Of a stretch of DNA of 64,000 nt, positions 1 to 64,000 are shown piece after piece (within the stretch, counting starts at the first letter, position 1; every line of letters starts with the position of its first letter). The translations under genes and the position numbers were made by a program. Origin of the DNA: an uncultured Alphaproteobacteria bacterium. Lineage in GTDB: Bacteria; Pseudomonadota; Alphaproteobacteria; Rhizobiales; Aestuariivirgaceae. The stretch is taken from NCBI GenBank assembly GCA_937872985.1, contig CALMUW010000043.1, positions 1,945 through 65,944 of the forward strand. The letters run 5' to 3'. A model generated the notes under the pieces. It was given only the letters and a program-made list of their open reading frames with translations, was not told where the DNA came from and did not search any database.

Positions 1-1
1 C

Positions 2-1006
2 AGCGTCACCATCCGCGAGAATGAATTCTTCACCCTGCTCGGGCCCTCGGGCTGCGGCAAGACCACGCTTCTGCGCCTCATCGCCGGTTTTGATTTTCCA
101 AGCGAGGGCGAGATCCTGCTCTATGGCAAGGATATCGCGCCGCTGCCGCCCTACCGGCGCCCGGTCAACACGGTGTTCCAGAACTATGCGCTGTTTCCGC
201 ACATGACCGTGGCGCAGAACATTGCCTTCGGGCTGGAGATGCTGGGCAAGGAGAAGGCGGAGACGCAGGCCCGGGTGGAAGAGATGCTGAAGCTCGTCCG
301 CATGGAAGCGATGCGCGACCGGCGCACCAGCCAGATTTCCGGCGGCCAGCAGCAGCGCGTGGCCCTGGCTCGGGCGCTCGCCCCGCGCCCCAAGGTGCTG
401 CTGCTCGACGAACCCCTGTCGGCGCTGGATTATAAGTTGCGCAAGGAAATGCAGGTGGAGCTGAAGCGGCTGCAGTTGGAAACCGGCATCACCTTCATCT
501 TCGTCACCCACGATCAGGAAGAGGCGCTCACCATGTCGGACCGCATCGCGGTCATGTCGGCGGGGCGCATCCTGCAGGTGGGCAGTCCCCGCGACATCTA
601 CGACCGGCCATCGGAGCGCTTCGTCGCCGACTTCATCGGCGAGACCAATTTCCTGACAGGTGAGGTCAGGGGCTTCGCCAGGGGGCGGGCCGAAGTGATG
701 CTGCCGGGCGGGGCCGTGGTTTCCGCCTCGGTGCCGGAAGGCCTGTCGCCGTCCGGCACGGTGACGGTGGTGGTGCGGCCTGAACATGCCGATTTCACCG
801 GCACGGCCAAGGCGGCGGCGCTGCGCGGCCGTTTCGATCACGCGGTCTTCTTCGGCACGGATACGCATTACCACATCACTCTGGACGACGGCTCGCCCTT
901 CATCCTGCGGCTGCAGAACGACACCAGCGATGAACTGCCGCTGACGGCGGGTGCGGCGGTGATGATCAAGGTGGCGCCGGGCACGGCCCAGGTCCTGCGG
1001 GACTGA
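2..1006 (+). CDS. potA: Spermidine/putrescine-type ABC importer ATPase (5' end lies outside the window)
   Basis: Frame 2 is open from base 2. Walker [10 protein letters not shown] at the window edge, signature [15 protein letters not shown], Walker B LLLDEP, and a C-terminal regulatory domain. Followed by two permeases and a PotD-like binding protein. Confidence 0.9.
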
Positions 1007-1010
1007 GCCC

Positions 1011-1949
1011 ATGACCAAAACCGCCGCCAGCCCCGCCCAGAGGATCATCGACGCCGCCAAGGCCCGCGATGTGCGGAGCCGCTGGCTGCTTTCGGCTCCG
1101 GCCCTGCTCATCATCTTCTTTGCCGCCATCGGGCCGCTCTTCGTGGTGCTGATCTATTCCTTCATGGCCAAGGGCGACTATGGCGACGTGAAGCCCTGGA
1201 CCTTTTCCACCGACGGCTGGTTCAACGTGCTGTTCGAGCGCGACATGTTCGACGACACGCTGGGGCTGGCCTGGGCCAATCTCAGCATTTTCTGGCGCTC
1301 CATCAAGCTGTCGCTCATCACCACGCTGGTGACCGTGCTGCTCGGGTTTCCCACCGCCTATTTCATTTCGACGCGGGCCGAACACCGGCGCGATCTCTGG
1401 CTTTTCCTCATCACCATTCCCTTCTGGACCAATCTGCTCATTCGCACCTTCGCCATTCAGGAGGTGGTGCGCAACGAAGGCATCATCAATTCGGCGCTGA
1501 TCCGCCTCGGCATCATCACCGAGCCGATCCAGATCATGTTCACCGACACGGCGATCCTGCTCGGCATGGTCTATGTCTATCTGCCGCTCATGGTGCTGCC
1601 GCTCTATGCCTCCATGGAGAAGCTCGATTTCCGCCTGGTGGAGGCGGGCTATGATCTCTATGCCACGCGGCTGTCGGTGTTGCGGCGGATCATCATTCCG
1701 CTGGTCAAGCCCGGCATCGTGGCGGGGTCGATCCTGGTCTTCATTCCCTCGCTCGGCGCCTATGTGACGCCCAAGCTTCTGGGCGGCGGCAAGAACATGA
1801 TGCTGGGCAATCTCATCGAGTTGCAGTTCGGCCAGGGCCGCAACTGGCCTCTGGGGTCGGCGCTGTCCATCGCCCTGATGGCCATCGTCATGGTGGCGCT
1901 GCTGGTCTATACGCGCAACGCCGCCGATGGAGGCCAGCGCCATGGCTGA
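1011..1949 (+). CDS. potB: Polyamine ABC transporter permease
   Basis: 312-aa hydrophobic multi-pass protein of the binding-protein-dependent permease type, 5 nt after the potA stop. Matches potABCD gene order. Confidence 0.85.
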   Translation: MTKTAASPAQRIIDAAKARDVRSRWLLSAPALLIIFFAAIGPLFVVLIYSFMAKGDYGDVKPWTFSTDGWFNVLFERDMFDDTLGLAWANLSIFWRSIKLSLITTLVTVLLGFPTAYFISTRAEHRRDLWLFLITIPFWTNLLIRTFAIQEVVRNEGIINSALIRLGIITEPIQIMFTDTAILLGMVYVYLPLMVLPLYASMEKLDFRLVEAGYDLYATRLSVLRRIIIPLVKPGIVAGSILVFIPSLGAYVTPKLLGGGKNMMLGNLIELQFGQGRNWPLGSALSIALMAIVMVALLVYTRNAADGGQRHG

Positions 1950-2742
1950 ACCCTTCTCCATCCGCCGCCAGCCGGGCTTCACCACCATCGCCATCCTGTG
2001 CTTTGCACTGCTCTATCTGCCCATCGCCACGCTGGTGTTCTATGCCTTCAACGCCGGGGTGTCGGTGGCGGTGTGGGAAGGCTTCTCGCTGCGCTGGTTC
2101 GGCGCGGCCATGGCCAATGAACGGGTGCAGGAGGCGGCCTGGCATTCCTTCATCATCGCCACGGTGGCGGCCCTCATCTCCACCGTTGTCGCCACCATGG
2201 CGGCGCTCGCCACCACGCGCACCGAACCCTATCGTGGTCTCACCTTCAAATATGCCTTCATCAACCAGCCACTCATGGTGCCGGAGATCGTCACCGCGGT
2301 GGCGCTGCTCATCGTCTTTTCCCGCATCAAGGTGTGGACCGGCTACACCGGCCTCGGCTACCTCATGGCGGCGCACACGGGCTTCTGCATTCCCTTTGCC
2401 TATCTGCCCATCCGGGCGCGCCTGGAGAACATGGACCTGACGCTGGAGCGGGCGGCGGCCGACCTTTACGCGACACCCTGGGCAACCTTCCGGCGGGTGA
2501 CATTGCCGCTGCTCTGGCCCGGCATTCTGGCCGGCCTCATGCTCGCCTTCGTCATCTCGCTCGATGATGTGGTCATCACCGAATTCGTCAAGTCGGCCGG
2601 GCAGGAGACGCTGCCCACCTATATGCTGGGGCAATTGAAGCGGGCGGTGACGCCCGAAATGAATGCGATTTCCACGGTCTTTCTGCTGCTCTCCGTGGTG
2701 ATCGTGACGGTGTTCTTCTTCATCAACCGGAAGAGGACGTGA
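1927..2742 (+). CDS. potC: Polyamine ABC transporter permease
   Basis: 271-aa membrane protein overlapping the potB end. An alternative ATG at 1942 gives an ATGGCTGA overlap with the potB stop. Confidence 0.85.
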   Translation: MEASAMAEPFSIRRQPGFTTIAILCFALLYLPIATLVFYAFNAGVSVAVWEGFSLRWFGAAMANERVQEAAWHSFIIATVAALISTVVATMAALATTRTEPYRGLTFKYAFINQPLMVPEIVTAVALLIVFSRIKVWTGYTGLGYLMAAHTGFCIPFAYLPIRARLENMDLTLERAAADLYATPWATFRRVTLPLLWPGILAGLMLAFVISLDDVVITEFVKSAGQETLPTYMLGQLKRAVTPEMNAISTVFLLLSVVIVTVFFFINRKRT

Positions 2743-2766
2743 CCAAGAGGAAGCAAGGAGGAAAGC

Positions 2767-3795
2767 ATGATCAGGAATATTCTCATGGCCACGGCGGCCA
2801 TCACCATGATGGCGGGCGCGGCCCAGGCCGAGGGTGAGCTGAACATCTACAACTGGGGCAATTACACCAGCCCGGATGTGGTGAAGAAGTTCGAGGAAAA
2901 ATACAAGGTCAAGGTCACCATCACGGACTATGACTCCAACGACACGGCGCTGGCCAAGGTGCGCGCCGGGGGCCATGGCTTCGACATGGTGGTGCCGTCG
3001 GGCAACTTCATGCCCATCTGGATCAAGGAAGGCCTGCTTCTCGAAGCGCGCCCTGACCAGATGGAGAATTTCAAGAACGTCGATCCGCAGTGGGTCAACG
3101 TCGAGTATGATCCTGGCCGTCATTACTCGGTGCCGTGGCAGTGGGGCACGGTGGGTGTGTCGGTGCGCACTGACAAATACAAGGGCGACATCAACACCTG
3201 GGGCATCCTGTTTGACACCCCGGCCGAGCTCAAGGGCAAGGTCAACGTGGTGCCGGAGATGACCGACGTGGTTGATGCGGCCCTCGCCTATACCGGCGGC
3301 AAGCGCTGCACCACCGACAAGGAAGCGCTGAAGAAGGCGCGCGATGTGCTGGTGGCGGCAAAGCCCAACTGGGTCGCCATGGAATACTCGACCATCGAGA
3401 AGATGGTGAAGGGCGACTATCTCGCCACCTCGGACTGGAATGGGTCGGCGCTGCGCCAGCGCCTGCAGAATCCCGACATCAAGTATGGCTATCCCAAGGA
3501 AGGCTTCACCTTCTGGATGGACAACCTGTCGATCCTGAAGGATGCCAAGAACGCCGAGAACGCCAAGCTGTTCATGAATTTCGTCATGGACCCGGAAAAT
3601 GCCGCGGGGCTTTCGGCCTTCGCGCGCTATGCCAACGGCATTGCCGGTTCGGACAAGTTCATGCCCGCCGACATGAAGGATGCGCCGGAGCTGAATGTGC
3701 CGGCTGATGCGCAGCCGCATGGCCAGTTTGCCCTGGCCTGTCCGCCGGAAGCGGTGGAGATGTACACCAAGATCTGGACCGACCTGATGAAGTGA
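2767..3795 (+). CDS. potD: Periplasmic polyamine-binding protein (PotD/PotF family)
   Basis: Signal peptide MIRNILMATAAITMMAGAAQA. NIYNWGNYTSPDVVKKFEEKY and later motifs are typical of PotD/PotF solute-binding proteins. Last gene of the pot cluster. Confidence 0.85.
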   Translation: MIRNILMATAAITMMAGAAQAEGELNIYNWGNYTSPDVVKKFEEKYKVKVTITDYDSNDTALAKVRAGGHGFDMVVPSGNFMPIWIKEGLLLEARPDQMENFKNVDPQWVNVEYDPGRHYSVPWQWGTVGVSVRTDKYKGDINTWGILFDTPAELKGKVNVVPEMTDVVDAALAYTGGKRCTTDKEALKKARDVLVAAKPNWVAMEYSTIEKMVKGDYLATSDWNGSALRQRLQNPDIKYGYPKEGFTFWMDNLSILKDAKNAENAKLFMNFVMDPENAAGLSAFARYANGIAGSDKFMPADMKDAPELNVPADAQPHGQFALACPPEAVEMYTKIWTDLMK

Positions 3796-3841
3796 GCGGC
3801 CAAAGATACGTTGCCCGGCCCCGGCGGGAAACTGCCGGGGC

Positions 3842-4561
3842 CTATTTTTTGCTGCGCCAGAACAGGGCGTGGCGGGTGGCGGGCGTGGTCAGCGTCACGA
3901 TGGCGAAGGTCCGGCCAGCGCGGAGGAGACGACGCTCCAGCCTGAGGCAGGGCTCGTGCGGCCCGACGCGCAGGAAGCGCCGGGCGAGATCGTCGGGGTG
4001 GCAGGCTTCCAGCGTGTTTTCTGCTTCGTCCGCCAGGTCGGCCAGGTGGGCCAGCGGCGGCGGTTCATGCAGCGCCGGACCGGGCATGAGGGCGGGGTTG
4101 AGGTAACGGCTTTCCAGTTGAATGGGCTGGCCCTGTTCCTCGTGCAGCAGCACATGGTGGCTGATGGACTGGGGCGTGGCGAGGCCAAAGGCATCCATGA
4201 GCACGGGCGAGGCCTGGAGTGTGCGGCTCTGTTCCACCCGGCGCGAATAGCGGTGGCCATGGCCCTTCACCACGGCTTCGATGTCGGCCAGGTCTGGCTG
4301 CGGGCCAGCGGCGGTGGCGGCGGTCGCGGGCGCGGGTGACGTGGCTTTGGCCTCGGCCACGAAGGTGCCGGAGCCGGAGCGGCGGGTAACCAGCCCTTCA
4401 GCGGCCAGTTCCTTCAGCGCCCGGTTGGCGGTCATGCGCGAGACGGAAAACTGCGCCACCAGCTCATGTTCCGAGGGCACCCGGTCACCGGGCTTCAGCG
4501 CACCCTGGGCAATGCGGTCGCGGATGAAGCTCTTCATCCGGGCATAGTGGGGTTCGGCCAT
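3842..4561 (-). CDS. GntR/HutC-family transcriptional regulator (wHTH + UTRA-like effector domain)
   Basis: The tracked 340-aa ORF is trimmed to the ATG at 4561 (MAEPHYARMKSFIRDRI...). Contains the GntR HTH PSEHELVAQFSVSRMTANRALKELAAEGLV. The upstream 101 codons are Pro/Cys/Arg-rich and overlap the next gene's 3' flank. Confidence 0.8.
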   Translation of the reverse strand: MAEPHYARMKSFIRDRIAQGALKPGDRVPSEHELVAQFSVSRMTANRALKELAAEGLVTRRSGSGTFVAEAKATSPAPATAATAAGPQPDLADIEAVVKGHGHRYSRRVEQSRTLQASPVLMDAFGLATPQSISHHVLLHEEQGQPIQLESRYLNPALMPGPALHEPPPLAHLADLADEAENTLEACHPDDLARRFLRVGPHEPCLRLERRLLRAGRTFAIVTLTTPATRHALFWRSKK

Positions 4562-4610
4562 GGCTGTCTCCTGTCTATACAAGGTAGGCCCGGGTTTCCG
4601 ATCTGGCAAG

Positions 4611-5786
4611 TCAGGGCAGGGAATTGGCGTAGCGGCAAATGCGCCGGGCGGCCTCGCCCATCTGGTCATCGTCGACGGTGAGCGCCACGCGCAGGTGGCC
4701 GGCACCCCCGGCCCCGAAGCTTTCGCCCGGCATGGTGACCACACCTTCCGCCTGCAACAGGCCCAAGGCAAAGTCCTGGCCGGACAGTCCGGTCCGGCGC
4801 ACATCGACCATGACGAACATGCCCCCCTCCGGCAGATGGGCGGAAACGCGTGGTGAGGCGGCAAGCCCCTCCACCAGCGTCCTGGCCCGGCGCTGGTAGG
4901 TTTCCTTCACCGCGTCGAGTTCGGGGAAGTGGGTTTCGAGCGCGAAGGCGGCGGCATCCTCCAGGAAGGGCTGCGAGCCGAAGAGCATGGTTTCGGTGAT
5001 GGCCACCGCCCGCTTCACGAAGTCGGCGCTGGCGGCAATCCAGCCGCAGCGGAAGCCCGGCATGTTGTGCGACTTGGACAGCGACGACACCACCACGGTG
5101 CGTTCTTCCAGCGCGGCGTCATGGAAGGGTGAGACAAATTTGCGGTTGCCATGGGTGAGGGTGGCGTAGACCTCATCCGAGATGATCCACAGATCATGCT
5201 TTCGGGCCATGGCGCCGATGGCCGCCATTTCATCGGCACTATAGACGGCCCCGGTGGGATTGCCCGGCGAGTTGATGAGAAGGGCGCGGGTTTTGGGTGT
5301 GATGGCCCGTTCAAAGTCGGCCACATGGGGGTGGAAGCCGCGATCGGGATCGAGCCTGACCGGCACGGCAACCGCACCGGGAGCGGCCACCACGCCCTCG
5401 TAGGTGGCGTAATAGGGGTCCGGCAGCAGGATCTCGTCGCCCTCGTCCAGCACGGTCATGGCGGCCACGTAAAGCGCGGTCTGGGTGCCGGGGAGATAGA
5501 GGAACTGCTCCGGTGACAGGGTGCGTCCGGTGCTCCGGCTATAGGTGCGGGCGAGGGCGGCCAGCACATTGGCCTCGCCCTGGCCGGGGGCATAGCGATA
5601 GCGCCCGGCGCGCATGGCCTTCTCCGCCACGTCAAGCACCGCAGCGGGCGGCGGCGCGTCGGGTTCGCCGATGGACAGGAAGATGACCTTCTCGCCGGCG
5701 GCGGCGCGGCGGCGGCCTTCAAAATGCACCTGCCATTTTTCCGCGCCGAGATTGGCGAGCCGGTCGGCGATGCGGGCCATGCGCAT
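4611..5786 (-). CDS. Class I/II pyridoxal-phosphate-dependent aminotransferase
   Basis: 391 aa. LINSPGNPTG and SSLSKSHNMPGFRCGW (PLP-lysine motif) are characteristic of aspartate/aromatic-type aminotransferases. Confidence 0.85.
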   Translation of the reverse strand: MRMARIADRLANLGAEKWQVHFEGRRRAAAGEKVIFLSIGEPDAPPPAAVLDVAEKAMRAGRYRYAPGQGEANVLAALARTYSRSTGRTLSPEQFLYLPGTQTALYVAAMTVLDEGDEILLPDPYYATYEGVVAAPGAVAVPVRLDPDRGFHPHVADFERAITPKTRALLINSPGNPTGAVYSADEMAAIGAMARKHDLWIISDEVYATLTHGNRKFVSPFHDAALEERTVVVSSLSKSHNMPGFRCGWIAASADFVKRAVAITETMLFGSQPFLEDAAAFALETHFPELDAVKETYQRRARTLVEGLAASPRVSAHLPEGGMFVMVDVRRTGLSGQDFALGLLQAEGVVTMPGESFGAGGAGHLRVALTVDDDQMGEAARRICRYANSLP

Positions 5787-5872
5787 GGGACTGTCTCCAA
5801 GGATAAAGCGGGGCTTTAACCCCGCTTTGCTGTTTCCGTCACTGTGCCAAACGGCCGTTGCGCCGTCGAGGG

Positions 5873-8800
5873 TCAGGTCTCCACCAACTCCCGGGCCAGG
5901 CGGGCCAGTTCCATATAGTTGGTCTTGCCCGAACCCAGGAGCGGAATCTCCTTCAGGTATTTCACCGTCCTGGGGATGGCCAGTTCCGACAGGCCTTCGG
6001 TCCGCAACCCCTCCAGCATGGATTTGCGGTCGATGCCTTCAAGGGTGGTGAACAGGACCAGTTGTTCGCCTTTCTTCTTGTCGGGCACATTCACCACGGC
6101 ATGAACGCCATCGGGCAGAAGCTTGCCCAGGGCATTTTCCACCGCGGTGAGCGAGATCATTTCGCCCGCCACCTTGGCGAAACGCTTGACCCGGCCAAGG
6201 ATGGTGATGAAACCCTGATCATCCACCTTCACCACGTCGCCCGTGTCATGCCAGCCGTCCTTGGGCGGCTCGATGGCGCCGGGATTGTCGGCCCTGATAT
6301 AGCCCAGCATGACGGTGGGGCCGCGCACGAAGAGCCGGCCGCCTTCGGCTATGCCTTCCACCGGTTCCAGGCGGTGTTCCACCTGATCGAGGAAACGGCC
6401 CACCGTGCCGCTGCGGTAATGCATGGGCGTGTTGGTGGAAAGGGCGGGCGAACATTCGGTGACGCCATAGGCTTCGAGAATGCGAACGCCGAATTTTTCC
6501 ATCCAGAGGCTGCGGGTTTCAGCCTTCAGGCGTTCCGCGCCCGCCAGAACAATGCGCATGTTGAAGAAGTCATAGGGGTGGGCATTCTTGGCGTAACCGT
6601 TGAGGAAAGTATCGGTGCCAAAGAGCAATGTGGCGTTGATGTCGTAGCACAGCTCCGGCACGATCTTATAGTGGAGCGGCGAGGGATAGAAGAAGGTGTA
6701 GATGCCGGACAGGAGCGGCAGGAGCGTGCCGCCCAGCAGCCCGAAGGCATGGAACATGGGCAGGCAGTTAAACATCACGTCCTGCTCGGACACGTCAACG
6801 CGGGTAGTGGCCTGAAGACGGTTGGCCTGGAAATTGCGGTGCGACAGCGCGACCCCCTTGGGGACCCCCTCCGAGCCTGAGGTGAAGAGAATGGCGGCGG
6901 GAGCGTTGAAGTCCGTGGTGGCACCGGAATGGCGCAACGCCCAGTGCGGGAACATCTTGGCCCAGAGGCCGAAGAGTTTGTCACTGAGCTTCAGGCCGTC
7001 GCGGACGTCCTCGAGGTAGACAATGCGATTGGTCTTTTCCAGGAGCGCCAGGGTTTCCTGCAACTCACCCAGCTCGATGAAGCGGCGCGAGGTGACGATG
7101 GTGGAAACCTCTGCCGTGGTGCAGGCGAGTGACATGTTCACCGCCCCGGTGGAATAGTTGAGCATGGCCGGAATGCGGCCCATGGCATGAAGCCCGAAGA
7201 AGGTGAGAACCGCTCCCAGCGCATTGGGCAAAAGCACGCCAACGGTTTTCTGACCGGGGGCGTGGGCGGCAATGCGGCGGCCCAGAATGAAGCTGCCCAT
7301 GATCAGGCGGTTGTAGGAGATGGGCTTGCGCTGGATGTCTTCGGCGATCTTGCGGCGCTTGCCGTGGACATGGGCGGCGTCGATGAGGCTGTCAAACAGT
7401 GTCTGGTCGATCTTGGAGGTGCGGAACACCATGTCCGTCATGACATCGTAAAGCTTGTTGGCCTGGAATTCGCGCAGCGCCGAACCCTTCAACTCCGGCG
7501 GTGAAGCGAATTTGACCGGCGGCAGGAAGGTCAGCGTGATCTTGGGGAACCAGCGCAGACGCTGCTTGCCGCGCAGCCGCGAGGTCTGGGAGTATTGCGC
7601 GCCGTCGATGCGCACCGGCAGAATCTTGGCATCAGCCATCTGGGCAATGGCGGCGGGACCTTCATAGACCTTCATCAGCGCGCCGGTGACGGTCAGGCGG
7701 CCCTCGGGGAAGATCACGACCTTCTTGTTGGCCTTGAGCGCATCGACGAGGCTGCGCAGCGCCAGCGGGTTGCCGGGGTCAATGGGCGCAATGTCGTAGA
7801 GCGCGAAGGCGGGCCGGGTCCACCACTTGCTGGCCATGAGGGTGCTGATGGCAAAGGTGGCGCGTTCCGGCAGAAAGGCCGAGAGCAGGGGGCCATCCAC
7901 CAGCGCGGTGTGATTGGCGATGATGACGGCGCGGCGGCCAGCGGCTTCGTAGTTTTCCAGTCCCTTTACTTCCACGTCGTAGAGGAAGCTCAGGATGTTG
8001 CGGGTGACGGCGGCGATCGACTCATGCGGCAGGAGGCGGATGATGTAGACCGCGCCGATGGCCGAGGCGAGGCCGGTGATGAGGAACAGGCCACGGGCCG
8101 AGAAGCCCACCTTCAACAGCAGGGCGGAGATGCCGGCGGCGGCAGCCATGGCGGCGGCGTTGATGATGTTGTTGACGCCGATGACGCGGGCCCGGCGCGA
8201 GGGCGGGGTGCGGCTCTGGATGAGCGCGAAGAGCGGCACCACGAAGATGCCGCCGAAGACGGCGATGAGAAAGAGGTCGACCAGCACATGCCAGCCAGAG
8301 AAGCTGGAGAGGAAGGCGGCAAGCGAGGCGGGGGCCTCAGCGCTGCCGAGGCGGCCCGCCCGGCCCGCGGCGAAATAAAGGTCGATGATGAACAGCGTGG
8401 TGAGCACCGCCGAAGGTGGCGCGTATTTCACCGAGACTTCGCCGTTGAGCAGCCAGTTGCAGATGAGCGAGCCAGCGCCAATGCCGAGGGTGAAGGTGAT
8501 GAAGCCCAGCGTCATGACGCTGTCGTCGGCATGCAGGTCGGCCTGGGCGAAGAGCGGCATCTGGGTGAGGAAGATGGAGCCGATGACCCAGAAGCCGGAA
8601 ATGCCGAGGATGGACTGGAAGACATCGCGGTTCTTCATGACCTGGCTGATGACGCGCCAGGTTTCAGCCAGGAAGTTGCGGTTGATGACCAGATCGGGCT
8701 GGGCCGGGGGCGCGGCGGGAATGCGGCGCGCCGCCAGCCAGCCGATCACGGCCAGAGCCACCATGACCACGGTGACGCCCCAGCGGCCCTGGGCATGGAG

Positions 8801-9310
8801 AATGACATTGGAACCGAACAGGGTGCCGAGCAGGATGCTGACGAAGGTGGCCATTTCGATGAGGCCGTTGCCGCCGAGCAATTCGTGCCGGTCCAGATGT
8901 TGCGGCAGGATGCCGTATTTGACCGGGCCGAAGAAGGTGGAGACCGTGCCCATGAGGAAGACGGCGAAGAGTTGCAGCCAGAGCTGATTGGTGAAGAGCG
9001 AGAAGGCGGCGATGGCCACGGCGAAGATTTCAAAGAACCTGGTGCGCCGGGCGACGAGCGACTTGTCGTATTTGTCGGAGAGCTGGCCGGCCAGTGCCGA
9101 GAACAGGAAGAAGGGCAGCATGAACAGGCCCGCCGCCAGGGTGTTGGCCATGCCGGCGGTGTCCTGGCTGGTACCCGACATGCCCTTGATGAGCAGGAGG
9201 GCGAGGGCAAAGCGGAAGGCATTGTCGTTGAAGGCACCGATGGCCTGGCTGACGAACAGCGGCAGGAAGCGCTCGGTCTTCAGCAGGGCAAACTGGTTGG
9301 GGCCGGACAT
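5873..9310 (-). CDS. Triple-fusion lysophospholipid transporter (MFS, LplT-like) / PlsC-type acyltransferase / acyl-ACP synthetase (Aas-like)
   Basis: 1145 aa. The N-terminal ~420 aa form a 12-TM MFS-like region. The middle holds an acyltransferase region (IANHTALVDGP, FPEGRLT). The C-terminal part is an AMP-binding adenylation domain (LFTSGSEGVPKGV, GWHDTGD). Confidence 0.85.
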   Translation of the reverse strand: MSGPNQFALLKTERFLPLFVSQAIGAFNDNAFRFALALLLIKGMSGTSQDTAGMANTLAAGLFMLPFFLFSALAGQLSDKYDKSLVARRTRFFEIFAVAIAAFSLFTNQLWLQLFAVFLMGTVSTFFGPVKYGILPQHLDRHELLGGNGLIEMATFVSILLGTLFGSNVILHAQGRWGVTVVMVALAVIGWLAARRIPAAPPAQPDLVINRNFLAETWRVISQVMKNRDVFQSILGISGFWVIGSIFLTQMPLFAQADLHADDSVMTLGFITFTLGIGAGSLICNWLLNGEVSVKYAPPSAVLTTLFIIDLYFAAGRAGRLGSAEAPASLAAFLSSFSGWHVLVDLFLIAVFGGIFVVPLFALIQSRTPPSRRARVIGVNNIINAAAMAAAAGISALLLKVGFSARGLFLITGLASAIGAVYIIRLLPHESIAAVTRNILSFLYDVEVKGLENYEAAGRRAVIIANHTALVDGPLLSAFLPERATFAISTLMASKWWTRPAFALYDIAPIDPGNPLALRSLVDALKANKKVVIFPEGRLTVTGALMKVYEGPAAIAQMADAKILPVRIDGAQYSQTSRLRGKQRLRWFPKITLTFLPPVKFASPPELKGSALREFQANKLYDVMTDMVFRTSKIDQTLFDSLIDAAHVHGKRRKIAEDIQRKPISYNRLIMGSFILGRRIAAHAPGQKTVGVLLPNALGAVLTFFGLHAMGRIPAMLNYSTGAVNMSLACTTAEVSTIVTSRRFIELGELQETLALLEKTNRIVYLEDVRDGLKLSDKLFGLWAKMFPHWALRHSGATTDFNAPAAILFTSGSEGVPKGVALSHRNFQANRLQATTRVDVSEQDVMFNCLPMFHAFGLLGGTLLPLLSGIYTFFYPSPLHYKIVPELCYDINATLLFGTDTFLNGYAKNAHPYDFFNMRIVLAGAERLKAETRSLWMEKFGVRILEAYGVTECSPALSTNTPMHYRSGTVGRFLDQVEHRLEPVEGIAEGGRLFVRGPTVMLGYIRADNPGAIEPPKDGWHDTGDVVKVDDQGFITILGRVKRFAKVAGEMISLTAVENALGKLLPDGVHAVVNVPDKKKGEQLVLFTTLEGIDRKSMLEGLRTEGLSELAIPRTVKYLKEIPLLGSGKTNYMELARLARELVET

Positions 9311-9352
9311 GGCGGTCTCCGTGGGAAAAAGCGGAAAATTCGGGCGAGTATG

Positions 9353-10048
9353 TCAGAGGGGGCTTGGGGGGCGCAAGGGCGCTTGGCCCTTGAGGTGGGA
9401 GGTTATGAGGCGGATGGTTTCGCGATGGTTGGCAGCGACATGGCGCGCCCCGGCGGCGGCCAGTTGGGCGCGGCGGGCGGCCTTCCGGCTGTAGCCGATG
9501 AAGGGCAGGCCATGGGTCCGGGCAGCCATGACGTCGGTCACGTTATCGCCGACATAGACCAGGGCATGGGGCGGCAGGCCGGCGGCGGCCACGGCACGGC
9601 CCAGGACCACGGCCTTGGCGCCGCCGCCCTCGGCCCCGAAGGCGAGGGATGCGACGGGTTGCCAGAGCCTCGCCCGTTCCAGGCGCATCCGGGCCGCGGG
9701 CAGGAAATTGGCGGTGGCGAGGCCAAGGCGGGCGCGGGCCCCAAGGGTTTCAATCAATTCCCTGACATGGGGCAGGATGAGGCTTTTGACGCGGCTCTGG
9801 TCCAGCGCTCGGCGCAATTCTGTGAGATAGGCCGCCTTGATGACGGGGGCGAGGCTTGCGGCCAGGCCGTGGCGCGCCAGAATCTCGGCCACGATGTCCT
9901 CGTCGTTGCGGCTATGGTAGCTGTTCCAGTCGCGCGACAGGGTAGCGGCGTCGATATGGGGCGCGAAGGGCCGGAAGAAGATTTCCTCCTCGGGCCGGGT
10001 CAGTTCCAGCAGCACGCCATCGCAATCGAAGATGACGGCGTGGTCCAT
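9353..10048 (-). CDS. HAD-superfamily hydrolase (phosphatase-like)
   Basis: N-terminal DxDG motif (VIFDCDGVLLE) and a late VGDNVTD motif. 231 aa. Confidence 0.75.
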   Translation of the reverse strand: MDHAVIFDCDGVLLELTRPEEEIFFRPFAPHIDAATLSRDWNSYHSRNDEDIVAEILARHGLAASLAPVIKAAYLTELRRALDQSRVKSLILPHVRELIETLGARARLGLATANFLPAARMRLERARLWQPVASLAFGAEGGGAKAVVLGRAVAAAGLPPHALVYVGDNVTDVMAARTHGLPFIGYSRKAARRAQLAAAGARHVAANHRETIRLITSHLKGQAPLRPPSPL

Positions 10049-10053
10049 GGCGG

Positions 10054-11036
<983 letters not shown>

Positions 11037-11040
<4 letters not shown>

Positions 11041-12023
11041 GCGGCCTTCTCCGTGCCGGGGTGGCCCTGGGGCACGCCATTGACCAGCGGATAATGGCAC
11101 AGCGCGCCGTCCTTCAGCGGCGGCGGCGTGGTGCGGCAGAGATCGGTGGCGAAGGTGCAGCGCGGCGAGAAGAGACAGCCCGTGGGGCGGTCAAACTGGC
11201 CCGGCACCACGCCCGGAATGGAGGGCAGGCGCTTGGCCGTGGCGCGTTCCGGCAGGGCCGACAGCAAGGCTGCCGTATAGGGATGACGCGGATTGGCAAA
11301 GAGCGGCCCCACCCTCTGCTCCTCCACCTTTTGCCCGGCATATTGGACCGACACCCGTTCGGCGGTTTCGGCCACCACGCCCATGGAATGGGTGATGAGG
11401 ACCAGCGCCATGCCGTTATCCTTCTGCAATTTCAGCAGCAGTTCCAGAATCTGGGCCTGAATGGTGACATCGAGCGCGGTCGTGGGTTCGTCGGCGATGA
11501 GGAGCTTGGGGTTGCAGGCAATGGCGATGGCGATCATGACGCGCTGGTTCATGCCGCCTGACAATTGGTGCGGAAAGGCCGAAAGCCGGCTTTCGGCTCC
11601 GGGAATGCCCACCTGTTCCAGAAGCTCGATGGCGCGGGCCCGACGCTGGCCCTTGTCCATGGGCATGTGGGTCTTCAGCGCCTCGGTGATCTGATAGCCC
11701 ACGGTGAAGCAGGGATTGAGCGAGGACATGGGTTCCTGGAAGATCATGGCCAGGTCCTTGCCCACGATCCTGCGGCGCTCGGCCGCGCCCATGGTCAACA
11801 GGTTCTTGCCGTCGAATTCCAGCCGGTCGGCGGTGATCCTGGCGGTCCAGGGCAGAAGGCCCATGAGCGCCAGCATGGCGACCGACTTGCCGGAGCCGGA
11901 CTCGCCCACGATGGCCAGCACCTCATGCTTGTCCACGGAGAGGGAAACCCGGTCCACGGCGCGGAAGGCACCGGAGCCGGTGGAAAATTCCACCGTGAGG
12001 TTCTGGATGTCGAGCAGCGCCAT
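11037..12023 (-). CDS. dppD: Dipeptide ABC transporter ATP-binding protein
   Basis: Walker A GESGSGKS, signature [15 protein letters not shown], Walker [13 protein letters not shown]. 328 aa. Confidence 0.9.
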
Positions 12024-12028
12024 GGCGG

Positions 12029-12958
12029 TCAGCTCCGTTTCAGGCGCGGGTCAAGCGCGTCACGCAACCCGTCACCCATGAGGTTGATGGCGAGCACGGT
12101 CATGAGAATGGCCAGGCCGGGGAAGGCCATGACCCAAGGGTGCGACTGCATGAGGTCGCGCGTGTCGGCCAGCATGGCGCCCCATTCCGGCGTGGGCGGC
12201 TGGGCGCCAAGGCCGAGGAAGCCCAGGCCCGCCGCTTCGAGAATGGCGTCGGACACGCCGAGCGCCGACTGCACGATGAGAGGGGCGAGACAGTTGGGCA
12301 GCACGGTCGATGCCATCAGGCGGAAGGGCCGGACGCCGGCCACCTTGGCGGCGGTGACATAGTCCTTGGTGAGTTCGGCCAGTGCCGAGGCGCGCACCAG
12401 ACGGACATAGCGCGGCAGGTAAACGATGGTGACGGCGATGATGGTATTGGTGAGCGAGGGACCGATCATGGCGATGATGAGGATGGCCAGCACCAGCGAG
12501 GGGATGGCCATGATCAGATCCATGATGCGGATGATGATGACATCAATGATGCCGCTGAACCAGGCGGCGGCAAGGCCCAGGGTGATGCCCACCACCATGG
12601 AGACCGACATTACCGAAAGCCCGATGAAGAGCGAGATGCGCGCGCCATACATGAGGCGCGAGAGCATGTCGCGGCCCACCGCATCGGTGCCGAGCCAGAA
12701 GCGCGGATCAGACCCGTCGAGCCAGAAGGGCGGCAGCTTGGTCGCCCCCTTGAATTGCTCAAGCGGATCATGCGGCGCCAGCACCGGGGCCAGAAGGGCG
12801 ACGAGGATGATGAAGATGACGACCGCAAGGCCCAGGACCGCGCTGCGGTTTTCGCGGAAGCTGCGCCAGAAGGACAGCAACGGGCCGGGTGGGGCCGCAG
12901 GCCTGGTCACGATGGCGGTGTCAGTGGCCATGGCGGATCCTCGGATTGATGAGGCCAT
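12029..12958 (-). CDS. dppC: Dipeptide ABC transporter permease
   Basis: Multi-pass permease with a typical DppC/OppC core. The start is uncertain: ATG at 12958, or ATG at 12931 giving MATDTA.... Confidence 0.85.
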
Positions 12959-13934
12959 AGGTCAGGTCCACCAGCAGGTTGACCAGGATGACGGCGGCCG
13001 AGATCAGCATGATGCCGCCCTGCAGGGCCGGATAGTCGCGGCGGGAGATGGACTCGATCAGCCACTTGCCCACGCCGGGCCAGGAGAAGATGGTCTCGGT
13101 GAGGACGGCGCCCGCCAGCAGGGTTCCGACCTGAAGACCGATGGAGGTGATGACCGGGATCAGGGCATTGCGCAGGGCATGGACGCCGATGACGCGCCAG
13201 TTGGCCAGGCCCTTGGCGCGGGCGGTGCGGACATAGTCTTCCTCCAGCACCTCGAGCATGGACGAGCGGGTCATGCGGGCGATGACGGCGAGCGGCACGG
13301 TGCCGAGCACGATGGTGGGCAGGATCAGATGGCGGAGGGCATCGCCGAAGGCCCCCTTCTGGCCGGAAAGCAGGGAATCGATGAGGGCGAAGCCGGTGAC
13401 CGGCTGGTAGTAATATTTGATGAGATCGACGCGGCCCGACACGGGCGTGAGATGGAGCGTGTTGGACATGACCAGAATGAGGATGAGGCCCCACCAGAAA
13501 ATCGGCATGGAATAGCCGGTAAGGGCCGCGCCCATGAGCGCCTGGTCATAGAACTTGCCGCGGCGCACGGCGGCGAAGACGCCGGCCGGCACGCCGACCA
13601 GCGTGGCCAGCAGCATGGCGCACAGGGTCAGTTCCAGCGTGGCCGGAAAGAGGGTGAAGAATTCATGGAGCACGGGGCTGCGCGAGATGATGGAGGTGCC
13701 GAAGTCGCCGTGCAGGATGCCCCAGACATAATCCCAGAACTGTTTCAGCACCGGCTGGTCGAGGCCCATTTCATGGCGCAACTGCGCCAGACGTTCCGGG
13801 GAAATGCCGCGTTCGCCGCGCCTGACCTCAATGGGATCGCCCGGCACCAGCCGGATCATCATGAAGGTGACGAACATCAGGGCGAAGAAAGTGGGGATGG
13901 TGAGCGCCAGGCGCTTCAGAAAGAATTTGATCAT
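12921..13934 (-). CDS. dppB: Dipeptide ABC transporter permease
   Basis: Trimmed to the ATG at 13934. MIKFFLKRLALTIPTFF... is the canonical DppB/OppB N-terminus. 337 aa. Confidence 0.9.
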   Translation of the reverse strand: MIKFFLKRLALTIPTFFALMFVTFMMIRLVPGDPIEVRRGERGISPERLAQLRHEMGLDQPVLKQFWDYVWGILHGDFGTSIISRSPVLHEFFTLFPATLELTLCAMLLATLVGVPAGVFAAVRRGKFYDQALMGAALTGYSMPIFWWGLILILVMSNTLHLTPVSGRVDLIKYYYQPVTGFALIDSLLSGQKGAFGDALRHLILPTIVLGTVPLAVIARMTRSSMLEVLEEDYVRTARAKGLANWRVIGVHALRNALIPVITSIGLQVGTLLAGAVLTETIFSWPGVGKWLIESISRRDYPALQGGIMLISAAVILVNLLVDLTYGLINPRIRHGH

Positions 13935-14083
13935 GCCGCCACCCGCCCGAAATGTCGTGGGCGGCCAGGGCGCGCGCGTGTGCTGCAAGGATGGCGGAGG
14001 AGCATGGCCGTCACGGATTACCGGTCACAAACAGACATGAAAACGGGGCGGACCCGAAGGCCCGCCCCATGTCTTTGGCATGA

Positions 14084-15682
14084 TTATTCCTTGATGTCCA
14101 CGTCCTGGAACTCGTGGGCGCCAAGCGGGCTGATCTTGTAGCCCGAGACTTCCTTGCGCACCGGTTCGAAGACGGTGGAGTGCGCGATGTTCAGCCACGG
14201 CAACTGGTCGTGGTGAATCTTCTGCATCTCCTTGTAGATGGCGGCGCGTTCATCCTGGTTGGTCAGCGCCCGGGCCTTCATCATGTCGGCATTGAAGGTG
14301 GCGTCGCACCACTTGGACAGGTTCTGGCCGGCGGGCTTGCCGTCCTTGTCGCAACCGGCGAGGAAGAAGAAGTTGTCAGGATCGCCGTTGTCGCCGGTCC
14401 AGCCGAGAAGCCCGAGCTGGTGTTCGCCCGCCTGCAGGCGCTTGCGGTATTCACCCCACTCGTAGGACACGAGCTTGGCGTTGAGGCCGACCTTGGCCAG
14501 ATCCGCCTGCATCATTTCCGCCATGCGCTTGGCATTGGGGTTGTAGGGACGCTGCACCGGCATCCACCACAGATCGGTTTCGAGGGTCTCGACACCGTTC
14601 TTCTTCAGCAGCTCCTTAGCCTTTTCGGGGTTGTATTCCCAGTCCACCGTCGCGTCATCATAGGACCAGATGGTCGGCGGGATGGGGTTCTTGGCCTTCT
14701 GGCCGGCGCCCTGATAGACTTCCTTCAGGATGGCATCGCGGTCGATGGCCATGGCGATGGCCTGGCGCACTTCCACCTTGTCGAAGGGCGGCTTGGTCAC
14801 GTTCATGGACAGGTAGCCGATGTTCAGGCCGGCCTGCGACATGAGGTTGATGTCGGCGTCCTTGCCCATGGCTTCGAGGTCGGCCGGGTTCGGCGCGATC
14901 ATCACCTGGCATTCGTTGGCCTTCATCTTGGCATAGCGCGCGGTCGGATCCGGCGTGATGGCATAGACGAGATCATCAACCTTGGGCTTGCCGGCCCAGC
15001 CTTCGAAGGCCTTGTAGCGGATGACCGCGTCCTTCTGATAATCGACGAAGGAGAAGGAGCCGGTGCCGACCGGCATCTGATCGAACTGCTCGGGCGTGCC
15101 CTTCTTCAGCAGGTAGTCGGCATATTCGGCCGAGTGGATGGTGGCGAAGTCCATGGCCAGGTTGGCCATGATCGGCGCATTGGGTTCCTTGAGCTTCATG
15201 ACGACGGTGAGGTCATCGGCGCCCTTCTCGATGGAGACGAGAGAGTCGGGCATGCCCATGTCGTTGAAGTAGTCATAGGCGCCGCCGGAAACCTTGGCAT
15301 AGGGATGGTCCGGCTTCCACTGGCGATTGAAGGACCAGATCACGTCTTCGGCGGTGAGGTCGCGGGTCGGCGTGAAGCCGTTGACGCCGGAGTGGAACTT
15401 CACGCCCTTGCGCAGGTGGAAGGTGATGGTCATGCCATCAGCGGAGATCTCGTAGCTCTCGGCCAGGGCGGGCTTCACCGTGGTGGTGCCGGGATCGAAC
15501 TGCACCAGCTTGTTATAGACCGGGCGCGCGGCATCAAGGCTGGTGCCGGTGGTGTTCATGGCGGGGGTAAAGTTTTCAGGCGACCCTTCCGAGCAATAGA
15601 CGAGGGTCTTGGCATTGGCCGCGCCGGCGGCCAGCATCGTGGATACGAGCAGGCTGGCACCCAGCAGCTTGACGAATTTCAT
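14084..15682 (-). CDS. dppA: Periplasmic dipeptide-binding protein
   Basis: Signal peptide, then KTLVYCSEGSPENFTP...FHLRKGVKFH, which closely recalls E. coli DppA. First gene of the dppABCDF operon. Confidence 0.9.
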   Translation of the reverse strand: MKFVKLLGASLLVSTMLAAGAANAKTLVYCSEGSPENFTPAMNTTGTSLDAARPVYNKLVQFDPGTTTVKPALAESYEISADGMTITFHLRKGVKFHSGVNGFTPTRDLTAEDVIWSFNRQWKPDHPYAKVSGGAYDYFNDMGMPDSLVSIEKGADDLTVVMKLKEPNAPIMANLAMDFATIHSAEYADYLLKKGTPEQFDQMPVGTGSFSFVDYQKDAVIRYKAFEGWAGKPKVDDLVYAITPDPTARYAKMKANECQVMIAPNPADLEAMGKDADINLMSQAGLNIGYLSMNVTKPPFDKVEVRQAIAMAIDRDAILKEVYQGAGQKAKNPIPPTIWSYDDATVDWEYNPEKAKELLKKNGVETLETDLWWMPVQRPYNPNAKRMAEMMQADLAKVGLNAKLVSYEWGEYRKRLQAGEHQLGLLGWTGDNGDPDNFFFLAGCDKDGKPAGQNLSKWCDATFNADMMKARALTNQDERAAIYKEMQKIHHDQLPWLNIAHSTVFEPVRKEVSGYKISPLGAHEFQDVDIKE

Positions 15683-15810
15683 GAAAGTCTCCCTGTGTTA
15701 TACACGCAAGCGGGCCCTTCGGGCCGCTTGGTGCGGCACTTAAGCATGGTTTTTCGGAGAGGGCAAAACCTCCCGATGCCGCAGCGCAACAATTTCGCCG
15801 CCCGGATTGC

Positions 15811-16311
15811 TCAGGCGTTCATGCGGGCAGCAGCGCGGGCCTGAAGCTCGGCCACCTTCTTGCGCGGCACGCCGGCCTGGTCGGCGATCTCGAAGATCAG
15901 CTGTTCCTCGTTGTCGTGCAGTTCCTTGTCACAGAGCGCGATCTCCCACAGGGCGCCCACCATGGCGCAGCGATCGTCGATGGACAAAAAATCAGGCATG
16001 CGTCCGGCCAGCCGCTTGGCCGTATCGGGTGCTGTTGCGGGGCTCGACACCAGGGCGGCGGCGCGTTCCAGCGCCTTGGCCTGCATGTGATATTTTTCGG
16101 CGAGATGGTGAAGCAGATTTTTCATCTCGACCTCGCGCACCCGGCCATCGGCAGGCACGATGGCTGCGAGAATCAGGGCAAAGAGATATTTGCGCTGTTC
16201 GATGGAAAGCGTGGCAAAACTGGCAGGTGAGGTGGCTTTGGTGATGATGGCTTGCAACTGGCTTTCAAAAAATGCGGTGTCGGCGGTTTCCCGCTTCTCG
16301 TCCTGCGCCAT
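15811..16311 (-). CDS. TerB-like (tellurite-resistance/DjlA N-terminal domain family) protein
   Basis: Only the last 166 codons of the 707-aa tracked ORF, from the ATG at 16311, look coding (MAQDEKRETADTAFF...DGRVREVEMKNLLHHL...EEQLIFEIADQAGV). The rest is antisense to lnt. Confidence 0.5.
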   Translation of the reverse strand: MAQDEKRETADTAFFESQLQAIITKATSPASFATLSIEQRKYLFALILAAIVPADGRVREVEMKNLLHHLAEKYHMQAKALERAAALVSSPATAPDTAKRLAGRMPDFLSIDDRCAMVGALWEIALCDKELHDNEEQLIFEIADQAGVPRKKVAELQARAAARMNA

Positions 16312-16407
16312 TTCATCTTCCCCGGTCTTTCGTCTACAACCGGCAAGATGGCGTGAGTTGTCCAAAAGTGCAAGGGCGCGCTGTGGTAGTGAGGACATGA
16401 CGGGCGC

Positions 16408-17931
16408 ATGACGGCGGACCAGACGGCCAGATGGAAGCAGCGACTGCTGCTGGTGGGGGCAGGCGTGTCGGGCGCATTGGCCCTGCCGCCCATCGGCCTG
16501 TGGCCGCTGCTGTTGGTGGCGGTGCCTCTGGTTCTGCATCAGCTCGAGCGGGTGCCGGGCGGGCGGCAGGCCTTTGGCGCGGGTTTCCTCGTGGGGCTTG
16601 GCTATTTCGTGGTCGCCCTGCACTGGATCGGTGTGGCCTTTCTGGTCGATGCGGCGACCTATCTCTGGATGATGCCCTTCGCCGTGGGCGGGCTTGCCGC
16701 CTTCATGGCGCTCTACTGGGGCCTGGCGGCGCTTGTCGCCTGGGGGCTCATTCGGCGCGGGGTGAGCCTGGCCCTCGGCTTTCCCGCCGTGCTGGCGGCG
16801 GCTGAGTGGCTGCGCGGCCATCTGCTCACGGGCTTTCCCTGGGCGGCGCCGGGGCTGGCCGCCACCGGCATGGGCGGGGTTCTGCAACTGGCGGCGCTCA
16901 TCGGCATGACCGGGCTTTCCCTGCTCATCATGCTGTGGGCGGCCATGCCCTTCGCCCTGTGGCGTGGCGGGCGGGAGCGGTGGCTGGCGCTGGCCGTGCT
17001 GGCGCTCATGCCGCTCGCGCATGTCTGGGGCCAGTATCGTCTGGCGAGCCATCCCACCGCGCTGGTGCCGGGAGTGACCTTGCGGCTGGTGCAGCCCAAT
17101 ATCGCCCAGGATGACAAGTGGCGGGCGGAAAATACCCGCGTCATCTTCGACACGCTGAAGGAGCTGAGTTTCCGGCCGGCACAAGGAGCCCCCGTCACTC
17201 ATATCATCTGGCCGGAATCGGCGGTGTCCTTCTTCATCGATGAAAGCGCCGAGGCCCGGAAGGAACTGGCGGAGGGTCTCAAGGGCGAGACGGTCCTGCT
17301 CACCGGGGCCTTGCGGCGCGATGTGAGACCTGATGGCAGCGAGAGCCTCTTCACCAGTCTCATTGTCTTTGACGGCACGGCCCGGCCCGTTGACCATTAT
17401 GACAAGTGGCGTCTGGTGCCCGGGGGGGAGTTCCTCCCCTTCGAGAGCATTCTCAAGCCCCTGGGGTTCCGCCGGGTGGTGACCGTGCCAGAAAGCTTCG
17501 AGGCTGGGCCGGGGCCGGTGAGTCTGGCCATTCCCGGTGCGGGCAAGACCGCCCCCCTCATCTGTTACGAGGTGATCTTCCCCCATCGGCTGGTGGACCC
17601 AAAGAATCGGCCGCAGTGGCTGCTCAACATCACCAACGACGGCTGGTTTGGCCGCTCCGCCGGCCCGGGGCAGCACTTTGCTCAGGCGCGCCTGCGGGCG
17701 GTGGAACAGGGTCTGCCGCTGGCAAGGGCCGCAAATACCGGGATTTCGGGGGTCATTGATCCCCTGGGGCGGGTTCTGGCACGGTCGGAACTCGAAGATC
17801 GGACAACACTCGATGTGCCGCTGCCGCTGCCGCTGCCTGCTACAGCCTATGCACGTTATGGTGACGGCCTCCTGGCCGGGCTCATTGCGGGAGTTGTGCT
17901 GATCGGCTGGAGATGGCGTAAATCCCTGTGA
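16408..17931 (+). CDS. lnt: Apolipoprotein N-acyltransferase
   Basis: 507 aa. N-terminal multi-TM region plus a C-terminal CN-hydrolase domain (VQPNIAQDDKW, ICYEVIFP). Sits in the conserved lnt-XRE-metK synteny. Confidence 0.9.
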   Translation: MTADQTARWKQRLLLVGAGVSGALALPPIGLWPLLLVAVPLVLHQLERVPGGRQAFGAGFLVGLGYFVVALHWIGVAFLVDAATYLWMMPFAVGGLAAFMALYWGLAALVAWGLIRRGVSLALGFPAVLAAAEWLRGHLLTGFPWAAPGLAATGMGGVLQLAALIGMTGLSLLIMLWAAMPFALWRGGRERWLALAVLALMPLAHVWGQYRLASHPTALVPGVTLRLVQPNIAQDDKWRAENTRVIFDTLKELSFRPAQGAPVTHIIWPESAVSFFIDESAEARKELAEGLKGETVLLTGALRRDVRPDGSESLFTSLIVFDGTARPVDHYDKWRLVPGGEFLPFESILKPLGFRRVVTVPESFEAGPGPVSLAIPGAGKTAPLICYEVIFPHRLVDPKNRPQWLLNITNDGWFGRSAGPGQHFAQARLRAVEQGLPLARAANTGISGVIDPLGRVLARSELEDRTTLDVPLPLPLPATAYARYGDGLLAGLIAGVVLIGWRWRKSL

Positions 17932-18080
17932 CATTTACCCTTTTGCATGGTGCGGCATTGCGCGCCGGGGTAAAACAATCTAATGCTCGCCCGGTTCGAC
18001 GGATTTTGGACGGCCCGTTTGGGCAGAAGCTATTGGGCGCGCAGGCAACAATCAGATCGGGGGCAGACGGTCTGAGGAAT

Positions 18081-18482
18081 ATGACGAAGAGAGATCCAAA
18101 CTATATTGACGTGCATGTGGGGTCCCGGATCCGCATGCGCCGCCAGATCATCAATATGAGCCAAGAGCGTCTGGGCGAACTGCTGGGCATTACCTTCCAG
18201 CAGGTGCAGAAATATGAGAAGGGCTCCAACCGCATCAGCGCCAGCCGGCTTTATTACACGGCCAAGACCCTGGGTGTGCCGGTGCAGTTCTTCTTCGAGG
18301 ATCTGCCCGGCGGCGAAGACCAGGGCGGCCTGCGCGAAGGCGGCGATCAGGACAACTTCATGTCGTCGCTGATGACGGCGGAAGGCATCCAGCTCGCCAA
18401 GGCCTTCCGTGACGCCGACAATACCACCAAACGCAAGCTCATTGCCTCGCTGGCCCGCATCATCGTGGACATGAAGGACTGA
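18081..18482 (+). CDS. XRE-family helix-turn-helix transcriptional regulator
   Basis: Trimmed to the ATG at 18081 ([21 protein letters not shown]...). [31 protein letters not shown]. Confidence 0.8.
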
Positions 18483-18504
18483 CCAGCATCGCCGCACAGC
18501 CATG

Positions 18505-18531
18505 GGCCACCCTTGCCGGGTGGCCCTTTTG
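18505..18531 (+). terminator. Rho-independent terminator after the XRE gene
   Basis: GGGCCACCC-ttgcc-GGGTGGCCC followed by TTTT. Confidence 0.8.
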
Positions 18532-18645
18532 TGTGGCGGCGCTGCGGCCATGCGCCGCCACGATACGGCGCTTTTTCCACCTTCCCAACGTATAAAGAAT
18601 TCCTTATACGCTTCCTCCGACAACCTTTCAGCAGTGGGGCGTATT

Positions 18646-19836
18646 GTGCGCGGCAGTTACCATTTTACCAGTGAATCGGTTTCCGAAGGCCATCCCGACA
18701 AGGTGTGCGACCGGATTTCGGACGAGATCGTCGACCTGTTTTATCGGCGCGCCGCGGAAGAAGGCATGGACCCGGCGCTGGTGCGGGTGGCTTGCGAAAC
18801 GCTGGCCACCACCAACAAGGTGATCATCGCCGGCGAAAAGCGCGGGCCATCCTCCATCACCGACGCCGACATCATCGCGGCGGCGCGCCGGGCCATCAAG
18901 GACATCGGCTACGAACAGCAGGGCTTCGACTGGCGCACGGCCGAGGTGGTGAACCTGCTGCATTCTCAGTCGGTGGACATTGCCCAGGGCGTCGATTCTT
19001 CCGAAAAGAAGGAAGAAGGGGCGGGTGATCAGGGCATCATGTTCGGCCATGCCTGCGACGAAACACCGGAACTCATGCCGGCGCCGATCTATTATGCTCA
19101 CCGCATTCTTCAACTCCTGGCGGAGGCGCGCCATTCCGGCAAGGAGAAGGTGCTCGGGCCCGACGCCAAGTCGCAGGTGACGGTGCGCTACAGGAACGGC
19201 AAGCCGGTGGCCGCCGCCGAGATCGTGGTGTCGCACCAGCATATTGATGAAAGCCTCACCTCCGAGGACATGAAGAAACTGGTGATGCCCTATGTGAAGA
19301 AGGCTCTGCCCAAGGGCTGGATCAGCAAGGACACGGTGTGGCATGTGAATCCCACCGGCAAGTTCTTCATCGGCGGGCCGGACGGCGATTGTGGCCTCAC
19401 GGGGCGCAAGATCATCGTGGACACCTATGGCGGCGCGGCTCCCCACGGCGGCGGCGCCTTCTCCGGCAAGGATCCCACCAAGGTGGACCGTTCGGCGGCC
19501 TATGCGGCGCGCTATCTCGCCAAGAACATCGTGGCGGCGGGCCTGGCCAGGAAATGCACCATCCAGCTGTCCTATGCCATTGGCGTGGCCCGGCCGCTCT
19601 CCATCTATGTGAACACTCACGGCACCGGCAAGGTGGCCGAGGCCAAGCTGGAAAAGGCAGCGGCTAACCTCATGGACCTGAGCCCGCGCGGCATCCGCAC
19701 CCACCTGAAGCTCAACCGGCCCATCTATGCCCGCACCTCGTCCTATGGCCACTTCGGCCGCAAGCCCGACAAGGACGGCGGCTTCTCCTGGGAAAAGACC
19801 GATCTGGTGAAGGCCCTCAAGGCGGCGGTGAAGTGA
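18646..19836 (+). CDS. metK: S-adenosylmethionine synthetase
   Basis: [34 protein letters not shown] and GGGAFSGKD motifs. The tracked ATG at 18502 lies inside the upstream terminator. The GTG at 18646 gives an (M)[12 protein letters not shown]-terminus like other alphaproteobacterial MetK proteins. The GTG at 18634 is an alternative. Confidence 0.9.
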
Positions 19837-20483
19837 CGGGCGCGGCACCGCGCTTTCAATTCTATGGACGGCGCAAGGGGAAAGCCTTGCGCCGTCATCA
19901 TTTGGCGCTGACCGAAGGGCTGCTGCCCGGCCTGCGCATTGATTGTGCCGCGCCGCTGAATGGAACAGGGGCGGCACGCTGGCTGGAGATCGGCTTCGGC
20001 GGCGGCGAACATCTGGCCCATCAGGCGGCACTTCACCCCGATGTGACACTGCTGGGGGCCGAGGCCTTTGTGAACGGCGTGGCCAAGCTTCTGGCCGAGG
20101 TGGAAAAACGGGGGCTTGGCAATGTGCGCATCCATGACGGCGATGCCCGCGATCTGCTCCGCGCCCTGCCGGACCAATGCCTGGAACGGATCTATCTGCT
20201 TTATCCCGACCCCTGGCCCAAGGCGCGCCACAACAAGCGGCGTTTTGTCAACGCGGAAAACCTGTCCCAGATTGCGCGGGTCCTGAAACCCGGCGGGCTC
20301 TTCCTCTTTGCCAGCGACATTCCCGACTATGTGGACTGGACGCTGGCTCATGTGGCGGAGGCATCCGTCTTCCGGCTTCTGTCCAATGTCGCGGACCCCT
20401 TCGAAAACTGGGTTGAAACCCGCTATGAGGCCAAGGCCCGGCGCGAGGGCCGGGGGTCTAATTACCTCAAATACATCAAATAG
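19833..20483 (+). CDS. trmB: tRNA (guanine46-N7)-methyltransferase
   Basis: 216 aa. GTGA overlap with the metK stop. [13 protein letters not shown]-binding motif and LYPDPWPK motif. Confidence 0.85.
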
Positions 20484-20559
20484 TGATTTTACTGCACAAA
20501 GTATTTGCATTAAATTGCGGACTGCGGCAAAGGGGTGCCGTGTGCACGGGAGACTTGGT

Positions 20560-21204
20560 ATGAAGCCCTCAAAGACAGTCGTTACAAGCCTGAAAGAAGC
20601 CATTGAAAACATTGAGGCTTATCAACGTGACGTTGTTGTTGCTGAAGGGTTGCAGTCGCGAATTGGACAGCACCCCGCGTGGTATGCCTATGAGCGTGAT
20701 GGCACGTGGCGGTTCGGCCCGTCGAAGTTCGTTGGTTACGCCCGCAACAGCGCGGATGCTTACCTGGCGGAATACGACCGCCGGGACGGGCGAGAGACTG
20801 AGCCTGCGCTGCGCCCGTTCTTTCAACCAGTGAGCGAGGGTAGCGCACTGGAGAGCGAACTGCGGGAGCAATTCCGACGCTTCGCGGCTCAGTTTGGAAA
20901 GATGCCAAACAAAAATTGGCGTGTGGCTATTGCCAGTCATGAGCCGGTTGCCAAGCAACAAGTCCAAAATTCAACATTGCCGCGCGCGCAAAACCGGGTC
21001 GTCAGCATGCCGGGCGTTGCTGGCGGGCGGCCGGTCATTCGTGGCACGCGTGTCCGCGTCTCAGACGTTGTGGCCATGATCGCCGATGGTGCGACGGCAG
21101 CAGAGATTATTGAGGACTTTCCATACATCACGGCAGAGGACGTTGCGGCCTGTCTGCGCTATGCGGCTCGCGCCGCTGACCACACCGTTATCCGTGCGGC
21201 GTGA
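20560..21204 (+). CDS. DUF433-domain (antitoxin-like) protein with a ~140-aa N-terminal extension
   Basis: Trimmed to the ATG at 20560 (MKPSKTVV...). The C-terminus GGRPVIRGTRVRVSDVVAMIADGATAAEIIEDFPYITAEDVAACLRYA is a typical DUF433 module. The tracked upstream part overlaps trmB. Confidence 0.65.
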   Translation: MKPSKTVVTSLKEAIENIEAYQRDVVVAEGLQSRIGQHPAWYAYERDGTWRFGPSKFVGYARNSADAYLAEYDRRDGRETEPALRPFFQPVSEGSALESELREQFRRFAAQFGKMPNKNWRVAIASHEPVAKQQVQNSTLPRAQNRVVSMPGVAGGRPVIRGTRVRVSDVVAMIADGATAAEIIEDFPYITAEDVAACLRYAARAADHTVIRAA

Positions 21205-21536
21205 TGACAAACTTTTTGGTGGATGAGCAACTGCCGCCCGGCTTGGCAAATTGGCTGCGCGCACAAGGTCACAAGGCTTGGCATGTGCACGATCTGTCAC
21301 TCGGTGGTGCGAGCGATACCGATGTCGCGGCAGAAGCAACCTTGCGAGAAGCCGTGATTGTGACCAAAGACCAGGATTTCGTAGACCGAGCAAATCTCGG
21401 CACGTTGCATGTCCAGGTCATCTGGGTGCGGATCGGCAATGTGACCAACGTCGGCCTGCGCAAACATCTGTTGCCGTTGTGGCCGCAGGTGATGCGGGCC
21501 ATCGAAGACAGGGTGGCAGTTGTCGAGGTCGGCTGA
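21201..21536 (+). CDS. DUF5615-like PIN/Mut7-C-type putative toxin
   Basis: 111 aa, overlapping the stop of the DUF433 gene (GTGATG). N-terminal FLVDEQLP and VIVTKDQDF motifs resemble the small PIN-like partners of DUF433 proteins. Confidence 0.6.
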   Translation: MMTNFLVDEQLPPGLANWLRAQGHKAWHVHDLSLGGASDTDVAAEATLREAVIVTKDQDFVDRANLGTLHVQVIWVRIGNVTNVGLRKHLLPLWPQVMRAIEDRVAVVEVG

Positions 21537-21612
21537 GGCCCTTGCCAAGCGGGCGGTGGGGGCCTATATCACCCCCATCATTCACTCACATAGCCCGAAA
21601 GGGAAAATGAGA

Positions 21613-21640
21613 GTGGGTCCCGCCGGGGCCCGCTTTTTTT
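21613..21640 (+). terminator. Rho-independent terminator
   Basis: GTGGGTCCC-gcc-GGGGCCCGC hairpin followed by TTTTTTT, 17 nt upstream of rimP. Confidence 0.8.
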
Positions 21641-21656
21641 ATTACCTGAAGCCAAG

Positions 21657-22280
21657 ATGACCGAAGAAACCGAACTGCCTGAAACCAGACTGGCCCGCGA
21701 ACAGGGTCCGGCGGCGCGTGTCGTGGCGCTGGCCGAGCCCGTCATGGCCGACATGGGCTATCGCCTGGTGCGGGTGAAGGTGACGGGCTCGACCGTGCAG
21801 ATCATGGGCGAGCGCCCGGATGGCACCTTTTCCATTGACGATTGCGAGGCGGTGTCGCGCGCACTCTCGCCCATGCTTGACGTGGCCGACATCATCAAGA
21901 GCCGCTATCACCTCGAGGTCTCGTCCCCCGGCATCGACCGGCCGCTGGTGCGGGCGGAAGATTTCGAGCGCTGGGCGGGCCACGAGGTGAAGGTGGAGAT
22001 GGCAGTGGCGCAGGCCGGCCGCAAGCGTTTCCGCGGCAAGCTCGAAGGCTATCACGCGGGCGAGGTCCGCGTCTTCATCGACAACCCGGAGAAGGGGGCG
22101 CAGGAGCCGATCCTCATCGGCGTGCCCTTCGCCGACATTGCCGATGCCCGCCTGGTGCTCACCGATGAATTGATCGCCGCGGCCCGCGCCGCCCTGCCCA
22201 AGACCAACGCCGCCGCCGACGGCAGCGACTGGAACGACGAGACAACCGATCCCGAAACTGGAGACAAGACCCATGGCTGA
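21657..22280 (+). CDS. rimP: Ribosome maturation factor RimP
   Basis: 207 aa, directly upstream of nusA with an 8-nt overlap. [12 protein letters not shown] motif. Confidence 0.9.
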
Positions 22281-23868
22281 ACCCGCAGTGAGCGCCAACC
22301 GGCTGGAGCTGTTGCAGATTGCCGACGCGGTGGCGCGTGAAAAGGTGATCGACAAGTCCATCGTGCTGCAAGCCATGGAGGAGGCCATCACCCGCGCGGC
22401 CAAGGCGCGCTATGGGGCGGAGAATGAAATCCGGGCCGAAATCGATGCGCGCTCCGGCGAAATCCGCCTGAACCGCCTGTTGCAGGTGGTGGAGAAGGTG
22501 GAGAACGAGGCGACCGAGATTTCCCTGGCCGAAGCCAACCGCAAGAACCCGGCGGCAACACTGGGCGATTTCATTGCCGAGCCGTTGCCGCCCATCGACT
22601 TCGGCCGTATCGCCGCCCAGAACGCCAAGCAGGTCATCGTGCAGAAGGTGCGCGATGCCGAGCGCGACCGCATGTATGACGAATATAAGGACCGCATCGG
22701 CGAGATCGTCAATGGCGCGGTAAAGCGCGTCGAATATGGCAATGTCATCGTCGATCTGGGCCGGGGCGAAGCCATCGTCCGGCGCGACGAGACTCTGCCG
22801 CGTGAAACCTTCCGCCCCGGCGACCGCATCCGCGCCTATGTCTTCGACGTGCGCCGCGAACAGCGGGGGCCGCAGATTTTCCTGTCGCGCACGCATCCCG
22901 AATTCATGGCGCGCCTGTTCGGCCAGGAAGTGCCGGAAATCTATGATGGCGTGGTTGAGGTCGTCTCGGTGGCGCGCGACCCCGGTTCCCGCGCCAAGAT
23001 CGCGGTCCACTCCAAGGATTCCTCCATCGATCCGGTGGGGGCCTGCGTGGGCATGCGCGGGTCGCGCGTGCAGGCCGTGGTGAACGAGTTGCAGGGCGAG
23101 AAGATCGACATCATCCAGTATACGCCCGACGTGGCGAGCTTCGTGGTCAATGCGCTGGCGCCTGCCGAGGTGACCAAGGTGGTGCTGGACGAGGATGCGG
23201 GCCGCATCGAGGTGGTGGTGCCGGACGAGCAATTGTCGCTCGCCATCGGGCGGCGCGGCCAGAACGTGCGCCTGGCCTCGCAGCTTACCGGCTGGGACAT
23301 CGACATCCTGACCGAGGCCGAGGAATCCGAACGCCGCCAGAAGGAGTTCGCCACCCGCACGGCTCACTTCATGCAGGCGCTCGACGTCGATGAGACGCTG
23401 GCCCAGCTTCTGGCCTCCGAGGGCTTCGACCGGGTGGAGGAAGTGGCCTATGTGGACCTGAACGACATTGCCTCCATCGATGGCCTGGATGAGTCCACGG
23501 CGGAGGAATTGCAGAACCGCGCCAGGGCCTTCCTCGACCGTCAGGCCGAGGAACTTGAAGCCCGCCGCAAGGAATTGGGCGTGGCCGATGATCTGGCCCG
23601 CATGGAGGGTGTGACGCCTGCCATGACGGTGGCCCTGGGCGAAGCGGGGATCAAGACGGTGGAAGATCTGGCGGACGCCGCCACCGATGACCTGACCGGC
23701 TGGACCGAGCGCAAGGCCGGCGAGGTGACCAAGCACAAGGGTGCCTTCACCGGCCTCGACGTGGCCGCCGCCGAGGCCGAGGGGCTGATCATGGCCGCGC
23801 GCGTGGCGCTGGGCTGGATCGAGGCACCGGCGGAGACTGAGGGCGAAGTGCCCGCAGCCGAGGGCTGA
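22273..23868 (+). CDS. nusA: Transcription termination/antitermination factor NusA
   Basis: 531 aa. S1 and KH regions ([19 protein letters not shown]) plus C-terminal acidic repeats. Confidence 0.95.
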
Positions 23869-23883
23869 GCCGGCGGAGAGGGG

Positions 23884-24459
23884 ATGGAGGAGAGCGCGCT
23901 GACCGACCGCATGTGCATCGTCACCCGCGACGTCAAGGACGAGGGGGAGTTGATCCGCTTTGTCCTGTCGCCGGCGGGCGTGGTGGTGCCGGATGTAGCG
24001 CGCAGGCTGCCGGGCCGGGGGGTCTGGGTTTCGGCCCAGGCCGCCACCGTGGCGGAAGCCGTGAAGCGCCGCTTGTTCAACCGGGGTTTCGGCAGCGAGG
24101 TCAAGGTTGAGGGCGATCTGGCCGGGCAGGTGGGTGCGCTCTTGCGCCGTCAGTGTCTGGGCCTCTGTTCGCTGGCCCGCAAGGCGGGGGAGGCCGTCAC
24201 CGGCTTCATGAAGGTGGAGGAGGCGCTGACCAGGGGGCGGGTCCGGGTGCTGCTCCATGCGGCGGAGGCGGCGGAGGATGGCAAGCGCAAGCTTGACCGG
24301 CTGGTGGGGCCGGAAACCACAGTTTTGAATCTTTTTTCCGGGCCGGAATTGGATTTGGCTTTTGGGCGGGCAAATGTGATACATGCTGCCATCACCACGG
24401 GCGGACTGGCCGGAAAATTGCTGGAACAGGCGCGCAAGCTTCAGGCCTATGGGGCCTGA
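23884..24459 (+). CDS. YlxR/DUF448-family RNA-binding protein with a C-terminal L7Ae-like domain
   Basis: RMCIVTRDVKDEGELIRFV...LPGRGVWV is the DUF448 signature. Conserved position between nusA and infB. Confidence 0.8.
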   Translation: MEESALTDRMCIVTRDVKDEGELIRFVLSPAGVVVPDVARRLPGRGVWVSAQAATVAEAVKRRLFNRGFGSEVKVEGDLAGQVGALLRRQCLGLCSLARKAGEAVTGFMKVEEALTRGRVRVLLHAAEAAEDGKRKLDRLVGPETTVLNLFSGPELDLAFGRANVIHAAITTGGLAGKLLEQARKLQAYGA

Positions 24460-24485
24460 GGGCGGTTTTTGGATTGTAGGAACGA

Positions 24486-27029
24486 ATGAGCGATACGAAC
24501 GACACCCATGACAAGTCAGCCCCCAGCCGCACCGGCGGCACGCTGACCGTGAAGCGCCCCGTCGTGGACCACGCGCGGGTGAAGCAGAACATTGGTCATG
24601 GCCGGTCCAAGACCGTGGTGGTGGAAACCAAGCGCAAGCGCTTTGGCGAGGATCATCGTCCGGCGGTGGAGATCAAGCCCAAGGTGGCGCCGACTCTCGC
24701 CCCCGCCGCGCCCAAGGTGGCCGAGGCCAAGCCGCAGGCCCAGCGCTCGGCACCGGGCGTGGTGCTGCGCACGCTCACCGCCGATGAAAAGGATGCGCGC
24801 GAACGGGCGCTGGCCGATGCGCGGGTGCGCGAGGCCGAGGAGCGCAAGCGCCAGGAAGAAGAACTGGTGCGCCGCCGCGAACAGGATGAGCGCGACCGCA
24901 AGGACCGCGAGGCTGCCGCCCGGCGCAAGGCCGAGGATGAGGCGCGCCACCGCGTGGACGAGGAAGGCAAGCGCAAGGCCGAGGAAGCCGCCAAGAAGCT
25001 TGCGCCCAAGGGTGCCGGTCAGGATGACGGAGAGGACGAGCGCCGCAAGAGCACGCCGCGCTCACCAGCGCCCCTCGGCGCGGTGAAGCGCGAGGTCAAG
25101 GTGCCCGCCCCCACCCGCACCAAGGCCGACATGGACAAGCGCCGTGGCCGCCTGACGGTGTCCAACGCCATGGCCGACGACGACGAGCGCTCGCGTTCGG
25201 TCGCCGCCTTCCGCCGCCGCACCGAGCGTCTGAAAAAGCAGGCCCAGGGCTTCCAGATGCCGACCGAACGGGTGACGCGCGATGTGGTCATCCCCGAGGC
25301 CATCACCATCCAGGAACTGGCCAACCGCATGGCCGAACGCGCCGTCGACATCATCAAGATCCTGATGAAACAGGGCGAGATGCGCAAGATCAACGACACC
25401 ATCGACGCCGATACCGCCCAGATCATCGCCGAGGAAATGGGCCACAAGGTGAAGCGCGTGTCGGAAGCCGACGTGGTCGAGGGTCTGTCCGCCGACACCG
25501 ACCTGCCGGAGCAATTGCGCCCGCGCCCGCCGGTGGTCACCATCATGGGCCATGTCGATCACGGCAAGACCTCGCTGCTCGACGCCATCCGCAAGACCAA
25601 TGTGGTGGCGGGCGAAGCGGGCGGCATCACCCAGCACATCGGTGCCTATCAGGTGGCAACGCCCAACGGCCTCGTCACCTTCATCGACACGCCGGGCCAC
25701 GAGGCCTTCACCTCCATGCGCGCGCGCGGCGCCAAGGCCACCGACATTGCCGTGCTGGTGGTGGCGGCCGACGACGGTGTCATGCCGCAGACGGTTGAAT
25801 CCATCAGTCACGCGCGGGCGGCTGGTGTGCCCATCATCGTGGCCATCAACAAGATCGACAAGCCTTCGGCCAACCCCACCCGGGTGCGCACCGACCTTCT
25901 CCAGCACGACATCGTGGTGGAAGCCATGGGCGGCGACACGCTGGATGTGGAAGTCTCGGCCATCAAGGGCACCAACCTCGACAAGCTGCTGGAAACCATC
26001 CTGCTGCAGGCCGAAGTTCTCGACCTCAAGGCCAATCCCGACCGCGAGGCTTCAGGTCTCGTCGTCGAAGCCCAGCTTGACAAGGGCCGCGGTCCGGTGG
26101 CCACCGTTCTCGTCCAGCGCGGCACGCTGAAGCTCGGCGACATCTTCGTGGCCGGTTCCGCCTGGGGCCGGGTGCGCGCCCTCATCAACGACAAGGGCGA
26201 ACAGATCAGGGAAGCCGGGCCCTCGGTGCCGGTGGAGGTGCTGGGCCTCAATTCCGCGCCGGAAGCAGGCGACCAGTTCGACGTGGTGGAGAACGAGGCG
26301 CGCGCCCGCGAGATCACCGATTATCGCGAACGCAAGCGCCGCGAGTCGCGCGGCACCGGCACGGTGCGGTCATCGCTGGAACAGATGATGACCCAGCTTT
26401 CGGAAGCCGGTCGCAAGGAATTCCCCATTCTGGTCAAGGCCGACGTGCAGGGTTCGGCGGAAGCCATCGTGCAGGCGCTGGAGAAGATCGGCAACGACGA
26501 AATCCGCTCGCGCGTCGTTCACTATGCGGTGGGCGGCATCAACGAGAGCGATGTCGGCCTGGCGGCGGCTTCGGGTGCCGTCATCCTCGGCTTCAACGTG
26601 CGCGCCTCCGGCCAGGCGCGCGACGCCGCCGAGCGTCAGGGCATCGAAATCCGCTACTACAACATCATCTATGACCTGGTGGACGACATCAAATCCGCCA
26701 TGTCCGGGCAACTGGCGCCGGAACTGCGCGAAACCTTCCTGGGCAATGCGAAGATCCTGGAAATCTTCAACATCACCAAGGTGGGCAAGGTGGCGGGCTG
26801 TCAGGTCACCGAAGGCTCGGTGCAGCGCGGCGCCAAGGTGCGCCTGATCCGCGACCATGTGGTGATCCACGAGGGAACCCTGTCCACCCTCAAGCGCTTC
26901 AAGGACGAAGTGAAGGAAGTGCAGGTCGGTCAGGAATGCGGCATGGCCTTCGAGAACTATCAGGACATGCGGGCGGGCGATGTGATCGAATGCTTCCGCG
27001 TGGAGAAGGTGCAGCGCACGCTCGACTGA
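24486..27029 (+). CDS. infB: Translation initiation factor IF-2
   Basis: 847 aa. Charged N-terminal region, G domain [16 protein letters not shown] / DTPGH / NKID, and a C-terminal IF-2 domain. Confidence 0.97.
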
Positions 27030-27064
27030 GGCTTGCTGTCTAGACAGCTTGGCGAGGTGAAATC

Positions 27065-27451
27065 ATGAGCCAGAACAAGGCGCCGTCACAGCGGCAGTTG
27101 CGCGCAGGCGAATTGATCCGCCATGCCCTGTCCGAAATTCTGATGCGCGGCGAGACGGGCGATCCCGAACTCGACCGGCTGATGCCCTCGGTGCATGAGG
27201 TGCAGATGTCGCCCGACCTGAAGATCGCCACGGCCTATGTGCGGTCCTTGGTTTCGGGCCAGGATGAACAGGCGCTGGCGGCCCTGAACCGCCACAGGAA
27301 GTTCATCCGCGGTCTGGTGGCCCCTCGGCTGGACATGAAATTCATGCCGGAGATTCGCTATCGGATCGATACTGCGTTGGATTACGCCAGCAAGATCGAT
27401 GACCTGCTGCGCTCGCCCGCGGTGGCGCGCGACCTCGACCCGGAGACGTGA
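27065..27451 (+). CDS. rbfA: Ribosome-binding factor A
   Basis: 128 aa in the conserved position after infB. RbfA-like KH-fold sequence. Confidence 0.9.
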   Translation: MSQNKAPSQRQLRAGELIRHALSEILMRGETGDPELDRLMPSVHEVQMSPDLKIATAYVRSLVSGQDEQALAALNRHRKFIRGLVAPRLDMKFMPEIRYRIDTALDYASKIDDLLRSPAVARDLDPET

Positions 27452-28362
27452 TGGCCAAGGTGCCGCGTCGGGCGGTCAACGGCTGGGTCATCCTGGACAA
27501 GCCGCCAGGCCTGACATCGACCCAGGCGGTGGGGAAAATCCGCTGGCTTTTCAACGCCGAAAAGGCGGGTCACGGCGGCACGCTGGACCCCTTGGCCAGC
27601 GGGCTTCTGCCGATTGCACTGGGCGAGGCGACCAAGACCGTGCCCTTCGCCATGGCTGGCGAGAAGACTTATCTGTTCACGGTGCAGTGGGGCGCGGAAA
27701 CGGCGACCTGCGACCTGGAAGGCGCGGTGACGGCTCGGTCCGACAAGCGGCCTGTCAGCGCCGATATCGAAGCGATACTACAACAGTTCACCGGAACCAT
27801 TCTGCAAGTCCCGCCCGCCTTTTCGGCCATGAAGGTGGCGGGCCAGCGCGCCTATGATCTGGCCCGCGCCGGGGAAGCCGTGGAACTTGCCGCCCGGCCC
27901 GTCACCATCCACCGGCTGACCCTGTTGGGTCAGGAGGGTGATGCGGCACGCTTCGAGGTCCATTGCGGCAAGGGCACCTATGTGCGCTCGCTCGCCCGCG
28001 ACCTGGGCCGCGCCCTCGGCTGCCTTGGCCATGTCACCAGCCTGCGCCGCACCCGGGTCGGGGCCTTCACCGAAAACCACATGATTTCACTGGAAAACCT
28101 TGAGGATTTGCGTCATAAGGCCCCCGGCGGCAACGCCATGGAGAGGGCTCTCATCGCCATCGAGACCGTGCTGGACGGCATCCCGGCACTGGCCGTGACG
28201 GCGGATGAGGGCAAGCGCCTGCGGCAGGGCCAGGAGGTCCTGCTCACGGGGATACCGATCACCTCCGCCGAAACCGTGCTGATCCGATGCGAGGGCGAGC
28301 CCCTCGGTCTGGCCGGCGTGACGGACGGCAGGGTGAAGCCCCGGCGTCTCTTCAATCTGTAA
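27448..28362 (+). CDS. truB: tRNA pseudouridine(55) synthase
   Basis: [15 protein letters not shown] and the catalytic motif [16 protein letters not shown]-type overlap with rbfA. Confidence 0.95.
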
Positions 28363-28388
28363 ACTGTAATCAGTCTGGAGATGACCGA

Positions 28389-28658
28389 ATGTCCATTACG
28401 CCTGAGCGCAAGACCGCGCTCATGAAGGAATATGCCACCAAGACCGGCGACACGGGTTCGCCCGAGGTGCAGGTGGCGGTGCTGACCACGCGCATCAATG
28501 CGCTGACCGAGCACTTCAAGACCCACAAGAAGGACAACCATTCGCGCCGGGGCCTGCTCAGGCTCGTGTCCCAGCGCCGTGGCCTTCTCGACTATCTCAA
28601 GGCCAAGGATCAGGCCCGCTATCAGGACCTGATCAAGCGTCTGGAAATCCGCCGCTGA
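28389..28658 (+). CDS. rpsO: 30S ribosomal protein S15
   Basis: Trimmed to the ATG at 28389. [57 protein letters not shown] is canonical S15 (89 aa). Confidence 0.95.
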
Positions 28659-28670
28659 GCGGTTCGTGGT

Positions 28671-28694
28671 GCGGGGGCGGAGAGCGCCCCCCGC
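28671..28694 (+). promoter_or_regulatory. GC-rich stem-loop in the rpsO-pnp intergenic region (attenuator/processing-site candidate)
   Basis: GCGGGGGCG-gagag-CGCCCCCCGC without a following T-tract. In E. coli the rpsO-pnp leader holds the hairpin used for pnp autoregulation. Confidence 0.4.
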
Positions 28695-28926
28695 CGCCTA
28701 TGGGGCGCACAGCCCCGCTGTCAGTCTGTCGCTGTCAGTGATGATCTGCCTCCGCCATTCCGATGCCGGTATGGGGTGGGGCGAAATGAAAATGCGGGCG
28801 GATCACCGATTTGCCGCCCGGTTCCCGAACGTCATCCGGCAATGGGGCCGGGTGGGTCTGCCCAAAGGGAATGCCGCAGGGTTGGTGAGCAAGAAGCGGC
28901 GCAGGGCATGTCCGAAGGAATGACAT

Positions 28927-31095
28927 ATGTTCAATATCGACGTTGAAGAGCTGGAATGGGGCGGCCGCACGCTGCGCATGGAAACGGGACGCATGGCGCG
29001 TCAGGCCGATGGCGCGGTGCTGGTCACCTATGGCGAGACCACGGTGCTGGCCACCGCCGTCTCCATGCGGGATGAAAAGCCGGGGATCGATTTCTTCCCG
29101 CTGACCGTCAACTATCAGGAAAAGACCTTTGCCGCCGGCAAGATTCCGGGCGGCTATTTCAAGCGCGAGGGACGCCCGACCGAAAAGGAAACGCTGGTGT
29201 CGCGCCTCATTGACCGGCCGATCCGCCCGCTCTTCCCCGAGGGCTATCGCTGCGACACCCAGGTGATCGCCACGGTTCTGTCCTATGATCTCGAAAACGA
29301 TGCCGACATCGTGGCCATGGTTGCGGCCTCCGCGGCCCTCACGCTCTCCGGCATTCCCTTCATGGGTCCGGTGGGGGGCGCCCGCGTCGGCGTCATCAAC
29401 GGCGAATTCGTGCTCAACCCCACGGTGGATCAGCTCAAGGAATCGACCCTCGATCTCGTGGTCGCCGGCACGCAGGATGCGGTGCTGATGGTCGAATCCG
29501 AGGCCAAGGAACTGACCGAGGAGAAGATGCTCGGGGCCGTGATGTTCGGCCATGCCGGTTTCCAGCCGGTCATTGACGCCATCATCCGTCTGGCCGAGCG
29601 CTCCTCGCGTGAGCCGCGCAACTTCGAGCCGAAGGACACTTCGGCCCTCGACAAGGCGGTGAAGAAGGCGGGCGAGAGCGAGCTTCGCAAGGCCTATGCC
29701 ATCGCCAAGAAGGAAGACCGCCAGGACGCGGTGGCCAAGGTGAAGGACAAGGTGAAGGCGGCGCTGATCAAGGAGGGCGACGAGAAGGCCCCCTCCCAGC
29801 AGGCGGTGGCCGATGCCTTCAAGCATCTGGAAAAAGACATCGTCCGCAACAACATCCTCGACACCGGCAAGCGCATCGATGGCCGTGACACCAAGACCGT
29901 TCGCCCCATCGTGGCGGAGGCCTCGGTGTTGCCGCGCACCCATGGCTCGGCGCTCTTCACCCGTGGTGAGACACAGGCCCTGGTGGTGACCACTTTGGGC
30001 ACCGGCGAGGACGAGCAGTACATCGACTCGCTCGACGGCACCTACAAGGAGCGCTTCATGCTCCACTACAACTTCCCGCCCTATTCGGTGGGTGAGACGG
30101 GCCGTCTCGGCGGTGCTGGCCGCCGCGAGATCGGCCACGGCAAGCTCGCCTGGCGGGCCATCCGTCCGCTGCTGCCGTCGTCGGAGGAGTTCCCCTACAC
30201 GGTGCGTGTCGTGTCGGAAGTGACCGAATCCAACGGTTCTTCGTCCATGGCGACCGTGTGCGGTTCCTCGCTGTCGCTGATGGATGCGGGCGTGCCGATG
30301 AAGGCACCCTGCGCCGGTATCGCCATGGGCCTCATCAAGGAGGGCGAGCGCTTCGCCGTCCTCACTGACATTCTCGGTGACGAGGACCACCTGGGCGACA
30401 TGGACTTCAAGGTGGCGGGCACGTCGGAAGGTGTGACCTCGCTCCAGATGGACATCAAGATCACCGGCATCACCGAAGAGATCATGAAGATCGCGCTGTT
30501 CCAGGCCAAGGAAGGCCGCATGCATATTCTCGGCAAGATGTCCGAGGCGCTGCAGGCGGCGCGTCCGGGTCTGGGCGAACATGCGCCGCGCATCGAGCAG
30601 ATCAAGATCCCCACCGACAAGATCCGTGAAGTGATCGGCACCGGCGGCAAGGTCATCCGCGAGATCGTGGAGAAGACCGGCGCCAAGATCGACATTCAGG
30701 ACGACGGCACGGTGAAGGTGGCGTCGTCTTCAGGCACCGCCATCACCGCCGCGCTGAAGTGGATCAAGTCCATCGTCTCCGAACCGGAGGTGGGCGAGAT
30801 CTATGACGGCAAGGTGGTCAAGGTCGTGGACTTCGGCGCCTTCGTCAATTTCTTCGGCGCCAAGGATGGCCTCGTCCATGTGTCGGAACTGGCGTCCAGG
30901 CGCGTCAACAAGGTCTCCGACGTGGTCAACGAAGGCGACATGGTGAAGGTGAAGCTCCTCGGTTTCGATAACCGCGGCAAGGTGCGCCTGTCCATGAAGC
31001 AGGTGGATCAGGAGACCGGCGAAGACCTGTCCAAAAAGCAGGCGGAGGAAGCTCCGGCGGCCGAGGGCGAGGCTTCGGGCGGCACGGAAGAATAA
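28927..31095 (+). CDS. pnp: Polyribonucleotide nucleotidyltransferase (PNPase)
   Basis: 722 aa. Two RNase PH domains followed by KH and S1 domains ([20 protein letters not shown]). Confidence 0.97.
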
Positions 31096-31120
31096 TCATC
31101 CGCACACGGATTGACTGAAA

Positions 31121-31149
31121 CGCGGGGGGCATAAACCTCCCGCGTTTTT
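31121..31149. terminator. Bidirectional terminator between the convergent pnp and extensin-like genes
   Basis: CGCGGGGGG-cataaa-CCTCCCGCG (9 bp including one G-U pair) followed by TTTTT on the plus strand. Confidence 0.75.
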
Positions 31150-32276
31150 CATTCGCAGATGCGATAGGTGCCGGACTTGCCGTGCTGGCCCAGATCGAAG
31201 TGGAAGTGGCTGGCATGGGCGGCATTGGCCCCCGGCCCGAGAACGGTGGTGAACCAGGCGCAGGCCGACTGGCGCAGGCCGGAGAGCAGACCGTGATCGG
31301 CCTTGAGGCTCGATCCGGCATCGGCGACGGTGACGGTGTGACCGTCGGTCAATGCCATGCGCTCGATGTCCACGGCATTGCCGAAACCGTGTTCGGAAAT
31401 CTTGGCCGAGGCATCACCGTTGCGGCCCCGGCATTGAAAGCCCGGTCCGGTCCAGATCTTGGCCAGCACCTTGTCGTGGCGCTGGGCGATGGGTGCCGCG
31501 CTGTGTTTCACCCACTGGCTCATCTGCACGGCAAAGCGGCAGGCCAGCATGGGCTGTTCAGGCAGGATCACCCGGCCCTGATCAGTGGCGACGGCGCCCA
31601 GGCGCACGGGATTGTCGATGCCACAGGGCGAGACACTGACCGGGGTGGCGGCAATGGTGAAGTCCGCACCAATGGCGCGGAGTGCGGCAAGGCATTGCTC
31701 GCCCTGCAGATCAGCGGGCTGGCGGAAGTCGCCTTGGGCCACGGGCCGGTTGGTGGTGATGGGTGGTGGCGGCACGGGTGGGTTCACCACGGATGGCATG
31801 GGCGATGGGGGCACGGGGGCGGGTTTGATGCGCGGCACGACCATGGCGCTGTGCTTCTGTGCCTTGCGGGCCGCCGTGGCCGAGGCCAGGTCGGGCGGGG
31901 GACTTTTGGGTGCCACGGTCGGCGTCACCACCACTGCTGGCTTGGGCTTGGGGATAGGTGGCGGGATTGGCGGCGCGGTAGCGGGCTTGGCCATTGCCGC
32001 AGGCGCGGGCTTGGCCATTGCCGCAGGCGCGGGCTTGGCCGTCACGTCAGGCTTTGAGGGGGCTGCCTTGCGCGTGGCGGGCCGGGCGGCCTTCTTCTTC
32101 TGGCTCTTGTTCTTGTGGCAGGCAGGATTATTGATGGCGCGGCACAGGCTCCGTTCCATGTTGGTGCGCAAGCGCTGGATGTTCTGGTCGATGGAGGCCG
32201 CCTGTGCCAACCCAGCGGTGGTGGCAGCGAGCGTGAAGGTGAACGGCAGGGCCAGAAGCAGGGCGGATATCCTCAT
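31149..32276 (-). CDS. Secreted extensin-like protein (Pro/Ala/Lys-rich linker + Extensin-like C-terminal domain)
   Basis: Signal peptide MRISALLLALPFTFTLAATTAGLAQA, a Pro-rich repeat region, and a C-terminal region (CRFAVQMSQW...ISEHGFGNAVDI...HFHFDL) typical of alphaproteobacterial extensin-family proteins. Confidence 0.7.
   Translation of the reverse strand: MRISALLLALPFTFTLAATTAGLAQAASIDQNIQRLRTNMERSLCRAINNPACHKNKSQKKKAARPATRKAAPSKPDVTAKPAPAAMAKPAPAAMAKPATAPPIPPPIPKPKPAVVVTPTVAPKSPPPDLASATAARKAQKHSAMVVPRIKPAPVPPSPMPSVVNPPVPPPPITTNRPVAQGDFRQPADLQGEQCLAALRAIGADFTIAATPVSVSPCGIDNPVRLGAVATDQGRVILPEQPMLACRFAVQMSQWVKHSAAPIAQRHDKVLAKIWTGPGFQCRGRNGDASAKISEHGFGNAVDIERMALTDGHTVTVADAGSSLKADHGLLSGLRQSACAWFTTVLGPGANAAHASHFHFDLGQHGKSGTYRICE
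31981..32040. repeat. 2.5 copies of a 24-bp tandem repeat inside the extensin-like gene
   Basis: gcgggcttggccattgccgcaggc occurs at 31981-32004 and 32005-32028, plus a half copy. It encodes the AMAKPAPA repeats. Confidence 0.9.
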
Positions 32277-32315
32277 GCGCGCTCAACGCGGCAGGGGGAC
32301 ATCCGGTTCCGACCG

Positions 32316-33314
32316 TCAGAAGGGGTTGAGGCCGCAGGCCCCGGCATAGGCCAGGCAGTCACGCCAGGGCCGGATGGAGGCGGAAGTGGTGGCCGAGGCC
32401 AGCGAGGTGGCGGCGGCGGCGTTGGCAAGCGCCAGACAGTCGGCCAGCGGCCAATCCTCATGCAGGCCCAGCAACATGCCGCCATAGAAGGCATCGCCCG
32501 CGCCCACCGTCCCGACGATGTCCTGCGGCGGCACCTTGACCGATCCGGCGGCGGCGCTCTCGCCGGTGCGGCGGCGGGCTGCGGCTCCGGCCGGATGGTG
32601 CACGGCAGCAACCTGGCCGACACCGAGGTCGAGCAGCTTGCGGCAGGCGGCAAGGGCGGCCTCGCGGTCAAATCGTCCGTTGACGGATAATGTGATGCCG
32701 GTGAGGGCCTGGGCCTCGCTGTCATTGAAGACGGCAATATCGGTGAGCGGCAGGAGCGGCGTCACCAGCCGGCGCAGATCGGGCGGTGGCACGGAGACAA
32801 GTTCCAGCGCGGTGATGTGTCCCGCCGCGCGGGCAGAGGCAAGCGCCTCTGCCCAGCCATTTTGCGCGTCCATTCCGGCGGCGATGCCCGGTGCGCCGAG
32901 GTAGAAGATCCTGGCACGCCCATCCGGCGGTGCGGCCAGCATGTCGGGCGTCAGGCGGGCATTCACCCCGGCATGGTGGAAAAAGGTGCGCCTGCCGCTG
33001 GCCTTCACCGTCATGACATGGGTGTGGCTGGTGATGGCATGGGATTCAATCAGGAATCCAGCGCGCGCCAGGCCATAGGCCTCGGCCTGCTTCAGGAAAA
33101 TCGCGCCGTAGGCATCATCGCCCACCACGCCCCGGCAGGTGACGGGAAAGCCTGCGCCCAGTTTGATGAGGGCGGCGGCGGCATTGTGCGGCGGACCGCC
33201 CGCGCCATATTCGCTGTGGTCGATGAGGGCGAGCTGTTCTTCGGCGGGCCACAGGTCCACCACATGAACGATGTCGAGAATGACCGTGCCTGCGAGATGA
33301 ATGCCGGAACGCAT
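32316..33314 (-). CDS. PfkB-family carbohydrate/nucleoside kinase
   Basis: 332 aa. C-terminal PfkB signature VGTVGAGDAFYGGMLLG and a ribokinase-like N-terminus. Confidence 0.8.
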   Translation of the reverse strand: MRSGIHLAGTVILDIVHVVDLWPAEEQLALIDHSEYGAGGPPHNAAAALIKLGAGFPVTCRGVVGDDAYGAIFLKQAEAYGLARAGFLIESHAITSHTHVMTVKASGRRTFFHHAGVNARLTPDMLAAPPDGRARIFYLGAPGIAAGMDAQNGWAEALASARAAGHITALELVSVPPPDLRRLVTPLLPLTDIAVFNDSEAQALTGITLSVNGRFDREAALAACRKLLDLGVGQVAAVHHPAGAAARRRTGESAAAGSVKVPPQDIVGTVGAGDAFYGGMLLGLHEDWPLADCLALANAAAATSLASATTSASIRPWRDCLAYAGACGLNPF

Positions 33315-33413
33315 GGGGGCCTCCCGCCCCGGGCAGTATCGGACCGGCGGGAAGTGAAGGCAAGTTCTGGTGCGGCGGCAGCGGGCCGTCTATGGTCGGC
33401 GCAGGAGAACAGC

Positions 33414-34106
33414 ATGGACATTATTGCCATTCCGGCCCTGGGCTGTGGTCCCGGCCAATATGACGAGGTGGCAGGCCTGCTCGCGCCGGTCATGCCATTG
33501 CAGAGCATGGTGGTGACGGAGGACCGGTTTGCCGCCTGTGTCGCGGCAGTCCTGGCGGCAGCACCGGCGCGCTTCATCGTGATGGGCACCAGTTTCGGTG
33601 GTCGGGTTGCCATGGAGGTGGCGTTGGCCGCGCCGGACCGCGTGACGGGACTGGTGGTCATCGGGGCCAGTGCCGGACCCATCGCCGATCAGGCCGTGGG
33701 GTTGAGGCGGGGTGAGCGCATGCGCGGCGGCGAATTCGAGCAGGTGCTGGCGGAAATGGGCGACATGGTGTCTCACCTGCCGGGGCCGCGCGGAGAGGCC
33801 ACGCGGGATGATTTCATCCGCATGGCGCGCGCCATGGGGCCGGAGGGGATGGCGCGGCAATCGGATGCATTGGCCCACCGCGGCGATCTCTGGCCGCGGT
33901 TGCCGGGCTTCGCCATGCCGGTCCTGTGTCTCTGGGGGCGCGAGGACAGGTTCAGCGCCGCGGCCGATGGTCTGCGCCTGTCACAGGCCGTGCCGCGCGG
34001 GCGCTATGCCGAGATTGCCGACTGCGGCCATTTCCCCAGCCTTGAGTATCCGGCGGAAACGGCGGGGATCATCAGCCATTGGCTTGCTGATCAGAAGCTC
34101 GCATGA
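33414..34106 (+). CDS. Alpha/beta-fold hydrolase
   Basis: Trimmed to the ATG at 33414 (MDIIAIPALGCG...). Nucleophile elbow GTSFGG and a late CGHFPSLE histidine motif. The upstream part of the tracked ORF is antisense to the kinase. Confidence 0.7.
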   Translation: MDIIAIPALGCGPGQYDEVAGLLAPVMPLQSMVVTEDRFAACVAAVLAAAPARFIVMGTSFGGRVAMEVALAAPDRVTGLVVIGASAGPIADQAVGLRRGERMRGGEFEQVLAEMGDMVSHLPGPRGEATRDDFIRMARAMGPEGMARQSDALAHRGDLWPRLPGFAMPVLCLWGREDRFSAAADGLRLSQAVPRGRYAEIADCGHFPSLEYPAETAGIISHWLADQKLA

Positions 34107-34137
34107 AAAACCCGGCCTCAAGATGAGGCCGGGTTTT
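34106..34137. terminator. Bidirectional terminator between the hydrolase and cytochrome c' genes
   Basis: AAAAA-CCCGGCCTCA-aga-TGAGGCCGGG-TTTT. Confidence 0.85.
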
Positions 34138-34154
34138 CTGCGGGATGGAGTTTC

Positions 34155-34619
34155 TCACTGATCCTTGGGGCGGCGGAAGTCGTCGTGGCAGCCCTTGCAG
34201 GCACCGCCCAGGTCCTGGAAGGCGGTCTTGAAACCGGCCTCATCGGTCACCTCGGACATGACCTTCAGTGCCGAACCCAGCTTGGACGAGGCCGCGGCAA
34301 CGCCCTCGGGGTTGGTCCAGATTTCGGGCTTGGCCCAGGTTTCCACCGTGCCGGTCTGATTTTCGGGGGCGAAGACCTGGTTGTCCTTGTTGGACTTGAA
34401 GGCCGCTTGCATGATGCCGAGTTGCTCCTTCACCTTGGCGAGATCGAAGGCCACTTCACCCTTGGCCATGCCACCCATTTCCTTCATGGCCTTGCCGATG
34501 GTCTTGAAGTTTTCCTGGCGCAGCTTGATGGCCTCATCCGGCCCGGCAAGGGCGACGCCCGCACCCAGGGTAACACTCAGACCAATGATGGCGGTGGCTT
34601 TGGCAAAGGAACGCAGCAT
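34155..34619 (-). CDS. Cytochrome c' (class II cytochrome c)
   Basis: Trimmed to the ATG at 34619 (MLRSFAKATAIIGLSV... signal peptide). Four-helix-type sequence with the haem site CKGCH close to the C-terminus. Confidence 0.85.
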   Translation of the reverse strand: MLRSFAKATAIIGLSVTLGAGVALAGPDEAIKLRQENFKTIGKAMKEMGGMAKGEVAFDLAKVKEQLGIMQAAFKSNKDNQVFAPENQTGTVETWAKPEIWTNPEGVAAASSKLGSALKVMSEVTDEAGFKTAFQDLGGACKGCHDDFRRPKDQ

Positions 34620-34667
34620 TGAAGACCTCTCTTCTCGGTTGGCAGGTGGATTGTGAGATAACAAATG

Positions 34668-34683
34668 TTCCCAGTTATGGGAA
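34668..34683. promoter_or_regulatory. Perfect palindrome TTCCCA-gtta-TGGGAA upstream of the cytochrome c' gene (operator candidate)
   Basis: 16-bp dyad 49-64 nt upstream of the start codon at 34619. Confidence 0.35.
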
Positions 34684-35064
34684 TCACAGTTGTGTGTGCC
34701 GTCGTTTTATCAGGACGGACCGCTCGAGCGCATTCCGTTGCGCCTGACTTAGTAAATATTTAGCGGCTGAGCGATAGGGTGGCAAAAAAGGAATGACCAT
34801 GCACAAGGAAAAGACCACTGAAGCCGCCGCCGCCCCAATCCTGATCCGGGCTCAACGCCGCCTGTCGCCTGACCTCGACGAGGCGTTGCGCATGTTGAGG
34901 GCCTTTGAGTTGAAGATCGAGCCTGCGGCCAGGGATCAGGATTAGCGCAACGGACGATCAAATCGGAACGATTTGAGCGAGAAAAGTTGCGCCAACATAT
35001 TGATTTTCGAGCAACTTGTCGGCGGCAGTTGATTCCAACTGACCGCCGGTTTCTCTGTAAGCGT

Positions 35065-35132
35065 CCGCTCTGACTTTTTGATGGCGAGCAACCGATCTGA
35101 CTTTTGCTCAGTCCAGCAAAAGTCAGGTTGCT
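35065..35132 (+). repeat. Copy A of a ~68-bp hairpin-forming intergenic repeat
   Basis: ccgctctgactttttgatggcgagcaaccgatctgacttttgctcagtccagcaaaagtcaggttgct. About 85% identical to 57764-57831, in the same orientation. Confidence 0.85.
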
Positions 35133-35140
35133 TCAGGGTT

Positions 35141-35908
35141 TTACTGGCCCTGCCAGCGGTCGATGGCGGCAAAGAGCGTGGCCAGTCGAAGCGGCGTGAA
35201 GGCGGTTTCCGCCGATTGCAACTCGCGCGCCAGGCCGAAGATCTCCTCGGCCACAAAGGTGCGGGCCAGGCCTTCAAGACTGTGGGCGGCACGGGCCACA
35301 CATTCGCCGTCGCCGGCCTCGGCGCAGGCGGCCATGACCATGACGGCATGGCGCATTTCGCCCGCAGCGGTGGCCAGAAGCCGGGTCCATGACCCCTGCG
35401 GCAGGGCTTCGCGCAGACCTGCCAGAACTGCCACGCCATCGGCAGCGCCCGAGGGCAGGAGCAGTGCATCGACCGGGCGGCCATGGTGCGCGGCGCGCAA
35501 GTCCAGCGCCCGGTTCAGGGCGTTTTCCAGCTCGTTGCGGTTGGCGGGCTTGGGCAGGGCACAGTCGAAGGCATCGCGCCAATGGGTGGCCTCGGTGGAA
35601 TCGGCCAGGAAGGCCGAGAGCGCGAGGATGGGGGCTTCGCCGTTGCTGCCGGGCAGGGCGCGGATGCGGCGGGCAGCGGTCACCCCATCCATGACCGGCA
35701 TTTCGATGTCGAGCAGGATCACATCATAGGACGCGCTGCGGGCATGGCTGAGGGCGGCCTCGCCATCCTCCACTGCGTCCACCTGATATCCCAGCTTTTC
35801 CAGCAGGGCGGTGGTGACGATGCGTGCGGCAGGTGAGTCCTCGGCATAGAGGACCCGGCGGCCCTTGGCGGGCTTCTCATTGGGTCGATGTTTGACGGCA
35901 GCCAACAT
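35141..35908 (-). CDS. Response-regulator receiver domain fused to an Hpt phosphotransfer domain
   Basis: REC motifs (VLYAEDSPA, DVILLDIEMPVMDG, LPKP) followed by a helical C-terminus with an HSLEG motif, resembling the Hpt HxxKG. Confidence 0.75.
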   Translation of the reverse strand: MLAAVKHRPNEKPAKGRRVLYAEDSPAARIVTTALLEKLGYQVDAVEDGEAALSHARSASYDVILLDIEMPVMDGVTAARRIRALPGSNGEAPILALSAFLADSTEATHWRDAFDCALPKPANRNELENALNRALDLRAAHHGRPVDALLLPSGAADGVAVLAGLREALPQGSWTRLLATAAGEMRHAVMVMAACAEAGDGECVARAAHSLEGLARTFVAEEIFGLARELQSAETAFTPLRLATLFAAIDRWQGQ

Positions 35909-36014
35909 GAACAGCCTGGTTCCCTGTGTTTCGGGACTCAGGCTAGTGCATCAATGCTTGCTGGAATGTTTGCAATTTTACCTTTTGCGGTGTGTGCTTA
36001 ACGGACGGTAACCG

Positions 36015-36662
36015 TCACTTGGTGCCGAACATGCGGTCGCCCGCGTCGCCCAGGCCCGGCACGATGTAGCCGTGATCGTTGAGATGGCTGTCCACCGCCG
36101 CCGTGAAGACCGGCACATCGGGGTGGGTTTCATGCACATGGGTCACCCCTTCCGGTGCGGCCAGCAGGCAGACGAAGCGGATGTCCTTGGCCCCGGTTTC
36201 CTTGATGCGCTTGATGGCGGCGGCAACGGAGTTGCCGGTGGCCAGCATGGGATCGACCACGATGACGGTGCGTTCGGCAATGTCGGTGGGCAACTTCTTG
36301 TAATATTCCACGGGCTGCAGGGTCTCGGGGTTGCGATACATGCCGATGTGGCCGACGCGGGCCGAGGGCAGCAGGTCAAGCATGCCCTCCAGCAGGCCAT
36401 TGCCGGCGCGCAGCACGGAAACGATGACCAGTTTCTTGCCCAGGAGGATGGGGGCATCCATGGGCGCCACCGGCGTTTCGATGTGCTGGGTGGTCATGGG
36501 AAGGTCGCGCGTCACCTCATAGGCCAGAAGCAGGCTGATCTCGCGCAGCAGTTGGCGGAACACGGCCGAGGGTGTGTTCTTGTCGCGCATGAGCGTGAGC
36601 TTGTGCAGCACCAGGGGATGGTCAACGACGGTGAGATTGTTTTTGAAATCGCGCCGGGTCAT
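36015..36662 (-). CDS. upp: Uracil phosphoribosyltransferase
   Basis: 215 aa. [16 protein letters not shown] and the PRPP-binding [13 protein letters not shown] and [17 protein letters not shown] motifs. Confidence 0.95.
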
Positions 36663-36828
36663 GGCAGTCTCCAGAAAGGGGTCGCGGCATATTCGGCGCA
36701 GCGCGGGACGGGCTCAAGCCTTGGCCTGCGGCCATGCACCGTTTTCACCATCGTGCGGCCGCCCCTTGCAGGCGGCGGTCGCCAGCCCTATGTTAAGTAA
36801 CATTGATAGTTACGTATCGGAGGCGACC

Positions 36829-37314
36829 ATGGATTTTCCGCCGCTGCCTGCGGGCACGCGCATCGGCCATGTGCATTTGAAGGTGGCTGACGTGGAGCGC
36901 GCCCTGGCCTTCTATTGCGGGGCGCTCGGCTTCACCCTGACCCAGCGATATGGGCCGGATGCGGCCTTTGTCTCGGCGGGGGGCTATCATCACCACATCG
37001 GGCTGAACAGCTGGGGAAACAAGGGCGGCAGACCGCCTGCGCCCCAGGCCCCCGGGGCCTATCACACCGCCATTCTCTATCCGGCGCGGGCTGACCTGGG
37101 CCGGGCGCTGAAACGGCTCCTGGCCCATGGCGTGGCGCTGGAGGGGGCGGCTGACCATGGTGTGTCCGAGGCGCTCTATCTTCGTGATCCCGATGGCAAT
37201 GGCGTCGAACTTTACTGGGACAAGCCGGAAGCCGAATGGCCGCGCACCGCCGATGGCAGCCTGGCCATGGTCACGCGCCGTCTTGACCTCAACGACCTGC
37301 TTGCGGCGGCGTGA
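36829..37314 (+). CDS. VOC/glyoxalase-family protein (extradiol dioxygenase-like fold)
   Basis: Trimmed to the ATG at 36829. IGHVHLKVADVERALAFY and SEALYLRDPDGNGVELY are typical VOC motifs. Confidence 0.75.
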   Translation: MDFPPLPAGTRIGHVHLKVADVERALAFYCGALGFTLTQRYGPDAAFVSAGGYHHHIGLNSWGNKGGRPPAPQAPGAYHTAILYPARADLGRALKRLLAHGVALEGAADHGVSEALYLRDPDGNGVELYWDKPEAEWPRTADGSLAMVTRRLDLNDLLAAA

Positions 37315-37320
37315 GGCGTC

Positions 37321-39321
37321 TCACGCGCTGATGACGGTCCGGCTTTCGCCTTCCGCCGCATGGCGGAAGTCAGCGCCGGTCATGGGCCGGCCGAAATAAT
37401 AGCCTTGCGCAAAGCCGCAACCCAGGGCGTGAATGATGCCGGCCTGTTCTTCGGTTTCCACGCCTTCGGCCAGACTGGCAAAACCAAGATTGCGCGCGAG
37501 ATCGATGACGCTTTTGACGATGGAGCGTGCCGTGCGGTTTTCGGCAATGTCGGCGATAAAGCGGCTGTCGATCTTCACCTTGTCGAGCGGCAGGCGGTGG
37601 ACATAGCCGAGGCTGGAATAACCGGTGCCGAAGTCATCAAGGGCGATGCGCAGCCCGATGTTGCGCAGCCGGGTGAGGGCTGCCAGGGCCTGATCAAAAT
37701 CGGCCATGAGGGCGGTTTCCGTCACTTCAAATTCAATGCGGCGCGGATTGATGCCGCTCTTCAGCGTGATGGCTGCGAGATGCAGAATGGTTTCATGCGA
37801 GGCAATGTCGCGGGCTGAAAGATTGAAGGACAGGCCCACCGACTTCGGCCACAGCTGCATTTCCGTGAGCGCCTTGCGGTAGAGCAGGACCGTGATGCGG
37901 TTGATGAGATTGGATCGCTCGGCGGCCTTGATGAACTGGACGGGGCTGACCGCACCGAGTGTGGGATTATTCCACCGGGCCAGAGCCTCGGCGCCGGTGA
38001 TGCGGCCGGTTTCGAGATCGATGATGGGCTGATAGAGCAGTGACAACTCCTGGTCGAGATCGGCATTGCGCAGGAGCTGGTCGACCTGATTCAGCCGCTT
38101 GATTTCCACGGCATGATCGAGGCTGAAGATGACCGCCGTGCCGCTGGCCTTTTGCTTGGCCTGATAGAGGGCATAGTCGGCGTTCTCGATGAGGCGCTCG
38201 ACCGTGTCGCCGGCATCGGGATGAATGGCAAAGCCGATGGACGCGGAGATTTCTGCGGTCACTTCGGGCATGACATAGGCCTGGCGCAGGATGGCGCAGA
38301 TCTCGCGGCCAAAATTATCCACCTCGGCCTGATGCGCGGCCCCCTTGAGCAAGACACCGAATTCATCACCGCCAAGGCGGGCAAAGAAGGCCTCCCAGCC
38401 GGGATAGGTGATGAGGCGGCGACTTGCCTCCATCAGAAGCTGGTCGCCCACCTGGTGGCCATAGAGATCGTTGACGGCCTTAAAACCATCGAGATCGATG
38501 AGGCCCACCGCCACCGGAGCGCCACTCGCCCTGGCCAAGTCAATCTCACGTTCGATGGCGGCAAAGAAGCTGCGGCGGTTGGGCAGGCCGGTGAGGCTGT
38601 CGCTGTTGGCCAGACGCATGTTCTCGCTGATGAGACGTTCGGCCTCCACCTGACGCCGGCTCAGTTCGGTGCGCTGCTCCACCATCCGGGCAAAGTCACG
38701 GTAGTGGGTGATGACAATCATGATCATCGTCAGACTCACCAGCACCACGTTGGCGGCAATGGCGATGAGCACCGGCTGGTTCTGGCTCATGAAAAACCAG
38801 GCAAAGGGAATGAGCACGATGAGATTGAGCAAGAGGGCCGCCGCCCGGACATGCATGAGGCAGAAGACACAGGCGATCAGCGTGATCGCCATGAAGAAGG
38901 TGACGTGCAACTGCTGAAAGGTGTTGCCATAGGGATAGAGGGCAATCCCCCAGAATGTGAAGGCCAGGCCAAAACCGCCGACCATCATCACCGTGGACTG
39001 CAGGCGGGCCACGGCAGCCTCATGCGCAAGGTTGAGGCGAGGAACCCGGAGCCAGGACCAGATGCGCACGATGCAGAGAACGGTGAGGATGGCCGGAATG
39101 TAAATGGCAAGCCAAGGAGGGGCGACATTGACGTGGGTGGCGGCGACGAAGAGCGTGTTGGCCAGCAGGACGAAATAGAGCAGCGGAAGCTGCTTGGAAA
39201 AGGCGGTGATCTGGGCCGCAATAAGCTCGGGATTCCCGGCGGGAACCGTGAACAGGGCAAATAGAGATTTGAGCCAGGACTTAGCCGTCACCGAGGCCTC
39301 CCCGCCGGGGCATAGCAGCAA
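37321..39321 (-). CDS. Membrane-anchored GGDEF-EAL (diguanylate cyclase/phosphodiesterase) protein
   Basis: N-terminal multi-TM sensor region, RLGGDEFGV GGDEF motif, EALARW EAL motif and DDFGTGYSSL. The exact start is uncertain. Confidence 0.85.
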   Translation of the reverse strand: MLLCPGGEASVTAKSWLKSLFALFTVPAGNPELIAAQITAFSKQLPLLYFVLLANTLFVAATHVNVAPPWLAIYIPAILTVLCIVRIWSWLRVPRLNLAHEAAVARLQSTVMMVGGFGLAFTFWGIALYPYGNTFQQLHVTFFMAITLIACVFCLMHVRAAALLLNLIVLIPFAWFFMSQNQPVLIAIAANVVLVSLTMIMIVITHYRDFARMVEQRTELSRRQVEAERLISENMRLANSDSLTGLPNRRSFFAAIEREIDLARASGAPVAVGLIDLDGFKAVNDLYGHQVGDQLLMEASRRLITYPGWEAFFARLGGDEFGVLLKGAAHQAEVDNFGREICAILRQAYVMPEVTAEISASIGFAIHPDAGDTVERLIENADYALYQAKQKASGTAVIFSLDHAVEIKRLNQVDQLLRNADLDQELSLLYQPIIDLETGRITGAEALARWNNPTLGAVSPVQFIKAAERSNLINRITVLLYRKALTEMQLWPKSVGLSFNLSARDIASHETILHLAAITLKSGINPRRIEFEVTETALMADFDQALAALTRLRNIGLRIALDDFGTGYSSLGYVHRLPLDKVKIDSRFIADIAENRTARSIVKSVIDLARNLGFASLAEGVETEEQAGIIHALGCGFAQGYYFGRPMTGADFRHAAEGESRTVISA

Positions 39322-39381
39322 AGGCTTAATGGGTCTTTGCCCGGCGGCCTTAACAAAGTCCTAAAGGCACCAGTGGCGGCC

Positions 39382-40494
39382 TCAGGCGAGGCGCTGCAAA
39401 ACCTCGGGCAGCGCCGTGGCCAGACGGTTCAATTGGGCTTCGGTGCCAACGGAAATACGCACACAGCGATTGAGCGGGGCAACACCGGGCATGCGGATGA
39501 AGACGCCGTGTTCCAGCAGGCCATCGACGACAGCGCGGGCGAAGGTGCCGTCGCGGCCACAATCCACGGCGACAAAATTGGCAGCCGAGGGCAGGGCGGC
39601 AAGCCCGTTGGCGCTGGCGATGGTGTAAATCTGCTCGCGGGCCAGGCCCACCTTCCGCTGGACCTGGGCGAGCCAGTCCTGATCGGCCAGGGCGGCAAGA
39701 GCCGCCACCTGCGCCAGGCGGGTCATGCCGAAATGGTTCCGGATCCTGTCGAAGGCGCCGATGACGTCGCGATGGCCGATGCAATAGCCGACGCGCAGAC
39801 CCGCCATGCCATAGGCCTTGGAAAAGGTGCGGAAGCGCAACACATTGGGCCGCGTCGCATCCAGCGGTGGCATGGTGCCGGGCGGCGCGAATTCGCCATA
39901 GGCCTCATCCAGCATCAACATGGTGCTTTCCGGCGTGGCGTCGATCAGGCGCTGCACTTCGGCAGCGGGCCAGCAGGTGGCCATGGGATTGTCGGGATTG
40001 GCGAAGTAGATGATCCGGGCGTCCTCGCGCCGGGCCAGGGCCAGCAGGCTTTCCGGGTCTTCGCGGTCGTTGACATAGGGCGTGGTGGCAAGCCGGCCGC
40101 CAAAGCCCGCCACATGATAGTTGAAGGTGGGATAGGCGCCGAGCGAGGTTGCCACGGCATCGCCGGGATTGAGAAAAAGGCGGACGGCATAGCCAAAGAG
40201 GCCGTCGATGCCTTCGCCGATGGTGATGTTTTCCGGCGCCACGCAGAGATGGCTGGCCAGGGCCTGCTTCAGATCGTGGTTCTCGGGATCGCCATATTGC
40301 CAGACCTCCCCCGCCGCCGCCTGCATGGCGGCAATGGCCCGGGGCGAGGGACCGAAGACATTTTCATTGGCGCCGATGCGTGCGGCAATGGCGTGGCCGG
40401 TGCGCCGGGTCAGGGCCTCTGGCCCGACAAAGGGCACGGTCGAGGGCAGGCTGTCGATGAGGGCGGTGAAGGGCGGATGAGTCATGAAGCGCAT
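39382..40494 (-). CDS. hisC: Histidinol-phosphate aminotransferase-family (class II) aminotransferase
   Basis: Trimmed to the ATG at 40494 (or 40485). ANENVFGPSP, FANPDNP and FRTFSKAYGMAGLRVGY motifs. The tracked N-terminal 117 codons run across the tRNA fragment and toward the integrase. Confidence 0.8.
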   Translation of the reverse strand: MRFMTHPPFTALIDSLPSTVPFVGPEALTRRTGHAIAARIGANENVFGPSPRAIAAMQAAAGEVWQYGDPENHDLKQALASHLCVAPENITIGEGIDGLFGYAVRLFLNPGDAVATSLGAYPTFNYHVAGFGGRLATTPYVNDREDPESLLALARREDARIIYFANPDNPMATCWPAAEVQRLIDATPESTMLMLDEAYGEFAPPGTMPPLDATRPNVLRFRTFSKAYGMAGLRVGYCIGHRDVIGAFDRIRNHFGMTRLAQVAALAALADQDWLAQVQRKVGLAREQIYTIASANGLAALPSAANFVAVDCGRDGTFARAVVDGLLEHGVFIRMPGVAPLNRCVRISVGTEAQLNRLATALPEVLQRLA

Positions 40495-40550
40495 GATGGA
40501 CGCAGCCGCGGCCCCGGCGCAAGGCGACAAAGGGGGCAATGGCGTTGGAG

Positions 40551-40595
40551 TGGCGTCCCGGAAGGGATTCGAACCCCTGACCCCAGGTTTAGGAA
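40551..40595 (-). pseudogene. 3' portion (positions 32-76) of the disrupted host tRNA-Arg(CCT) gene
   Basis: The reverse complement reads TTCCTAA-ACCTG-GGGTC-AGGGGTTCGAATCCCTT-CCGGGAC-G-CCA. There is no 5' half next to it. Confidence 0.9.
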
Positions 40596-40738
40596 TAAGG
40601 TCATAGTACGTCGATCCAGTGCCGGTCCGTGCGAATTGTTGGTTCGCAAACAGCACCTTACACGACATCATCGCTAATCGAAAGCCGATCCTGAGCGATC
40701 TGTTTTCGGTGTCTGACACAGTGTTCGGAGCGAGAAAA

Positions 40739-41908
40739 ATGGCTGTTGTGAATTTGACCGAGGCGCGCATCCGCGACCTCGAATATGGGTCCGGCATCTG
40801 GCGGGACGAACAGGTCAAGGGCCTGATGGTGATCTGCCATGCCACGACAAAGTCCTATGCCGTCCAGGGCGACGTGCGGCGGAACGGGCGGCATGTCCGC
40901 ACGGTCCGGGTGAAGATCGACCGGGTGGACCGGATGGGCCTGAGGGAGGCGCGGCGCAAAGCCAAGGAGCTGATGAGCACCATCCAGTCCGGTGTCGATC
41001 CCACGGCCCGTCCGCAGGAGAGCGGCATCACGCTCTCGCAGGCATTGGAAAAACACCTGGGCGAGAAGCCGTTCCGGGAAGCCACCGAGATCAGCTACCG
41101 CTACAACGTCGATCACTATCTTGTAAGGTGGAAGAACAAGGCAATTGCCGATCTTACACGGACGGACGTGCGGGACTTCTATGACACGCTCCGCTCAAAG
41201 AGCGGGCAGACGACGGCGACCTGTGTGCTGCGCACCCTTCGCGCCGTCATCAATACCGCCATGCGGCTCGACGAGACGCTCGTCTCGAACCCTGTCACCG
41301 CGATCCGCATTCCCAATCCGCCGAACCGGCAGGTGGGCGCCATCGACCTTGCAGCGTGGTGGGCCGAGACTGAAACGCTGAGCCCCATTCGCCGCGACCT
41401 GCACCGGGCCTTCCTGCTGACGGGTGCACGCCGGACCTCGCTTCTCACCGTGCGGCGCGATGACGTGGACCTTGAACGGGGCACGATGCATTTCCGGCAC
41501 TTGAAGGTTGGCGGGCAGATGTTGTTCCCGATGGGGAAGTGGCTCACCTCCGTCATCAAGGCCCGCATGGAGGAGGATGCACCGCTCAATTCACCGTGGC
41601 TGTGGTCTTCGCCGACGAGTGCGAGCGGCCGTGTGGAAGAACCCAAGGAAGGCCGCAAGGACCTGCCCAGCCCCCATGAATACCGCCACCTCGCCCGCAC
41701 CATGTTCATTGCGGCGGGTGTTCCCTATGCCGAAAGCGCGCTGCTTCTTGGGCAGAAACTGCCCGGTGCCTCGGGCGGCTATGTTCATGCCGAACACCTG
41801 GTCGAGCACCTGAGACCGATGACGCAGGCGCTGGAAGACAAGGTGCTGGCGGGAAGGCCGAAGCTGCTGCCGGCCCCTCAGGCGGATGGGCTCGACCATG
41901 CCGCGTAA
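40739..41908 (+). CDS. int: Tyrosine-type site-specific integrase (P4-like, N-terminal Arm/DUF4102-type domain)
   Basis: Trimmed to the ATG at 40739 (MAVVNLTEARIRDL...). The C-terminal catalytic region shows ARRTSLL, HEYRHLARTM and a late Y in GGYVH. 144 nt from the att core. Confidence 0.85.
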   Translation: MAVVNLTEARIRDLEYGSGIWRDEQVKGLMVICHATTKSYAVQGDVRRNGRHVRTVRVKIDRVDRMGLREARRKAKELMSTIQSGVDPTARPQESGITLSQALEKHLGEKPFREATEISYRYNVDHYLVRWKNKAIADLTRTDVRDFYDTLRSKSGQTTATCVLRTLRAVINTAMRLDETLVSNPVTAIRIPNPPNRQVGAIDLAAWWAETETLSPIRRDLHRAFLLTGARRTSLLTVRRDDVDLERGTMHFRHLKVGGQMLFPMGKWLTSVIKARMEEDAPLNSPWLWSSPTSASGRVEEPKEGRKDLPSPHEYRHLARTMFIAAGVPYAESALLLGQKLPGASGGYVHAEHLVEHLRPMTQALEDKVLAGRPKLLPAPQADGLDHAA

Positions 41909-42212
41909 GACCCGGACGCCGGATGACGAATTGCCGCCGGCACCGAACCAGAAGGAAAGGCCCGCAAAGCGACAAGGCCGCATCACCCTGGAAGATGTCG
42001 AGAGGACCGTGAAGTGGCTATTCGACATGCACCGCACCACCCCCTGGTTCGACACCGAAGCCGCTGCCGCCTATCTCAGGCGGGAGCCGGGAACGCTCAA
42101 AGGCTGGCGATCCAAGGGCGAAGGCCCGAAGTTCTACACCGTGAACGACAAGTTCATCCGCTATCACCTGGATGACCTTGACGCCTATGTGCGGGGAAAG
42201 GCGCGCCAGTAA
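41886..42212 (+). CDS. AlpA/Xis-like helix-turn-helix DNA-binding protein (paralog 1)
   Basis: PWFDTEAAAAYLRREPGTLKGWRSKGEGPKFYTVNDKFIRYHLDDLDAYV matches the HTH_17/excisionase pattern. An alternative start lies at 41898. Confidence 0.7.
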   Translation: MGSTMPRKTRTPDDELPPAPNQKERPAKRQGRITLEDVERTVKWLFDMHRTTPWFDTEAAAAYLRREPGTLKGWRSKGEGPKFYTVNDKFIRYHLDDLDAYVRGKARQ

Positions 42213-42426
42213 CTCCCGGTTGCGTCATTCAGCCACGCCCACGCAAACCCGAGAAACGTTGATGCCCATGAACCGGAAAAGGTGATCATTAGACGACGCG
42301 CGAGATTTCGAGGAAGCCCGAAAGGCATCTCGCGTGACCGGTGAAGCCGGTCTCCTCAGACAGAAAACCAGACGTCTGAACCTTGCCCTTCGGCTGAACC
42401 CGAATGGCAAAACGGAGACCCATACG

Positions 42427-42669
42427 ATGACATCATCCCTGACACGGCAGGATGTCGAAGACGCCCTGAAGCGCGTTCTCGACAGCCACAACCGCAGTCC
42501 CTGGCTCGATACCGAAGGGGCCGCCGTCTATATCGGCTCGACCCCCGGCACGATGCGCACCTGGCGTGCCGCAGGCGGAGGCCCGCGCTACCACGCCATT
42601 CACGGCAAGTCGGTGCGCTACCATGTGACCGATCTCGACGCCTTCATTCGCGGGGAGGTGGCACGATGA
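42427..42669 (+). CDS. AlpA/Xis-like helix-turn-helix DNA-binding protein (paralog 2)
   Basis: PWLDTEGAAVYIGSTPGTMRTWRAAGGGPRYHAIHGKSVRYHVTDLDAFI aligns position for position with paralog 1. ATG at 42427 (the tracked GTG at 42334 is also possible). ATGA overlap with the next gene. Confidence 0.7.
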   Translation: MTSSLTRQDVEDALKRVLDSHNRSPWLDTEGAAVYIGSTPGTMRTWRAAGGGPRYHAIHGKSVRYHVTDLDAFIRGEVAR

Positions 42670-44918
42670 CCAGTCCCACATATGAGAACGGACGCGCCCT
42701 GGAGTGTGGCGCGTCCGCAAGTGCCGAGGAGATGGCTGTCGTGTCCGACGCTTCCGAGAATGCCGGAACGGCTTCAGCCGAAGTGCCAGCATCTCACGAT
42801 CCGAAGGCGCTATCTGCCCACCTGAAGGCCGGTCATGACCTGATCCCGGTTGACGGCAAGGTTCCCGCAGAGAAGGGATGGCGGCGCTCGCCGTCTCTCT
42901 TGGCCGCCGACGCAAAGGCCCGGATGCGCAAGGGCGGCAACATCGGCGTTCGCCTGCGCGACACGGACCTGGTCATCGATATCGATCCCCGTCACTTCCG
43001 CGAAAATGACGATCCGCTTGGCCGACTCAAGGCGGATTTCGGTCTGCCTGATGCCCCTTTTGTCAGGACGGGCGGCGGTGGCCTGCACCTCTATCTGCGC
43101 AAGCCGACCCACATCCGGGTCGTCAACGGACTGCCTGACTATCCCGGCATTGAGTTCAAGTCGCATGGCCGTCAGGTCGTGGCGGCAGGCTCGATCCATC
43201 CTGACACGGCGAAGCCCTACAGCCTCGATGACGATCCGCTTGCTCTGACGCTGTCGGAAGCGCCCGAAGCGTCCACGGCACTCCTGAAGGCCATAGAGAA
43301 GCCGTCTGCGGCGTCATCGGACAGCAGTTACGGCGAACTCGATCCCGAACGCCTGGCGGAATGGCTGGGCTGGATTGACGTGTCAGATTATCGCGACGAG
43401 ACGAAGTGGCGGGAGCTGATGATGTCCTGCCACCAGGCAACAGGCGGAAGCGGCATTGACGAGTTCGCCGCCTGGTCAACATCCGATCCTGATTATTCTG
43501 CTCATGGCGGCAAGATCAGGCAGCGTTGGAACTCGCTCGACAACAAGCCAGGTGCGATCACCGTCCGTACCTTGATTGCGGCCTTGCCTGTCGCGCGGCG
43601 GCGCGAGGCGATCGAGTCTCTTGGCCGTGTTGCCGCGGCAGATGACTTCCCCGACAATGCCGAAGCGGGGCCTGCAACGGCACCACTGGCGGATGTCTGG
43701 GACGGCTGGGTCTTTGTTGCCGAAGCCATGCAGTTCATCCGGCGCGCGGATGGCCGGAAGTACCGCACTGATCAGTGGAAGGCGCTCCATGGCGGCCTCT
43801 ATCCCGATGGCGAGATTCTCAATGCCGTCTGGAAGTCCCGCATTCCCGTCAGGAAGTTCGAGAGGCTGGTTTATCTGCCGGAAGCACCCGAGTTCTCGGA
43901 AGGAGGCGAGAGTGGCGTCTACAACATCTGGCGCAAGTCAGGCGTCGAGGCAAAGCCCGGTGACGTGAAGCCGTTTCTGGATCACATGGCGTATCTGTTT
44001 CCCCATGAAGGGGACCGTGAACTGGTGCTCGACTATCTGGCATTGCTGACCCAGAAGCCTGCCCAGAAGATCCATTTTGCCCTTCTGGTGCGCGGATCGC
44101 AGGGAACCGGCAAGAGCTGGATCGGCAACCTGATGGAGCGGATCATCGGCAGGCCCAATGTGGTGCGGCCCTCGAATGACGAGGTCGTGTCGCGCTGGAC
44201 GCACTGGATGGAAGGCGCACAGCTGGCTATCGTCGAAGAACTGATGACGCTCGGCCGTCTTGAGGTGGCGAACCGCCTGAAGCCCGTCATCACCGACCCG
44301 ATGATCAGGATCGAGGAGAAGAACTGCTCACTCTACTCGATCCCCAATCACCTCAACTTCATCTGCTTCACCAACCACGATGACGCACTGAAGATCGAGC
44401 ATGGCGACAGGCGGTGGCTTGTCGTCTTCTCACCTGCAACCAAGCAGGAGCCTGACTACTATGACAGGCTCTTTGCCTACCTGGAGCATGGCGGTGCTGC
44501 CTTCGTGAAGCATTGGCTGATGCAGCGCCGCATCGTCCTCAATGGCCATGGCGTTGCGCCTGCGACCTCCGGCAAGGAGACAATGCGCAGGATGGCGATG
44601 GGGGATGCCGAGGCGTTCCTGCTGGACCTCCATGAGGCCAATGAGGCGCCCTTCGACTTTGACCTGGTGCGCGTCGATGATCTCGTCCAGGCGGTGCCTG
44701 CCAGGCTCTCAGGCAGGTCAAGCTTGCGCTCACGGCTTGCGAAGTTCCTGAAGGAGGAGCTGGGAGCTGTGGCGCACACCCGCTACACCAAGCAGAGTGC
44801 GAACAGGCCGTCATGGCAGCTTTGGTCACTGAGAAACCATGAGACATGGGAGAGCATCGGTGCCTCAGGCCGGATCGATGCCTATGTCGCGCACTATGCC
44901 ATCGACCTCATGCGTTGA
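42666..44918 (+). CDS. Replicase: bifunctional primase-polymerase (PrimPol) + PriCT-2-like + P-loop helicase (D5/VirE/DUF5906-type)
   Basis: 750 aa. N-terminal DLIPVDGKVPAEKGW...NIGVRLRDTDLVIDIDP (PrimPol-like), a middle DEFAAWSTSDPDY...RQRWNSL region (PriCT-like), then Walker A VRGSQGTGKSW and Walker B-like LAIVEE / RRWLVVFS. Confidence 0.8.
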   Translation: MTSPTYENGRALECGASASAEEMAVVSDASENAGTASAEVPASHDPKALSAHLKAGHDLIPVDGKVPAEKGWRRSPSLLAADAKARMRKGGNIGVRLRDTDLVIDIDPRHFRENDDPLGRLKADFGLPDAPFVRTGGGGLHLYLRKPTHIRVVNGLPDYPGIEFKSHGRQVVAAGSIHPDTAKPYSLDDDPLALTLSEAPEASTALLKAIEKPSAASSDSSYGELDPERLAEWLGWIDVSDYRDETKWRELMMSCHQATGGSGIDEFAAWSTSDPDYSAHGGKIRQRWNSLDNKPGAITVRTLIAALPVARRREAIESLGRVAAADDFPDNAEAGPATAPLADVWDGWVFVAEAMQFIRRADGRKYRTDQWKALHGGLYPDGEILNAVWKSRIPVRKFERLVYLPEAPEFSEGGESGVYNIWRKSGVEAKPGDVKPFLDHMAYLFPHEGDRELVLDYLALLTQKPAQKIHFALLVRGSQGTGKSWIGNLMERIIGRPNVVRPSNDEVVSRWTHWMEGAQLAIVEELMTLGRLEVANRLKPVITDPMIRIEEKNCSLYSIPNHLNFICFTNHDDALKIEHGDRRWLVVFSPATKQEPDYYDRLFAYLEHGGAAFVKHWLMQRRIVLNGHGVAPATSGKETMRRMAMGDAEAFLLDLHEANEAPFDFDLVRVDDLVQAVPARLSGRSSLRSRLAKFLKEELGAVAHTRYTKQSANRPSWQLWSLRNHETWESIGASGRIDAYVAHYAIDLMR

Positions 44919-44931
44919 TTGATTGCCTGAT

Positions 44932-45142
44932 GGTAGACAAGGGAGAACAGCCGGTGGACGCCTCACAAGTCCACCGGTTGTCGTAACAAGATCAGCCGCT
45001 TACGTATCGGTAGACAGAGTAGACAATATCTTTCAGCAATCTGTTCAACAGAACATGAGGCAATTGCATTGATAAGGGCAGGCGCTGAGGCGGCGAAGCT
45101 ATAGGACTTCGGAAACGTCGAAAATGCCGTCTGCCTGTCTAC
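44932..45142. repeat. Four copies of the 9-mer GGTAGACAR (three direct, one inverted) flanking an AT-rich stretch; candidate replication origin
   Basis: Copies at 44932-44940, 45009-45017, 45018-45026 (AGTAGACAA) and 45134-45142 (inverted). Also a 9-bp perfect hairpin CCGGTGGAC/GTCCACCGG at 44951-44977. Starts 14 nt after the replicase stop. Confidence 0.5.
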
Positions 45143-45599
45143 CGCCCAGGCATGGACCGGCTGAGCGATGGTGGCGCTCGCCTCGCAGACCCCGTAGTCC
45201 TCGCGCGTGCGACCCCTGAGGCAGTCAGGCAAGCAAGGCAGAGGCAGTACATGCCAGGTGCGGCGCCACGCTTTCGATGCTGCTGCGACGTGGATGACTG
45301 TGCCTCAGGGCCACCGAGGCGGCGTGCGGCAAATCTGAGAGGCAGGATCGAACCTCAGAGCATACGTGTCGTGATTGGGCGCTGTGAGTCGGGAAGATCA
45401 GCCGGTGCAAGGGCTTGGATGATTGTGACTGGGAAAGCACCGGCCCAGGCACTGGAAACAATCGCTGGACCAAGGGGGCTGGGAACAACCGACTTCCATG
45501 CGTCAGGCAGGCGGCGCTCTGGCATCACCACGTGCCTCATGCTCACTTACTGTCGGGTATATAGGGAGTTTTTATGAATTCGACGTATGGCTTGATGTA

Positions 45600-46859
45600 T
45601 CAATCCTCTCGCATGTCCGATATTTCCTTTATTGAGGGCCTTGCAAACGGTGGAAGCTTATCAGCCTTATACTGAGCCATTGATGCTAACCTATTTTCTT
45701 CCGCCTTCTGTAGCATAGCTCGAGCTGAGGCCTCCTGTTCAGGCGACAGAGGCTGCGAGAGGACAGCGCCAAACTTTTCGATGAAACTGCGTTCCACACC
45801 ATCGAATGAGAAATCGTTCTCCCATCCATTCAGCAGAGAATAATCTACCAACGACTGACAGCCATGTGGCAATGCTTTTCCCTTTCGAAACTGGCTATAT
45901 AGCCAGAGAATTACATCGGTGATTTGGATTCCAGGACTCTCGGAGTCTTCAAACACCTTGAACTGACTTCCTACAACCTTCTGAAGCTTGTAGCTCTCAC
46001 CGGCCCACTTGATCTCTTCCGGCGATGCATTCGAGAACATCTCGTGCCAAGCTTTCAGTGTCTGCTCGAACTCGCTCTGTTGGTCATGTTTGATGCTAGA
46101 AATCTTGCGCTTGCGCTGGGTAGACAGCATTTCCAAGCCGTCCAGAAGATTTGCGAAGGCCACAAGGTTGGGAAAGTGCCCATGTCTTGAAGTTTGTCGG
46201 TCCGTGTAAATCTGTATTGCCTCTGGGTTTTCTCGCGCCCAATTCAAGCCCTGACCTAGGACCTCACGTGATCGCGCATCGGGAACCTGATGTAGATTGC
46301 TAAGCAATCTGTCACAAACCTCTGGCAGCATTTTCAGTGCAACATCTTCCTTCGGCTCCAAGATGCTTTTCCAGAACAATTTGGCTGTATCTATATCGAT
46401 TGTAACAGCAAGCTTGAAGACCAGCATGAGCCTTGAAGCCCGGAGATTGTAGTGGTGCCAAGCGACTGCAGCATTCTCACCAGAGTCAAAAATTGCGTCG
46501 AACATTTTCGAACACAAGAGATACTTCTTTTCTACCCGCGACATGAAAAAAGTGGCTTCAGATGCATTCAGAATTTTGAGCAGTTGAGGTGCAATAACTT
46601 CTAGTCGACCCACTCCAAGTTTTTGCCCATGCAAAGCGTTCGAGCCATGCAAGTTTGCAAGGGAAACAACATCTTCTCTGAACCGTGGATCAAAATCTCC
46701 TTTGGTTATTAGCGCTGCCGCAAAAAAGTCAGGCTGGGCCTCATCAAAAAGATTGTGACCTGTATTTCCCGTTTCATCGACATAGGCAAAGAACGGGATT
46801 TTAGACTGACCCATCAGAGTTACTTCCGTAGTTGACACGCTCGGTAAGCCGAAAGGCAA
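45600..46859 (-). CDS. DUF3800-like protein (function unknown)
   Basis: 419 aa, low-GC. N-terminal FFAYVDETGNTG and late IQITDVILW resemble the two conserved DUF3800 motifs. An alternative start is M16 at 46814. Confidence 0.6.
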   Translation of the reverse strand: MPFGLPSVSTTEVTLMGQSKIPFFAYVDETGNTGHNLFDEAQPDFFAAALITKGDFDPRFREDVVSLANLHGSNALHGQKLGVGRLEVIAPQLLKILNASEATFFMSRVEKKYLLCSKMFDAIFDSGENAAVAWHHYNLRASRLMLVFKLAVTIDIDTAKLFWKSILEPKEDVALKMLPEVCDRLLSNLHQVPDARSREVLGQGLNWARENPEAIQIYTDRQTSRHGHFPNLVAFANLLDGLEMLSTQRKRKISSIKHDQQSEFEQTLKAWHEMFSNASPEEIKWAGESYKLQKVVGSQFKVFEDSESPGIQITDVILWLYSQFRKGKALPHGCQSLVDYSLLNGWENDFSFDGVERSFIEKFGAVLSQPLSPEQEASARAMLQKAEENRLASMAQYKADKLPPFARPSIKEISDMRED

Positions 46860-46921
46860 TAATGGCCTGACTAGAATTGAATACCCGCCATAAATTTACG
46901 AATCCATATGAGAATCACCAC

Positions 46922-47416
46922 ATGACGCGTTTGACGGTTGAAGCAAGAGAGGTGCGGCGGCCTGAGCTAGATCGCAGGTGGTCGCCTGCCATCGAGGAGC
47001 AGGTGCTGGACATCGTCGCAAGAACCGGGTCGCCGAAGATGGCAGCAGAGCAGATCGGCATTTCGGTCGCCACCATCCATGACCACAGGCGGCGCGATGC
47101 CGAATTTGGTGCGAAGTATGGTGCTGCCATGGACACAGCCTTTCATCAGGTTCTGAGCAAGGCTTTCGAGCGTTCTATGGACGATGCCGAGCCTTCGGAT
47201 CGCCTTATCGAGGTGCTGCTCAAATTTCGTTGGCCCGAACGCCTCAATGCTTTCCTGGCCTTCACGGCTGACGGCGGCTCGGCTGCTTCTGCGCCTGCCG
47301 GTCTTGATCCCCGTGTCATCGCCAGAATGGCACCCGCAGACAAGGCGGCACTGATCGAACTCCTTGGACGCTATCTCACGGTAGAAGCAGATGCCGCAAT
47401 CAAGCCAATCAACTGA
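46922..47416 (+). CDS. HTH protein resembling phage terminase small subunits
   Basis: ATG at 46922 (the tracked TTG at 46877 is possible). An HTH-like IVARTGSPKMAAEQIGISVATIHDHRRRD is followed by LIEVLLKFRWPERL, a pattern seen in terS-type proteins. Weak call. Confidence 0.4.
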   Translation: MTRLTVEAREVRRPELDRRWSPAIEEQVLDIVARTGSPKMAAEQIGISVATIHDHRRRDAEFGAKYGAAMDTAFHQVLSKAFERSMDDAEPSDRLIEVLLKFRWPERLNAFLAFTADGGSAASAPAGLDPRVIARMAPADKAALIELLGRYLTVEADAAIKPIN

Positions 47417-47648
47417 GACGGTGGAGCGGATGCTGCGCGATCTCGTGGCCGTCGAAGCCTTGGCAGCATCGCTGGAGGCCACAGCGCCCATCACCATCGC
47501 AGCGGAGGGTGGTGGAAGTCATCTTGTGGCCAATTATGGCCAGCCGACAGGCGCGTGGTTCTGGATGATCAGGCCCATGCCTGAGGAACTTTGGCTGCGC
47601 ATGGCTGATGAAAATCAGGTGAAGCACAGAGCAAATCCTGGTGAGTGA
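47391..47648 (+). CDS. Hypothetical protein
   Basis: 85-aa ORF overlapping the previous gene's end. Codon usage is compatible with coding, with no recognisable motif. Confidence 0.3.
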   Translation: MPQSSQSTETVERMLRDLVAVEALAASLEATAPITIAAEGGGSHLVANYGQPTGAWFWMIRPMPEELWLRMADENQVKHRANPGE

Positions 47649-47835
47649 TCGTCAATGATTGGAAGTGCGAAACGTGGTCTAGACCCAGTAACGGAAAGTG
47701 TTGCATGCGGCACACACTCACATGGGATAGTGTCGAAAAATGGCCTCATGTGAGTGTTCCCTTTTGGACGGGAAGAAAAAATGCGTTCATTGAATCTCTC
47801 CAGTACCGACGACAGATCGATTGAGGAGATGGAAA

Positions 47836-48222
47836 ATGGCTTGGAAGGGACGCAGCAGCTCACCTTGGAAGAACGGCTTCAACCGCACGGGTCCGGGAAC
47901 GCTTGAATACTTTGAAGACACGATTGGGCGTGAACTGAAGCGGGTGATTCAGGACGAAAACTCCCATCAGTTCCAACAATCGACAATGCGTGAAGATCGC
48001 GAAAAGATGGTCGCTGCGGAAAAGCTCATGGCCAAAATCGAAAAAGCCATTCAGGATTTCATCTATTTGAAAGACGGCAATCGCGAGGATGCCTATGAGA
48101 TTCTGTTTTCAAAGTTGAGCGAGAGAGCGGTCAGGAGGTTCGCCTACCAGAAATTTCATCTTATTGATCCGCTGAATCCTCCGATTGCTGGCACCGACAA
48201 GAATCAGACTGTTGCATCCTGA
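47836..48222 (+). CDS. Hypothetical protein (lower-GC)
   Basis: ATG at 47836 preceded by GAGGAG at 47824-47829. Charged helical 128-aa product with no recognisable motif. Confidence 0.4.
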   Translation: MAWKGRSSSPWKNGFNRTGPGTLEYFEDTIGRELKRVIQDENSHQFQQSTMREDREKMVAAEKLMAKIEKAIQDFIYLKDGNREDAYEILFSKLSERAVRRFAYQKFHLIDPLNPPIAGTDKNQTVAS

Positions 48223-48340
48223 TCGCGTCCGGTCGGCCGATGGGTCGTCCGTACCGCGATGGCGGTGACAACAAGACGGCTGAGCCCGCGCCTGTTTTCT
48301 CCCGGTTCGTCGCGTGATGCGATGACAAAGGAGATTGAGC

Positions 48341-49081
48341 ATGGCGGTCAAGAAGGTGGCCCTTGTGAACCGGTGGGTGTCCGTGACGGACGTATTCGAC
48401 CGATTGCGCCGGGCACGAGAAAATCGTGAGCAGCAGACAAAGTTGCTCGAAGGACTTGAAGGGCGAGCGAAGCAGCGCCGCGATGATGTGGAACGCTCGC
48501 TCGCCGATCTTTCCGTCAACCAGCGCAGCCAGATCGTGGCCCGCGCCGTGGGCGGCTACCGCGGTGAACTCAAGCGCCAGTCGCTCGACAGCCGCGTTGC
48601 CTATCTCAAGGCCATCGGCGCACTGCGCGAGGAAGTGAACTCAGCCCGCGCCCACTACCAGAGCCCGGTTCAGATGCTCGCACGCGAGGGCCTTGGCTCG
48701 GAGCGCCGTAGCCGTCTGCTTCACCAGATCGAAAAGTCCGGCAAGATCGAATTGGAATCGCTTGCAGCCTTTGCCGCCTCCACAGGCGACAAGGAACTCG
48801 CGGCAGCATTGCTCACCCGCAATTCCGGCCTTCCCATCAATGACCGCGCCTTTTCCTCCCAGGAACTGGCCGACGCCCTTGTCGGTGACGAATGGCGTAA
48901 GGTCACGCAGGCCATTGCCGAGGTGGACCGCCTCGCCGTTGAAGCTGTCCATGCCGACAGTGCCTTCGAGACGGGCAAGGCAAACCCCACGCGGGCAGTG
49001 GGCCTCGCGCTCATGCGGCGTGACGAGCGGGCCATCGGTGCCGATCTTTCAAACCTTGATGATGAAACACAGGAGGACTGA
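48341..49081 (+). CDS. Hypothetical protein (helical, phage-module context)
   Basis: ATG at 48341 preceded by AAGGAG at 48328-48333. 246 aa with high-GC codon bias typical of coding sequence. Confidence 0.5.
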   Translation: MAVKKVALVNRWVSVTDVFDRLRRARENREQQTKLLEGLEGRAKQRRDDVERSLADLSVNQRSQIVARAVGGYRGELKRQSLDSRVAYLKAIGALREEVNSARAHYQSPVQMLAREGLGSERRSRLLHQIEKSGKIELESLAAFAASTGDKELAAALLTRNSGLPINDRAFSSQELADALVGDEWRKVTQAIAEVDRLAVEAVHADSAFETGKANPTRAVGLALMRRDERAIGADLSNLDDETQED

Positions 49082-49083
49082 CC

Positions 49084-49350
49084 ATGCCGACTTATGCCTT
49101 TTTCCCCGCTCGTGAAGAACAGCGTCGCAGCGACCAGTTGAACTTTGCCGTCGCAGTTGGTGCGAGCGCATCCGCCGCCCGATCCGTTGCCGAAACGCTG
49201 CTCGGTGAGCCGAATGCGCTTGTCGGCTGGTCGTCTGTCGATCTCACGTCCGCGCCTGCCGCCTTTGTTCCCGGCCTTCCCATCGGTGCAAGGGTGCAAT
49301 CAACTTGGCCGAACCTCGACCGGGGCGGTTCCTATCTGCGGGGGGCTTGA
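49084..49350 (+). CDS. Hypothetical protein
   Basis: 88-aa ORF starting 3 nt after the previous stop. Tight packing suggests a phage-type operon. Confidence 0.4.
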   Translation: MPTYAFFPAREEQRRSDQLNFAVAVGASASAARSVAETLLGEPNALVGWSSVDLTSAPAAFVPGLPIGARVQSTWPNLDRGGSYLRGA

Positions 49351-49697
49351 TGATGACCGAGGAGACATATCGCAGCTTCTTCGGCGTTCCCGGCCTCAAC
49401 CACTCGACCAAGCTCCGCCAGTTTGAAGGCTTCGTGCGGGAGCGCCTTGCCGGGTGTGCCGTCACCGATCCGATGGACGCGCATCTCGCCTTTGGCGGCA
49501 CCTTCGAGGAGTTCGACGAGCACGCCTGCCGCGCTACGACCGGCCTCTTGCTGATCTTCGGCTATGAGCCGCAGCCTGAGGGCGTCTACCTCCGCAAGGA
49601 GGCATGGCCTGAGGACAAGCGGGCAGTCGGCCGCAGATTTCACATTGAACGGCTCAAGCGGCTGAACTTCGGGCCGAAGCGCGGAAAGGTGAGGTGA
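49350..49697 (+). CDS. Hypothetical protein
   Basis: The ATG at 49350 overlaps the previous stop by 1 nt (TGATG). 115 aa. Confidence 0.4.
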   Translation: MMTEETYRSFFGVPGLNHSTKLRQFEGFVRERLAGCAVTDPMDAHLAFGGTFEEFDEHACRATTGLLLIFGYEPQPEGVYLRKEAWPEDKRAVGRRFHIERLKRLNFGPKRGKVR

Positions 49698-49700
49698 CGC

Positions 49701-50141
49701 ATGGGCGGGCTTGATGACTTCGCCAGGCGCATTAGCCGGCTGTCCGTCCAGGTCGAAGGCAACGTCGAGCAGGCGGTCAAGGACTGTGCCAAGGCGGTCA
49801 CGCGAGCCGTGATCAATGCTACGCCTGTCGATACCGGCAGAGCGCGCTCCAACTGGACAGCCGAACTCGACCAGGCATTCCGCCAACTGTTCCCAGCGCA
49901 TGTGCTGGGCGAAAAGGGCAGCACTGGCGAGGCGAACGCCGAAGCCGCAATCAGTCAGGCAAACGAGCTGATTGACCGCTTCGACATCACCGCCAATCGG
50001 GAAATCCACATTGCCAACAGCCTGCCATACATCGGGGCGCTCAATGATGGGCATTCCAAGCAGGCGCCTGCTGGTTTCGTCCAGGAAGCCGTCATGGAAG
50101 GGCTGGCAACGGTGCGGGATGCCAAAATCCTGATGGACTGA
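49701..50141 (+). CDS. HK97 gp10-family phage head-tail (neck) protein-like
   Basis: 146 aa. INATPVDTGRARSNW is the characteristic gp10-family motif. Confidence 0.6.
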   Translation: MGGLDDFARRISRLSVQVEGNVEQAVKDCAKAVTRAVINATPVDTGRARSNWTAELDQAFRQLFPAHVLGEKGSTGEANAEAAISQANELIDRFDITANREIHIANSLPYIGALNDGHSKQAPAGFVQEAVMEGLATVRDAKILMD

Positions 50142-50148
50142 GGCTTGC

Positions 50149-50367
50149 CTATTTCTTTGCCGGTGTCAGCAGTTCGGCGGGCGTTGTCTTGAGCCGGTCG
50201 GCCAGCTTGAAAATCAGCATCAGCGACGGATTGCGCTTGGCTCGTTCGATGCCGGAAATGTAGGTCCGGTCGATTTCCGTCTCCAGGGCAAACGCCTCCT
50301 GCGACAGGTCCAGTTCCTTTCGGGCCTGCTTCACATTTTCCGCCAAGACTCGCTTGTAGTCAGCCAT
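50149..50367 (-). CDS. Small XRE-family HTH regulator (controller/repressor-like)
   Basis: 72 aa. LSQEAFALETEIDRTYISGIERAKRNPSLMLIFKLADRL is a classic XRE HTH of the type also found in restriction-modification C proteins. Confidence 0.8.
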   Translation of the reverse strand: MADYKRVLAENVKQARKELDLSQEAFALETEIDRTYISGIERAKRNPSLMLIFKLADRLKTTPAELLTPAKK

Positions 50368-50642
50368 ACCGCCATGCAGCGGATATGTCGACTAATCGTC
50401 CACGGACTCATCGTCAGCCGATGTGAGAGACGCTACTGAGCGCTATCGACAGTGGTACGGCTACGAGGCCATGGTCAAGATTGGCGATCACATGCTTGCC
50501 GCCAAATTTGCGCGGGATGGAAAGCATAGGCGATTTCTTAAGCGGGTGTCCGCAAATCTACTGCAAATCGTTTAATCAAGGCAGCGTGCTGCCAAAGCGT
50601 CGGGATGATGAAATAAACTTGCTCAGAGAGTCTGTAGGCACT

Positions 50643-51929
50643 CTAAGATGCATCAAGTATAACCAGACTCTCTCTGAGAAACGGGCCTCCCGCATCCATT
50701 CGTTTACTCAACTCATCCCACTGTTGACAAGCGACTCGTCTTAGTCGGCGTAAGACAACTACTTCTCGAAGTGACCAACCCGATCGCCCTGCGATGTCAG
50801 CAATAATAAGATCCACCGGAATTTCCACGCCACAATAAGCGGAAGTCGAGACAACCAACCAAATGCTTGCGTCTGGTTTTGATCGCTTTCGAAGCCTGCT
50901 CAAAACCTTACTCATGTCTTCGAAGTAGGCTTGAATCATGAGCGGCAGTCGTGAATTCCATGGATTCTTGTCCACTTGAACATTCCACGCAACTGCATCT
51001 TGAAGTGCACCTATCGCCGTCAAATAGCTTTGACCAAAATCACTTTGTGAAGGAGAGGGCCAAGAGACTTGTACATGAGAACGTAAGGTCGCTAGCCTCA
51101 AGGATCTCAGCTGATCCATGTCTTTGACAAGGCCGCTCAAAAACAATTCTGGACGGTAAACATCTGTATAGTCAAAAGAGTTCAAGTATGGTGGCGACGT
51201 TACGCATAGATCAAATCTTTCCTTAGATCCAAAGGAACGAGAATCTCCACGAGCGATACTCGCCTTGATACTTTGGGGTTGATCAAGATCCAGGTCCTCT
51301 TTTACTATGTCAGCACGCGAAATTAGTGCGGATATAAGAGAGTCCCGATTGAACCTCAGTTGATCCCAGTTCTTGCGATATCGCAAACACTTGCCATCCT
51401 TCACGGCATTGGCGGAGTCCATGGCTGCGCCAATCAAGCAAAGTCGAACCATGTCGTATTCAGGCCCAACTTTCTTCGCGATGCTTTGTAGCCCTCCCTC
51501 AAATGCATTCAGGACTTTGGAGTTAAAAAGCCATTTTCCCTGTGCTTTGGCTTTGGGAGCTTTCTCTGAGAAGGTTGAGAAAGTCGCGAGATTGCTGCTA
51601 GCTCCATGTTGGATCCCGAGCAACGTAGACTTGAGCGCCTTGTCAAAAGCATTCAGCGATGCGGATTGCGATTTCGTATTTGCAACAAATTGGAGAAATG
51701 GGTTGACCTCTGTGCCTACTCCTCGCCTTCCTCCCAAGCCAGCTTCAAGTGGTGTCGTGCCACTCCCAGAAAAAGGATCAAACACCGTTGCATCAATAGG
51801 CAAATCCTCGGAAGCCATCGCATGCTTCACGATGCCTGGTGAGAAAGCTTCTTTAAAAAAGTACCATCGATGCCTTGGCAGCCGCTCAGCTTCCAAAGCA
51901 CTCACATTTGGTAAAGTTTTCGAATCCAT
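50643..51929 (-). CDS. DNA methyltransferase (SAM motif I before catalytic SPPY; N6A or N4C type)
   Basis: VFDPFSGSGTTPLEA (motif I, residues 56-70 in tracked-ORF numbering from 51950) and CVTSPPYLNSFDY (motif IV, residues 249-261). The ATG at 51929 overlaps the upstream TAA by 1 nt. The tracked start at 51950 is an alternative. Confidence 0.8.
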   Translation of the reverse strand: MDSKTLPNVSALEAERLPRHRWYFFKEAFSPGIVKHAMASEDLPIDATVFDPFSGSGTTPLEAGLGGRRGVGTEVNPFLQFVANTKSQSASLNAFDKALKSTLLGIQHGASSNLATFSTFSEKAPKAKAQGKWLFNSKVLNAFEGGLQSIAKKVGPEYDMVRLCLIGAAMDSANAVKDGKCLRYRKNWDQLRFNRDSLISALISRADIVKEDLDLDQPQSIKASIARGDSRSFGSKERFDLCVTSPPYLNSFDYTDVYRPELFLSGLVKDMDQLRSLRLATLRSHVQVSWPSPSQSDFGQSYLTAIGALQDAVAWNVQVDKNPWNSRLPLMIQAYFEDMSKVLSRLRKRSKPDASIWLVVSTSAYCGVEIPVDLIIADIAGRSGWSLREVVVLRRLRRVACQQWDELSKRMDAGGPFLRESLVILDAS

Positions 51930-52990
51930 TAGCTCACAATCGGTTCGCAAAACATTCGAACGGGAGCTTCGAAATCGTCTCTTTGTTCGTGATATTTGGG
52001 ATTATAATCAATTTCCTCGTCCCGATAATGAAGTCCGTCAGACACCGAAAGTGACGTCGCGCCTTTATGTAGTCCGCGCCTACGAGCGTCGAATACTACT
52101 AGATAGCCCCGAGAGCGAAGACCGGGGCCAGCTGTTAGATTTGCATCAAGGTATTCGGCAAGCTGCTTTGCACCGTCGCGCGCACGCGAAGCCGTGTAAG
52201 CAGTCGTAAACGTCCCATCCTCTTCACATGACTGCCCGAGCCATTTTATCTCAATCAGCGCTCTCTGATTGGTGTCGACCCAAGTTACTTTAATGTCTAC
52301 GGGATGGCTTTCATCTACAATTTGCTCTGGCCGAACCTCTGCAAAGCGGCCGATCGTGGAAGCCAAGTGCTGCAGAAGGGACCGGCGCATTGTCGCTTCA
52401 GGCTTAGTGCGCAGGAAAATGCGTCTTGGCTCTCGCCAAGCGTCTTTCAATATGTAGCAACTGGTGTACCGAGCAACTCGGTTACGATATCCTTCTAAGG
52501 CATCCGACAAGGATGAAAATGTTGGCCTCGCAAACACGCTTGCGTGGGTGGGGGCTGCTGGATTGATTACGGTGTAGCTTTCTCCACCGATGTAGAAGCG
52601 CTCGTGCCCGTTATCGTATAAATAAACGATAGCTTCGGCGGACAAGGCGACTAAGTTGTGGGCGTTTAGATCAAAAACGGAAACTTGTCCTGCACTAGAA
52701 ACTTCAACCATACACGCTGAGTCAAGCTCGTGTTGTAGCCCGGAAATATGCGCAACTTGATGCAGCGCCTGCGGCCCGCATTGGGAGGCCGGTAATAGCG
52801 ACGGCGACGGGCGAATGAATACAACTAGGGGCACGCTTCTAGTCGCGGGCTCCATTAGTCGATAAATCTGAGTTATGATCTCAACAAGCTCCCGCAAAGC
52901 CTGTGGGCCAGCTAAGCCAAAATGCTTGTTAGCTGCAGCTGAATGAAGGTTTGAAGCAATCTCTTTCATTTTCTGAATATCGAGCGTCAA
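51929..52990 (-). CDS. PD-(D/E)xK-type nuclease candidate with an uncharacterised N-terminal domain
   Basis: 353 aa. HPVD(232)IKV ... ALIE(247)IK(249)W fits a D...ExK catalytic core. The TTG start forms TTGA with the upstream stop (ATG alternative at 52969). Low GC. Confidence 0.55.
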   Translation of the reverse strand: MTLDIQKMKEIASNLHSAAANKHFGLAGPQALRELVEIITQIYRLMEPATRSVPLVVFIRPSPSLLPASQCGPQALHQVAHISGLQHELDSACMVEVSSAGQVSVFDLNAHNLVALSAEAIVYLYDNGHERFYIGGESYTVINPAAPTHASVFARPTFSSLSDALEGYRNRVARYTSCYILKDAWREPRRIFLRTKPEATMRRSLLQHLASTIGRFAEVRPEQIVDESHPVDIKVTWVDTNQRALIEIKWLGQSCEEDGTFTTAYTASRARDGAKQLAEYLDANLTAGPGLRSRGYLVVFDARRRGLHKGATSLSVSDGLHYRDEEIDYNPKYHEQRDDFEAPVRMFCEPIVS

Positions 52991-53592
52991 GATTCTGCTC
53001 CGCGATCTTGCCGAGAAACCGGCTGCTCAGCAACATAGCTAAGCCAAATCATAGCTGGAGTTAGCAAGTCTCCCTGAACGCCAACTGCTTGGGACAGAGC
53101 ATCAAACTGCTCATGAAGCAAGGCTATCGCAGGTCCATCTAAGAGGCCAGCGCCACCCTTTCGCAAAAGGGCACTATGCATAGTTGGCTCTTTATCTAAA
53201 CTTTCAATTAGGGTCGCGGCGGGAACAACAATTGTGCTGCCACAAGCCGCGTGTAGGAAGCGCTTTCTTCCTGACAGATTGGACATCTCACCTAGTGATT
53301 GGGTAAGTTCCTTTCCGCGCCTTGAAAGTTGAAAGCTACCATTCGCGTCCTCAATGAGGCTCGCCTCTGCTAGTGTATCCAAGGCGTCACTTATGCTTGA
53401 ACTAAACGGTGTACCAAATTCGGTGCGGGCAAATCTATAGCCCCAATCGGCCACTGGTTGTCCCTCATAAAGTGCCAACAAACAGGCAAGGTAGGTTGCT
53501 CGCTGGACTTCAAGGCGCGTTACACGGCCAAATGAAGGTTCCAATTCTGTGATAATGGAAAGTGTATCGAATACTGCTTCGGGGCTATGCAT
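52987..53592 (-). CDS. Small adaptor / middle-component protein, no recognisable motif
   Basis: 201 aa. The ATG at 53592 directly abuts the TAG of the ATPase gene. Predicted helical. Positioned like LmuC / ABC-3C middle components. Confidence 0.5.
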   Translation of the reverse strand: MHSPEAVFDTLSIITELEPSFGRVTRLEVQRATYLACLLALYEGQPVADWGYRFARTEFGTPFSSSISDALDTLAEASLIEDANGSFQLSRRGKELTQSLGEMSNLSGRKRFLHAACGSTIVVPAATLIESLDKEPTMHSALLRKGGAGLLDGPAIALLHEQFDALSQAVGVQGDLLTPAMIWLSYVAEQPVSRQDRGAES

Positions 53593-55587
53593 CTAATTCA
53601 CTGCCGCAGGGCCCAGGTCCAATGCTTTGGAAATGTCTTTGTAGGCGCTTTCAAACAATCTAGTAGCGCTCTGCTGGACGTCCGAAAGCTCTGCCCATCC
53701 AATCATTTGATTCAGCGTCATATGCTTTCTACCGCATCGCTTGCCTAAGGTAGTCAGCAGTTTCGAGCTATTAATATTTGCGGTCATTATGAGATCGTGT
53801 CCGCTTTGAACAAATTGAGCGAACATATCACCGGCGCGGTCTTCGTATGCAATATCCAACGATCCTTCAGGAGTATCGACAAACAAAGTAGCCGGTGAAC
53901 TCGAGACAGACATCTGTTGTGCCAAGGCCATTCGAAGCGCGATATCGACAAAGAAGCGCTGACTCTCGGACATTTGAGATTCGTCATGCCTCGCGTTTCC
54001 CCTTAATTCGACTAACAACTTCATACCCACGGGAGCGGTGAGTTTTAACTGTACATCGAGATCAATGCCTAAGAACAACTCTGCCAATTCGCGGAACCGG
54101 GGAAGAAAGCTTTCTTCAGCGCGAGCATATCGAACCTCTAGGTCCTGCTGGAGTTTTTTTAATTCAGTTCTTATTTGATCACGCTCGGCGTAGTCGGCAT
54201 CACGTTGAGCCGTGAACTCTGCCATGGCGAGTTGTAAATTTTGAATTGTCTGAGCAAGTGGGTTGCTTTGGCTTTCATGCCTCGTTTTTAATACTTGAAC
54301 AATTTCAGAATGTTCTTTTTCGAACTTTTCTAACGCCTCTCTCGCGGCCACGACTTCTACTTTAACGCCCTCCAACTCACGACGAAGCCTGTCTTGCGAA
54401 GCTATAGCGTCGTCTAATTCCAGTCGCGCTATTGATAGACGTTGATCGATATCTGCCAGCTCTGCCTTTCCAGAAGCGCTAAGGTCCCCAGTATTGTCAA
54501 TCGGCGAACCACACATCGGACATACGCCTGCATCGACCTTTTGCTGAACAAGCGCCGTAACGTGAGTTCCGGATGAGTCGCAGACTCCGCAGACACCTTC
54601 ATTGAGTGCACGAATTACTAATGAGTGGCTTCTTGCTTTAGAAGCACCGTGAAGGAAACGATTAAAGGCTTCTGTGTAAGCAGATCGCAAACTTGCGACA
54701 TTTGAGCTGCGCTGGGCAATGTGAACTTCCAGTTCGGAGAGCTGAGCTGCGATCCTAGCTGATCGTTCAGAAGTCAAAGTGATCGCTTCAGTAATACCTT
54801 CGTATTGGGCGTCTAAATCTACAGGCGAAACAACAGTCGTGTCGGCTTGTAATGATTGTTGGAGTATTTCAATTCGTCTTCGCGTCTGATTAACTTGGAA
54901 TTGCGTGTTGCGTCCTCTGGATCCCGCTTTTTCCGCCTCTCGGTTTAGAGTATCGGCTCTCACGGCATCTTCAGGATTGCCGCCGAAGCAGAGAAACAGA
55001 ACTTGCGCAGCGGCTGCATCGTCCCAAAACAATAGGTGCCGAGCTTCATCGAAAGTGAAAACGAAATGCTGAAGGAACACAAATTGTTCAAATGACTTTA
55101 AGCCAATCGCATCAGTGACGGACTGTCGATAGAGATCGGCCATCTGCAGGGGAGTTGGGGAACTGCCTTTGTTGTCAACGGAGCTTCCGTTGATAGTAAA
55201 CTTCCTGAAATCATTCGGATCAAACAACCCACGTGTAACTTCAAATCGTTTTGTGGCAATGTCAAACTCTAGGGTCACTGCAGCATCGTCACGATCACTT
55301 TCGGCAATACGACCGTTGAAATACTCTGCTGCGTAGTCGGACGATTCTTTGAGATAATTTTGGTTTGAAAGTAGTCTTCTCCTGGGATGAGGCACAGCGC
55401 CAGTCAGCCCATAGTTGACTGTAGCCAAAAACGTCGACTTCCCTATGCCATTCGCTCCGGCGAGACACGTCACTCCGTCTTTTAATTCAATGGAGATGTT
55501 CGGCTGTAATCCGTAAAGCGAAAATGCTCCAAAACTAATTCTTCTAAGCTTTGGAAAGGCATATCGCCTGAGGTTTTCTTTTTGCAT
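53593..55587 (-). CDS. SMC/Rad50-like ABC ATPase with a coiled-coil insert and a Cys4 knuckle
   Basis: 664 aa. Walker A GANGIGKST (44-52), a long heptad-rich insert (~210-530), CGVC (333-336) and CPMC (356-359), signature-like SESQR (540-544), and Walker B ATLFVDTPEGSLD (566-578). Confidence 0.8.
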   Translation of the reverse strand: MQKENLRRYAFPKLRRISFGAFSLYGLQPNISIELKDGVTCLAGANGIGKSTFLATVNYGLTGAVPHPRRRLLSNQNYLKESSDYAAEYFNGRIAESDRDDAAVTLEFDIATKRFEVTRGLFDPNDFRKFTINGSSVDNKGSSPTPLQMADLYRQSVTDAIGLKSFEQFVFLQHFVFTFDEARHLLFWDDAAAAQVLFLCFGGNPEDAVRADTLNREAEKAGSRGRNTQFQVNQTRRRIEILQQSLQADTTVVSPVDLDAQYEGITEAITLTSERSARIAAQLSELEVHIAQRSSNVASLRSAYTEAFNRFLHGASKARSHSLVIRALNEGVCGVCDSSGTHVTALVQQKVDAGVCPMCGSPIDNTGDLSASGKAELADIDQRLSIARLELDDAIASQDRLRRELEGVKVEVVAAREALEKFEKEHSEIVQVLKTRHESQSNPLAQTIQNLQLAMAEFTAQRDADYAERDQIRTELKKLQQDLEVRYARAEESFLPRFRELAELFLGIDLDVQLKLTAPVGMKLLVELRGNARHDESQMSESQRFFVDIALRMALAQQMSVSSSPATLFVDTPEGSLDIAYEDRAGDMFAQFVQSGHDLIMTANINSSKLLTTLGKRCGRKHMTLNQMIGWAELSDVQQSATRLFESAYKDISKALDLGPAAVN

Positions 55588-55682
55588 TGTTGCTTTCCGT
55601 CGACCGCGGCCTGCAACATGCTATTCTAACGGTAAAGTGTTTTCTACCAGTACGTTAGATAAATGAGAGATAGTGAGGTGTC

Positions 55683-55759
55683 TGGCCTCCCGGAAGGGAT
55701 TCGAACCCCTGACCCCAGGTTTAGGAAACCTGTGCTCTATCCTGCTGAGCTACCGGGAG
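55683..55759 (-). tRNA. tRNA-Arg (anticodon CCT), complete, carried by the island
   Basis: The reverse complement folds by hand as CTCCCGG-TA-GCTC-AGCAGGATA-GAGC-A-CAGGT-TTCCTAA-ACCTG-GGGTC-AGGGG-TTCGAAT-CCCTT-CCGGGAG-G-CCA. Confidence 0.9.
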
Positions 55760-55857
55760 GTAGATGCGCCACGCACGGTGTCTATACGGTACTCAGGCCA
55801 CACCGCAAAGGCCTAAGCGCTTGTTCCGAATCGCCTTCTCTCAGACAGAGCATATAA

Positions 55858-55896
55858 TTAGGAAACCTGTGCTCTATCCGGCTGAGCTACCGGGAC
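55858..55896 (-). pseudogene. 5' portion (positions 1-38) of the disrupted host tRNA-Arg(CCT) gene
   Basis: The reverse complement reads GTCCCGG-TA-GCTC-AGCCGGATA-GAGC-A-CAGGT-TTCCTAA. Its acceptor strand is complementary to the 3' fragment at 40551-40595. Confidence 0.9.
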
Positions 55897-55927
55897 GTGG
55901 GTTCAGGCTATAGCGGGGACGGTCGGC

Positions 55928-55961
55928 AAAAAAAAGAGGCCCGGATGCTTGGTCCGGGCCT
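55928..55961 (-). terminator. Rho-independent terminator downstream of carD
   Basis: On the minus strand: AGGCCCGGA-ccaagca-TCCGGGCCT followed by CTTTTTTTT. Confidence 0.85.
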
Positions 55962-55991
55962 GCGTTTGACGCCGTGCTTGACTTCAGGGCC

Positions 55992-56906
55992 TCATGCCGC
56001 CTCTTCGGCTGCGTCGTCGCCATCCTTTTCGGTGGCCGCGCCGCGCTTGGCGTTCTTGGCCAGATAGTCTTCCAGTTCCTTCACGCACTGGTCGTCATCG
56101 ACCTTGCGCACGGCGGCAAGCTCGCGGGCAAAGCGCATGAGGGCCTGCTCAAAAAGCTGGCGTTCGGAATAGGACTGTTCCGGCTGGCGGTCGGAGCGAT
56201 AGAGATCGCGCACCACCTCAGCCACGGCGATGATGTCGCCGGAATTGATCTTGGCATCATATTCCTGGGCCCGCCTGGACCACATGGTGCGCTTGATGCG
56301 GGCACGGCCCCGGATGACCTTCATGGCATGCTCAATCAGGGCGCGGTCGGCCAGACGGCGCATGCCCTTCTGCTCGGCGCGGTTGGTCGGCACCTTGAGG
56401 CGGAGTTTCTCCTTCTCGAAGTCGACGATGTAAAGCTCAAGCTTCACGCCGGCGATCTCCTGCTCCTCGATATTGGTGATGCGGCCCACGCCATGGGCGG
56501 GATAGACGATCTGTTCGCCGATCTTGAAGCTGGGCTTCCGGGGCGCGGCCTGGGCCTGGGGCTTGGCCGGGGCGGGGGCAGGTGCCGCGGCCGGGGCGGG
56601 CGCCACCGGGGCCACGGGCTTTGCTTCGACCGGCTTGGCCGCGGGCTTCGGTGCGGCGGGCTTCACCACCGGCTTATGCACGGCAGGCTTGGCGACCGGC
56701 TTCGCCACCTTCTTCGGCGCCGGCTTGGCCACCTTCCTGGGTGTCGCTTTCTTGGCGGGCTTGGCGGCCTTCTTCGGCTTCGGCGCGGGCTTGGCAGGCT
56801 TCTTGGGCGCCGGTTTCTTCGGCGCCGGCTTGGCTTTCCTGGCCGGAGCCTTCTTGGCCGGAGCCTTCTTTGCCGGGGTCTTCTTCTTCGGGGCCGGTTT
56901 CGCCAT
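55992..56906 (-). CDS. carD: CarD/CdnL-family RNA-polymerase-binding regulator with a ~125-aa Lys/Ala/Pro-rich N-terminal extension
   Basis: FKIGEQIVYPAHGVGRITNIEEQEIAGVKLELYIVDF plus the downstream helical domain form a canonical CarD_CdnL_TRCF module. It is preceded by KKxPAKKAPAKK-type repeats. Confidence 0.85.
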   Translation of the reverse strand: MAKPAPKKKTPAKKAPAKKAPARKAKPAPKKPAPKKPAKPAPKPKKAAKPAKKATPRKVAKPAPKKVAKPVAKPAVHKPVVKPAAPKPAAKPVEAKPVAPVAPAPAAAPAPAPAKPQAQAAPRKPSFKIGEQIVYPAHGVGRITNIEEQEIAGVKLELYIVDFEKEKLRLKVPTNRAEQKGMRRLADRALIEHAMKVIRGRARIKRTMWSRRAQEYDAKINSGDIIAVAEVVRDLYRSDRQPEQSYSERQLFEQALMRFARELAAVRKVDDDQCVKELEDYLAKNAKRGAATEKDGDDAAEEAA

Positions 56907-57358
56907 GTTTTACGCCTTCCACCTGTTGCCGCAACCTACAGCATGGCCGTCAGGGACAACCGGACCATTCCGGTCAAACCCGTGCCAAGCCACGTTTTCC
57001 ACTCTGGGGTGGGCTTTGAGACCCCGCGGGGCCCGCCGCCAGATCCGGTCAGGGCGAAAAAAATCCGAGCCCAAAGCCCGGAACCCGTGTCAGTCGCGTG
57101 TTTCTACATGCCGCAGACCCTACCACGATTTTAAGGAAATTTAAAGAAGGGAAGTCCGTGCACGGCGCAATTTTCGACCGTTCACGGACTATTGTGTTAA
57201 GAATGGTTAACGAAGCCAGGGGTTTGCGGGGAAAATTGCACCAGACACAATCCCTCTGTGGCGGCCCGGAAAAGCGAGGCCCACAGCCTTGGAAGGCGGG
57301 TCTGCACGTCTGGACCGGCAACGAGCTTCAGACAGACTGAAGGCTGGCGGAACCGGCC

Positions 57359-57697
57359 TCAGTCGCCGTCGCCGGGATTGGGCGAGAAATAGGCTTCGAG
57401 CTTGCCGGTCTTGCCGTCGAAGGATTTGGCGTCGGGCGGCGCATCCTTCTTGGTGGTGATGTTCGGCCACTTCTGGGCGTATTCGGTATTGAGCTTCAGG
57501 AATTTTTCCAGACCAGGCTCGGTATCCGGGCGAATGGCGTCGGCGGGGCATTCCGGTTCGCACACGCCACAGTCAATGCATTCGTCGGGGTGGATCACCA
57601 GCATGTTTTCGCCCTCGTAGAAGCAATCCACAGGGCAGACTTCAACGCAGTCGGTGTATTTGCACTTAATGCAATTGTCGGTGACGATGTAGGTCAT
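57359..57697 (-). CDS. fdxA: 7Fe ferredoxin ([3Fe-4S][4Fe-4S])
   Basis: [29 protein letters not shown]...[12 protein letters not shown] is the classical FdxA cysteine pattern. Confidence 0.95.
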
Positions 57698-57763
57698 AAT
57701 GGTCCAACAGCTCTTGTTCGATGCGCGGGGTCGAGCGGTTTTGGCTTTGATGGCTCAAAACCA

Positions 57764-57831
57764 CCGCTCTAACTTATTGATGGCGAGCAACTTATCTGAC
57801 TTTTGCCGAGTCCGTCAAAAGTCAGGTTGCT
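57764..57831 (+). repeat. Copy B of the ~68-bp hairpin-forming intergenic repeat
   Basis: ccgctctaacttattgatggcgagcaacttatctgacttttgccgagtccgtcaaaagtcaggttgct. Matches 35065-35132. Confidence 0.85.
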
Positions 57832-57982
57832 CTAACGCCTCACCCACGGGTTTTCAATAATGCTTATTATATACCGAATTAGCATGGGTGGAAGGGTCAA
57901 TTTCCTCTGGGACAATGGTGCCCTGGCCGGAAGACCGGCCAAGGCACTGGTGCTTATAGCTGGGAGTGAGTGTTTTGCCCTG

Positions 57983-58213
57983 TCAAAGGTCAAGCCGTTC
58001 CGGTGAAATTTCCTCATAGAGCAGGCGGGCCTCCGGCGCGGGGCCCCGGCGCAGGGCTTCGGCCAGAACCCTGACCACGCGCGGGCCGCCCGGCAACACC
58101 AGGGTCAGCACATCGCCCGGGCGCACACCGTGGGCCGGTTTTTCCACCCGGCAGCGGTTAAGGCGCACGGCCCCTTCGGCAATCAAGGCCACGGCCCGGC
58201 TCCGGTGCTTCAC
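57983..58213 (-). CDS. S4-domain RNA-binding protein (Hsp15-like); true start probably upstream
   Basis: The tracked ORF starts at the GTG at 58213. The S4 hallmark RLDHWLTCARF is encoded in frame just upstream (58214-58246), with no ATG/GTG/TTG available. A CTG lies at 58255. Confidence 0.7.
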   Translation of the reverse strand: MKHRSRAVALIAEGAVRLNRCRVEKPAHGVRPGDVLTLVLPGGPRVVRVLAEALRRGPAPEARLLYEEISPERLDL

Positions 58214-58251
58214 GAAGCGGGCGCAGGTGAGCCAGTGGTCGAGGCGCTGAC

Positions 58252-61200
58252 TCAGCTTTTGTCCTGAGTCATCTGGGCCTTCAGCGCTTCCAGCACGGCG
58301 AAGGGCGACAGGGGATCAGCCTTCTTTTCCTGGCGCGGTGGATGGGCCTCGATCACCCGGGGGCCACGGTCGTCGCGGCGGTCGTCGCGCTGGCGGGGCT
58401 TGCCATGGCGGTGGGGCTTGCGCTCACCCTCGGGGCGCCCTTCGCCTTCCGGCCGGGGCGGACGGGGGAAGCGCGGCCGGTCGGGGCGCGGCGGGCGGTC
58501 GGCCTTGACCTCAGTCCCTTCCGTGGCACCGCCCTCGGCGGGCTTTTGCGCCGCGCCGTGATGGTGATGGCGGCGGCGGTGAGTGCCATGCGGCGGTCTT
58601 GCCCCATCGCCGGGGCGCTCGGGCCGGGGGCGGAAGGGGCCGGTGTCCTTGGGCCACCAGACCTGAAGCTCGATGAAGTCCGGCTCGGCAGGAGTTTCGG
58701 CTGCGGGTGCCGCCGCCACTGGTTCTGCCGGTGCGGCTTCGGCGGCCAGGGCCTCGGCAGCCTCCAGCGGGGCTTCAGCGGGGGCTTCAGTTGCAACAAC
58801 GGTTTCAGCCGGTGTTTCCACCACCGGCGCTTCCGTTCCCGCTTCAACCGTCTCCGGCGCGGCGGCTTCAACGGCTGCCTCAGCAGCGGCGGGTGTGGCT
58901 TCAACCTCGGCGGGCTTGGGCGCGGTCTTCTTCACCCGCTTGGTCTGGGCGCGGAAGCCGAGGCTCCGGAGAATGCCTTCGAACTCCTCGCCGGAACAGC
59001 CCACCAGCGACATCATGTCGGCCACGATGGTGAAGCCGCCGCCTTCGACCGAGCCATTGGGGCGCGGTTCCTCGGGCACACGGGGCCGCCAGAAGACACG
59101 GTCGCGGATGACATCGGCGAGACGCTCCAGCATGTCCACCCGCACGGCGCGGGGGCCGCAGACCCGGAAACCGGAAACGCGGTAGAAGCCCTCCGGCGCA
59201 TCGCCCTCCACATGGGCCGAGGTGAGGCCCTGGCCGGGCGGCTGCGGCAGCAGCGTTGCCGGATTTTCCTTCCGGGCGGCCAGCCACCACAGCAGCAGGC
59301 GCAGATCGGTGGGCGCGGGCTTGAGCAAGGCGGGCAGGAAAATGTGGAAGGCGCCAAAGCGCACACCGAACTTGCGCAGGTTGGCGCGGTCGTCCTGCGA
59401 CAGGGCCTTCACATCCTCGGTCACCGTCTCGCGCGCCAGAACGCCGAGGCTTTCCACCAGACGGAAGGCCATGCCGCGGGCCAGACCTTCCAGCCCTTCG
59501 CCTTCGGCCAGTTTCTGCAAGGGCTCGAGCAGGGCGGTCACATGACGATCGACAAATTTCTGGAGCCGCGCCTTCACCTCGTCCCTGGCCGGCCCGGCCA
59601 GCGCCTCATCGGCCAGAACCTCGGCGCGCAATTGCAACATGCCGTCGCCCGGCTGCACCTCGCCCACGGCGGCGTGGTGCCAGATGATCTTGCCGTCGCG
59701 GCTGAGCTTGAGATCGGTATCGGCAGAGGCCGCAAGGCTTGTGGCGCGGGCCTGGATTTCCTGGGCCACGGCCTGTAGCGCAGCCTGCTTGGCCAGCCTG
59801 CCGCTGTCGCCTGCCAATTCGGGTGCGGGAATGAAACTCAGGCCTTCAACGCGACCCAGGGCTTCGCCCTCGACCACCACGGAACCGTCACTCTCGACAC
59901 TCGACATCAACTCTTCCTTCTGCGCCAGACGGCGCATCAATACACTGGTTCGGCGATCAATGAAACGCTGGCTCAAGCGTTCATGCAGGGCATCGGACAG
60001 GCGATCCTCAATTTCACGGGTGCGGGCCTGCCAATAGAGGGGGGCCTCCAGCCAGGTGCCGCGGTTGGCAAGATAGGTCCAACTGCGGACATGGGCAATG
60101 CGCGCCTGCAGGGTATCAATGTCGCCGTCATAATTTTCGCAGGAACGGAGCTGGCGGGCAAACCAGTCTTCGGGGATGAGGCCGGAGGACGATTGCAGGA
60201 ACTGGATGACGCGGCAGACCAGCGCGCCATGTTCGGCCTCGGAGATGTTGCGGTAATCCGGGATCTGGCAGACCTCCCAGGCCAGTTCCACCTCCCGGGG
60301 TGTTGTAACCAGGCGAGCGGTGTCGGCATCGCGCAAGACCTGATCCAGTGCCAGCACATCGGGGGCGGACTGGGCGCGGGTCAGGCCCTCCTGCTTCGGC
60401 AGTTGGCCCAGCGACTTGCGCAGGCCGTCCAGCGAGCGGAAGTCAAGCTCGCGGTTGCGCCATTGCAGGGCGCGCACCGGATCGAAGTCGTGGGATTCCA
60501 GCCGGTCGATCGTTTCCTGGTCGAAGGGATCGGCCTCGCCGGTCACGCCGAAGGAGCCGTCATTCATGTAGCGCCCGGCGCGGCCCGCCACCTGGCCGAG
60601 TTCGCCGGGGTTGAGGCTGCGGAACTGGAAACCGTCGAACTTGCGGGTGGCGGCAAAGGCCACATGGTCCACGTCCATGTTCAGCCCCATGCCGATGGCG
60701 TCGGTGGCGACGATGTAATCGACCTCGCCCGACTGATAGAGCGAGACCTGGGCGTTGCGGGTGCGGGGGGAGAGGGCCCCCATGACCACGGCGGCCCCGC
60801 CACGCTGGCGGCGGATCAACTCGGCCACGGCATAGACCCGATCGGCCGAGAAGGCGACCACGGCGGAGCGGCGCGGCAGGCGGGTCAACTTCTTCTGTCC
60901 GGCATAGGTAAGGCGGGAAAAGCGCGGGCGCGACACGAAGGTCACACCCTTCAGGAGCTTATCCAGCATGGGGCGCATGGTGGCGGCCCCCAGCACCATG
61001 GTTTCCTCGGTGCCGCGCCGGTTCAAAAGGCGGTCGGTGAAAATGTGGCCGCGTTCAAAGTCGGCGGCCAGTTGAATCTCGTCGATGGCCAGGAAGGGCA
61101 CCGCCACATCGGGCGGCATGGCCTCCACCGTCGCCACCCAATAGCGCGGCTTGGCCGGGATGATCTTTTCCTCGCCGGTGACCAGTGCCGTGGCGGCATC

Positions 61201-61377
61201 GCCGGCGCGCAGGCGCACCCGGTCATAGATCTCGCGCGCCAGAAGCCGGAGCGGCAGGCCGATCATGCCGGCGCCATGGGCCAACATGCGCTCCACCGCC
61301 AGATGGGTCTTGCCGGTATTGGTGGGTCCGAGAACGGCGGTGACGCCGTGGCCGGGGGTTGCGGGGCGGGAGGCCAT
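58252..61377 (-). CDS. SUV3-like superfamily-2 helicase with a long low-complexity C-terminal tail
   Basis: 1041 aa. Walker A GPTNTGKTH, motif II AIDEIQL, QVAGRAGR. The C-terminal ~250 aa run from an Ala/Glu/Pro-rich stretch to an Arg/Pro/His-rich stretch. Confidence 0.85.
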   Translation of the reverse strand: MASRPATPGHGVTAVLGPTNTGKTHLAVERMLAHGAGMIGLPLRLLAREIYDRVRLRAGDAATALVTGEEKIIPAKPRYWVATVEAMPPDVAVPFLAIDEIQLAADFERGHIFTDRLLNRRGTEETMVLGAATMRPMLDKLLKGVTFVSRPRFSRLTYAGQKKLTRLPRRSAVVAFSADRVYAVAELIRRQRGGAAVVMGALSPRTRNAQVSLYQSGEVDYIVATDAIGMGLNMDVDHVAFAATRKFDGFQFRSLNPGELGQVAGRAGRYMNDGSFGVTGEADPFDQETIDRLESHDFDPVRALQWRNRELDFRSLDGLRKSLGQLPKQEGLTRAQSAPDVLALDQVLRDADTARLVTTPREVELAWEVCQIPDYRNISEAEHGALVCRVIQFLQSSSGLIPEDWFARQLRSCENYDGDIDTLQARIAHVRSWTYLANRGTWLEAPLYWQARTREIEDRLSDALHERLSQRFIDRRTSVLMRRLAQKEELMSSVESDGSVVVEGEALGRVEGLSFIPAPELAGDSGRLAKQAALQAVAQEIQARATSLAASADTDLKLSRDGKIIWHHAAVGEVQPGDGMLQLRAEVLADEALAGPARDEVKARLQKFVDRHVTALLEPLQKLAEGEGLEGLARGMAFRLVESLGVLARETVTEDVKALSQDDRANLRKFGVRFGAFHIFLPALLKPAPTDLRLLLWWLAARKENPATLLPQPPGQGLTSAHVEGDAPEGFYRVSGFRVCGPRAVRVDMLERLADVIRDRVFWRPRVPEEPRPNGSVEGGGFTIVADMMSLVGCSGEEFEGILRSLGFRAQTKRVKKTAPKPAEVEATPAAAEAAVEAAAPETVEAGTEAPVVETPAETVVATEAPAEAPLEAAEALAAEAAPAEPVAAAPAAETPAEPDFIELQVWWPKDTGPFRPRPERPGDGARPPHGTHRRRHHHHGAAQKPAEGGATEGTEVKADRPPRPDRPRFPRPPRPEGEGRPEGERKPHRHGKPRQRDDRRDDRGPRVIEAHPPRQEKKADPLSPFAVLEALKAQMTQDKS

Positions 61378-61918
61378 GATCGCCTTTATTTAGGTGAGAC
61401 CCGGCCAAAAATCATCAGGGGGCAGCAGGTTTTGGGAAAGGCCGGATGACCCTGGCACTGTGCCATTCCGGGGCGGCGGAGAAAGGTCTGGATTCAAGCG
61501 TGAACGAAGCAGGCCCGAATCGCTGATGACCGGCGATTCATGAATTGTTCCAAGGGGTTTGGCAGGTTTTGCTCAAGGGCTGGTGCGGCGAGTCCCGGCT
61601 CTCATGGGCCATACCGGGTCGATGTGGTTAACCATGGCGGGGCGAAGATTAAGTGCTCCTTGCGGGCAAGATTCAAAGTTTATCCGCCACGTTAAGAAAG
61701 CGTTCCAGGCGAGAACGGAGCGCGCCCGAATCGCGGCCCTGGGGATATTCCCGCTTTGTTCACGCAAGGGCTTGTGAGGGCTTGGGTGCCAGACCACAAG
61801 ACGCGGCTGAATGAGGTGGTTGAGGGTGGTAAGAAGTCATGATTTCCCGGCGCGGCGTTAACCAATCTGTGCCAAAGCGGGAATGGGTGACGGCCCCGGT
61901 TATTTTTGCCGCTTCGGC

Positions 61919-61947
61919 TTGACCGCGCGTCATGTGCCCCCTATAGA
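61919..61947 (+). promoter_or_regulatory. Sigma-70-type promoter candidate for rpmB
   Basis: TTGACC (61919-61924), a 17-nt spacer, then TATAGA (61942-61947), 63 nt upstream of the rpmB ATG. Confidence 0.55.
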
Positions 61948-62009
61948 ACCCGCCAACCGTGCTGGCGCCCTGGGGCTGCCGGCTTTCCCAATTTGACGGA
62001 GTATTTGAA

Positions 62010-62306
62010 ATGGCTCGGCGTTGTGAGTTTACGGGCAAGGGCGCTCTGGTGGGCAATAATGTCTCCCACGCCAACAACAAGACCAAGACGCGGTTCATGC
62101 CGAACCTGTGCAATGTCTCGCTGATGAGCGACGCCATGGGCCTGTCCTATCGCTTCCGCATCTCCTCCATCGCGCTCAAGTCGGTGGAGCATCGCGGCGG
62201 GCTCGACGCCTTCCTGCTCAAGGCCAGTGACTGCGAGCTGTCGGAGAAGGCACTGAAGCTGAAGCGCGCCATCGCCAGGAAAGTGGAAGCCCAGAAGGCC
62301 GCCTGA
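62010..62306 (+). CDS. rpmB: 50S ribosomal protein L28
   Basis: Trimmed to the ATG at 62010. [33 protein letters not shown] is canonical L28 (98 aa). Confidence 0.95.
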
Positions 62307-62330
62307 TTTTTTTGCTGCCATGAATTTGCG

Positions 62331-62360
62331 AAAGCCACTCCTGACGGGGTGGCTTTTTTG
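62331..62360 (+). terminator. Rho-independent terminator after rpmB
   Basis: AAAGCCACTCC-tgac-GGGGTGGCTTT followed by TTTTG. Confidence 0.85.
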
Positions 62361-62374
62361 TTAGGCTCAACCCC

Positions 62375-63031
62375 ATGAGTGATGAACCGCAAACGGTGCC
62401 GAAACGCCATTCGCCGCGCGCGGCACGCGACGGGGTGCCCCGCGTTCATGCCACGGCGCAACTGCGCGACTGCGTGCTCGGGCGCTTCACCGATGTGGCC
62501 GAGCGCGTGGTCATGGCGGAGTGCACGCTGGGCGACTACTCCTATGTCGAGCGCGGCGTGGAGGCCATCTACACCGACATCGGCAGGTTCTGCGCCATTG
62601 CCGCCAATGCCCGGATCAATGCGCTGGAGCATCCCATGGAGCGGGTGAGCCAGCACAAGATCACCTATCGGCCCAACGAATATTTTCTCGACGCCAGAAT
62701 CGACAAGGCCTTCCGGGCACGGCGGCAGGCGGCGCGGGTGGTGATCGGCCATGATGTCTGGGTGGGCCATGGCGCCATCATCATGCCCGGCATCGCGGTG
62801 GGGCATGGCGCGGTCATTGCGGCTGGGGCGGTGGTGACCAGGGATGTGGCGCCCTATGCGGTTGTCGCCGGGGTTCCGGCGCGGCGGCTCAGGTGGCGGT
62901 TCGGCAAGAAGATCCGTGAACGGATCATGGCGCTCGGCTGGTGGGCGTGGGAGCACGATCGCCTGGCCGCCGCCATGGCCGACATGCAGGCGCTCAGCCC
63001 CAAGGCCTTTCTGGAAAAGTATGAGGCCTGA
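62375..63031 (+). CDS. Hexapeptide-repeat (left-handed beta-helix) acetyltransferase, CatB/Vat-like
   Basis: 218 aa. VIGHDVWVGHGAIIMPGIAVGHGAVIAAGAVVTRDVAPYAVVAGVPARRLRWRF shows the hexapeptide periodicity. Confidence 0.7.
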   Translation: MSDEPQTVPKRHSPRAARDGVPRVHATAQLRDCVLGRFTDVAERVVMAECTLGDYSYVERGVEAIYTDIGRFCAIAANARINALEHPMERVSQHKITYRPNEYFLDARIDKAFRARRQAARVVIGHDVWVGHGAIIMPGIAVGHGAVIAAGAVVTRDVAPYAVVAGVPARRLRWRFGKKIRERIMALGWWAWEHDRLAAAMADMQALSPKAFLEKYEA

Positions 63032-64000
63032 TCACGCCCGCTTTTTCAGGCGCGGGGCGGGGCGTTCGTCGCCCGCGTTATCTTCGAAGAGTTCCGCCAG
63101 TTTCTCGGTCATGGCGCCGCCCAGTTCCTCGGCATCCACAATGGTGACGGCCCGGCGGTAATAGCGCGTGACGTCATGGCCGATGCCGATGGCGATCAGT
63201 TCGATGGGCGAGCGGCCCTCGATGTCGGCGATGACCTGACGCAGATGGCGTTCCAGATAGTTGCCGGAATTGACCGAGAGGGTTGAATCATCAACCGGCG
63301 CGCCGTCGGAAATGACCATGAGGATGCGGCGCTGCTCGGGCCGGGCCAGCAGCCGGTTATGGGCCCAGATCAGGGCCTCGCCGTCGATGTTCTCCTTCAG
63401 CAGGCCCTCGCGCATCATCAGGCCCAGATTGCGGCGCGACCGCCGCCAGGGCTGGTCGGCGGATTTGTAGATGATGTGGCGGAGGTCATTGAGGCGGCCC
63501 GGATTGGTGGGCTTGCCCGCCTGCAACCAGGCCTCACGCGATTGACCGCCCTTCCAGGCGCGCGTGGTGAAGCCCAGGATTTCCACCTTGACGCCGCAGC
63601 GCTCCAGCGTGCGGGCGAGGATATCGGCACAGGTGGCGGCGACCGTGATGGGGCGGCCGCGCATGGACCCGGAATTGTCGAGCAGCAGGGTCACCACCGT
63701 GTCGCGGAACTTGGTGTCCTGCTCCATCTTGAAGGCCAGCGGCGCGGTGGGATCGATGATGATGCGCGGCAGACGGGCGGAGTCGAGAATGCCTTCCTCG
63801 AGGTCGAAGTCCCAGGACCGGTTCTGCTTGGCCATGAGGCGGCGCTGCAACCGGTTGGCCAGGCGCGCCACCACGCCCTGAAGATTGGAAAGCTGCTTGT
63901 CGAGATAGTTGCGCAGGCGCGACAATTCCTCGCTGTCGCAGAGGTCCTCGGCGGCGATCTCCTCGTCGAAGCGGTTGCTCCAGACCTTGTAGAAGTGATC
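63032..64000 (-). CDS. cobT: Cobaltochelatase subunit CobT (C-terminal vWA part; 5' end outside the window)
   Basis: The frame stays open to base 64000. vWA/MIDAS motif [13 protein letters not shown] and CobT-like [17 protein letters not shown]. Confidence 0.8.

What the first reader, a model, noticed from the sequence alone, without database searches (positions are those of the whole stretch)
40551..55896. tRNA-Arg(CCT) gene split in its anticodon loop by a 15.3 kb element that brings a complete replacement tRNA instead of rebuilding the junction
Seen: 40551-40595 (minus) is the exact 3' 45 nt of a tRNA, from the TTCCTAA loop to CCGGGAC-G-CCA. 55858-55896 (minus) is the 5' 39 nt, from GTCCCGG to the TTCCTAA loop. 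Their acceptor strands are mutually complementary, so they are halves of one gene separated by ~15.26 kb. The only sequence common to both junctions is the 7-nt anticodon loop (TTAGGAA on the plus strand), which is the size of a tyrosine-recombinase overlap region. Sequence beyond the loop at each junction is not tRNA-like, so neither junction regenerates a gene. Instead a full 77-nt tRNA-Arg(CCT) lies 98 bp inside the right end (55683-55759). It differs from the reconstructed host gene at three positions: G1->C with the compensatory C72->G, and one D-loop base (AGCCGGATA vs AGCAGGATA). Established: elements that integrate in tRNA genes normally carry only the 3' segment, so the target is restored. 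Inference: here the host becomes dependent on the island-borne copy if this is its only tRNA-Arg(CCT), which would act as an addiction-like stabiliser. The C1:G72 pair is unusual for bacterial elongator tRNAs.
Basis: partly seen in the sequence, partly recalled or inferred. Interest (0 to 1): 0.7.

Follow-up and report, generated by a model that had tools for sequence, protein, structure and literature searches.

The report
Satellite island splits tRNA, carries replacement
A 15.3 kb phage-satellite-like island has cut the host's tRNA-Arg(CCT) gene in two at the anticodon loop and carries its own complete copy of that tRNA; this strategy is already known from mycobacteriophages as "tRNA-dependent lysogeny", and here it turns out to be the usual habit of a widespread alphaproteobacterial island family.

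Summary
On the minus strand, 55896-55858 is the 5' 39 nt and 40595-40551 the 3' 45 nt of one tRNA-Arg(CCT). The in-silico join scores as a tRNA. The two junctions share only the 7-nt anticodon loop TTCCTAA. A complete tRNA-Arg(CCT) with C1:G72 lies 98 bp inside the island.

A syntenic relative (L081) has the intact gene at the empty carD-tRNA site, 76/77 identical to the join.

The element (about 15.27 kb) resembles a PICI/P4-type satellite. It encodes a tyrosine integrase, two AlpA-like proteins, a PrimPol-helicase, a TerS-like protein, a neck protein, a repressor-like HTH protein and defence-like cargo.

The layout is usual in the element family. In 12 further loci a host 5' half is followed by a 95-136 nt conserved arm and then a complete tRNA with the same anticodon (Arg-CCT, Thr-TGT or Leu-TAA). 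In 9 loci, the window included, both host halves are visible and rejoin into a valid tRNA. Two relatives rebuild the target instead, and one of these keeps a decayed tRNA-Arg(CCT).

The mechanism matches "tRNA-dependent lysogeny" (Guerrero-Bustamante & Hatfull 2024). I therefore class it as a new member of a known kind. The "addiction" idea is weak, because precise excision would restore the host gene.

The parts
40551..40595 (-). Host tRNA-Arg(CCT) 3' half, from the anticodon loop to CCA. Its first 7 nt (40589-40595) are one copy of the common core TTCCTAA. This is the int-side junction.
   Evidence: The equivalent 3' half lies at the same offset upstream of int in all 26 genome loci.
40596..40738 (+). 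P arm of attP (143 bp) between the core and int. It contains a conserved block (ATTGTTGGTTCGCAAACA...CTTACACGACATCAT) and two putative arm-type repeats, CGGTGTC (40707-40713) and CAGTGTTC (40719-40726), just upstream of the int ribosome-binding site.
   Evidence: Sequence. Conservation across 26 loci. The arm-site assignment is my inference.
40739..41908 (+). Tyrosine integrase (389 aa) with an Arm-DNA-bind_3 N-terminal domain.
   Evidence: Pfam. The exact product is found on metagenome contigs. There are 575 homologues at E<=1e-20; the 120 listed are 68-100% identical, and named ones are all Alphaproteobacteria. R231, K256, H313, R316 and Y348 are invariant.
41898..42669 (+). Two HTH_17 (AlpA/excisionase-like) genes, 41898-42212 and 42334-42669.
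   Evidence: Pfam; gene calls.
42666..44918 (+). Prim-Pol / PriCT_2 / DUF5906 primase-helicase (750 aa).
   Evidence: Pfam; phrog_1156 DNA primase, E=4e-72.
45600..46859 (-). DUF3800 protein, accessory cargo.
   Evidence: Pfam. Also present in L085.
46877..50141 (+). Conserved satellite core: a TerS-like gene (46877-47416), small ORFs, the best-conserved family gene o248 (48335-49081), o88, o130 and a tail-completion/Neck1 gp10-like gene (49701-50141).
   Evidence: PHROGs: phrog_4044 E=1e-9 and phrog_169 E=2e-32. Conservation in related loci from tblastn.
50149..50367 (-). HTH_3 (Cro/CI-type) regulator.
   Evidence: Pfam E=1e-15; PHROGs.
50643..55587 (-). Variable cargo operon: type II DNA methyltransferase, two unknown ORFs (353 and 201 aa) and an SMC-like ATPase resembling LmuB/mad3. 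Low G+C (0.47-0.51).
   Evidence: Pfam; PADLOC; composition. No homologue in any related locus.
55683..55759 (-). Island-borne complete tRNA-Arg(CCT) with C1:G72, co-oriented with the split host gene.
   Evidence: ARAGORN; Rfam 64.2 bits.
55760..55857 (-). P' arm of attP (98 nt spacer). It holds an invariant CGGA.CA block and the paired repeat GAGTACCGTATAGACACCG (55776-55794), which is the reverse complement of two CGGTRC arm-type sites.
   Evidence: Alignment of 11 spacers, 75% mean column identity; motif scan. No terminator-like site lies in it.
55858..55896 (-). Host tRNA-Arg(CCT) 5' half, ending with the second core copy TTCCTAA (55858-55864). This is the tRNA-side junction.
55907..55961 (-). 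Retained host upstream region: the carD terminator (55961-55937) and the conserved CCCCGCTATAGC block (55918-55907) in front of the 5' half.
   Evidence: Terminator scan. The same sequence lies upstream of the intact tRNA in L081.

Best explanation
A roughly 15.27 kb integrative element of the phage-satellite type (PICI/P4-like) is inserted in the host's tRNA-Arg(CCT) gene between carD and hisC. Its tyrosine integrase recombined an attP whose only identity to attB is the 7-bp anticodon loop TTCCTAA, the expected overlap region. As a result neither junction regenerates a tRNA. The element carries a complete tRNA-Arg(CCT) immediately outside its P' arm, 98 nt from the core and in the same orientation as the broken gene. 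After integration this copy therefore sits downstream of the host tRNA's own upstream region and most likely takes over decoding. Shown: the anatomy, the empty site, recurrence in the family, and the match between the carried and the targeted anticodon. Inferred: strand exchange within the loop, the arm-site assignments, expression of the island tRNA (possibly by read-through from the host promoter), and functional complementation. Precise excision would rebuild the host gene.
For: The halves and their join are confirmed. The empty site in syntenic L081 carries a tRNA 76/77 identical to the join, with the same upstream sequence. The integrase is intact. The satellite gene set contains no recognisable capsid, portal, TerL, tail or lysis gene. 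The cargo has low G+C. In all 26 genome loci that encode a relative of the integrase, a tRNA 3' half ending in the anticodon loop lies about 145 bp upstream of int, and ARAGORN finds no full tRNA there. The far end is visible in 13 loci counting the window. All 13 show host 5' half, then a conserved 95-136 nt arm, then a complete tRNA of the same anticodon: 6 Arg-CCT, 5 Thr-TGT and 2 Leu-TAA. In the 9 loci with both ends, the joined host halves fold as tRNAs of that anticodon. The island tRNAs differ from the local host gene at 3-28 positions, with compensatory stem changes, so they are imported genes. A natural control is L052, a relative that rebuilds tRNA-Arg(ACG) and keeps only a decayed tRNA-Arg(CCT) where the replacement normally sits. 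L067 rebuilds tRNA-Lys and carries no tRNA. The two 3.7 kb remnants L009 and L032 still keep an intact island tRNA. The mechanism has been demonstrated experimentally in mycobacteriophages (PMC10865867).
Against: No excised attP circle and no empty site from the same strain was found. Expression and charging of the C1:G72 tRNA are untested. The genome-wide number of tRNA-Arg(CCU) genes is unknown. From general knowledge, tRNA-Arg(UCU) can read AGG in some bacteria, so this particular target may be dispensable. No sigma-70-like promoter was found in the spacer or in front of the 5' half by the simple scan. Satellite status rests on gene content only.
Confidence: 0.85

Rival explanations
1. This is an ordinary tRNA-rebuilding island. 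The full tRNA at 55683-55759 would be the regenerated target (host 5' part plus island 3' part) and 40551-40595 its displaced 3' fragment. The extra 5' half and 98-nt spacer would be an unrelated local duplication or the scar of an earlier element.
For: A full tRNA at one end and a 45-nt direct repeat at the other is the classical picture. Two relatives, L052 and L067, really do have that layout.
Against: The full tRNA has C1 paired with G72, while the outer 5' half has G1 and the displaced 3' half has C72. A chimera of host 5' part and island 3' part would therefore not explain the compensatory pair. The 98-nt spacer is conserved across genera and target tRNAs and carries the same repeat motif as the int-side arm, so it belongs to the element. 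The relative L081 has one intact G1:C72 gene directly after the same upstream sequence. The layout recurs in 12 other loci.
Confidence: 0.03
2. The arrangement is an assembly artefact, a contig mis-joined at repeated tRNA sequence in a metagenome assembly.
For: The source is metagenomic. Logan contigs break inside the repeated tRNA segment (L002, L003 and L005).
Against: The same junctions appear in independent assemblies: ENA ERZ794919, ENA ERZ27240679 (an 86.6 kb contig that spans the whole island and both flanks) and Logan. The same architecture occurs in unrelated genomes, including megabase contigs such as L009.
Confidence: 0.01
3. The island tRNA is not a replacement. It would be carried for another reason, such as codon supply for island or helper-phage genes, or as a decoy or escape from a tRNA-targeting defence. 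The host would tolerate loss of tRNA-Arg(CCU) anyway.
For: Phage tRNAs are known to serve such roles (discussed in PMC10865867). tRNA-Arg(CCU) is dispensable in some bacteria (general knowledge). C1:G72 marks the island copy as unusual. Defence-like cargo lies next to it.
Against: The carried anticodon equals the disrupted one in 13 of 13 loci, across three anticodons and two very different integrases. The tRNA has decayed in L052 and is absent in L067, the two relatives that rebuild their target. It is retained in deletion remnants. Its fixed position and orientation behind the host 5' half fit replacement. The targets include tRNA-Thr(UGU) and tRNA-Leu(UAA), which are normally the only readers of ACA and UUA (general knowledge).
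Confidence: 0.1

Closest known systems
tRNA-dependent lysogeny of actinobacteriophages: Fionnbharth (K4), Cluster L, Cain, Gaia and Gordonia phages (Guerrero-Bustamante & Hatfull, mBio 2024, PMC10865867)
   Same: A tyrosine integrase with an arm-binding domain acts on an attB inside a tRNA gene. The common core is too short to rebuild the tRNA (8-17 bp there, 7 bp here). [quoted passage not shown] Close relatives with similar integrases rebuild the tRNA instead and lack the extra tRNA (Boilgate and Ximenita there; L052 and L067 here).
   Different: Those are complete temperate phages of Actinobacteria. This element is a roughly 15 kb satellite-like island of Alphaproteobacteria. In Fionnbharth the tRNA lies elsewhere in the genome, overlaps gene 37 on the opposite strand and has its own demonstrated promoter. 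Here the tRNA abuts the P' arm at a fixed 95-136 nt from the core and is always co-oriented with the broken host gene. The targets differ (Arg-CCT, Thr-TGT, Leu-TAA here; Lys, Ile2, Leu-CAA there). The requirement for the tRNA is shown experimentally there and only inferred here.
Lo5R7ANS-like prophages of Sinorhizobium meliloti that inactivate tRNA-Leu(UAG) and carry a substitute (Int J Mol Sci 2024, PMC11476347); prophage Lj965 of Lactobacillus johnsonii, as cited in PMC10865867
   Same: A host tRNA gene is disrupted in its central part and the element carries a tRNA with the same anticodon but a foreign sequence. The S. meliloti case is also alphaproteobacterial.
   Different: Those are full prophages seen in two strains and described only bioinformatically. 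No family-wide rule, att-arm anatomy or co-variation with the target was reported.
Classical tRNA-integrating islands and phages with an anticodon-loop crossover (Williams 2002; Islander database, PMC4383910)
   Same: The crossover lies in the 7-nt anticodon loop, flanked by the symmetrical anticodon stem. A displaced 3' tRNA fragment marks one end of the island. The integrase is adjacent to attP.
   Different: Classical elements carry the 3' tRNA segment in attP and regenerate the target. This element carries only the loop plus a separate whole gene. A method that looks for a tRNA plus a displaced fragment would take the island tRNA for the regenerated target and misplace the boundary by about 137 bp (inference).
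PICI / P4-like phage satellites
   Same: The gene set comprises int, AlpA-type regulators, a primase-helicase, a TerS-like protein, a head-tail connector protein, a small repressor-like HTH protein and a variable defence-cargo slot. The size is about 15 kb and the virion gene set is incomplete.
   Different: No helper phage is known and no capsid-remodelling genes were recognised. The host range is Alphaproteobacteria, mainly Hyphomicrobiales, also Caulobacterales, with more distant relatives labelled Sphingomonas and Azospirillum. I found no description of tRNA disruption with a carried replacement for satellites in the searched literature.

Membership tests
tRNA-dependent lysogeny (PMC10865867) | Tyrosine integrase encoded next to attP | tested here: met
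   Pfam Arm-DNA-bind_3 plus Phage_integrase. The catalytic residues R, K, H, R and Y are invariant. int lies 143 bp from the core.
tRNA-dependent lysogeny (PMC10865867) | attB lies inside a host tRNA gene | tested here: met
   The joined halves form tRNA-Arg(CCT). The intact gene is present at the empty site in L081.
tRNA-dependent lysogeny (PMC10865867) | Common core too short to rebuild the tRNA at either junction | tested here: met
   The identity is exactly the 7 bp TTCCTAA. ARAGORN and Rfam find no tRNA at either junction.
tRNA-dependent lysogeny (PMC10865867) | [quoted passage not shown] | tested here: met
   Window 55683-55759. The carried and targeted anticodons match in 13 of 13 family loci.
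tRNA-dependent lysogeny (PMC10865867) | Element tRNA is required for viable integrants | not testable with these tools
   Support is indirect only: the tRNA has decayed in the rebuilding relative L052 and is retained in the deletion remnants L009 and L032.
tRNA-dependent lysogeny (PMC10865867) | Element is a temperate phage that forms lysogens | tested here: not met
   No capsid, portal, large terminase, tail or lysis genes were recognised among the ORFs of the 15.3 kb element that were searched. It uses the same mechanism but is a satellite-like island, not a phage.
Classical tRNA-rebuilding islands (Williams 2002 / Islander) | attP carries the 3' tRNA segment, so an intact chimeric tRNA forms at a junction | tested here: not met
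   Non-tRNA sequence follows the loop at 55857 and precedes it at 40596. The feature is met in the relatives L052 and L067.
Classical tRNA-rebuilding islands (Williams 2002 / Islander) | Crossover at the anticodon-loop sublocation, with a displaced 3' fragment at the far end | tested here: met
PICI / P4-like phage satellites | int, AlpA-type regulator and primase-helicase module, plus packaging or connector genes, without a full virion gene set, at about 10-18 kb | tested here: met
   The size of 15,269 bp comes from the junction coordinates.
PICI / P4-like phage satellites | Induction and packaging depend on a helper phage | not testable with these tools
   No helper was identified. IMG/VR holds only integrated copies.

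The most novel reading that the evidence does not exclude
In this satellite family the core, the P' arm and the cognate tRNA may form a portable targeting cassette. Three observations point that way. The cassette is found with integrases only 29% identical, and their arm repeats co-vary with the integrase (L069, L070). The family has retargeted among at least five or six anticodon loops (Arg-CCT, Thr-TGT, Arg-ACG, Leu-TAA, Lys-TTT and a possible Met-CAT). The replacement gene is placed so that it is driven by the host tRNA's own promoter. Two consequences would follow. First, when elements decay in place (L009, L032), host tRNA genes are permanently replaced by foreign versions. Second, the island tRNA offers a fresh attB for the next element, which could explain the nested arrangement in L048.
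Probability: 0.3. Interest if true: 0.6.

Novelty: new member of a known kind. Interest (0 to 1): 0.45.

Why it matters
It extends tRNA-dependent integration in three ways: from actinobacteriophages to a different phylum, from phages to satellite-type islands, and from isolated cases to the usual layout of a widespread family (575 integrase homologues at E<=1e-20).

It also offers natural controls that experiments have not provided. Relatives that rebuild their target have either lost the tRNA or let it decay.

There are practical consequences. Island-mapping methods that pair a tRNA with its displaced fragment may misplace these islands' boundaries and mistake a foreign tRNA for the host gene. 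tRNA phylogenies and tRNA gene counts in Hyphomicrobiales may contain satellite-borne replacements. The int-attP-tRNA module could serve as a compact integration vector for Alphaproteobacteria, as Hatfull's group proposed for mycobacteria.

Tried and rejected
1. The ORF-list start of int (GTG 40619) gave no exact-product match. ATG 40739 did.

2. Exact-product look-ups of Int, CarD and HisC returned only the same island-bearing strain, so they gave no empty site. The empty site came from an 81%-identical HisC homologue. The Aestuariivirga litoralis locus (L082) is not syntenic and has no tRNA there.

3. IMG/VR searches were unproductive. The o248 query gave one integrated locus. The P' arm motif gave a chance hit in an unrelated contig. 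Integrase relatives gave three integrated copies. No excised attP form was found.

4. Most of the 26 genome loci end before the far junction, because the 10 kb flank is shorter than the 14-16 kb elements. The far-end census therefore rests on metagenome loci centred on the mid-element gene o248.

6. The simple promoter scan found nothing in the spacer or upstream of the 5' half. The read-through idea therefore rests only on orientation, spacing and the absence of a terminator.

7. I considered and rejected the standard-island-plus-scar model, an assembly artefact and an ancient host rearrangement (see the rival explanations).

8. I reject the strict 'addiction module' reading, because both host halves are intact and precise excision would restore the gene.
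Full report
**1. The observation**

ARAGORN finds a single tRNA in the window, tRNA-Arg(CCT) at 55683-55759 on the minus strand. Rfam scores it 64.2 bits.

- On the minus strand, 55896-55858 reads GTCCCGGTAGCTCAGCCGGATAGAGCACAGGTTTCCTAA and is followed by non-tRNA sequence (ttatatgctctg...).
- 40595-40551 reads TTCCTAAACCTGGGGTCAGGGGTTCGAATCCCTTCCGGGACGCCA and is preceded by non-tRNA sequence (...gaccttA).
- Both pieces match the island tRNA far beyond chance, with E=1e-13 and E=9e-18.
- Joined through the shared loop, they give a 77-nt sequence that ARAGORN calls tRNA-Arg(CCT), with G1:C72.
- The join differs from the island copy at nt 1, nt 17 and the partner of nt 1.
- The two junctions share exactly TTCCTAA. 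The bases on each side of it differ.

**2. The element**

The 15,269 bp between the junctions encode the following:

- a tyrosine integrase, 40739-41908, whose true start is ATG 40739;
- two HTH_17/AlpA-like proteins;
- a PrimPol-PriCT2-DUF5906 primase-helicase;
- a DUF3800 protein;
- a TerS-like protein (phrog_4044);
- several small conserved ORFs;
- a tail-completion/Neck1 protein (phrog_169, E=2e-32);
- an HTH_3 regulator;
- a low-G+C cargo operon made of a type II methyltransferase, two unknown ORFs and an LmuB/mad3-like SMC ATPase (composition).

No capsid, portal, large terminase, tail or lysis gene was recognised. The gene content is that of a PICI/P4-type phage satellite. Helper dependence is untested.

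The integrase keeps R231, K256, H313, R316 and Y348.

**3. The empty site**

Exact-product look-ups returned only the same island-bearing strain from several metagenomes.

A relative with 81% HisC identity and the same gene neighbourhood (L081) has, right after carD and its terminator, one intact tRNA-Arg(CCT) with G1:C72.

- It is 76/77 identical to the window's in-silico join. Only D-loop nt 17 differs.
- It has the same upstream CCCCGCTATAGC block.

So the two halves are the ancestral gene and the 15.3 kb is an insertion. The names attached to HisC homologues place the host near Aestuariivirga in the Hyphomicrobiales.

**4. The family**

The integrase has 575 homologues at E<=1e-20. The 120 best listed are 68-100% identical, and those with names are all from Alphaproteobacteria.

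*The int-side junction.* In all 26 species-representative genome loci that encode a relative of the integrase, a tRNA 3' half ending exactly in the anticodon loop lies about 145 bp upstream of int. No full tRNA is present there. The targets are Arg-CCT, Thr-TGT, Arg-ACG and one probable Met-CAT.

*The far junction.* Loci centred on the conserved mid-element gene o248 reach the other end. Thirteen loci, counting the window, show the same order:

1. a host 5' half ending in the loop;
2. a conserved 95-101 nt spacer (136 nt for Leu);
3. a complete tRNA of the same anticodon, co-oriented with the 5' half.

These are the window, L032, L036, L046, L049 and L079 for Arg-CCT; L009, L040, L063, L065 and L066 for Thr-TGT; and L069 and L070 for Leu-TAA.

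- In the 9 loci with both ends, the joined host halves are valid tRNAs of that anticodon.
- The island tRNAs differ from the local host gene at 3-28 positions, with compensatory stem changes. They are imported genes, not local duplicates.
- The island tRNA of L079 shares the C1:G72 pair with the window's.

**5. Anatomy of attP**

The spacer is conserved across genera and targets. It carries GAGTACCGnATAGGCACCG, which is the reverse complement of two CGGTRC repeats.

The int-side arm carries two CGGTGCTC-type repeats just upstream of int. I read these as arm-type sites for the integrase's N-terminal domain. The spacer would then be the P' arm, with the tRNA lying just outside it.

In L069 and L070 the integrase is only 29% identical. 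There both arms carry CGGGCC repeats instead, yet the layout is the same. The arm-site assignment is an inference.

No terminator-like site lies between the host upstream region and the island tRNA. Together with the invariant orientation, this suggests that the replacement may be transcribed from the host tRNA's own promoter. That too is an inference.

**6. Natural controls**

- **L052** has an integrase 69% identical to the window's. It carries the 3' half of tRNA-Arg(ACG) between the core and the arm repeats, so a full tRNA is directly followed by the arm, which is the classical rebuilding layout. At the position where the replacement tRNA normally sits, only a decayed tRNA-Arg(CCT) remains: nt 22-75, with 5 mismatches and 2 indels.
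- **L067** has an integrase 62-65% identical to the window's and targets tRNA-Lys-TTT. It also rebuilds its target, and it carries no tRNA.
- **L009 and L032** are 3.7 kb deletion remnants that still keep an intact island tRNA.

Together these argue that the carried tRNA is maintained by selection exactly when the host copy is broken.

**7. Comparison with what is known**

This is the mechanism published as tRNA-dependent lysogeny (PMC10865867). Its features are a tyrosine integrase, an attB in a tRNA gene, an 8-17 bp core, no rebuilding of the tRNA, and a phage-borne cognate tRNA that is required for viable lysogens. Closely related phages rebuild the tRNA instead.

That paper cites prophage Lj965 as an earlier candidate. 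A 2024 S. meliloti survey reports two prophages that inactivate tRNA-Leu(UAG) and carry a substitute (PMC11476347).

Four of the six defining features are met here. The requirement for the tRNA cannot be tested with these tools. The feature 'temperate phage' is not met, because the element is satellite-like.

Three things differ from the published cases:

- the element type and the host phylum;
- the fixed position of the tRNA against the P' arm, whereas in Fionnbharth it lies elsewhere and has its own promoter;
- the fact that this is the predominant layout in a large family with several targets.

I found no description of this satellite family in the searched literature.

**8. Verdict**

The 'addiction' inference is weak, because recombination at the two intact cores would restore the host gene. 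Dependence exists only while the element is integrated or after it has decayed in place. For tRNA-Arg(CCU) specifically, essentiality is uncertain.

Novelty: a new member of a known kind. Interest is moderate, at 0.45. The case is clean and informative at family scale, but it is no longer conceptually surprising.

Noticed in passing
window 50643-55587 (-): A four-gene low-G+C operon lies next to the island tRNA: an SMC-like ATPase with LmuB/mad3 PADLOC hits, two unknown ORFs (201 and 353 aa) and a type II DNA methyltransferase. It is a candidate anti-phage system in the satellite's variable cargo slot. The same slot holds a type I R-M system in L048.
   Followed up: partly
L052 14588-14640 (-): A decayed tRNA-Arg(CCT) pseudogene (only nt 22-75 recognisable) sits where the replacement tRNA normally lies, in a relative that now targets and rebuilds tRNA-Arg(ACG). 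This looks like a record of target switching followed by loss of selection on the old tRNA.
   Followed up: yes
L048 18975-19220 (same arrangement in L047 and L057): The far side of the cargo shows only a tRNA-Thr 3' fragment (nt ~27-76) with no P' arm. About 125 bp further on, a complete tRNA-Thr(TGT) lies on the opposite strand, followed by low-G+C small ORFs. A second element may be nested in the satellite's own replacement tRNA. This is unresolved because the locus ends.
   Followed up: partly
L069 12775-13000 and L070 2320-2580, 16741-16970: An integrase only 29% identical to the window's is combined with the same core / P' arm / cognate tRNA layout, on tRNA-Leu(TAA). The arm repeats are CGGGCC instead of CGGTGC, yet the CGGATCATGCGC block is retained in the spacer. 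The function of that block is unknown.
   Followed up: partly
L009 9814-13610 and L032 9814-13534: These roughly 3.7 kb deletion remnants of the satellite (the integrase is truncated in L032) still keep an intact island tRNA between the split host halves. The host tRNA gene has in effect been permanently replaced by a foreign one, differing at 5 positions in L009 and 17 in L032.
   Followed up: partly
window 55992-56906 (-): CarD carries a ~120-residue N-terminal Ala/Lys/Pro-rich extension resembling histone H1, ahead of the CarD_TRCF_RID and CarD_C domains.
   Followed up: no
window 40739-41908 (+), residue ~339: The integrase clade has Gln (LLLGQ[KR]LPGASGGY) at the position of the second catalytic His/Trp, nine residues before the tyrosine nucleophile. 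The distant L070 integrase keeps His there.
   Followed up: no
L036 (16,312 bp contig); contig lengths: Many contigs that carry integrase homologues are 14-16 kb long. L036 is the element plus only about 75 bp of flank on each side. This suggests assembly-graph breaks at the junctions, possibly from mixed occupied and empty alleles in those samples.
   Followed up: no

Follow-up and report, generated by a model that had tools for sequence, protein, structure and literature searches.

A mobile four-gene cassette proposed to combine a Rad50/LmuB-like ATPase complex with a DNA methyltransferase in restriction-modification-type defence

Four tightly packed genes, all on the minus strand, occupy positions 50643–55587 of the window, the 64,000-nucleotide stretch of DNA under study. 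We propose with moderate confidence, from the comparison of their sequences, that they constitute a mobile defence system of the restriction-modification type, in which a Rad50/LmuB-like ATPase complex would act as the restriction arm. This arm would be a coiled-coil ABC ATPase complex, neither an SF2 helicase nor a Type II enzyme on its own. As the sequence-only reading had anticipated, profile searches (PADLOC, Pfam, NCBIfam) place the four genes in none of the named systems, and a full-text literature search of incomplete coverage returned no published description of the four-gene system.

The cassette belongs to a phage-satellite-like island of 15 kb and lies at its tRNA-Arg end (Table 1). 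Rechecking of the open reading frames bore out the coordinates and the abutting or overlapping junctions that had been described for this block, and independent gene calls for identical proteins on public contigs yielded the same four lengths. The TAG of the ATPase gene abuts the adaptor ATG at 53592 with zero spacing, the adaptor TGA and the TTG start of the nuclease share the letters TTGA (52990–52987), and the nuclease TAA and methyltransferase ATG share TAATG (51931–51927); the position of the TTG start is also that at which the homologues of the nuclease begin in the alignment. A consensus scan detected neither a promoter ahead of the ATPase start nor a terminator behind the methyltransferase gene. 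The composition of the block is foreign, with a GC content of 48.7% (47.6–50.9% per gene) against 64.1–64.4% in the flanking core DNA; the contrast with the flanks reported earlier is therefore real, but the figure of 40–48% given for the block was slightly too low. The tRNA-integrated island, also part of the earlier description, is confirmed by a 45-nt repeat of the 3′ end of tRNA-Arg(CCT), the distal copy of which, with one mismatch, forms the far boundary of the island (∼15.2 kb; a second match arose in 0 of 100 shuffles), and by a tyrosine integrase gene. The latter encodes, in this order, the Pfam domains Arm-DNA-bind_3, Phage_integrase and Phage_int_SAM_4 (E from 7e-6 to 1e-4), each scoring slightly under Pfam's curated cut-off. 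The 72-aa protein encoded downstream of the cassette matches the PADLOC model Control_protein PDLC03665 (8.4e-17) and its gene call carries HTH_3, so that in sequence it resembles controller proteins of restriction-modification systems; its membership in the four-gene system is uncertain, no clear homologue being found at the equivalent place in other loci.

Table 1. Features of the cassette and of the surrounding island (window positions)
Feature	Position	Strand	Remarks
ATPase	55587–53593	−	664 aa; ORF confirmed
Adaptor	53592–52987	−	201 aa; ORF confirmed
Nuclease	52990–51929	−	353 aa; TTG start; ORF confirmed
Methyltransferase	51929–50643	−	428 aa; ORF confirmed
XRE-type HTH gene	50149–50367	−	72 aa; 276 nt downstream of methyltransferase, same strand
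tRNA-Arg(CCT), integration site	55683–55759	−	ARAGORN
Direct-repeat copy in tRNA-Arg, 3′ 45 nt	55683–55727	−	repeat search and alignment
Distal 45-nt tRNA-Arg 3′ repeat, one mismatch	40551–40595	−	repeat search and alignment
Tyrosine integrase of island	40619–41908	+	adjoins distal repeat; context, outside the four-gene system

Across phyla, the cassette is inherited as a single four-gene unit. A pattern scan of 185,579 species genomes gave about 30 matches, a sporadic distribution with loci from Acidobacteriota, Proteobacteria, Actinomycetota, Chloroflexota, Planctomycetota, Verrucomicrobiota, Myxococcota and Clostridium. Where the contig allows, the order ATPase–adaptor–nuclease is kept in 30/30 species genomes recovered with the nuclease, and in 29 of these loci the trio directly adjoins a member of the same methyltransferase family, so that the gene order first described from this single locus is conserved across genomes; the exception (L017) has a different DNA methylase (PF01555) 1.1 kb downstream. 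All four genes are also found on two distinct viral contigs, and wherever a viral-contig locus is not truncated by the contig end, the methyltransferase is adjacent. Indeed, the occurrence of the same gene set in more than 30 unrelated genomes puts the arrangement far beyond chance, and the foreign GC content, the position as cargo of a tRNA-integrated satellite-like island and the presence on viral contigs indicate that the cassette is mobile. Among the genome, viral-contig and sister-clade loci examined we found no trio of ATPase, adaptor and nuclease without any DNA methylase, which fits toxicity of the trio when methylation is absent.

The sequence-only reading had itself raised the possibility of a chance neighbour, in which case a Lamassu-like module of three genes would sit beside an unrelated methyltransferase, either an independent orphan or one of Type II. 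The methyltransferase is in fact found downstream of, convergent with or upstream of the trio, so that neither its side nor its strand is constant, its PADLOC label is that of a Type II methyltransferase, and over its whole tree the correlation of pairwise identities with the trio is lower (r 0.45–0.48). Within the main methyltransferase clade, however, this correlation reaches 0.69–0.84 (0.76–0.88 among the trio proteins), the adjacency holds in the window and in genomic and uncut viral loci from at least eight phyla, a distant sister trio has the same methyltransferase family, and the genes of the window overlap by 1 nt. No fifth gene recurs either, as only these four families do so among 488 flanking ORFs of 31 loci. 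The flexible position of the methyltransferase argues that its linkage to the trio is functional and goes beyond operon inheritance; the co-occurrence data effectively refute the reading as unrelated neighbours, to which we assign next to no probability.

The sequence of the ATPase identifies it as a coiled-coil ABC ATPase of the Rad50/LmuB-like type. In PADLOC it matches LmuB PDLC03859 over nearly its full length (1.3e-20), and LmuB models are the best defence-family match for 22/22 ATPases of the family. It also has the Pfam domains AAA_23 and SMC_N, and a PDB profile search retrieved SMC3, Rad50 and SMC heads. The motifs quoted earlier for the cassette (GANGIGKST, SESQR, FVDTPEGSLD, D232/E247/K249, DPFSGSGTT and TSPPY) are all present. 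In the ATPase, the nucleotide-binding motifs are intact, including Walker A (G44–T52) and the signature (S540–R544), and a zinc hook is present, formed by a four-Cys motif at the coiled-coil apex (C333, C336, C356-P357-x-C359), of which the pattern CxxC...CPxC is invariant in the family. The Walker B/D-loop (D571-T-P-E574-G-S-L-D578) is degenerate: its letters are as reported, but alignment to LolD reveals that Walker B is not intact, a Thr replacing the catalytic Glu after the Asp. Of the description as a 'sensor or motor', the kinship to LmuB and Rad50 stands, whereas the motor label is uncertain since the canonical catalytic Glu is absent; as has been proposed for Lamassu LmuB, the protein may by analogy be a clamp or sensor instead.

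Matches of the ATPase to Rad50, SMC and SbcC-type models would agree with a module for DNA repair or element maintenance of the SbcCD/Rad50-Mre11 type, not devoted to defence, in which the methylase would mark strands or the replicon. This we regard as highly unlikely, considering the sporadic distribution (about 30 matches in 185,579 species genomes), the foreign composition, the carriage as island or viral-contig cargo in variable contexts, the absence of a Mre11-type phosphoesterase and the pairing of a restriction-type nuclease with a methylase. Against the defence reading, however, the genes that directly flank the cassette are for the most part housekeeping or mobile ones, only some being defence genes, and they do not demonstrate an enrichment in defence islands. 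Membership in the DndD/CxC (PbeABCD-type) ABC ATPase systems appears even more remote to us: DndD or PbeC models do match 12–14 of the 22 ATPases (best E about 1e-12) and permuted cytosine-N4 methylases occur in some CxC neighbourhoods (PMC10853773, section 16), but LmuB models score far higher and the hook is CxxC...CPxC, not CxC. Moreover, the components by which CxC systems are defined (DndE partner, PbeA HKD-nuclease/SF2-helicase and a small disordered protein; PMC10853773) are absent from 31 loci, and the adaptor is a 200-aa winged-helix protein.

As modelled, the adaptor is a small protein of DNA-binding type outside known families. AlphaFold2 predicts a winged-helix domain followed by a helical domain (mean pLDDT 92.5, pTM 0.90), the best Foldseek matches being chains B and D of the DarTG complex 7yk3 (TM about 0.5) and PadR-type regulators, and the sequence matches weakly the Sso10a winged helix. 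Residues W50, P62, L176 and W183 are invariant, and the gene lies between those of the ATPase and the nuclease in every locus. No significant match was obtained in Pfam, NCBIfam or PHROGs; in PADLOC there was only a non-significant one to LmuC (E=0.027) and none to DndE or PbeD.

The nuclease combines an unassigned N-terminal domain (about residues 1–190, most variable at 61–100) with a C-terminal PD-(D/E)xK core (about 195–353), and is modelled with a mean pLDDT of 90 and a pTM of 0.82. By sequence, the catalytic set is intact: the family alignment shows E222, D226, E227, H229, P230, D232, E247 and K249 to be invariant. The family comprises 599 clusters at 50% identity among 1.84 billion proteins, and sequence searches of Pfam, PADLOC (including LmuA models), NCBIfam, PHROGs and PDB returned no match. 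Foldseek weakly relates the C-terminal part to Nt.BspD6I, Hjc, HindIII, SwaI and viral PD-(D/E)xK or restriction nucleases (E about 1e-3 at best), with no characterised restriction enzyme close.

In the methyltransferase, DPFSGSGT (motif I, about residues 50–58) precedes the catalytic motif IV (S245-P-P-Y248), an order that indicates circular permutation relative to beta-class N6/N4 enzymes. Both the AdoMet-binding and the SPPY motifs are intact, the latter being invariant in 29 sequences; the catalytic residues of the ATPase and the nuclease are likewise invariant. The protein matches Pfam N6_N4_Mtase, PHROG 18146 DNA methyltransferase (1e-41) and the PADLOC model MTase_II PDLC03224 (2.8e-44), which is a generic Type II model, and weakly mad2 (5e-5); in PDB, the profile search found TTHA0409 (2zie), cytosine-N4 methyltransferases and M.PvuII, with the two motifs in reverse order. 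From SPPY and general motif knowledge, the product is probably N4-methylcytosine. Besides the trio, this family adjoins members of a distant sister clade of the trio (hhalign probabilities 100, 98.4 and 77%). In L045 and L046 it adjoins 950-aa proteins in which an Mrr/AlwI nuclease is joined to an SF2 helicase; they match a Type IIG enzyme model over its N-terminal portion, which comprises nuclease and helicase (1e-98). These pairings suggest a modification partner common to different ATP-dependent restriction arms; they argue that the trio is one such arm and lend support to the hybrid logic of SMC-like ATPase, nuclease and methyltransferase advanced earlier.

We thus propose that the methyltransferase would mark a short motif of the host DNA, probably with N4-methylcytosine, while the ATPase would dimerise through its zinc hook and, together with the winged-helix adaptor, hold the nuclease. 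The complex would engage DNA by ATP-dependent head engagement, with slow or no hydrolysis expected from the Thr in place of the catalytic Glu, and the nuclease would cleave DNA that lacks the mark. As the trio is always accompanied by one methyltransferase family, with which it co-evolves, the methyltransferase probably also provides the complex with sequence recognition, in the manner of Mod and Res in Type III systems, and would not act alone.

A Lamassu-type triggered system with an added protective methyltransferase would respond to DNA structure and not to unmethylated sites: the LmuB-like dimer and the adaptor would sequester the nuclease until its release by phage DNA ends, hairpins or replication intermediates (cf. 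LmuACB), and the methyltransferase would merely shield the host chromosome from the freed nuclease, making an abortive system survivable. Sequestration followed by release is the published LmuACB mechanism, and this reading draws on the LmuB matches throughout the ATPase family, on a CPxC hook as described for LmuB, on the loss of the Walker B Glu (Gln in LmuB) and on a middle gene, faintly LmuC-like, between ATPase and effector. We consider it rather unlikely, however, as the nuclease matches no LmuA model and has its nuclease domain at the C-terminus, the reverse of LmuA, and a modification gene is absent from the Lamassu descriptions consulted. Furthermore, the methyltransferase family also partners helicase-nuclease restriction proteins, which points to classical self/non-self restriction, and the need for one methyltransferase family suggests that the enzyme is inside the complex. 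By sequence, a kinship of the adaptor to LmuC, or of the nuclease to LmuA, is at most putative.

Compared with Lamassu/ABC-3C (LmuA-LmuC-LmuB; DdmABC), the cassette we regard as restriction-modification-like shares an ATPase of about 650 aa with coiled coil, zinc hook and a Walker B without catalytic Glu, and a small middle gene next to a nuclease effector. It differs in being always accompanied by a DNA methyltransferase, in its gene order (B-C-A and not A-C-B), in its effector and adaptor, and in a Walker B of D-T-P-E where Lamassu has D-Q; solved Lamassu proteins are not among the PDB sequence or fold matches of ATPase, adaptor and nuclease. The DndD/CxC systems (Dnd, PbeABCD and methylase-bearing variants) likewise combine a nuclease and DNA modification with a coiled-coil ABC ATPase that carries a cysteine hook, but differ in hook motif and components. 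With MADS, the ATPase shares a match to mad3 (1e-14; 21/22 members) that covers the head and not the coiled coil, and the methyltransferase the weak one to mad2, but that system has eight genes in the PADLOC naming (mad1–8) and neither nuclease nor adaptor matches any mad model. Wadjet (JetABCD) is also an SMC-family ATPase complex that cleaves foreign DNA via an attached nuclease, and according to a review discriminates plasmids by DNA size or shape; it has no methyltransferase, whereas the cassette lacks kleisin, KITE and Toprim components, and JetC models match 1/22 ATPases. SMC, Rad50 and Lamassu all go unmentioned in a 2025 review on host-dependent restriction-modification. As to Type I, Type III and Type ISP restriction-modification, the cassette has an extra winged-helix adaptor and no separate specificity subunit, but resembles these systems in that it couples an NTPase and a PD-(D/E)xK-type nuclease with a cognate methyltransferase, in that its restriction genes were in no case found without a methylase, and in that its methyltransferase family also pairs with Mrr-nuclease/SF2-helicase proteins akin to the motor-nuclease part of the single-chain enzymes.

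The four genes constitute a real, conserved and mobile system. The sequence-only reading had described four minus-strand open reading frames packed without intergenic space, and their coordinates, lengths and junctions are borne out, as are all the motifs it quoted for the four proteins. Read from the ATPase through the adaptor and the nuclease to the methyltransferase, the junctions are TAG/ATG, TTGA and TAATG. Independent gene calls on public contigs carrying identical proteins give the same lengths, and the TTG start of the nuclease is the position at which its homologues begin in the alignment. The foreign origin of the cassette is evident from its composition, with a GC content of 48.7%, compared with 64% in the core DNA flanking it. 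A scan for promoters and terminators returned fewer sites than in shuffled sequence and is uninformative. The XRE-type HTH gene downstream encodes a protein that matches models of restriction-modification controller (C) proteins (PADLOC PDLC03665, 8.4e-17); it was considered as a fifth component and rejected, as the other loci have no clear homologue at that place, and it may either regulate the cassette locally or act as repressor of the island itself.

Features of the cassette, its island and related loci
Feature	Sequence	Position	Strand	Remarks
ATPase gene	window	55587-53593	-	664 aa
Adaptor gene	window	53592-52987	-	201 aa
Nuclease gene	window	52990-51929	-	353 aa, TTG start
Methyltransferase gene	window	51929-50643	-	428 aa counted from ATG
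XRE-type HTH gene	window	50149-50367	-	72 aa; 276 nt downstream of the methyltransferase gene, same strand
tRNA-Arg(CCT)	window	55683-55759	-	neighbour of the cassette, integration-site end of the island
Repeat of the tRNA-Arg 3' end	window	40551-40595		45 nt, one mismatch
Tyrosine integrase gene	window	40619-41908		between the two tRNA-Arg repeat copies
Whole island	window	40551-55759		bounded by the 45-nt repeats
DUF3800 gene	window	45600-46859	-	419 aa, 47.6% GC
Partial copy of tRNA-Arg	window	55858-55894	-	37 nt, 5' half, ending in the anticodon loop
Sister-clade locus	L039	4196-9230
Sister-clade locus	L042	7878-12978
Sister-clade locus	L047	4841-9908
Sister-clade locus	L049	1893-7055
ResIII helicase gene	L047	9916-12735	-	939 aa
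Helicase partner locus	L045	7830-12061
Helicase partner locus	L046	116-4404
KaiC-like ATPase partner locus	L048	7914-11717
Distant ATPase homologue	L015	14380-15285	-
Distant ATPase homologue	L037	7726-8427

The location at the cargo end of a tRNA-integrated island, also proposed in that reading, agrees with the presence of tRNA-Arg(CCT), of two copies of a 45-nt repeat and of an integrase. Indeed, the last 45 nt of the tRNA gene recur at the opposite end of the island, a second match that none of the shuffled sequences produced, and on the far side of the tRNA gene lies the core gene CarD. Besides the integrase, the island encodes two AlpA-like HTH_17 proteins, a prim-pol/DUF5906 primase-helicase, a small terminase subunit (phrog_4044), an HK97 gp10-like protein and a low-GC DUF3800 protein, and it looks like a phage satellite. 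Since the pair of tRNA repeats encloses genes of satellite type, the cassette is cargo at the tRNA-proximal end of a mobile, phage-satellite-like island of ~15 kb. The DUF3800 gene (Pfam 9e-5) is a second low-GC foreign gene of the island; its product has no match in PADLOC, and it too may be cargo or serve in defence. A partial copy of the tRNA-Arg gene was also observed ~100 nt upstream of the intact one, and may be a scar left when an element integrated or excised there earlier.

Co-inheritance of the four genes was analyzed in one genome per species from 185,579 species, which gave 30 loci distributed over Acidobacteriota, Alpha-, Beta- and Gammaproteobacteria, Myxococcota, Actinomycetota, Chloroflexota, Planctomycetota, Verrucomicrobiota, Binatia and Clostridium. 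The order ATPase, adaptor, nuclease is found by tblastn in all 30, as far as the contig reaches, and the methyltransferase family of the window adjoins the trio in 29. The methyltransferase gene lies mostly downstream on the same strand, being convergent in five loci and upstream in three; at the single exception (L017) another PF01555 methylase is encoded 1.1 kb downstream. A DNA methylase thus accompanies every trio examined, and in every complete locus a DNA methyltransferase is adjacent. Clustering of all 488 open reading frames of the loci evidenced the recurrence of the four cassette families and of no other, with varied nearest neighbours: housekeeping genes, genes of Tn7-like and plasmid type and, in some cases, defence genes. 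Two distinct viral contigs, retrieved in an ATPase-anchored scan, carry the same four genes. Pairwise identities correlate at 0.76-0.88 within the trio, and between the trio and the methyltransferase at 0.45-0.48 overall and 0.69-0.84 inside the main methyltransferase clade; this pattern indicates a tightly co-evolving core of three genes and a methyltransferase exchanged between two clades of a single family. An apparent fusion of ATPase and adaptor in L008 and L028, two of the homologous loci, was rejected, as direct translation places a stop codon between the genes. More distant ATPase homologues (23-26% identity) were seen in two further loci, L015 and L037, either without the other cassette genes around them or where the contig ends.

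The ATPase matches AAA_23 and SMC_N in Pfam and, weakly, SMC and Rad50 in NCBIfam. Among PADLOC models it matches LmuB, the Lamassu ATPase (PDLC03859, 1.3e-20, residues 31-585), and LmuB is in fact the best family for all 22 members analyzed (best E 1.2e-28), followed by mad3 and DndD/PbeC; as the score is moderate, the protein is regarded as a distant relative. Searching the PDB with the family profile retrieved the heads of SMC3, Rad50 and SMC proteins, and with the single sequence LolD alone. Invariant in the family are GANGxGKST, SESQ and D571-T-P-E-G-x-L-D578, together with four cysteines midway along the coiled coil (C333, C336, C356 and C359), which are arranged as CxxC-19-CPxC, with P357 present in at least 90% of the sequences. 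Alignment with DEPTGNLD of LolD shows that in the invariant D571-T572-P573-E574 the Walker B aspartate is followed by threonine, so that the canonical catalytic glutamate is missing, a change which, from the alignment, is reminiscent of that in LmuB.

No family of Pfam, NCBIfam or PHROGs includes the adaptor. Its AlphaFold2 model is confident (pLDDT 92.5) and begins with a winged-helix domain, after which come helices; closest in fold are two chains of the DarTG complex 7yk3 (TM ~0.5) and PadR-type regulators; a PDB sequence search yielded a weak match to the Sso10a winged helix. Its operon position would suit LmuC, the Lamassu middle component, of which types MC1-MC8 are distinguished, and its one match to Lamassu is a non-significant one to LmuC (PDLC03871, E=0.027 over 50 residues), with no Lamassu chain among its top 50 fold matches. 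Assignment to the Panacea/DUF4065 antitoxin domain was rejected, none of 57 members matching PF13274 at E <= 0.05, and is kept as a lead only, prompted by one UniRef homologue so named and by a small sheet and a conserved G-x-P motif as described for Panacea. The nuclease family comprises 821 relatives in a word-indexed search, none of them named or with a Pfam domain, and 599 clusters at 50% identity in an exhaustive HMM search of 1.84 billion proteins. Its model is also confident (pLDDT 90) and places a PD-(D/E)xK core at the C-terminus (~195-353), whose catalytic motif is intact, E222, D232, E247 and K249 being invariant in the family alignment. By fold it matches restriction and junction nucleases weakly, and a search of the PDB by sequence gave no match. 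The N-terminal domain, which contains the most variable segment (residues 61-100), has no assigned type; a DisA/CdaA-type domain was suggested by Foldseek at E ~1e-3 but with TM 0.24 and rmsd 11 Å, and was not assigned.

The methyltransferase matches PF01555 in Pfam and the Type II methyltransferase model MTase_II of PADLOC (3e-44). In its family SPPY is fully invariant, as are F53, G55 and T58 of DPFxGSGT. Motif I precedes motif IV, the reverse of the order in TTHA0409, M.PvuII and cytosine-N4 enzymes in the PDB, and the protein is therefore a circularly permuted enzyme. SPP[YF] is found in N4-cytosine methyltransferases and [DN]PP[YFW] in N6-adenine methyltransferases, and on this motif the cassette protein is probably an N4-cytosine enzyme.

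A scan of viral contigs anchored on the methyltransferase gave 12 loci, which inform on its other partners. The canonical trio is present in two, and in four others (L039, L042, L047 and L049) the methyltransferase gene stands beside an ATPase of ~670-710 aa and genes for proteins of ~210-220 and ~350-365 aa. Comparison of these with the cassette families by hhalign gave probabilities of 100% for the ATPase, 98.4% for the nuclease and 77% for the adaptor; the ATPases are 22-25% identical to that of the window, have two CxxC motifs and, where Walker B is readable, carry D-A-P-E. The four trios make up a distant sister clade that shares the architecture of the cassette. In L039 the methyltransferase is 47% identical to that of the window and the ATPase only 25%. 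PADLOC v2, including its candidate PDC systems, models neither gene 2 nor gene 3 in either clade. The sister-clade trio of L047 is directly adjoined by a gene for a ResIII helicase with a TnsA-like endonuclease domain, which may be a fifth component there or belong to a neighbouring system. In L045 and L046 the methyltransferase gene is convergent with that of a ~950-aa protein combining an Mrr or AlwI-type nuclease with a ResIII/SF2 helicase, the one from L045 matching the N-terminal nuclease and helicase portion of a PADLOC Type IIG enzyme model (1e-98). These proteins resemble a single-chain restriction enzyme that has been split. In L048 the gene convergent with that of a methyltransferase of this family encodes an 849-aa KaiC-like ATPase.

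Judging from these neighbourhoods, the methyltransferase family is a modification partner common to different ATP-dependent restriction arms, and this is the strongest argument for the trio being a restriction arm as well. The reading we favour for the cassette is a restriction-modification system that has a Rad50/LmuB-like ATPase as its basis. In such a system the methyltransferase would mark host DNA, while a dimer of the zinc-hook ATPase and the adaptor would carry the nuclease; DNA would be engaged through ATP-dependent engagement of the heads, with hydrolysis probably slow, and DNA lacking the mark would be cut. Given the single methyltransferase family and its co-evolution with the trio, the methyltransferase is probably part of the complex and its sequence reader, as in Type III systems. 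The main rival, to which the LmuB affinity of the ATPase lends itself, is a Lamassu-like release of the nuclease triggered by DNA ends or hairpins, methylation merely sparing the host; the difference between the two readings is the trigger. Carrying the restriction reading further, we propose, tentatively and at somewhat less than an even chance, a new restriction-modification class in which a Rad50/SMC-like zinc-hook ABC ATPase and a dedicated winged-helix adaptor replace the helicase motor of Types I and III, the methyltransferase is the sequence-reading subunit, and the family is an evolutionary bridge between self-sparing restriction and abortive Lamassu defence, in which methylation makes an otherwise identical sensor and release machinery safe.

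Restriction-modification systems are classed by subunits and motors, with SF2 helicases in Types I and III, an AAA+ GTPase in McrBC and none in Type II, so that an ABC/Rad50-like ATPase as motor or sensor would, if true, add a class and link two large defence families mechanistically. Lamassu is thought to kill its host because the released nuclease is blind to self and non-self. A relative that is always accompanied by a methyltransferase is a natural test of whether Lamassu-type machinery can be self-sparing, and would also help to identify what LmuB-like sensors recognise. At 4.9 kb the cassette is compact; it is present across many phyla, is carried by satellites and prophage-like contigs and is easily cloned, and it may yield a new methylation-sensitive nuclease and a family of N4-cytosine methyltransferases.

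As to named systems, the absence of PADLOC and Pfam models for adaptor and nuclease leaves the four genes in none of them, in line with the sequence-only reading; a search of the full-text literature and of a 2025 review of restriction-modification biology found no description of the cassette, and an earlier computational mention may exist. The cassette is none of the DndD/CxC systems, MADS or Wadjet. DndD/CxC (PbeABCD-type) systems are defined by a DndE partner, an HKD-nuclease/SF2-helicase (PbeA) and a small disordered protein (PMC10853773), whereas neither adaptor nor nuclease of the cassette matches a Dnd or Pbe model and the adaptor is modelled as winged-helix and helical. Of the eight MADS genes (mad1-mad8), only mad3, at the ATPase head, and weakly mad2 are matched, the mad models giving no match to nuclease or adaptor. 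With Type I, Type III and ISP systems the cassette shares a cognate methyltransferase with intact AdoMet-binding and catalytic motifs, strictly linked to an endonuclease with an intact catalytic site; unlike them it has no SF2 helicase motor, its sole NTPase being the ABC ATPase, and ORF clustering found no helicase recurring in the neighbourhoods of the cassette loci. Lamassu is similar in its LmuB-type coiled-coil ABC ATPase (~600-650 aa, against 664 aa here) with a CPxC zinc hook at the coiled-coil apex, which in LmuB is CPxCG or similar (PMC10586767); LmuB has glutamine in place of the Walker B catalytic glutamate, where the cassette ATPase has threonine. The nuclease has no match in PADLOC to LmuA, the Lamassu effector, in which the enzymatic domain is N-terminal and the docking/oligomerisation domain C-terminal, whereas the nuclease core here is C-terminal. 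The two differences from Lamassu named in the sequence-only reading also stand: the gene order differs, and Lamassu has no gene for DNA modification, whereas all complete cassette loci have a DNA methyltransferase. Lamassu is a system of three genes and acts by abortive infection. The cassette is therefore not a member of Lamassu in the current sense, though its core probably works like Lamassu.
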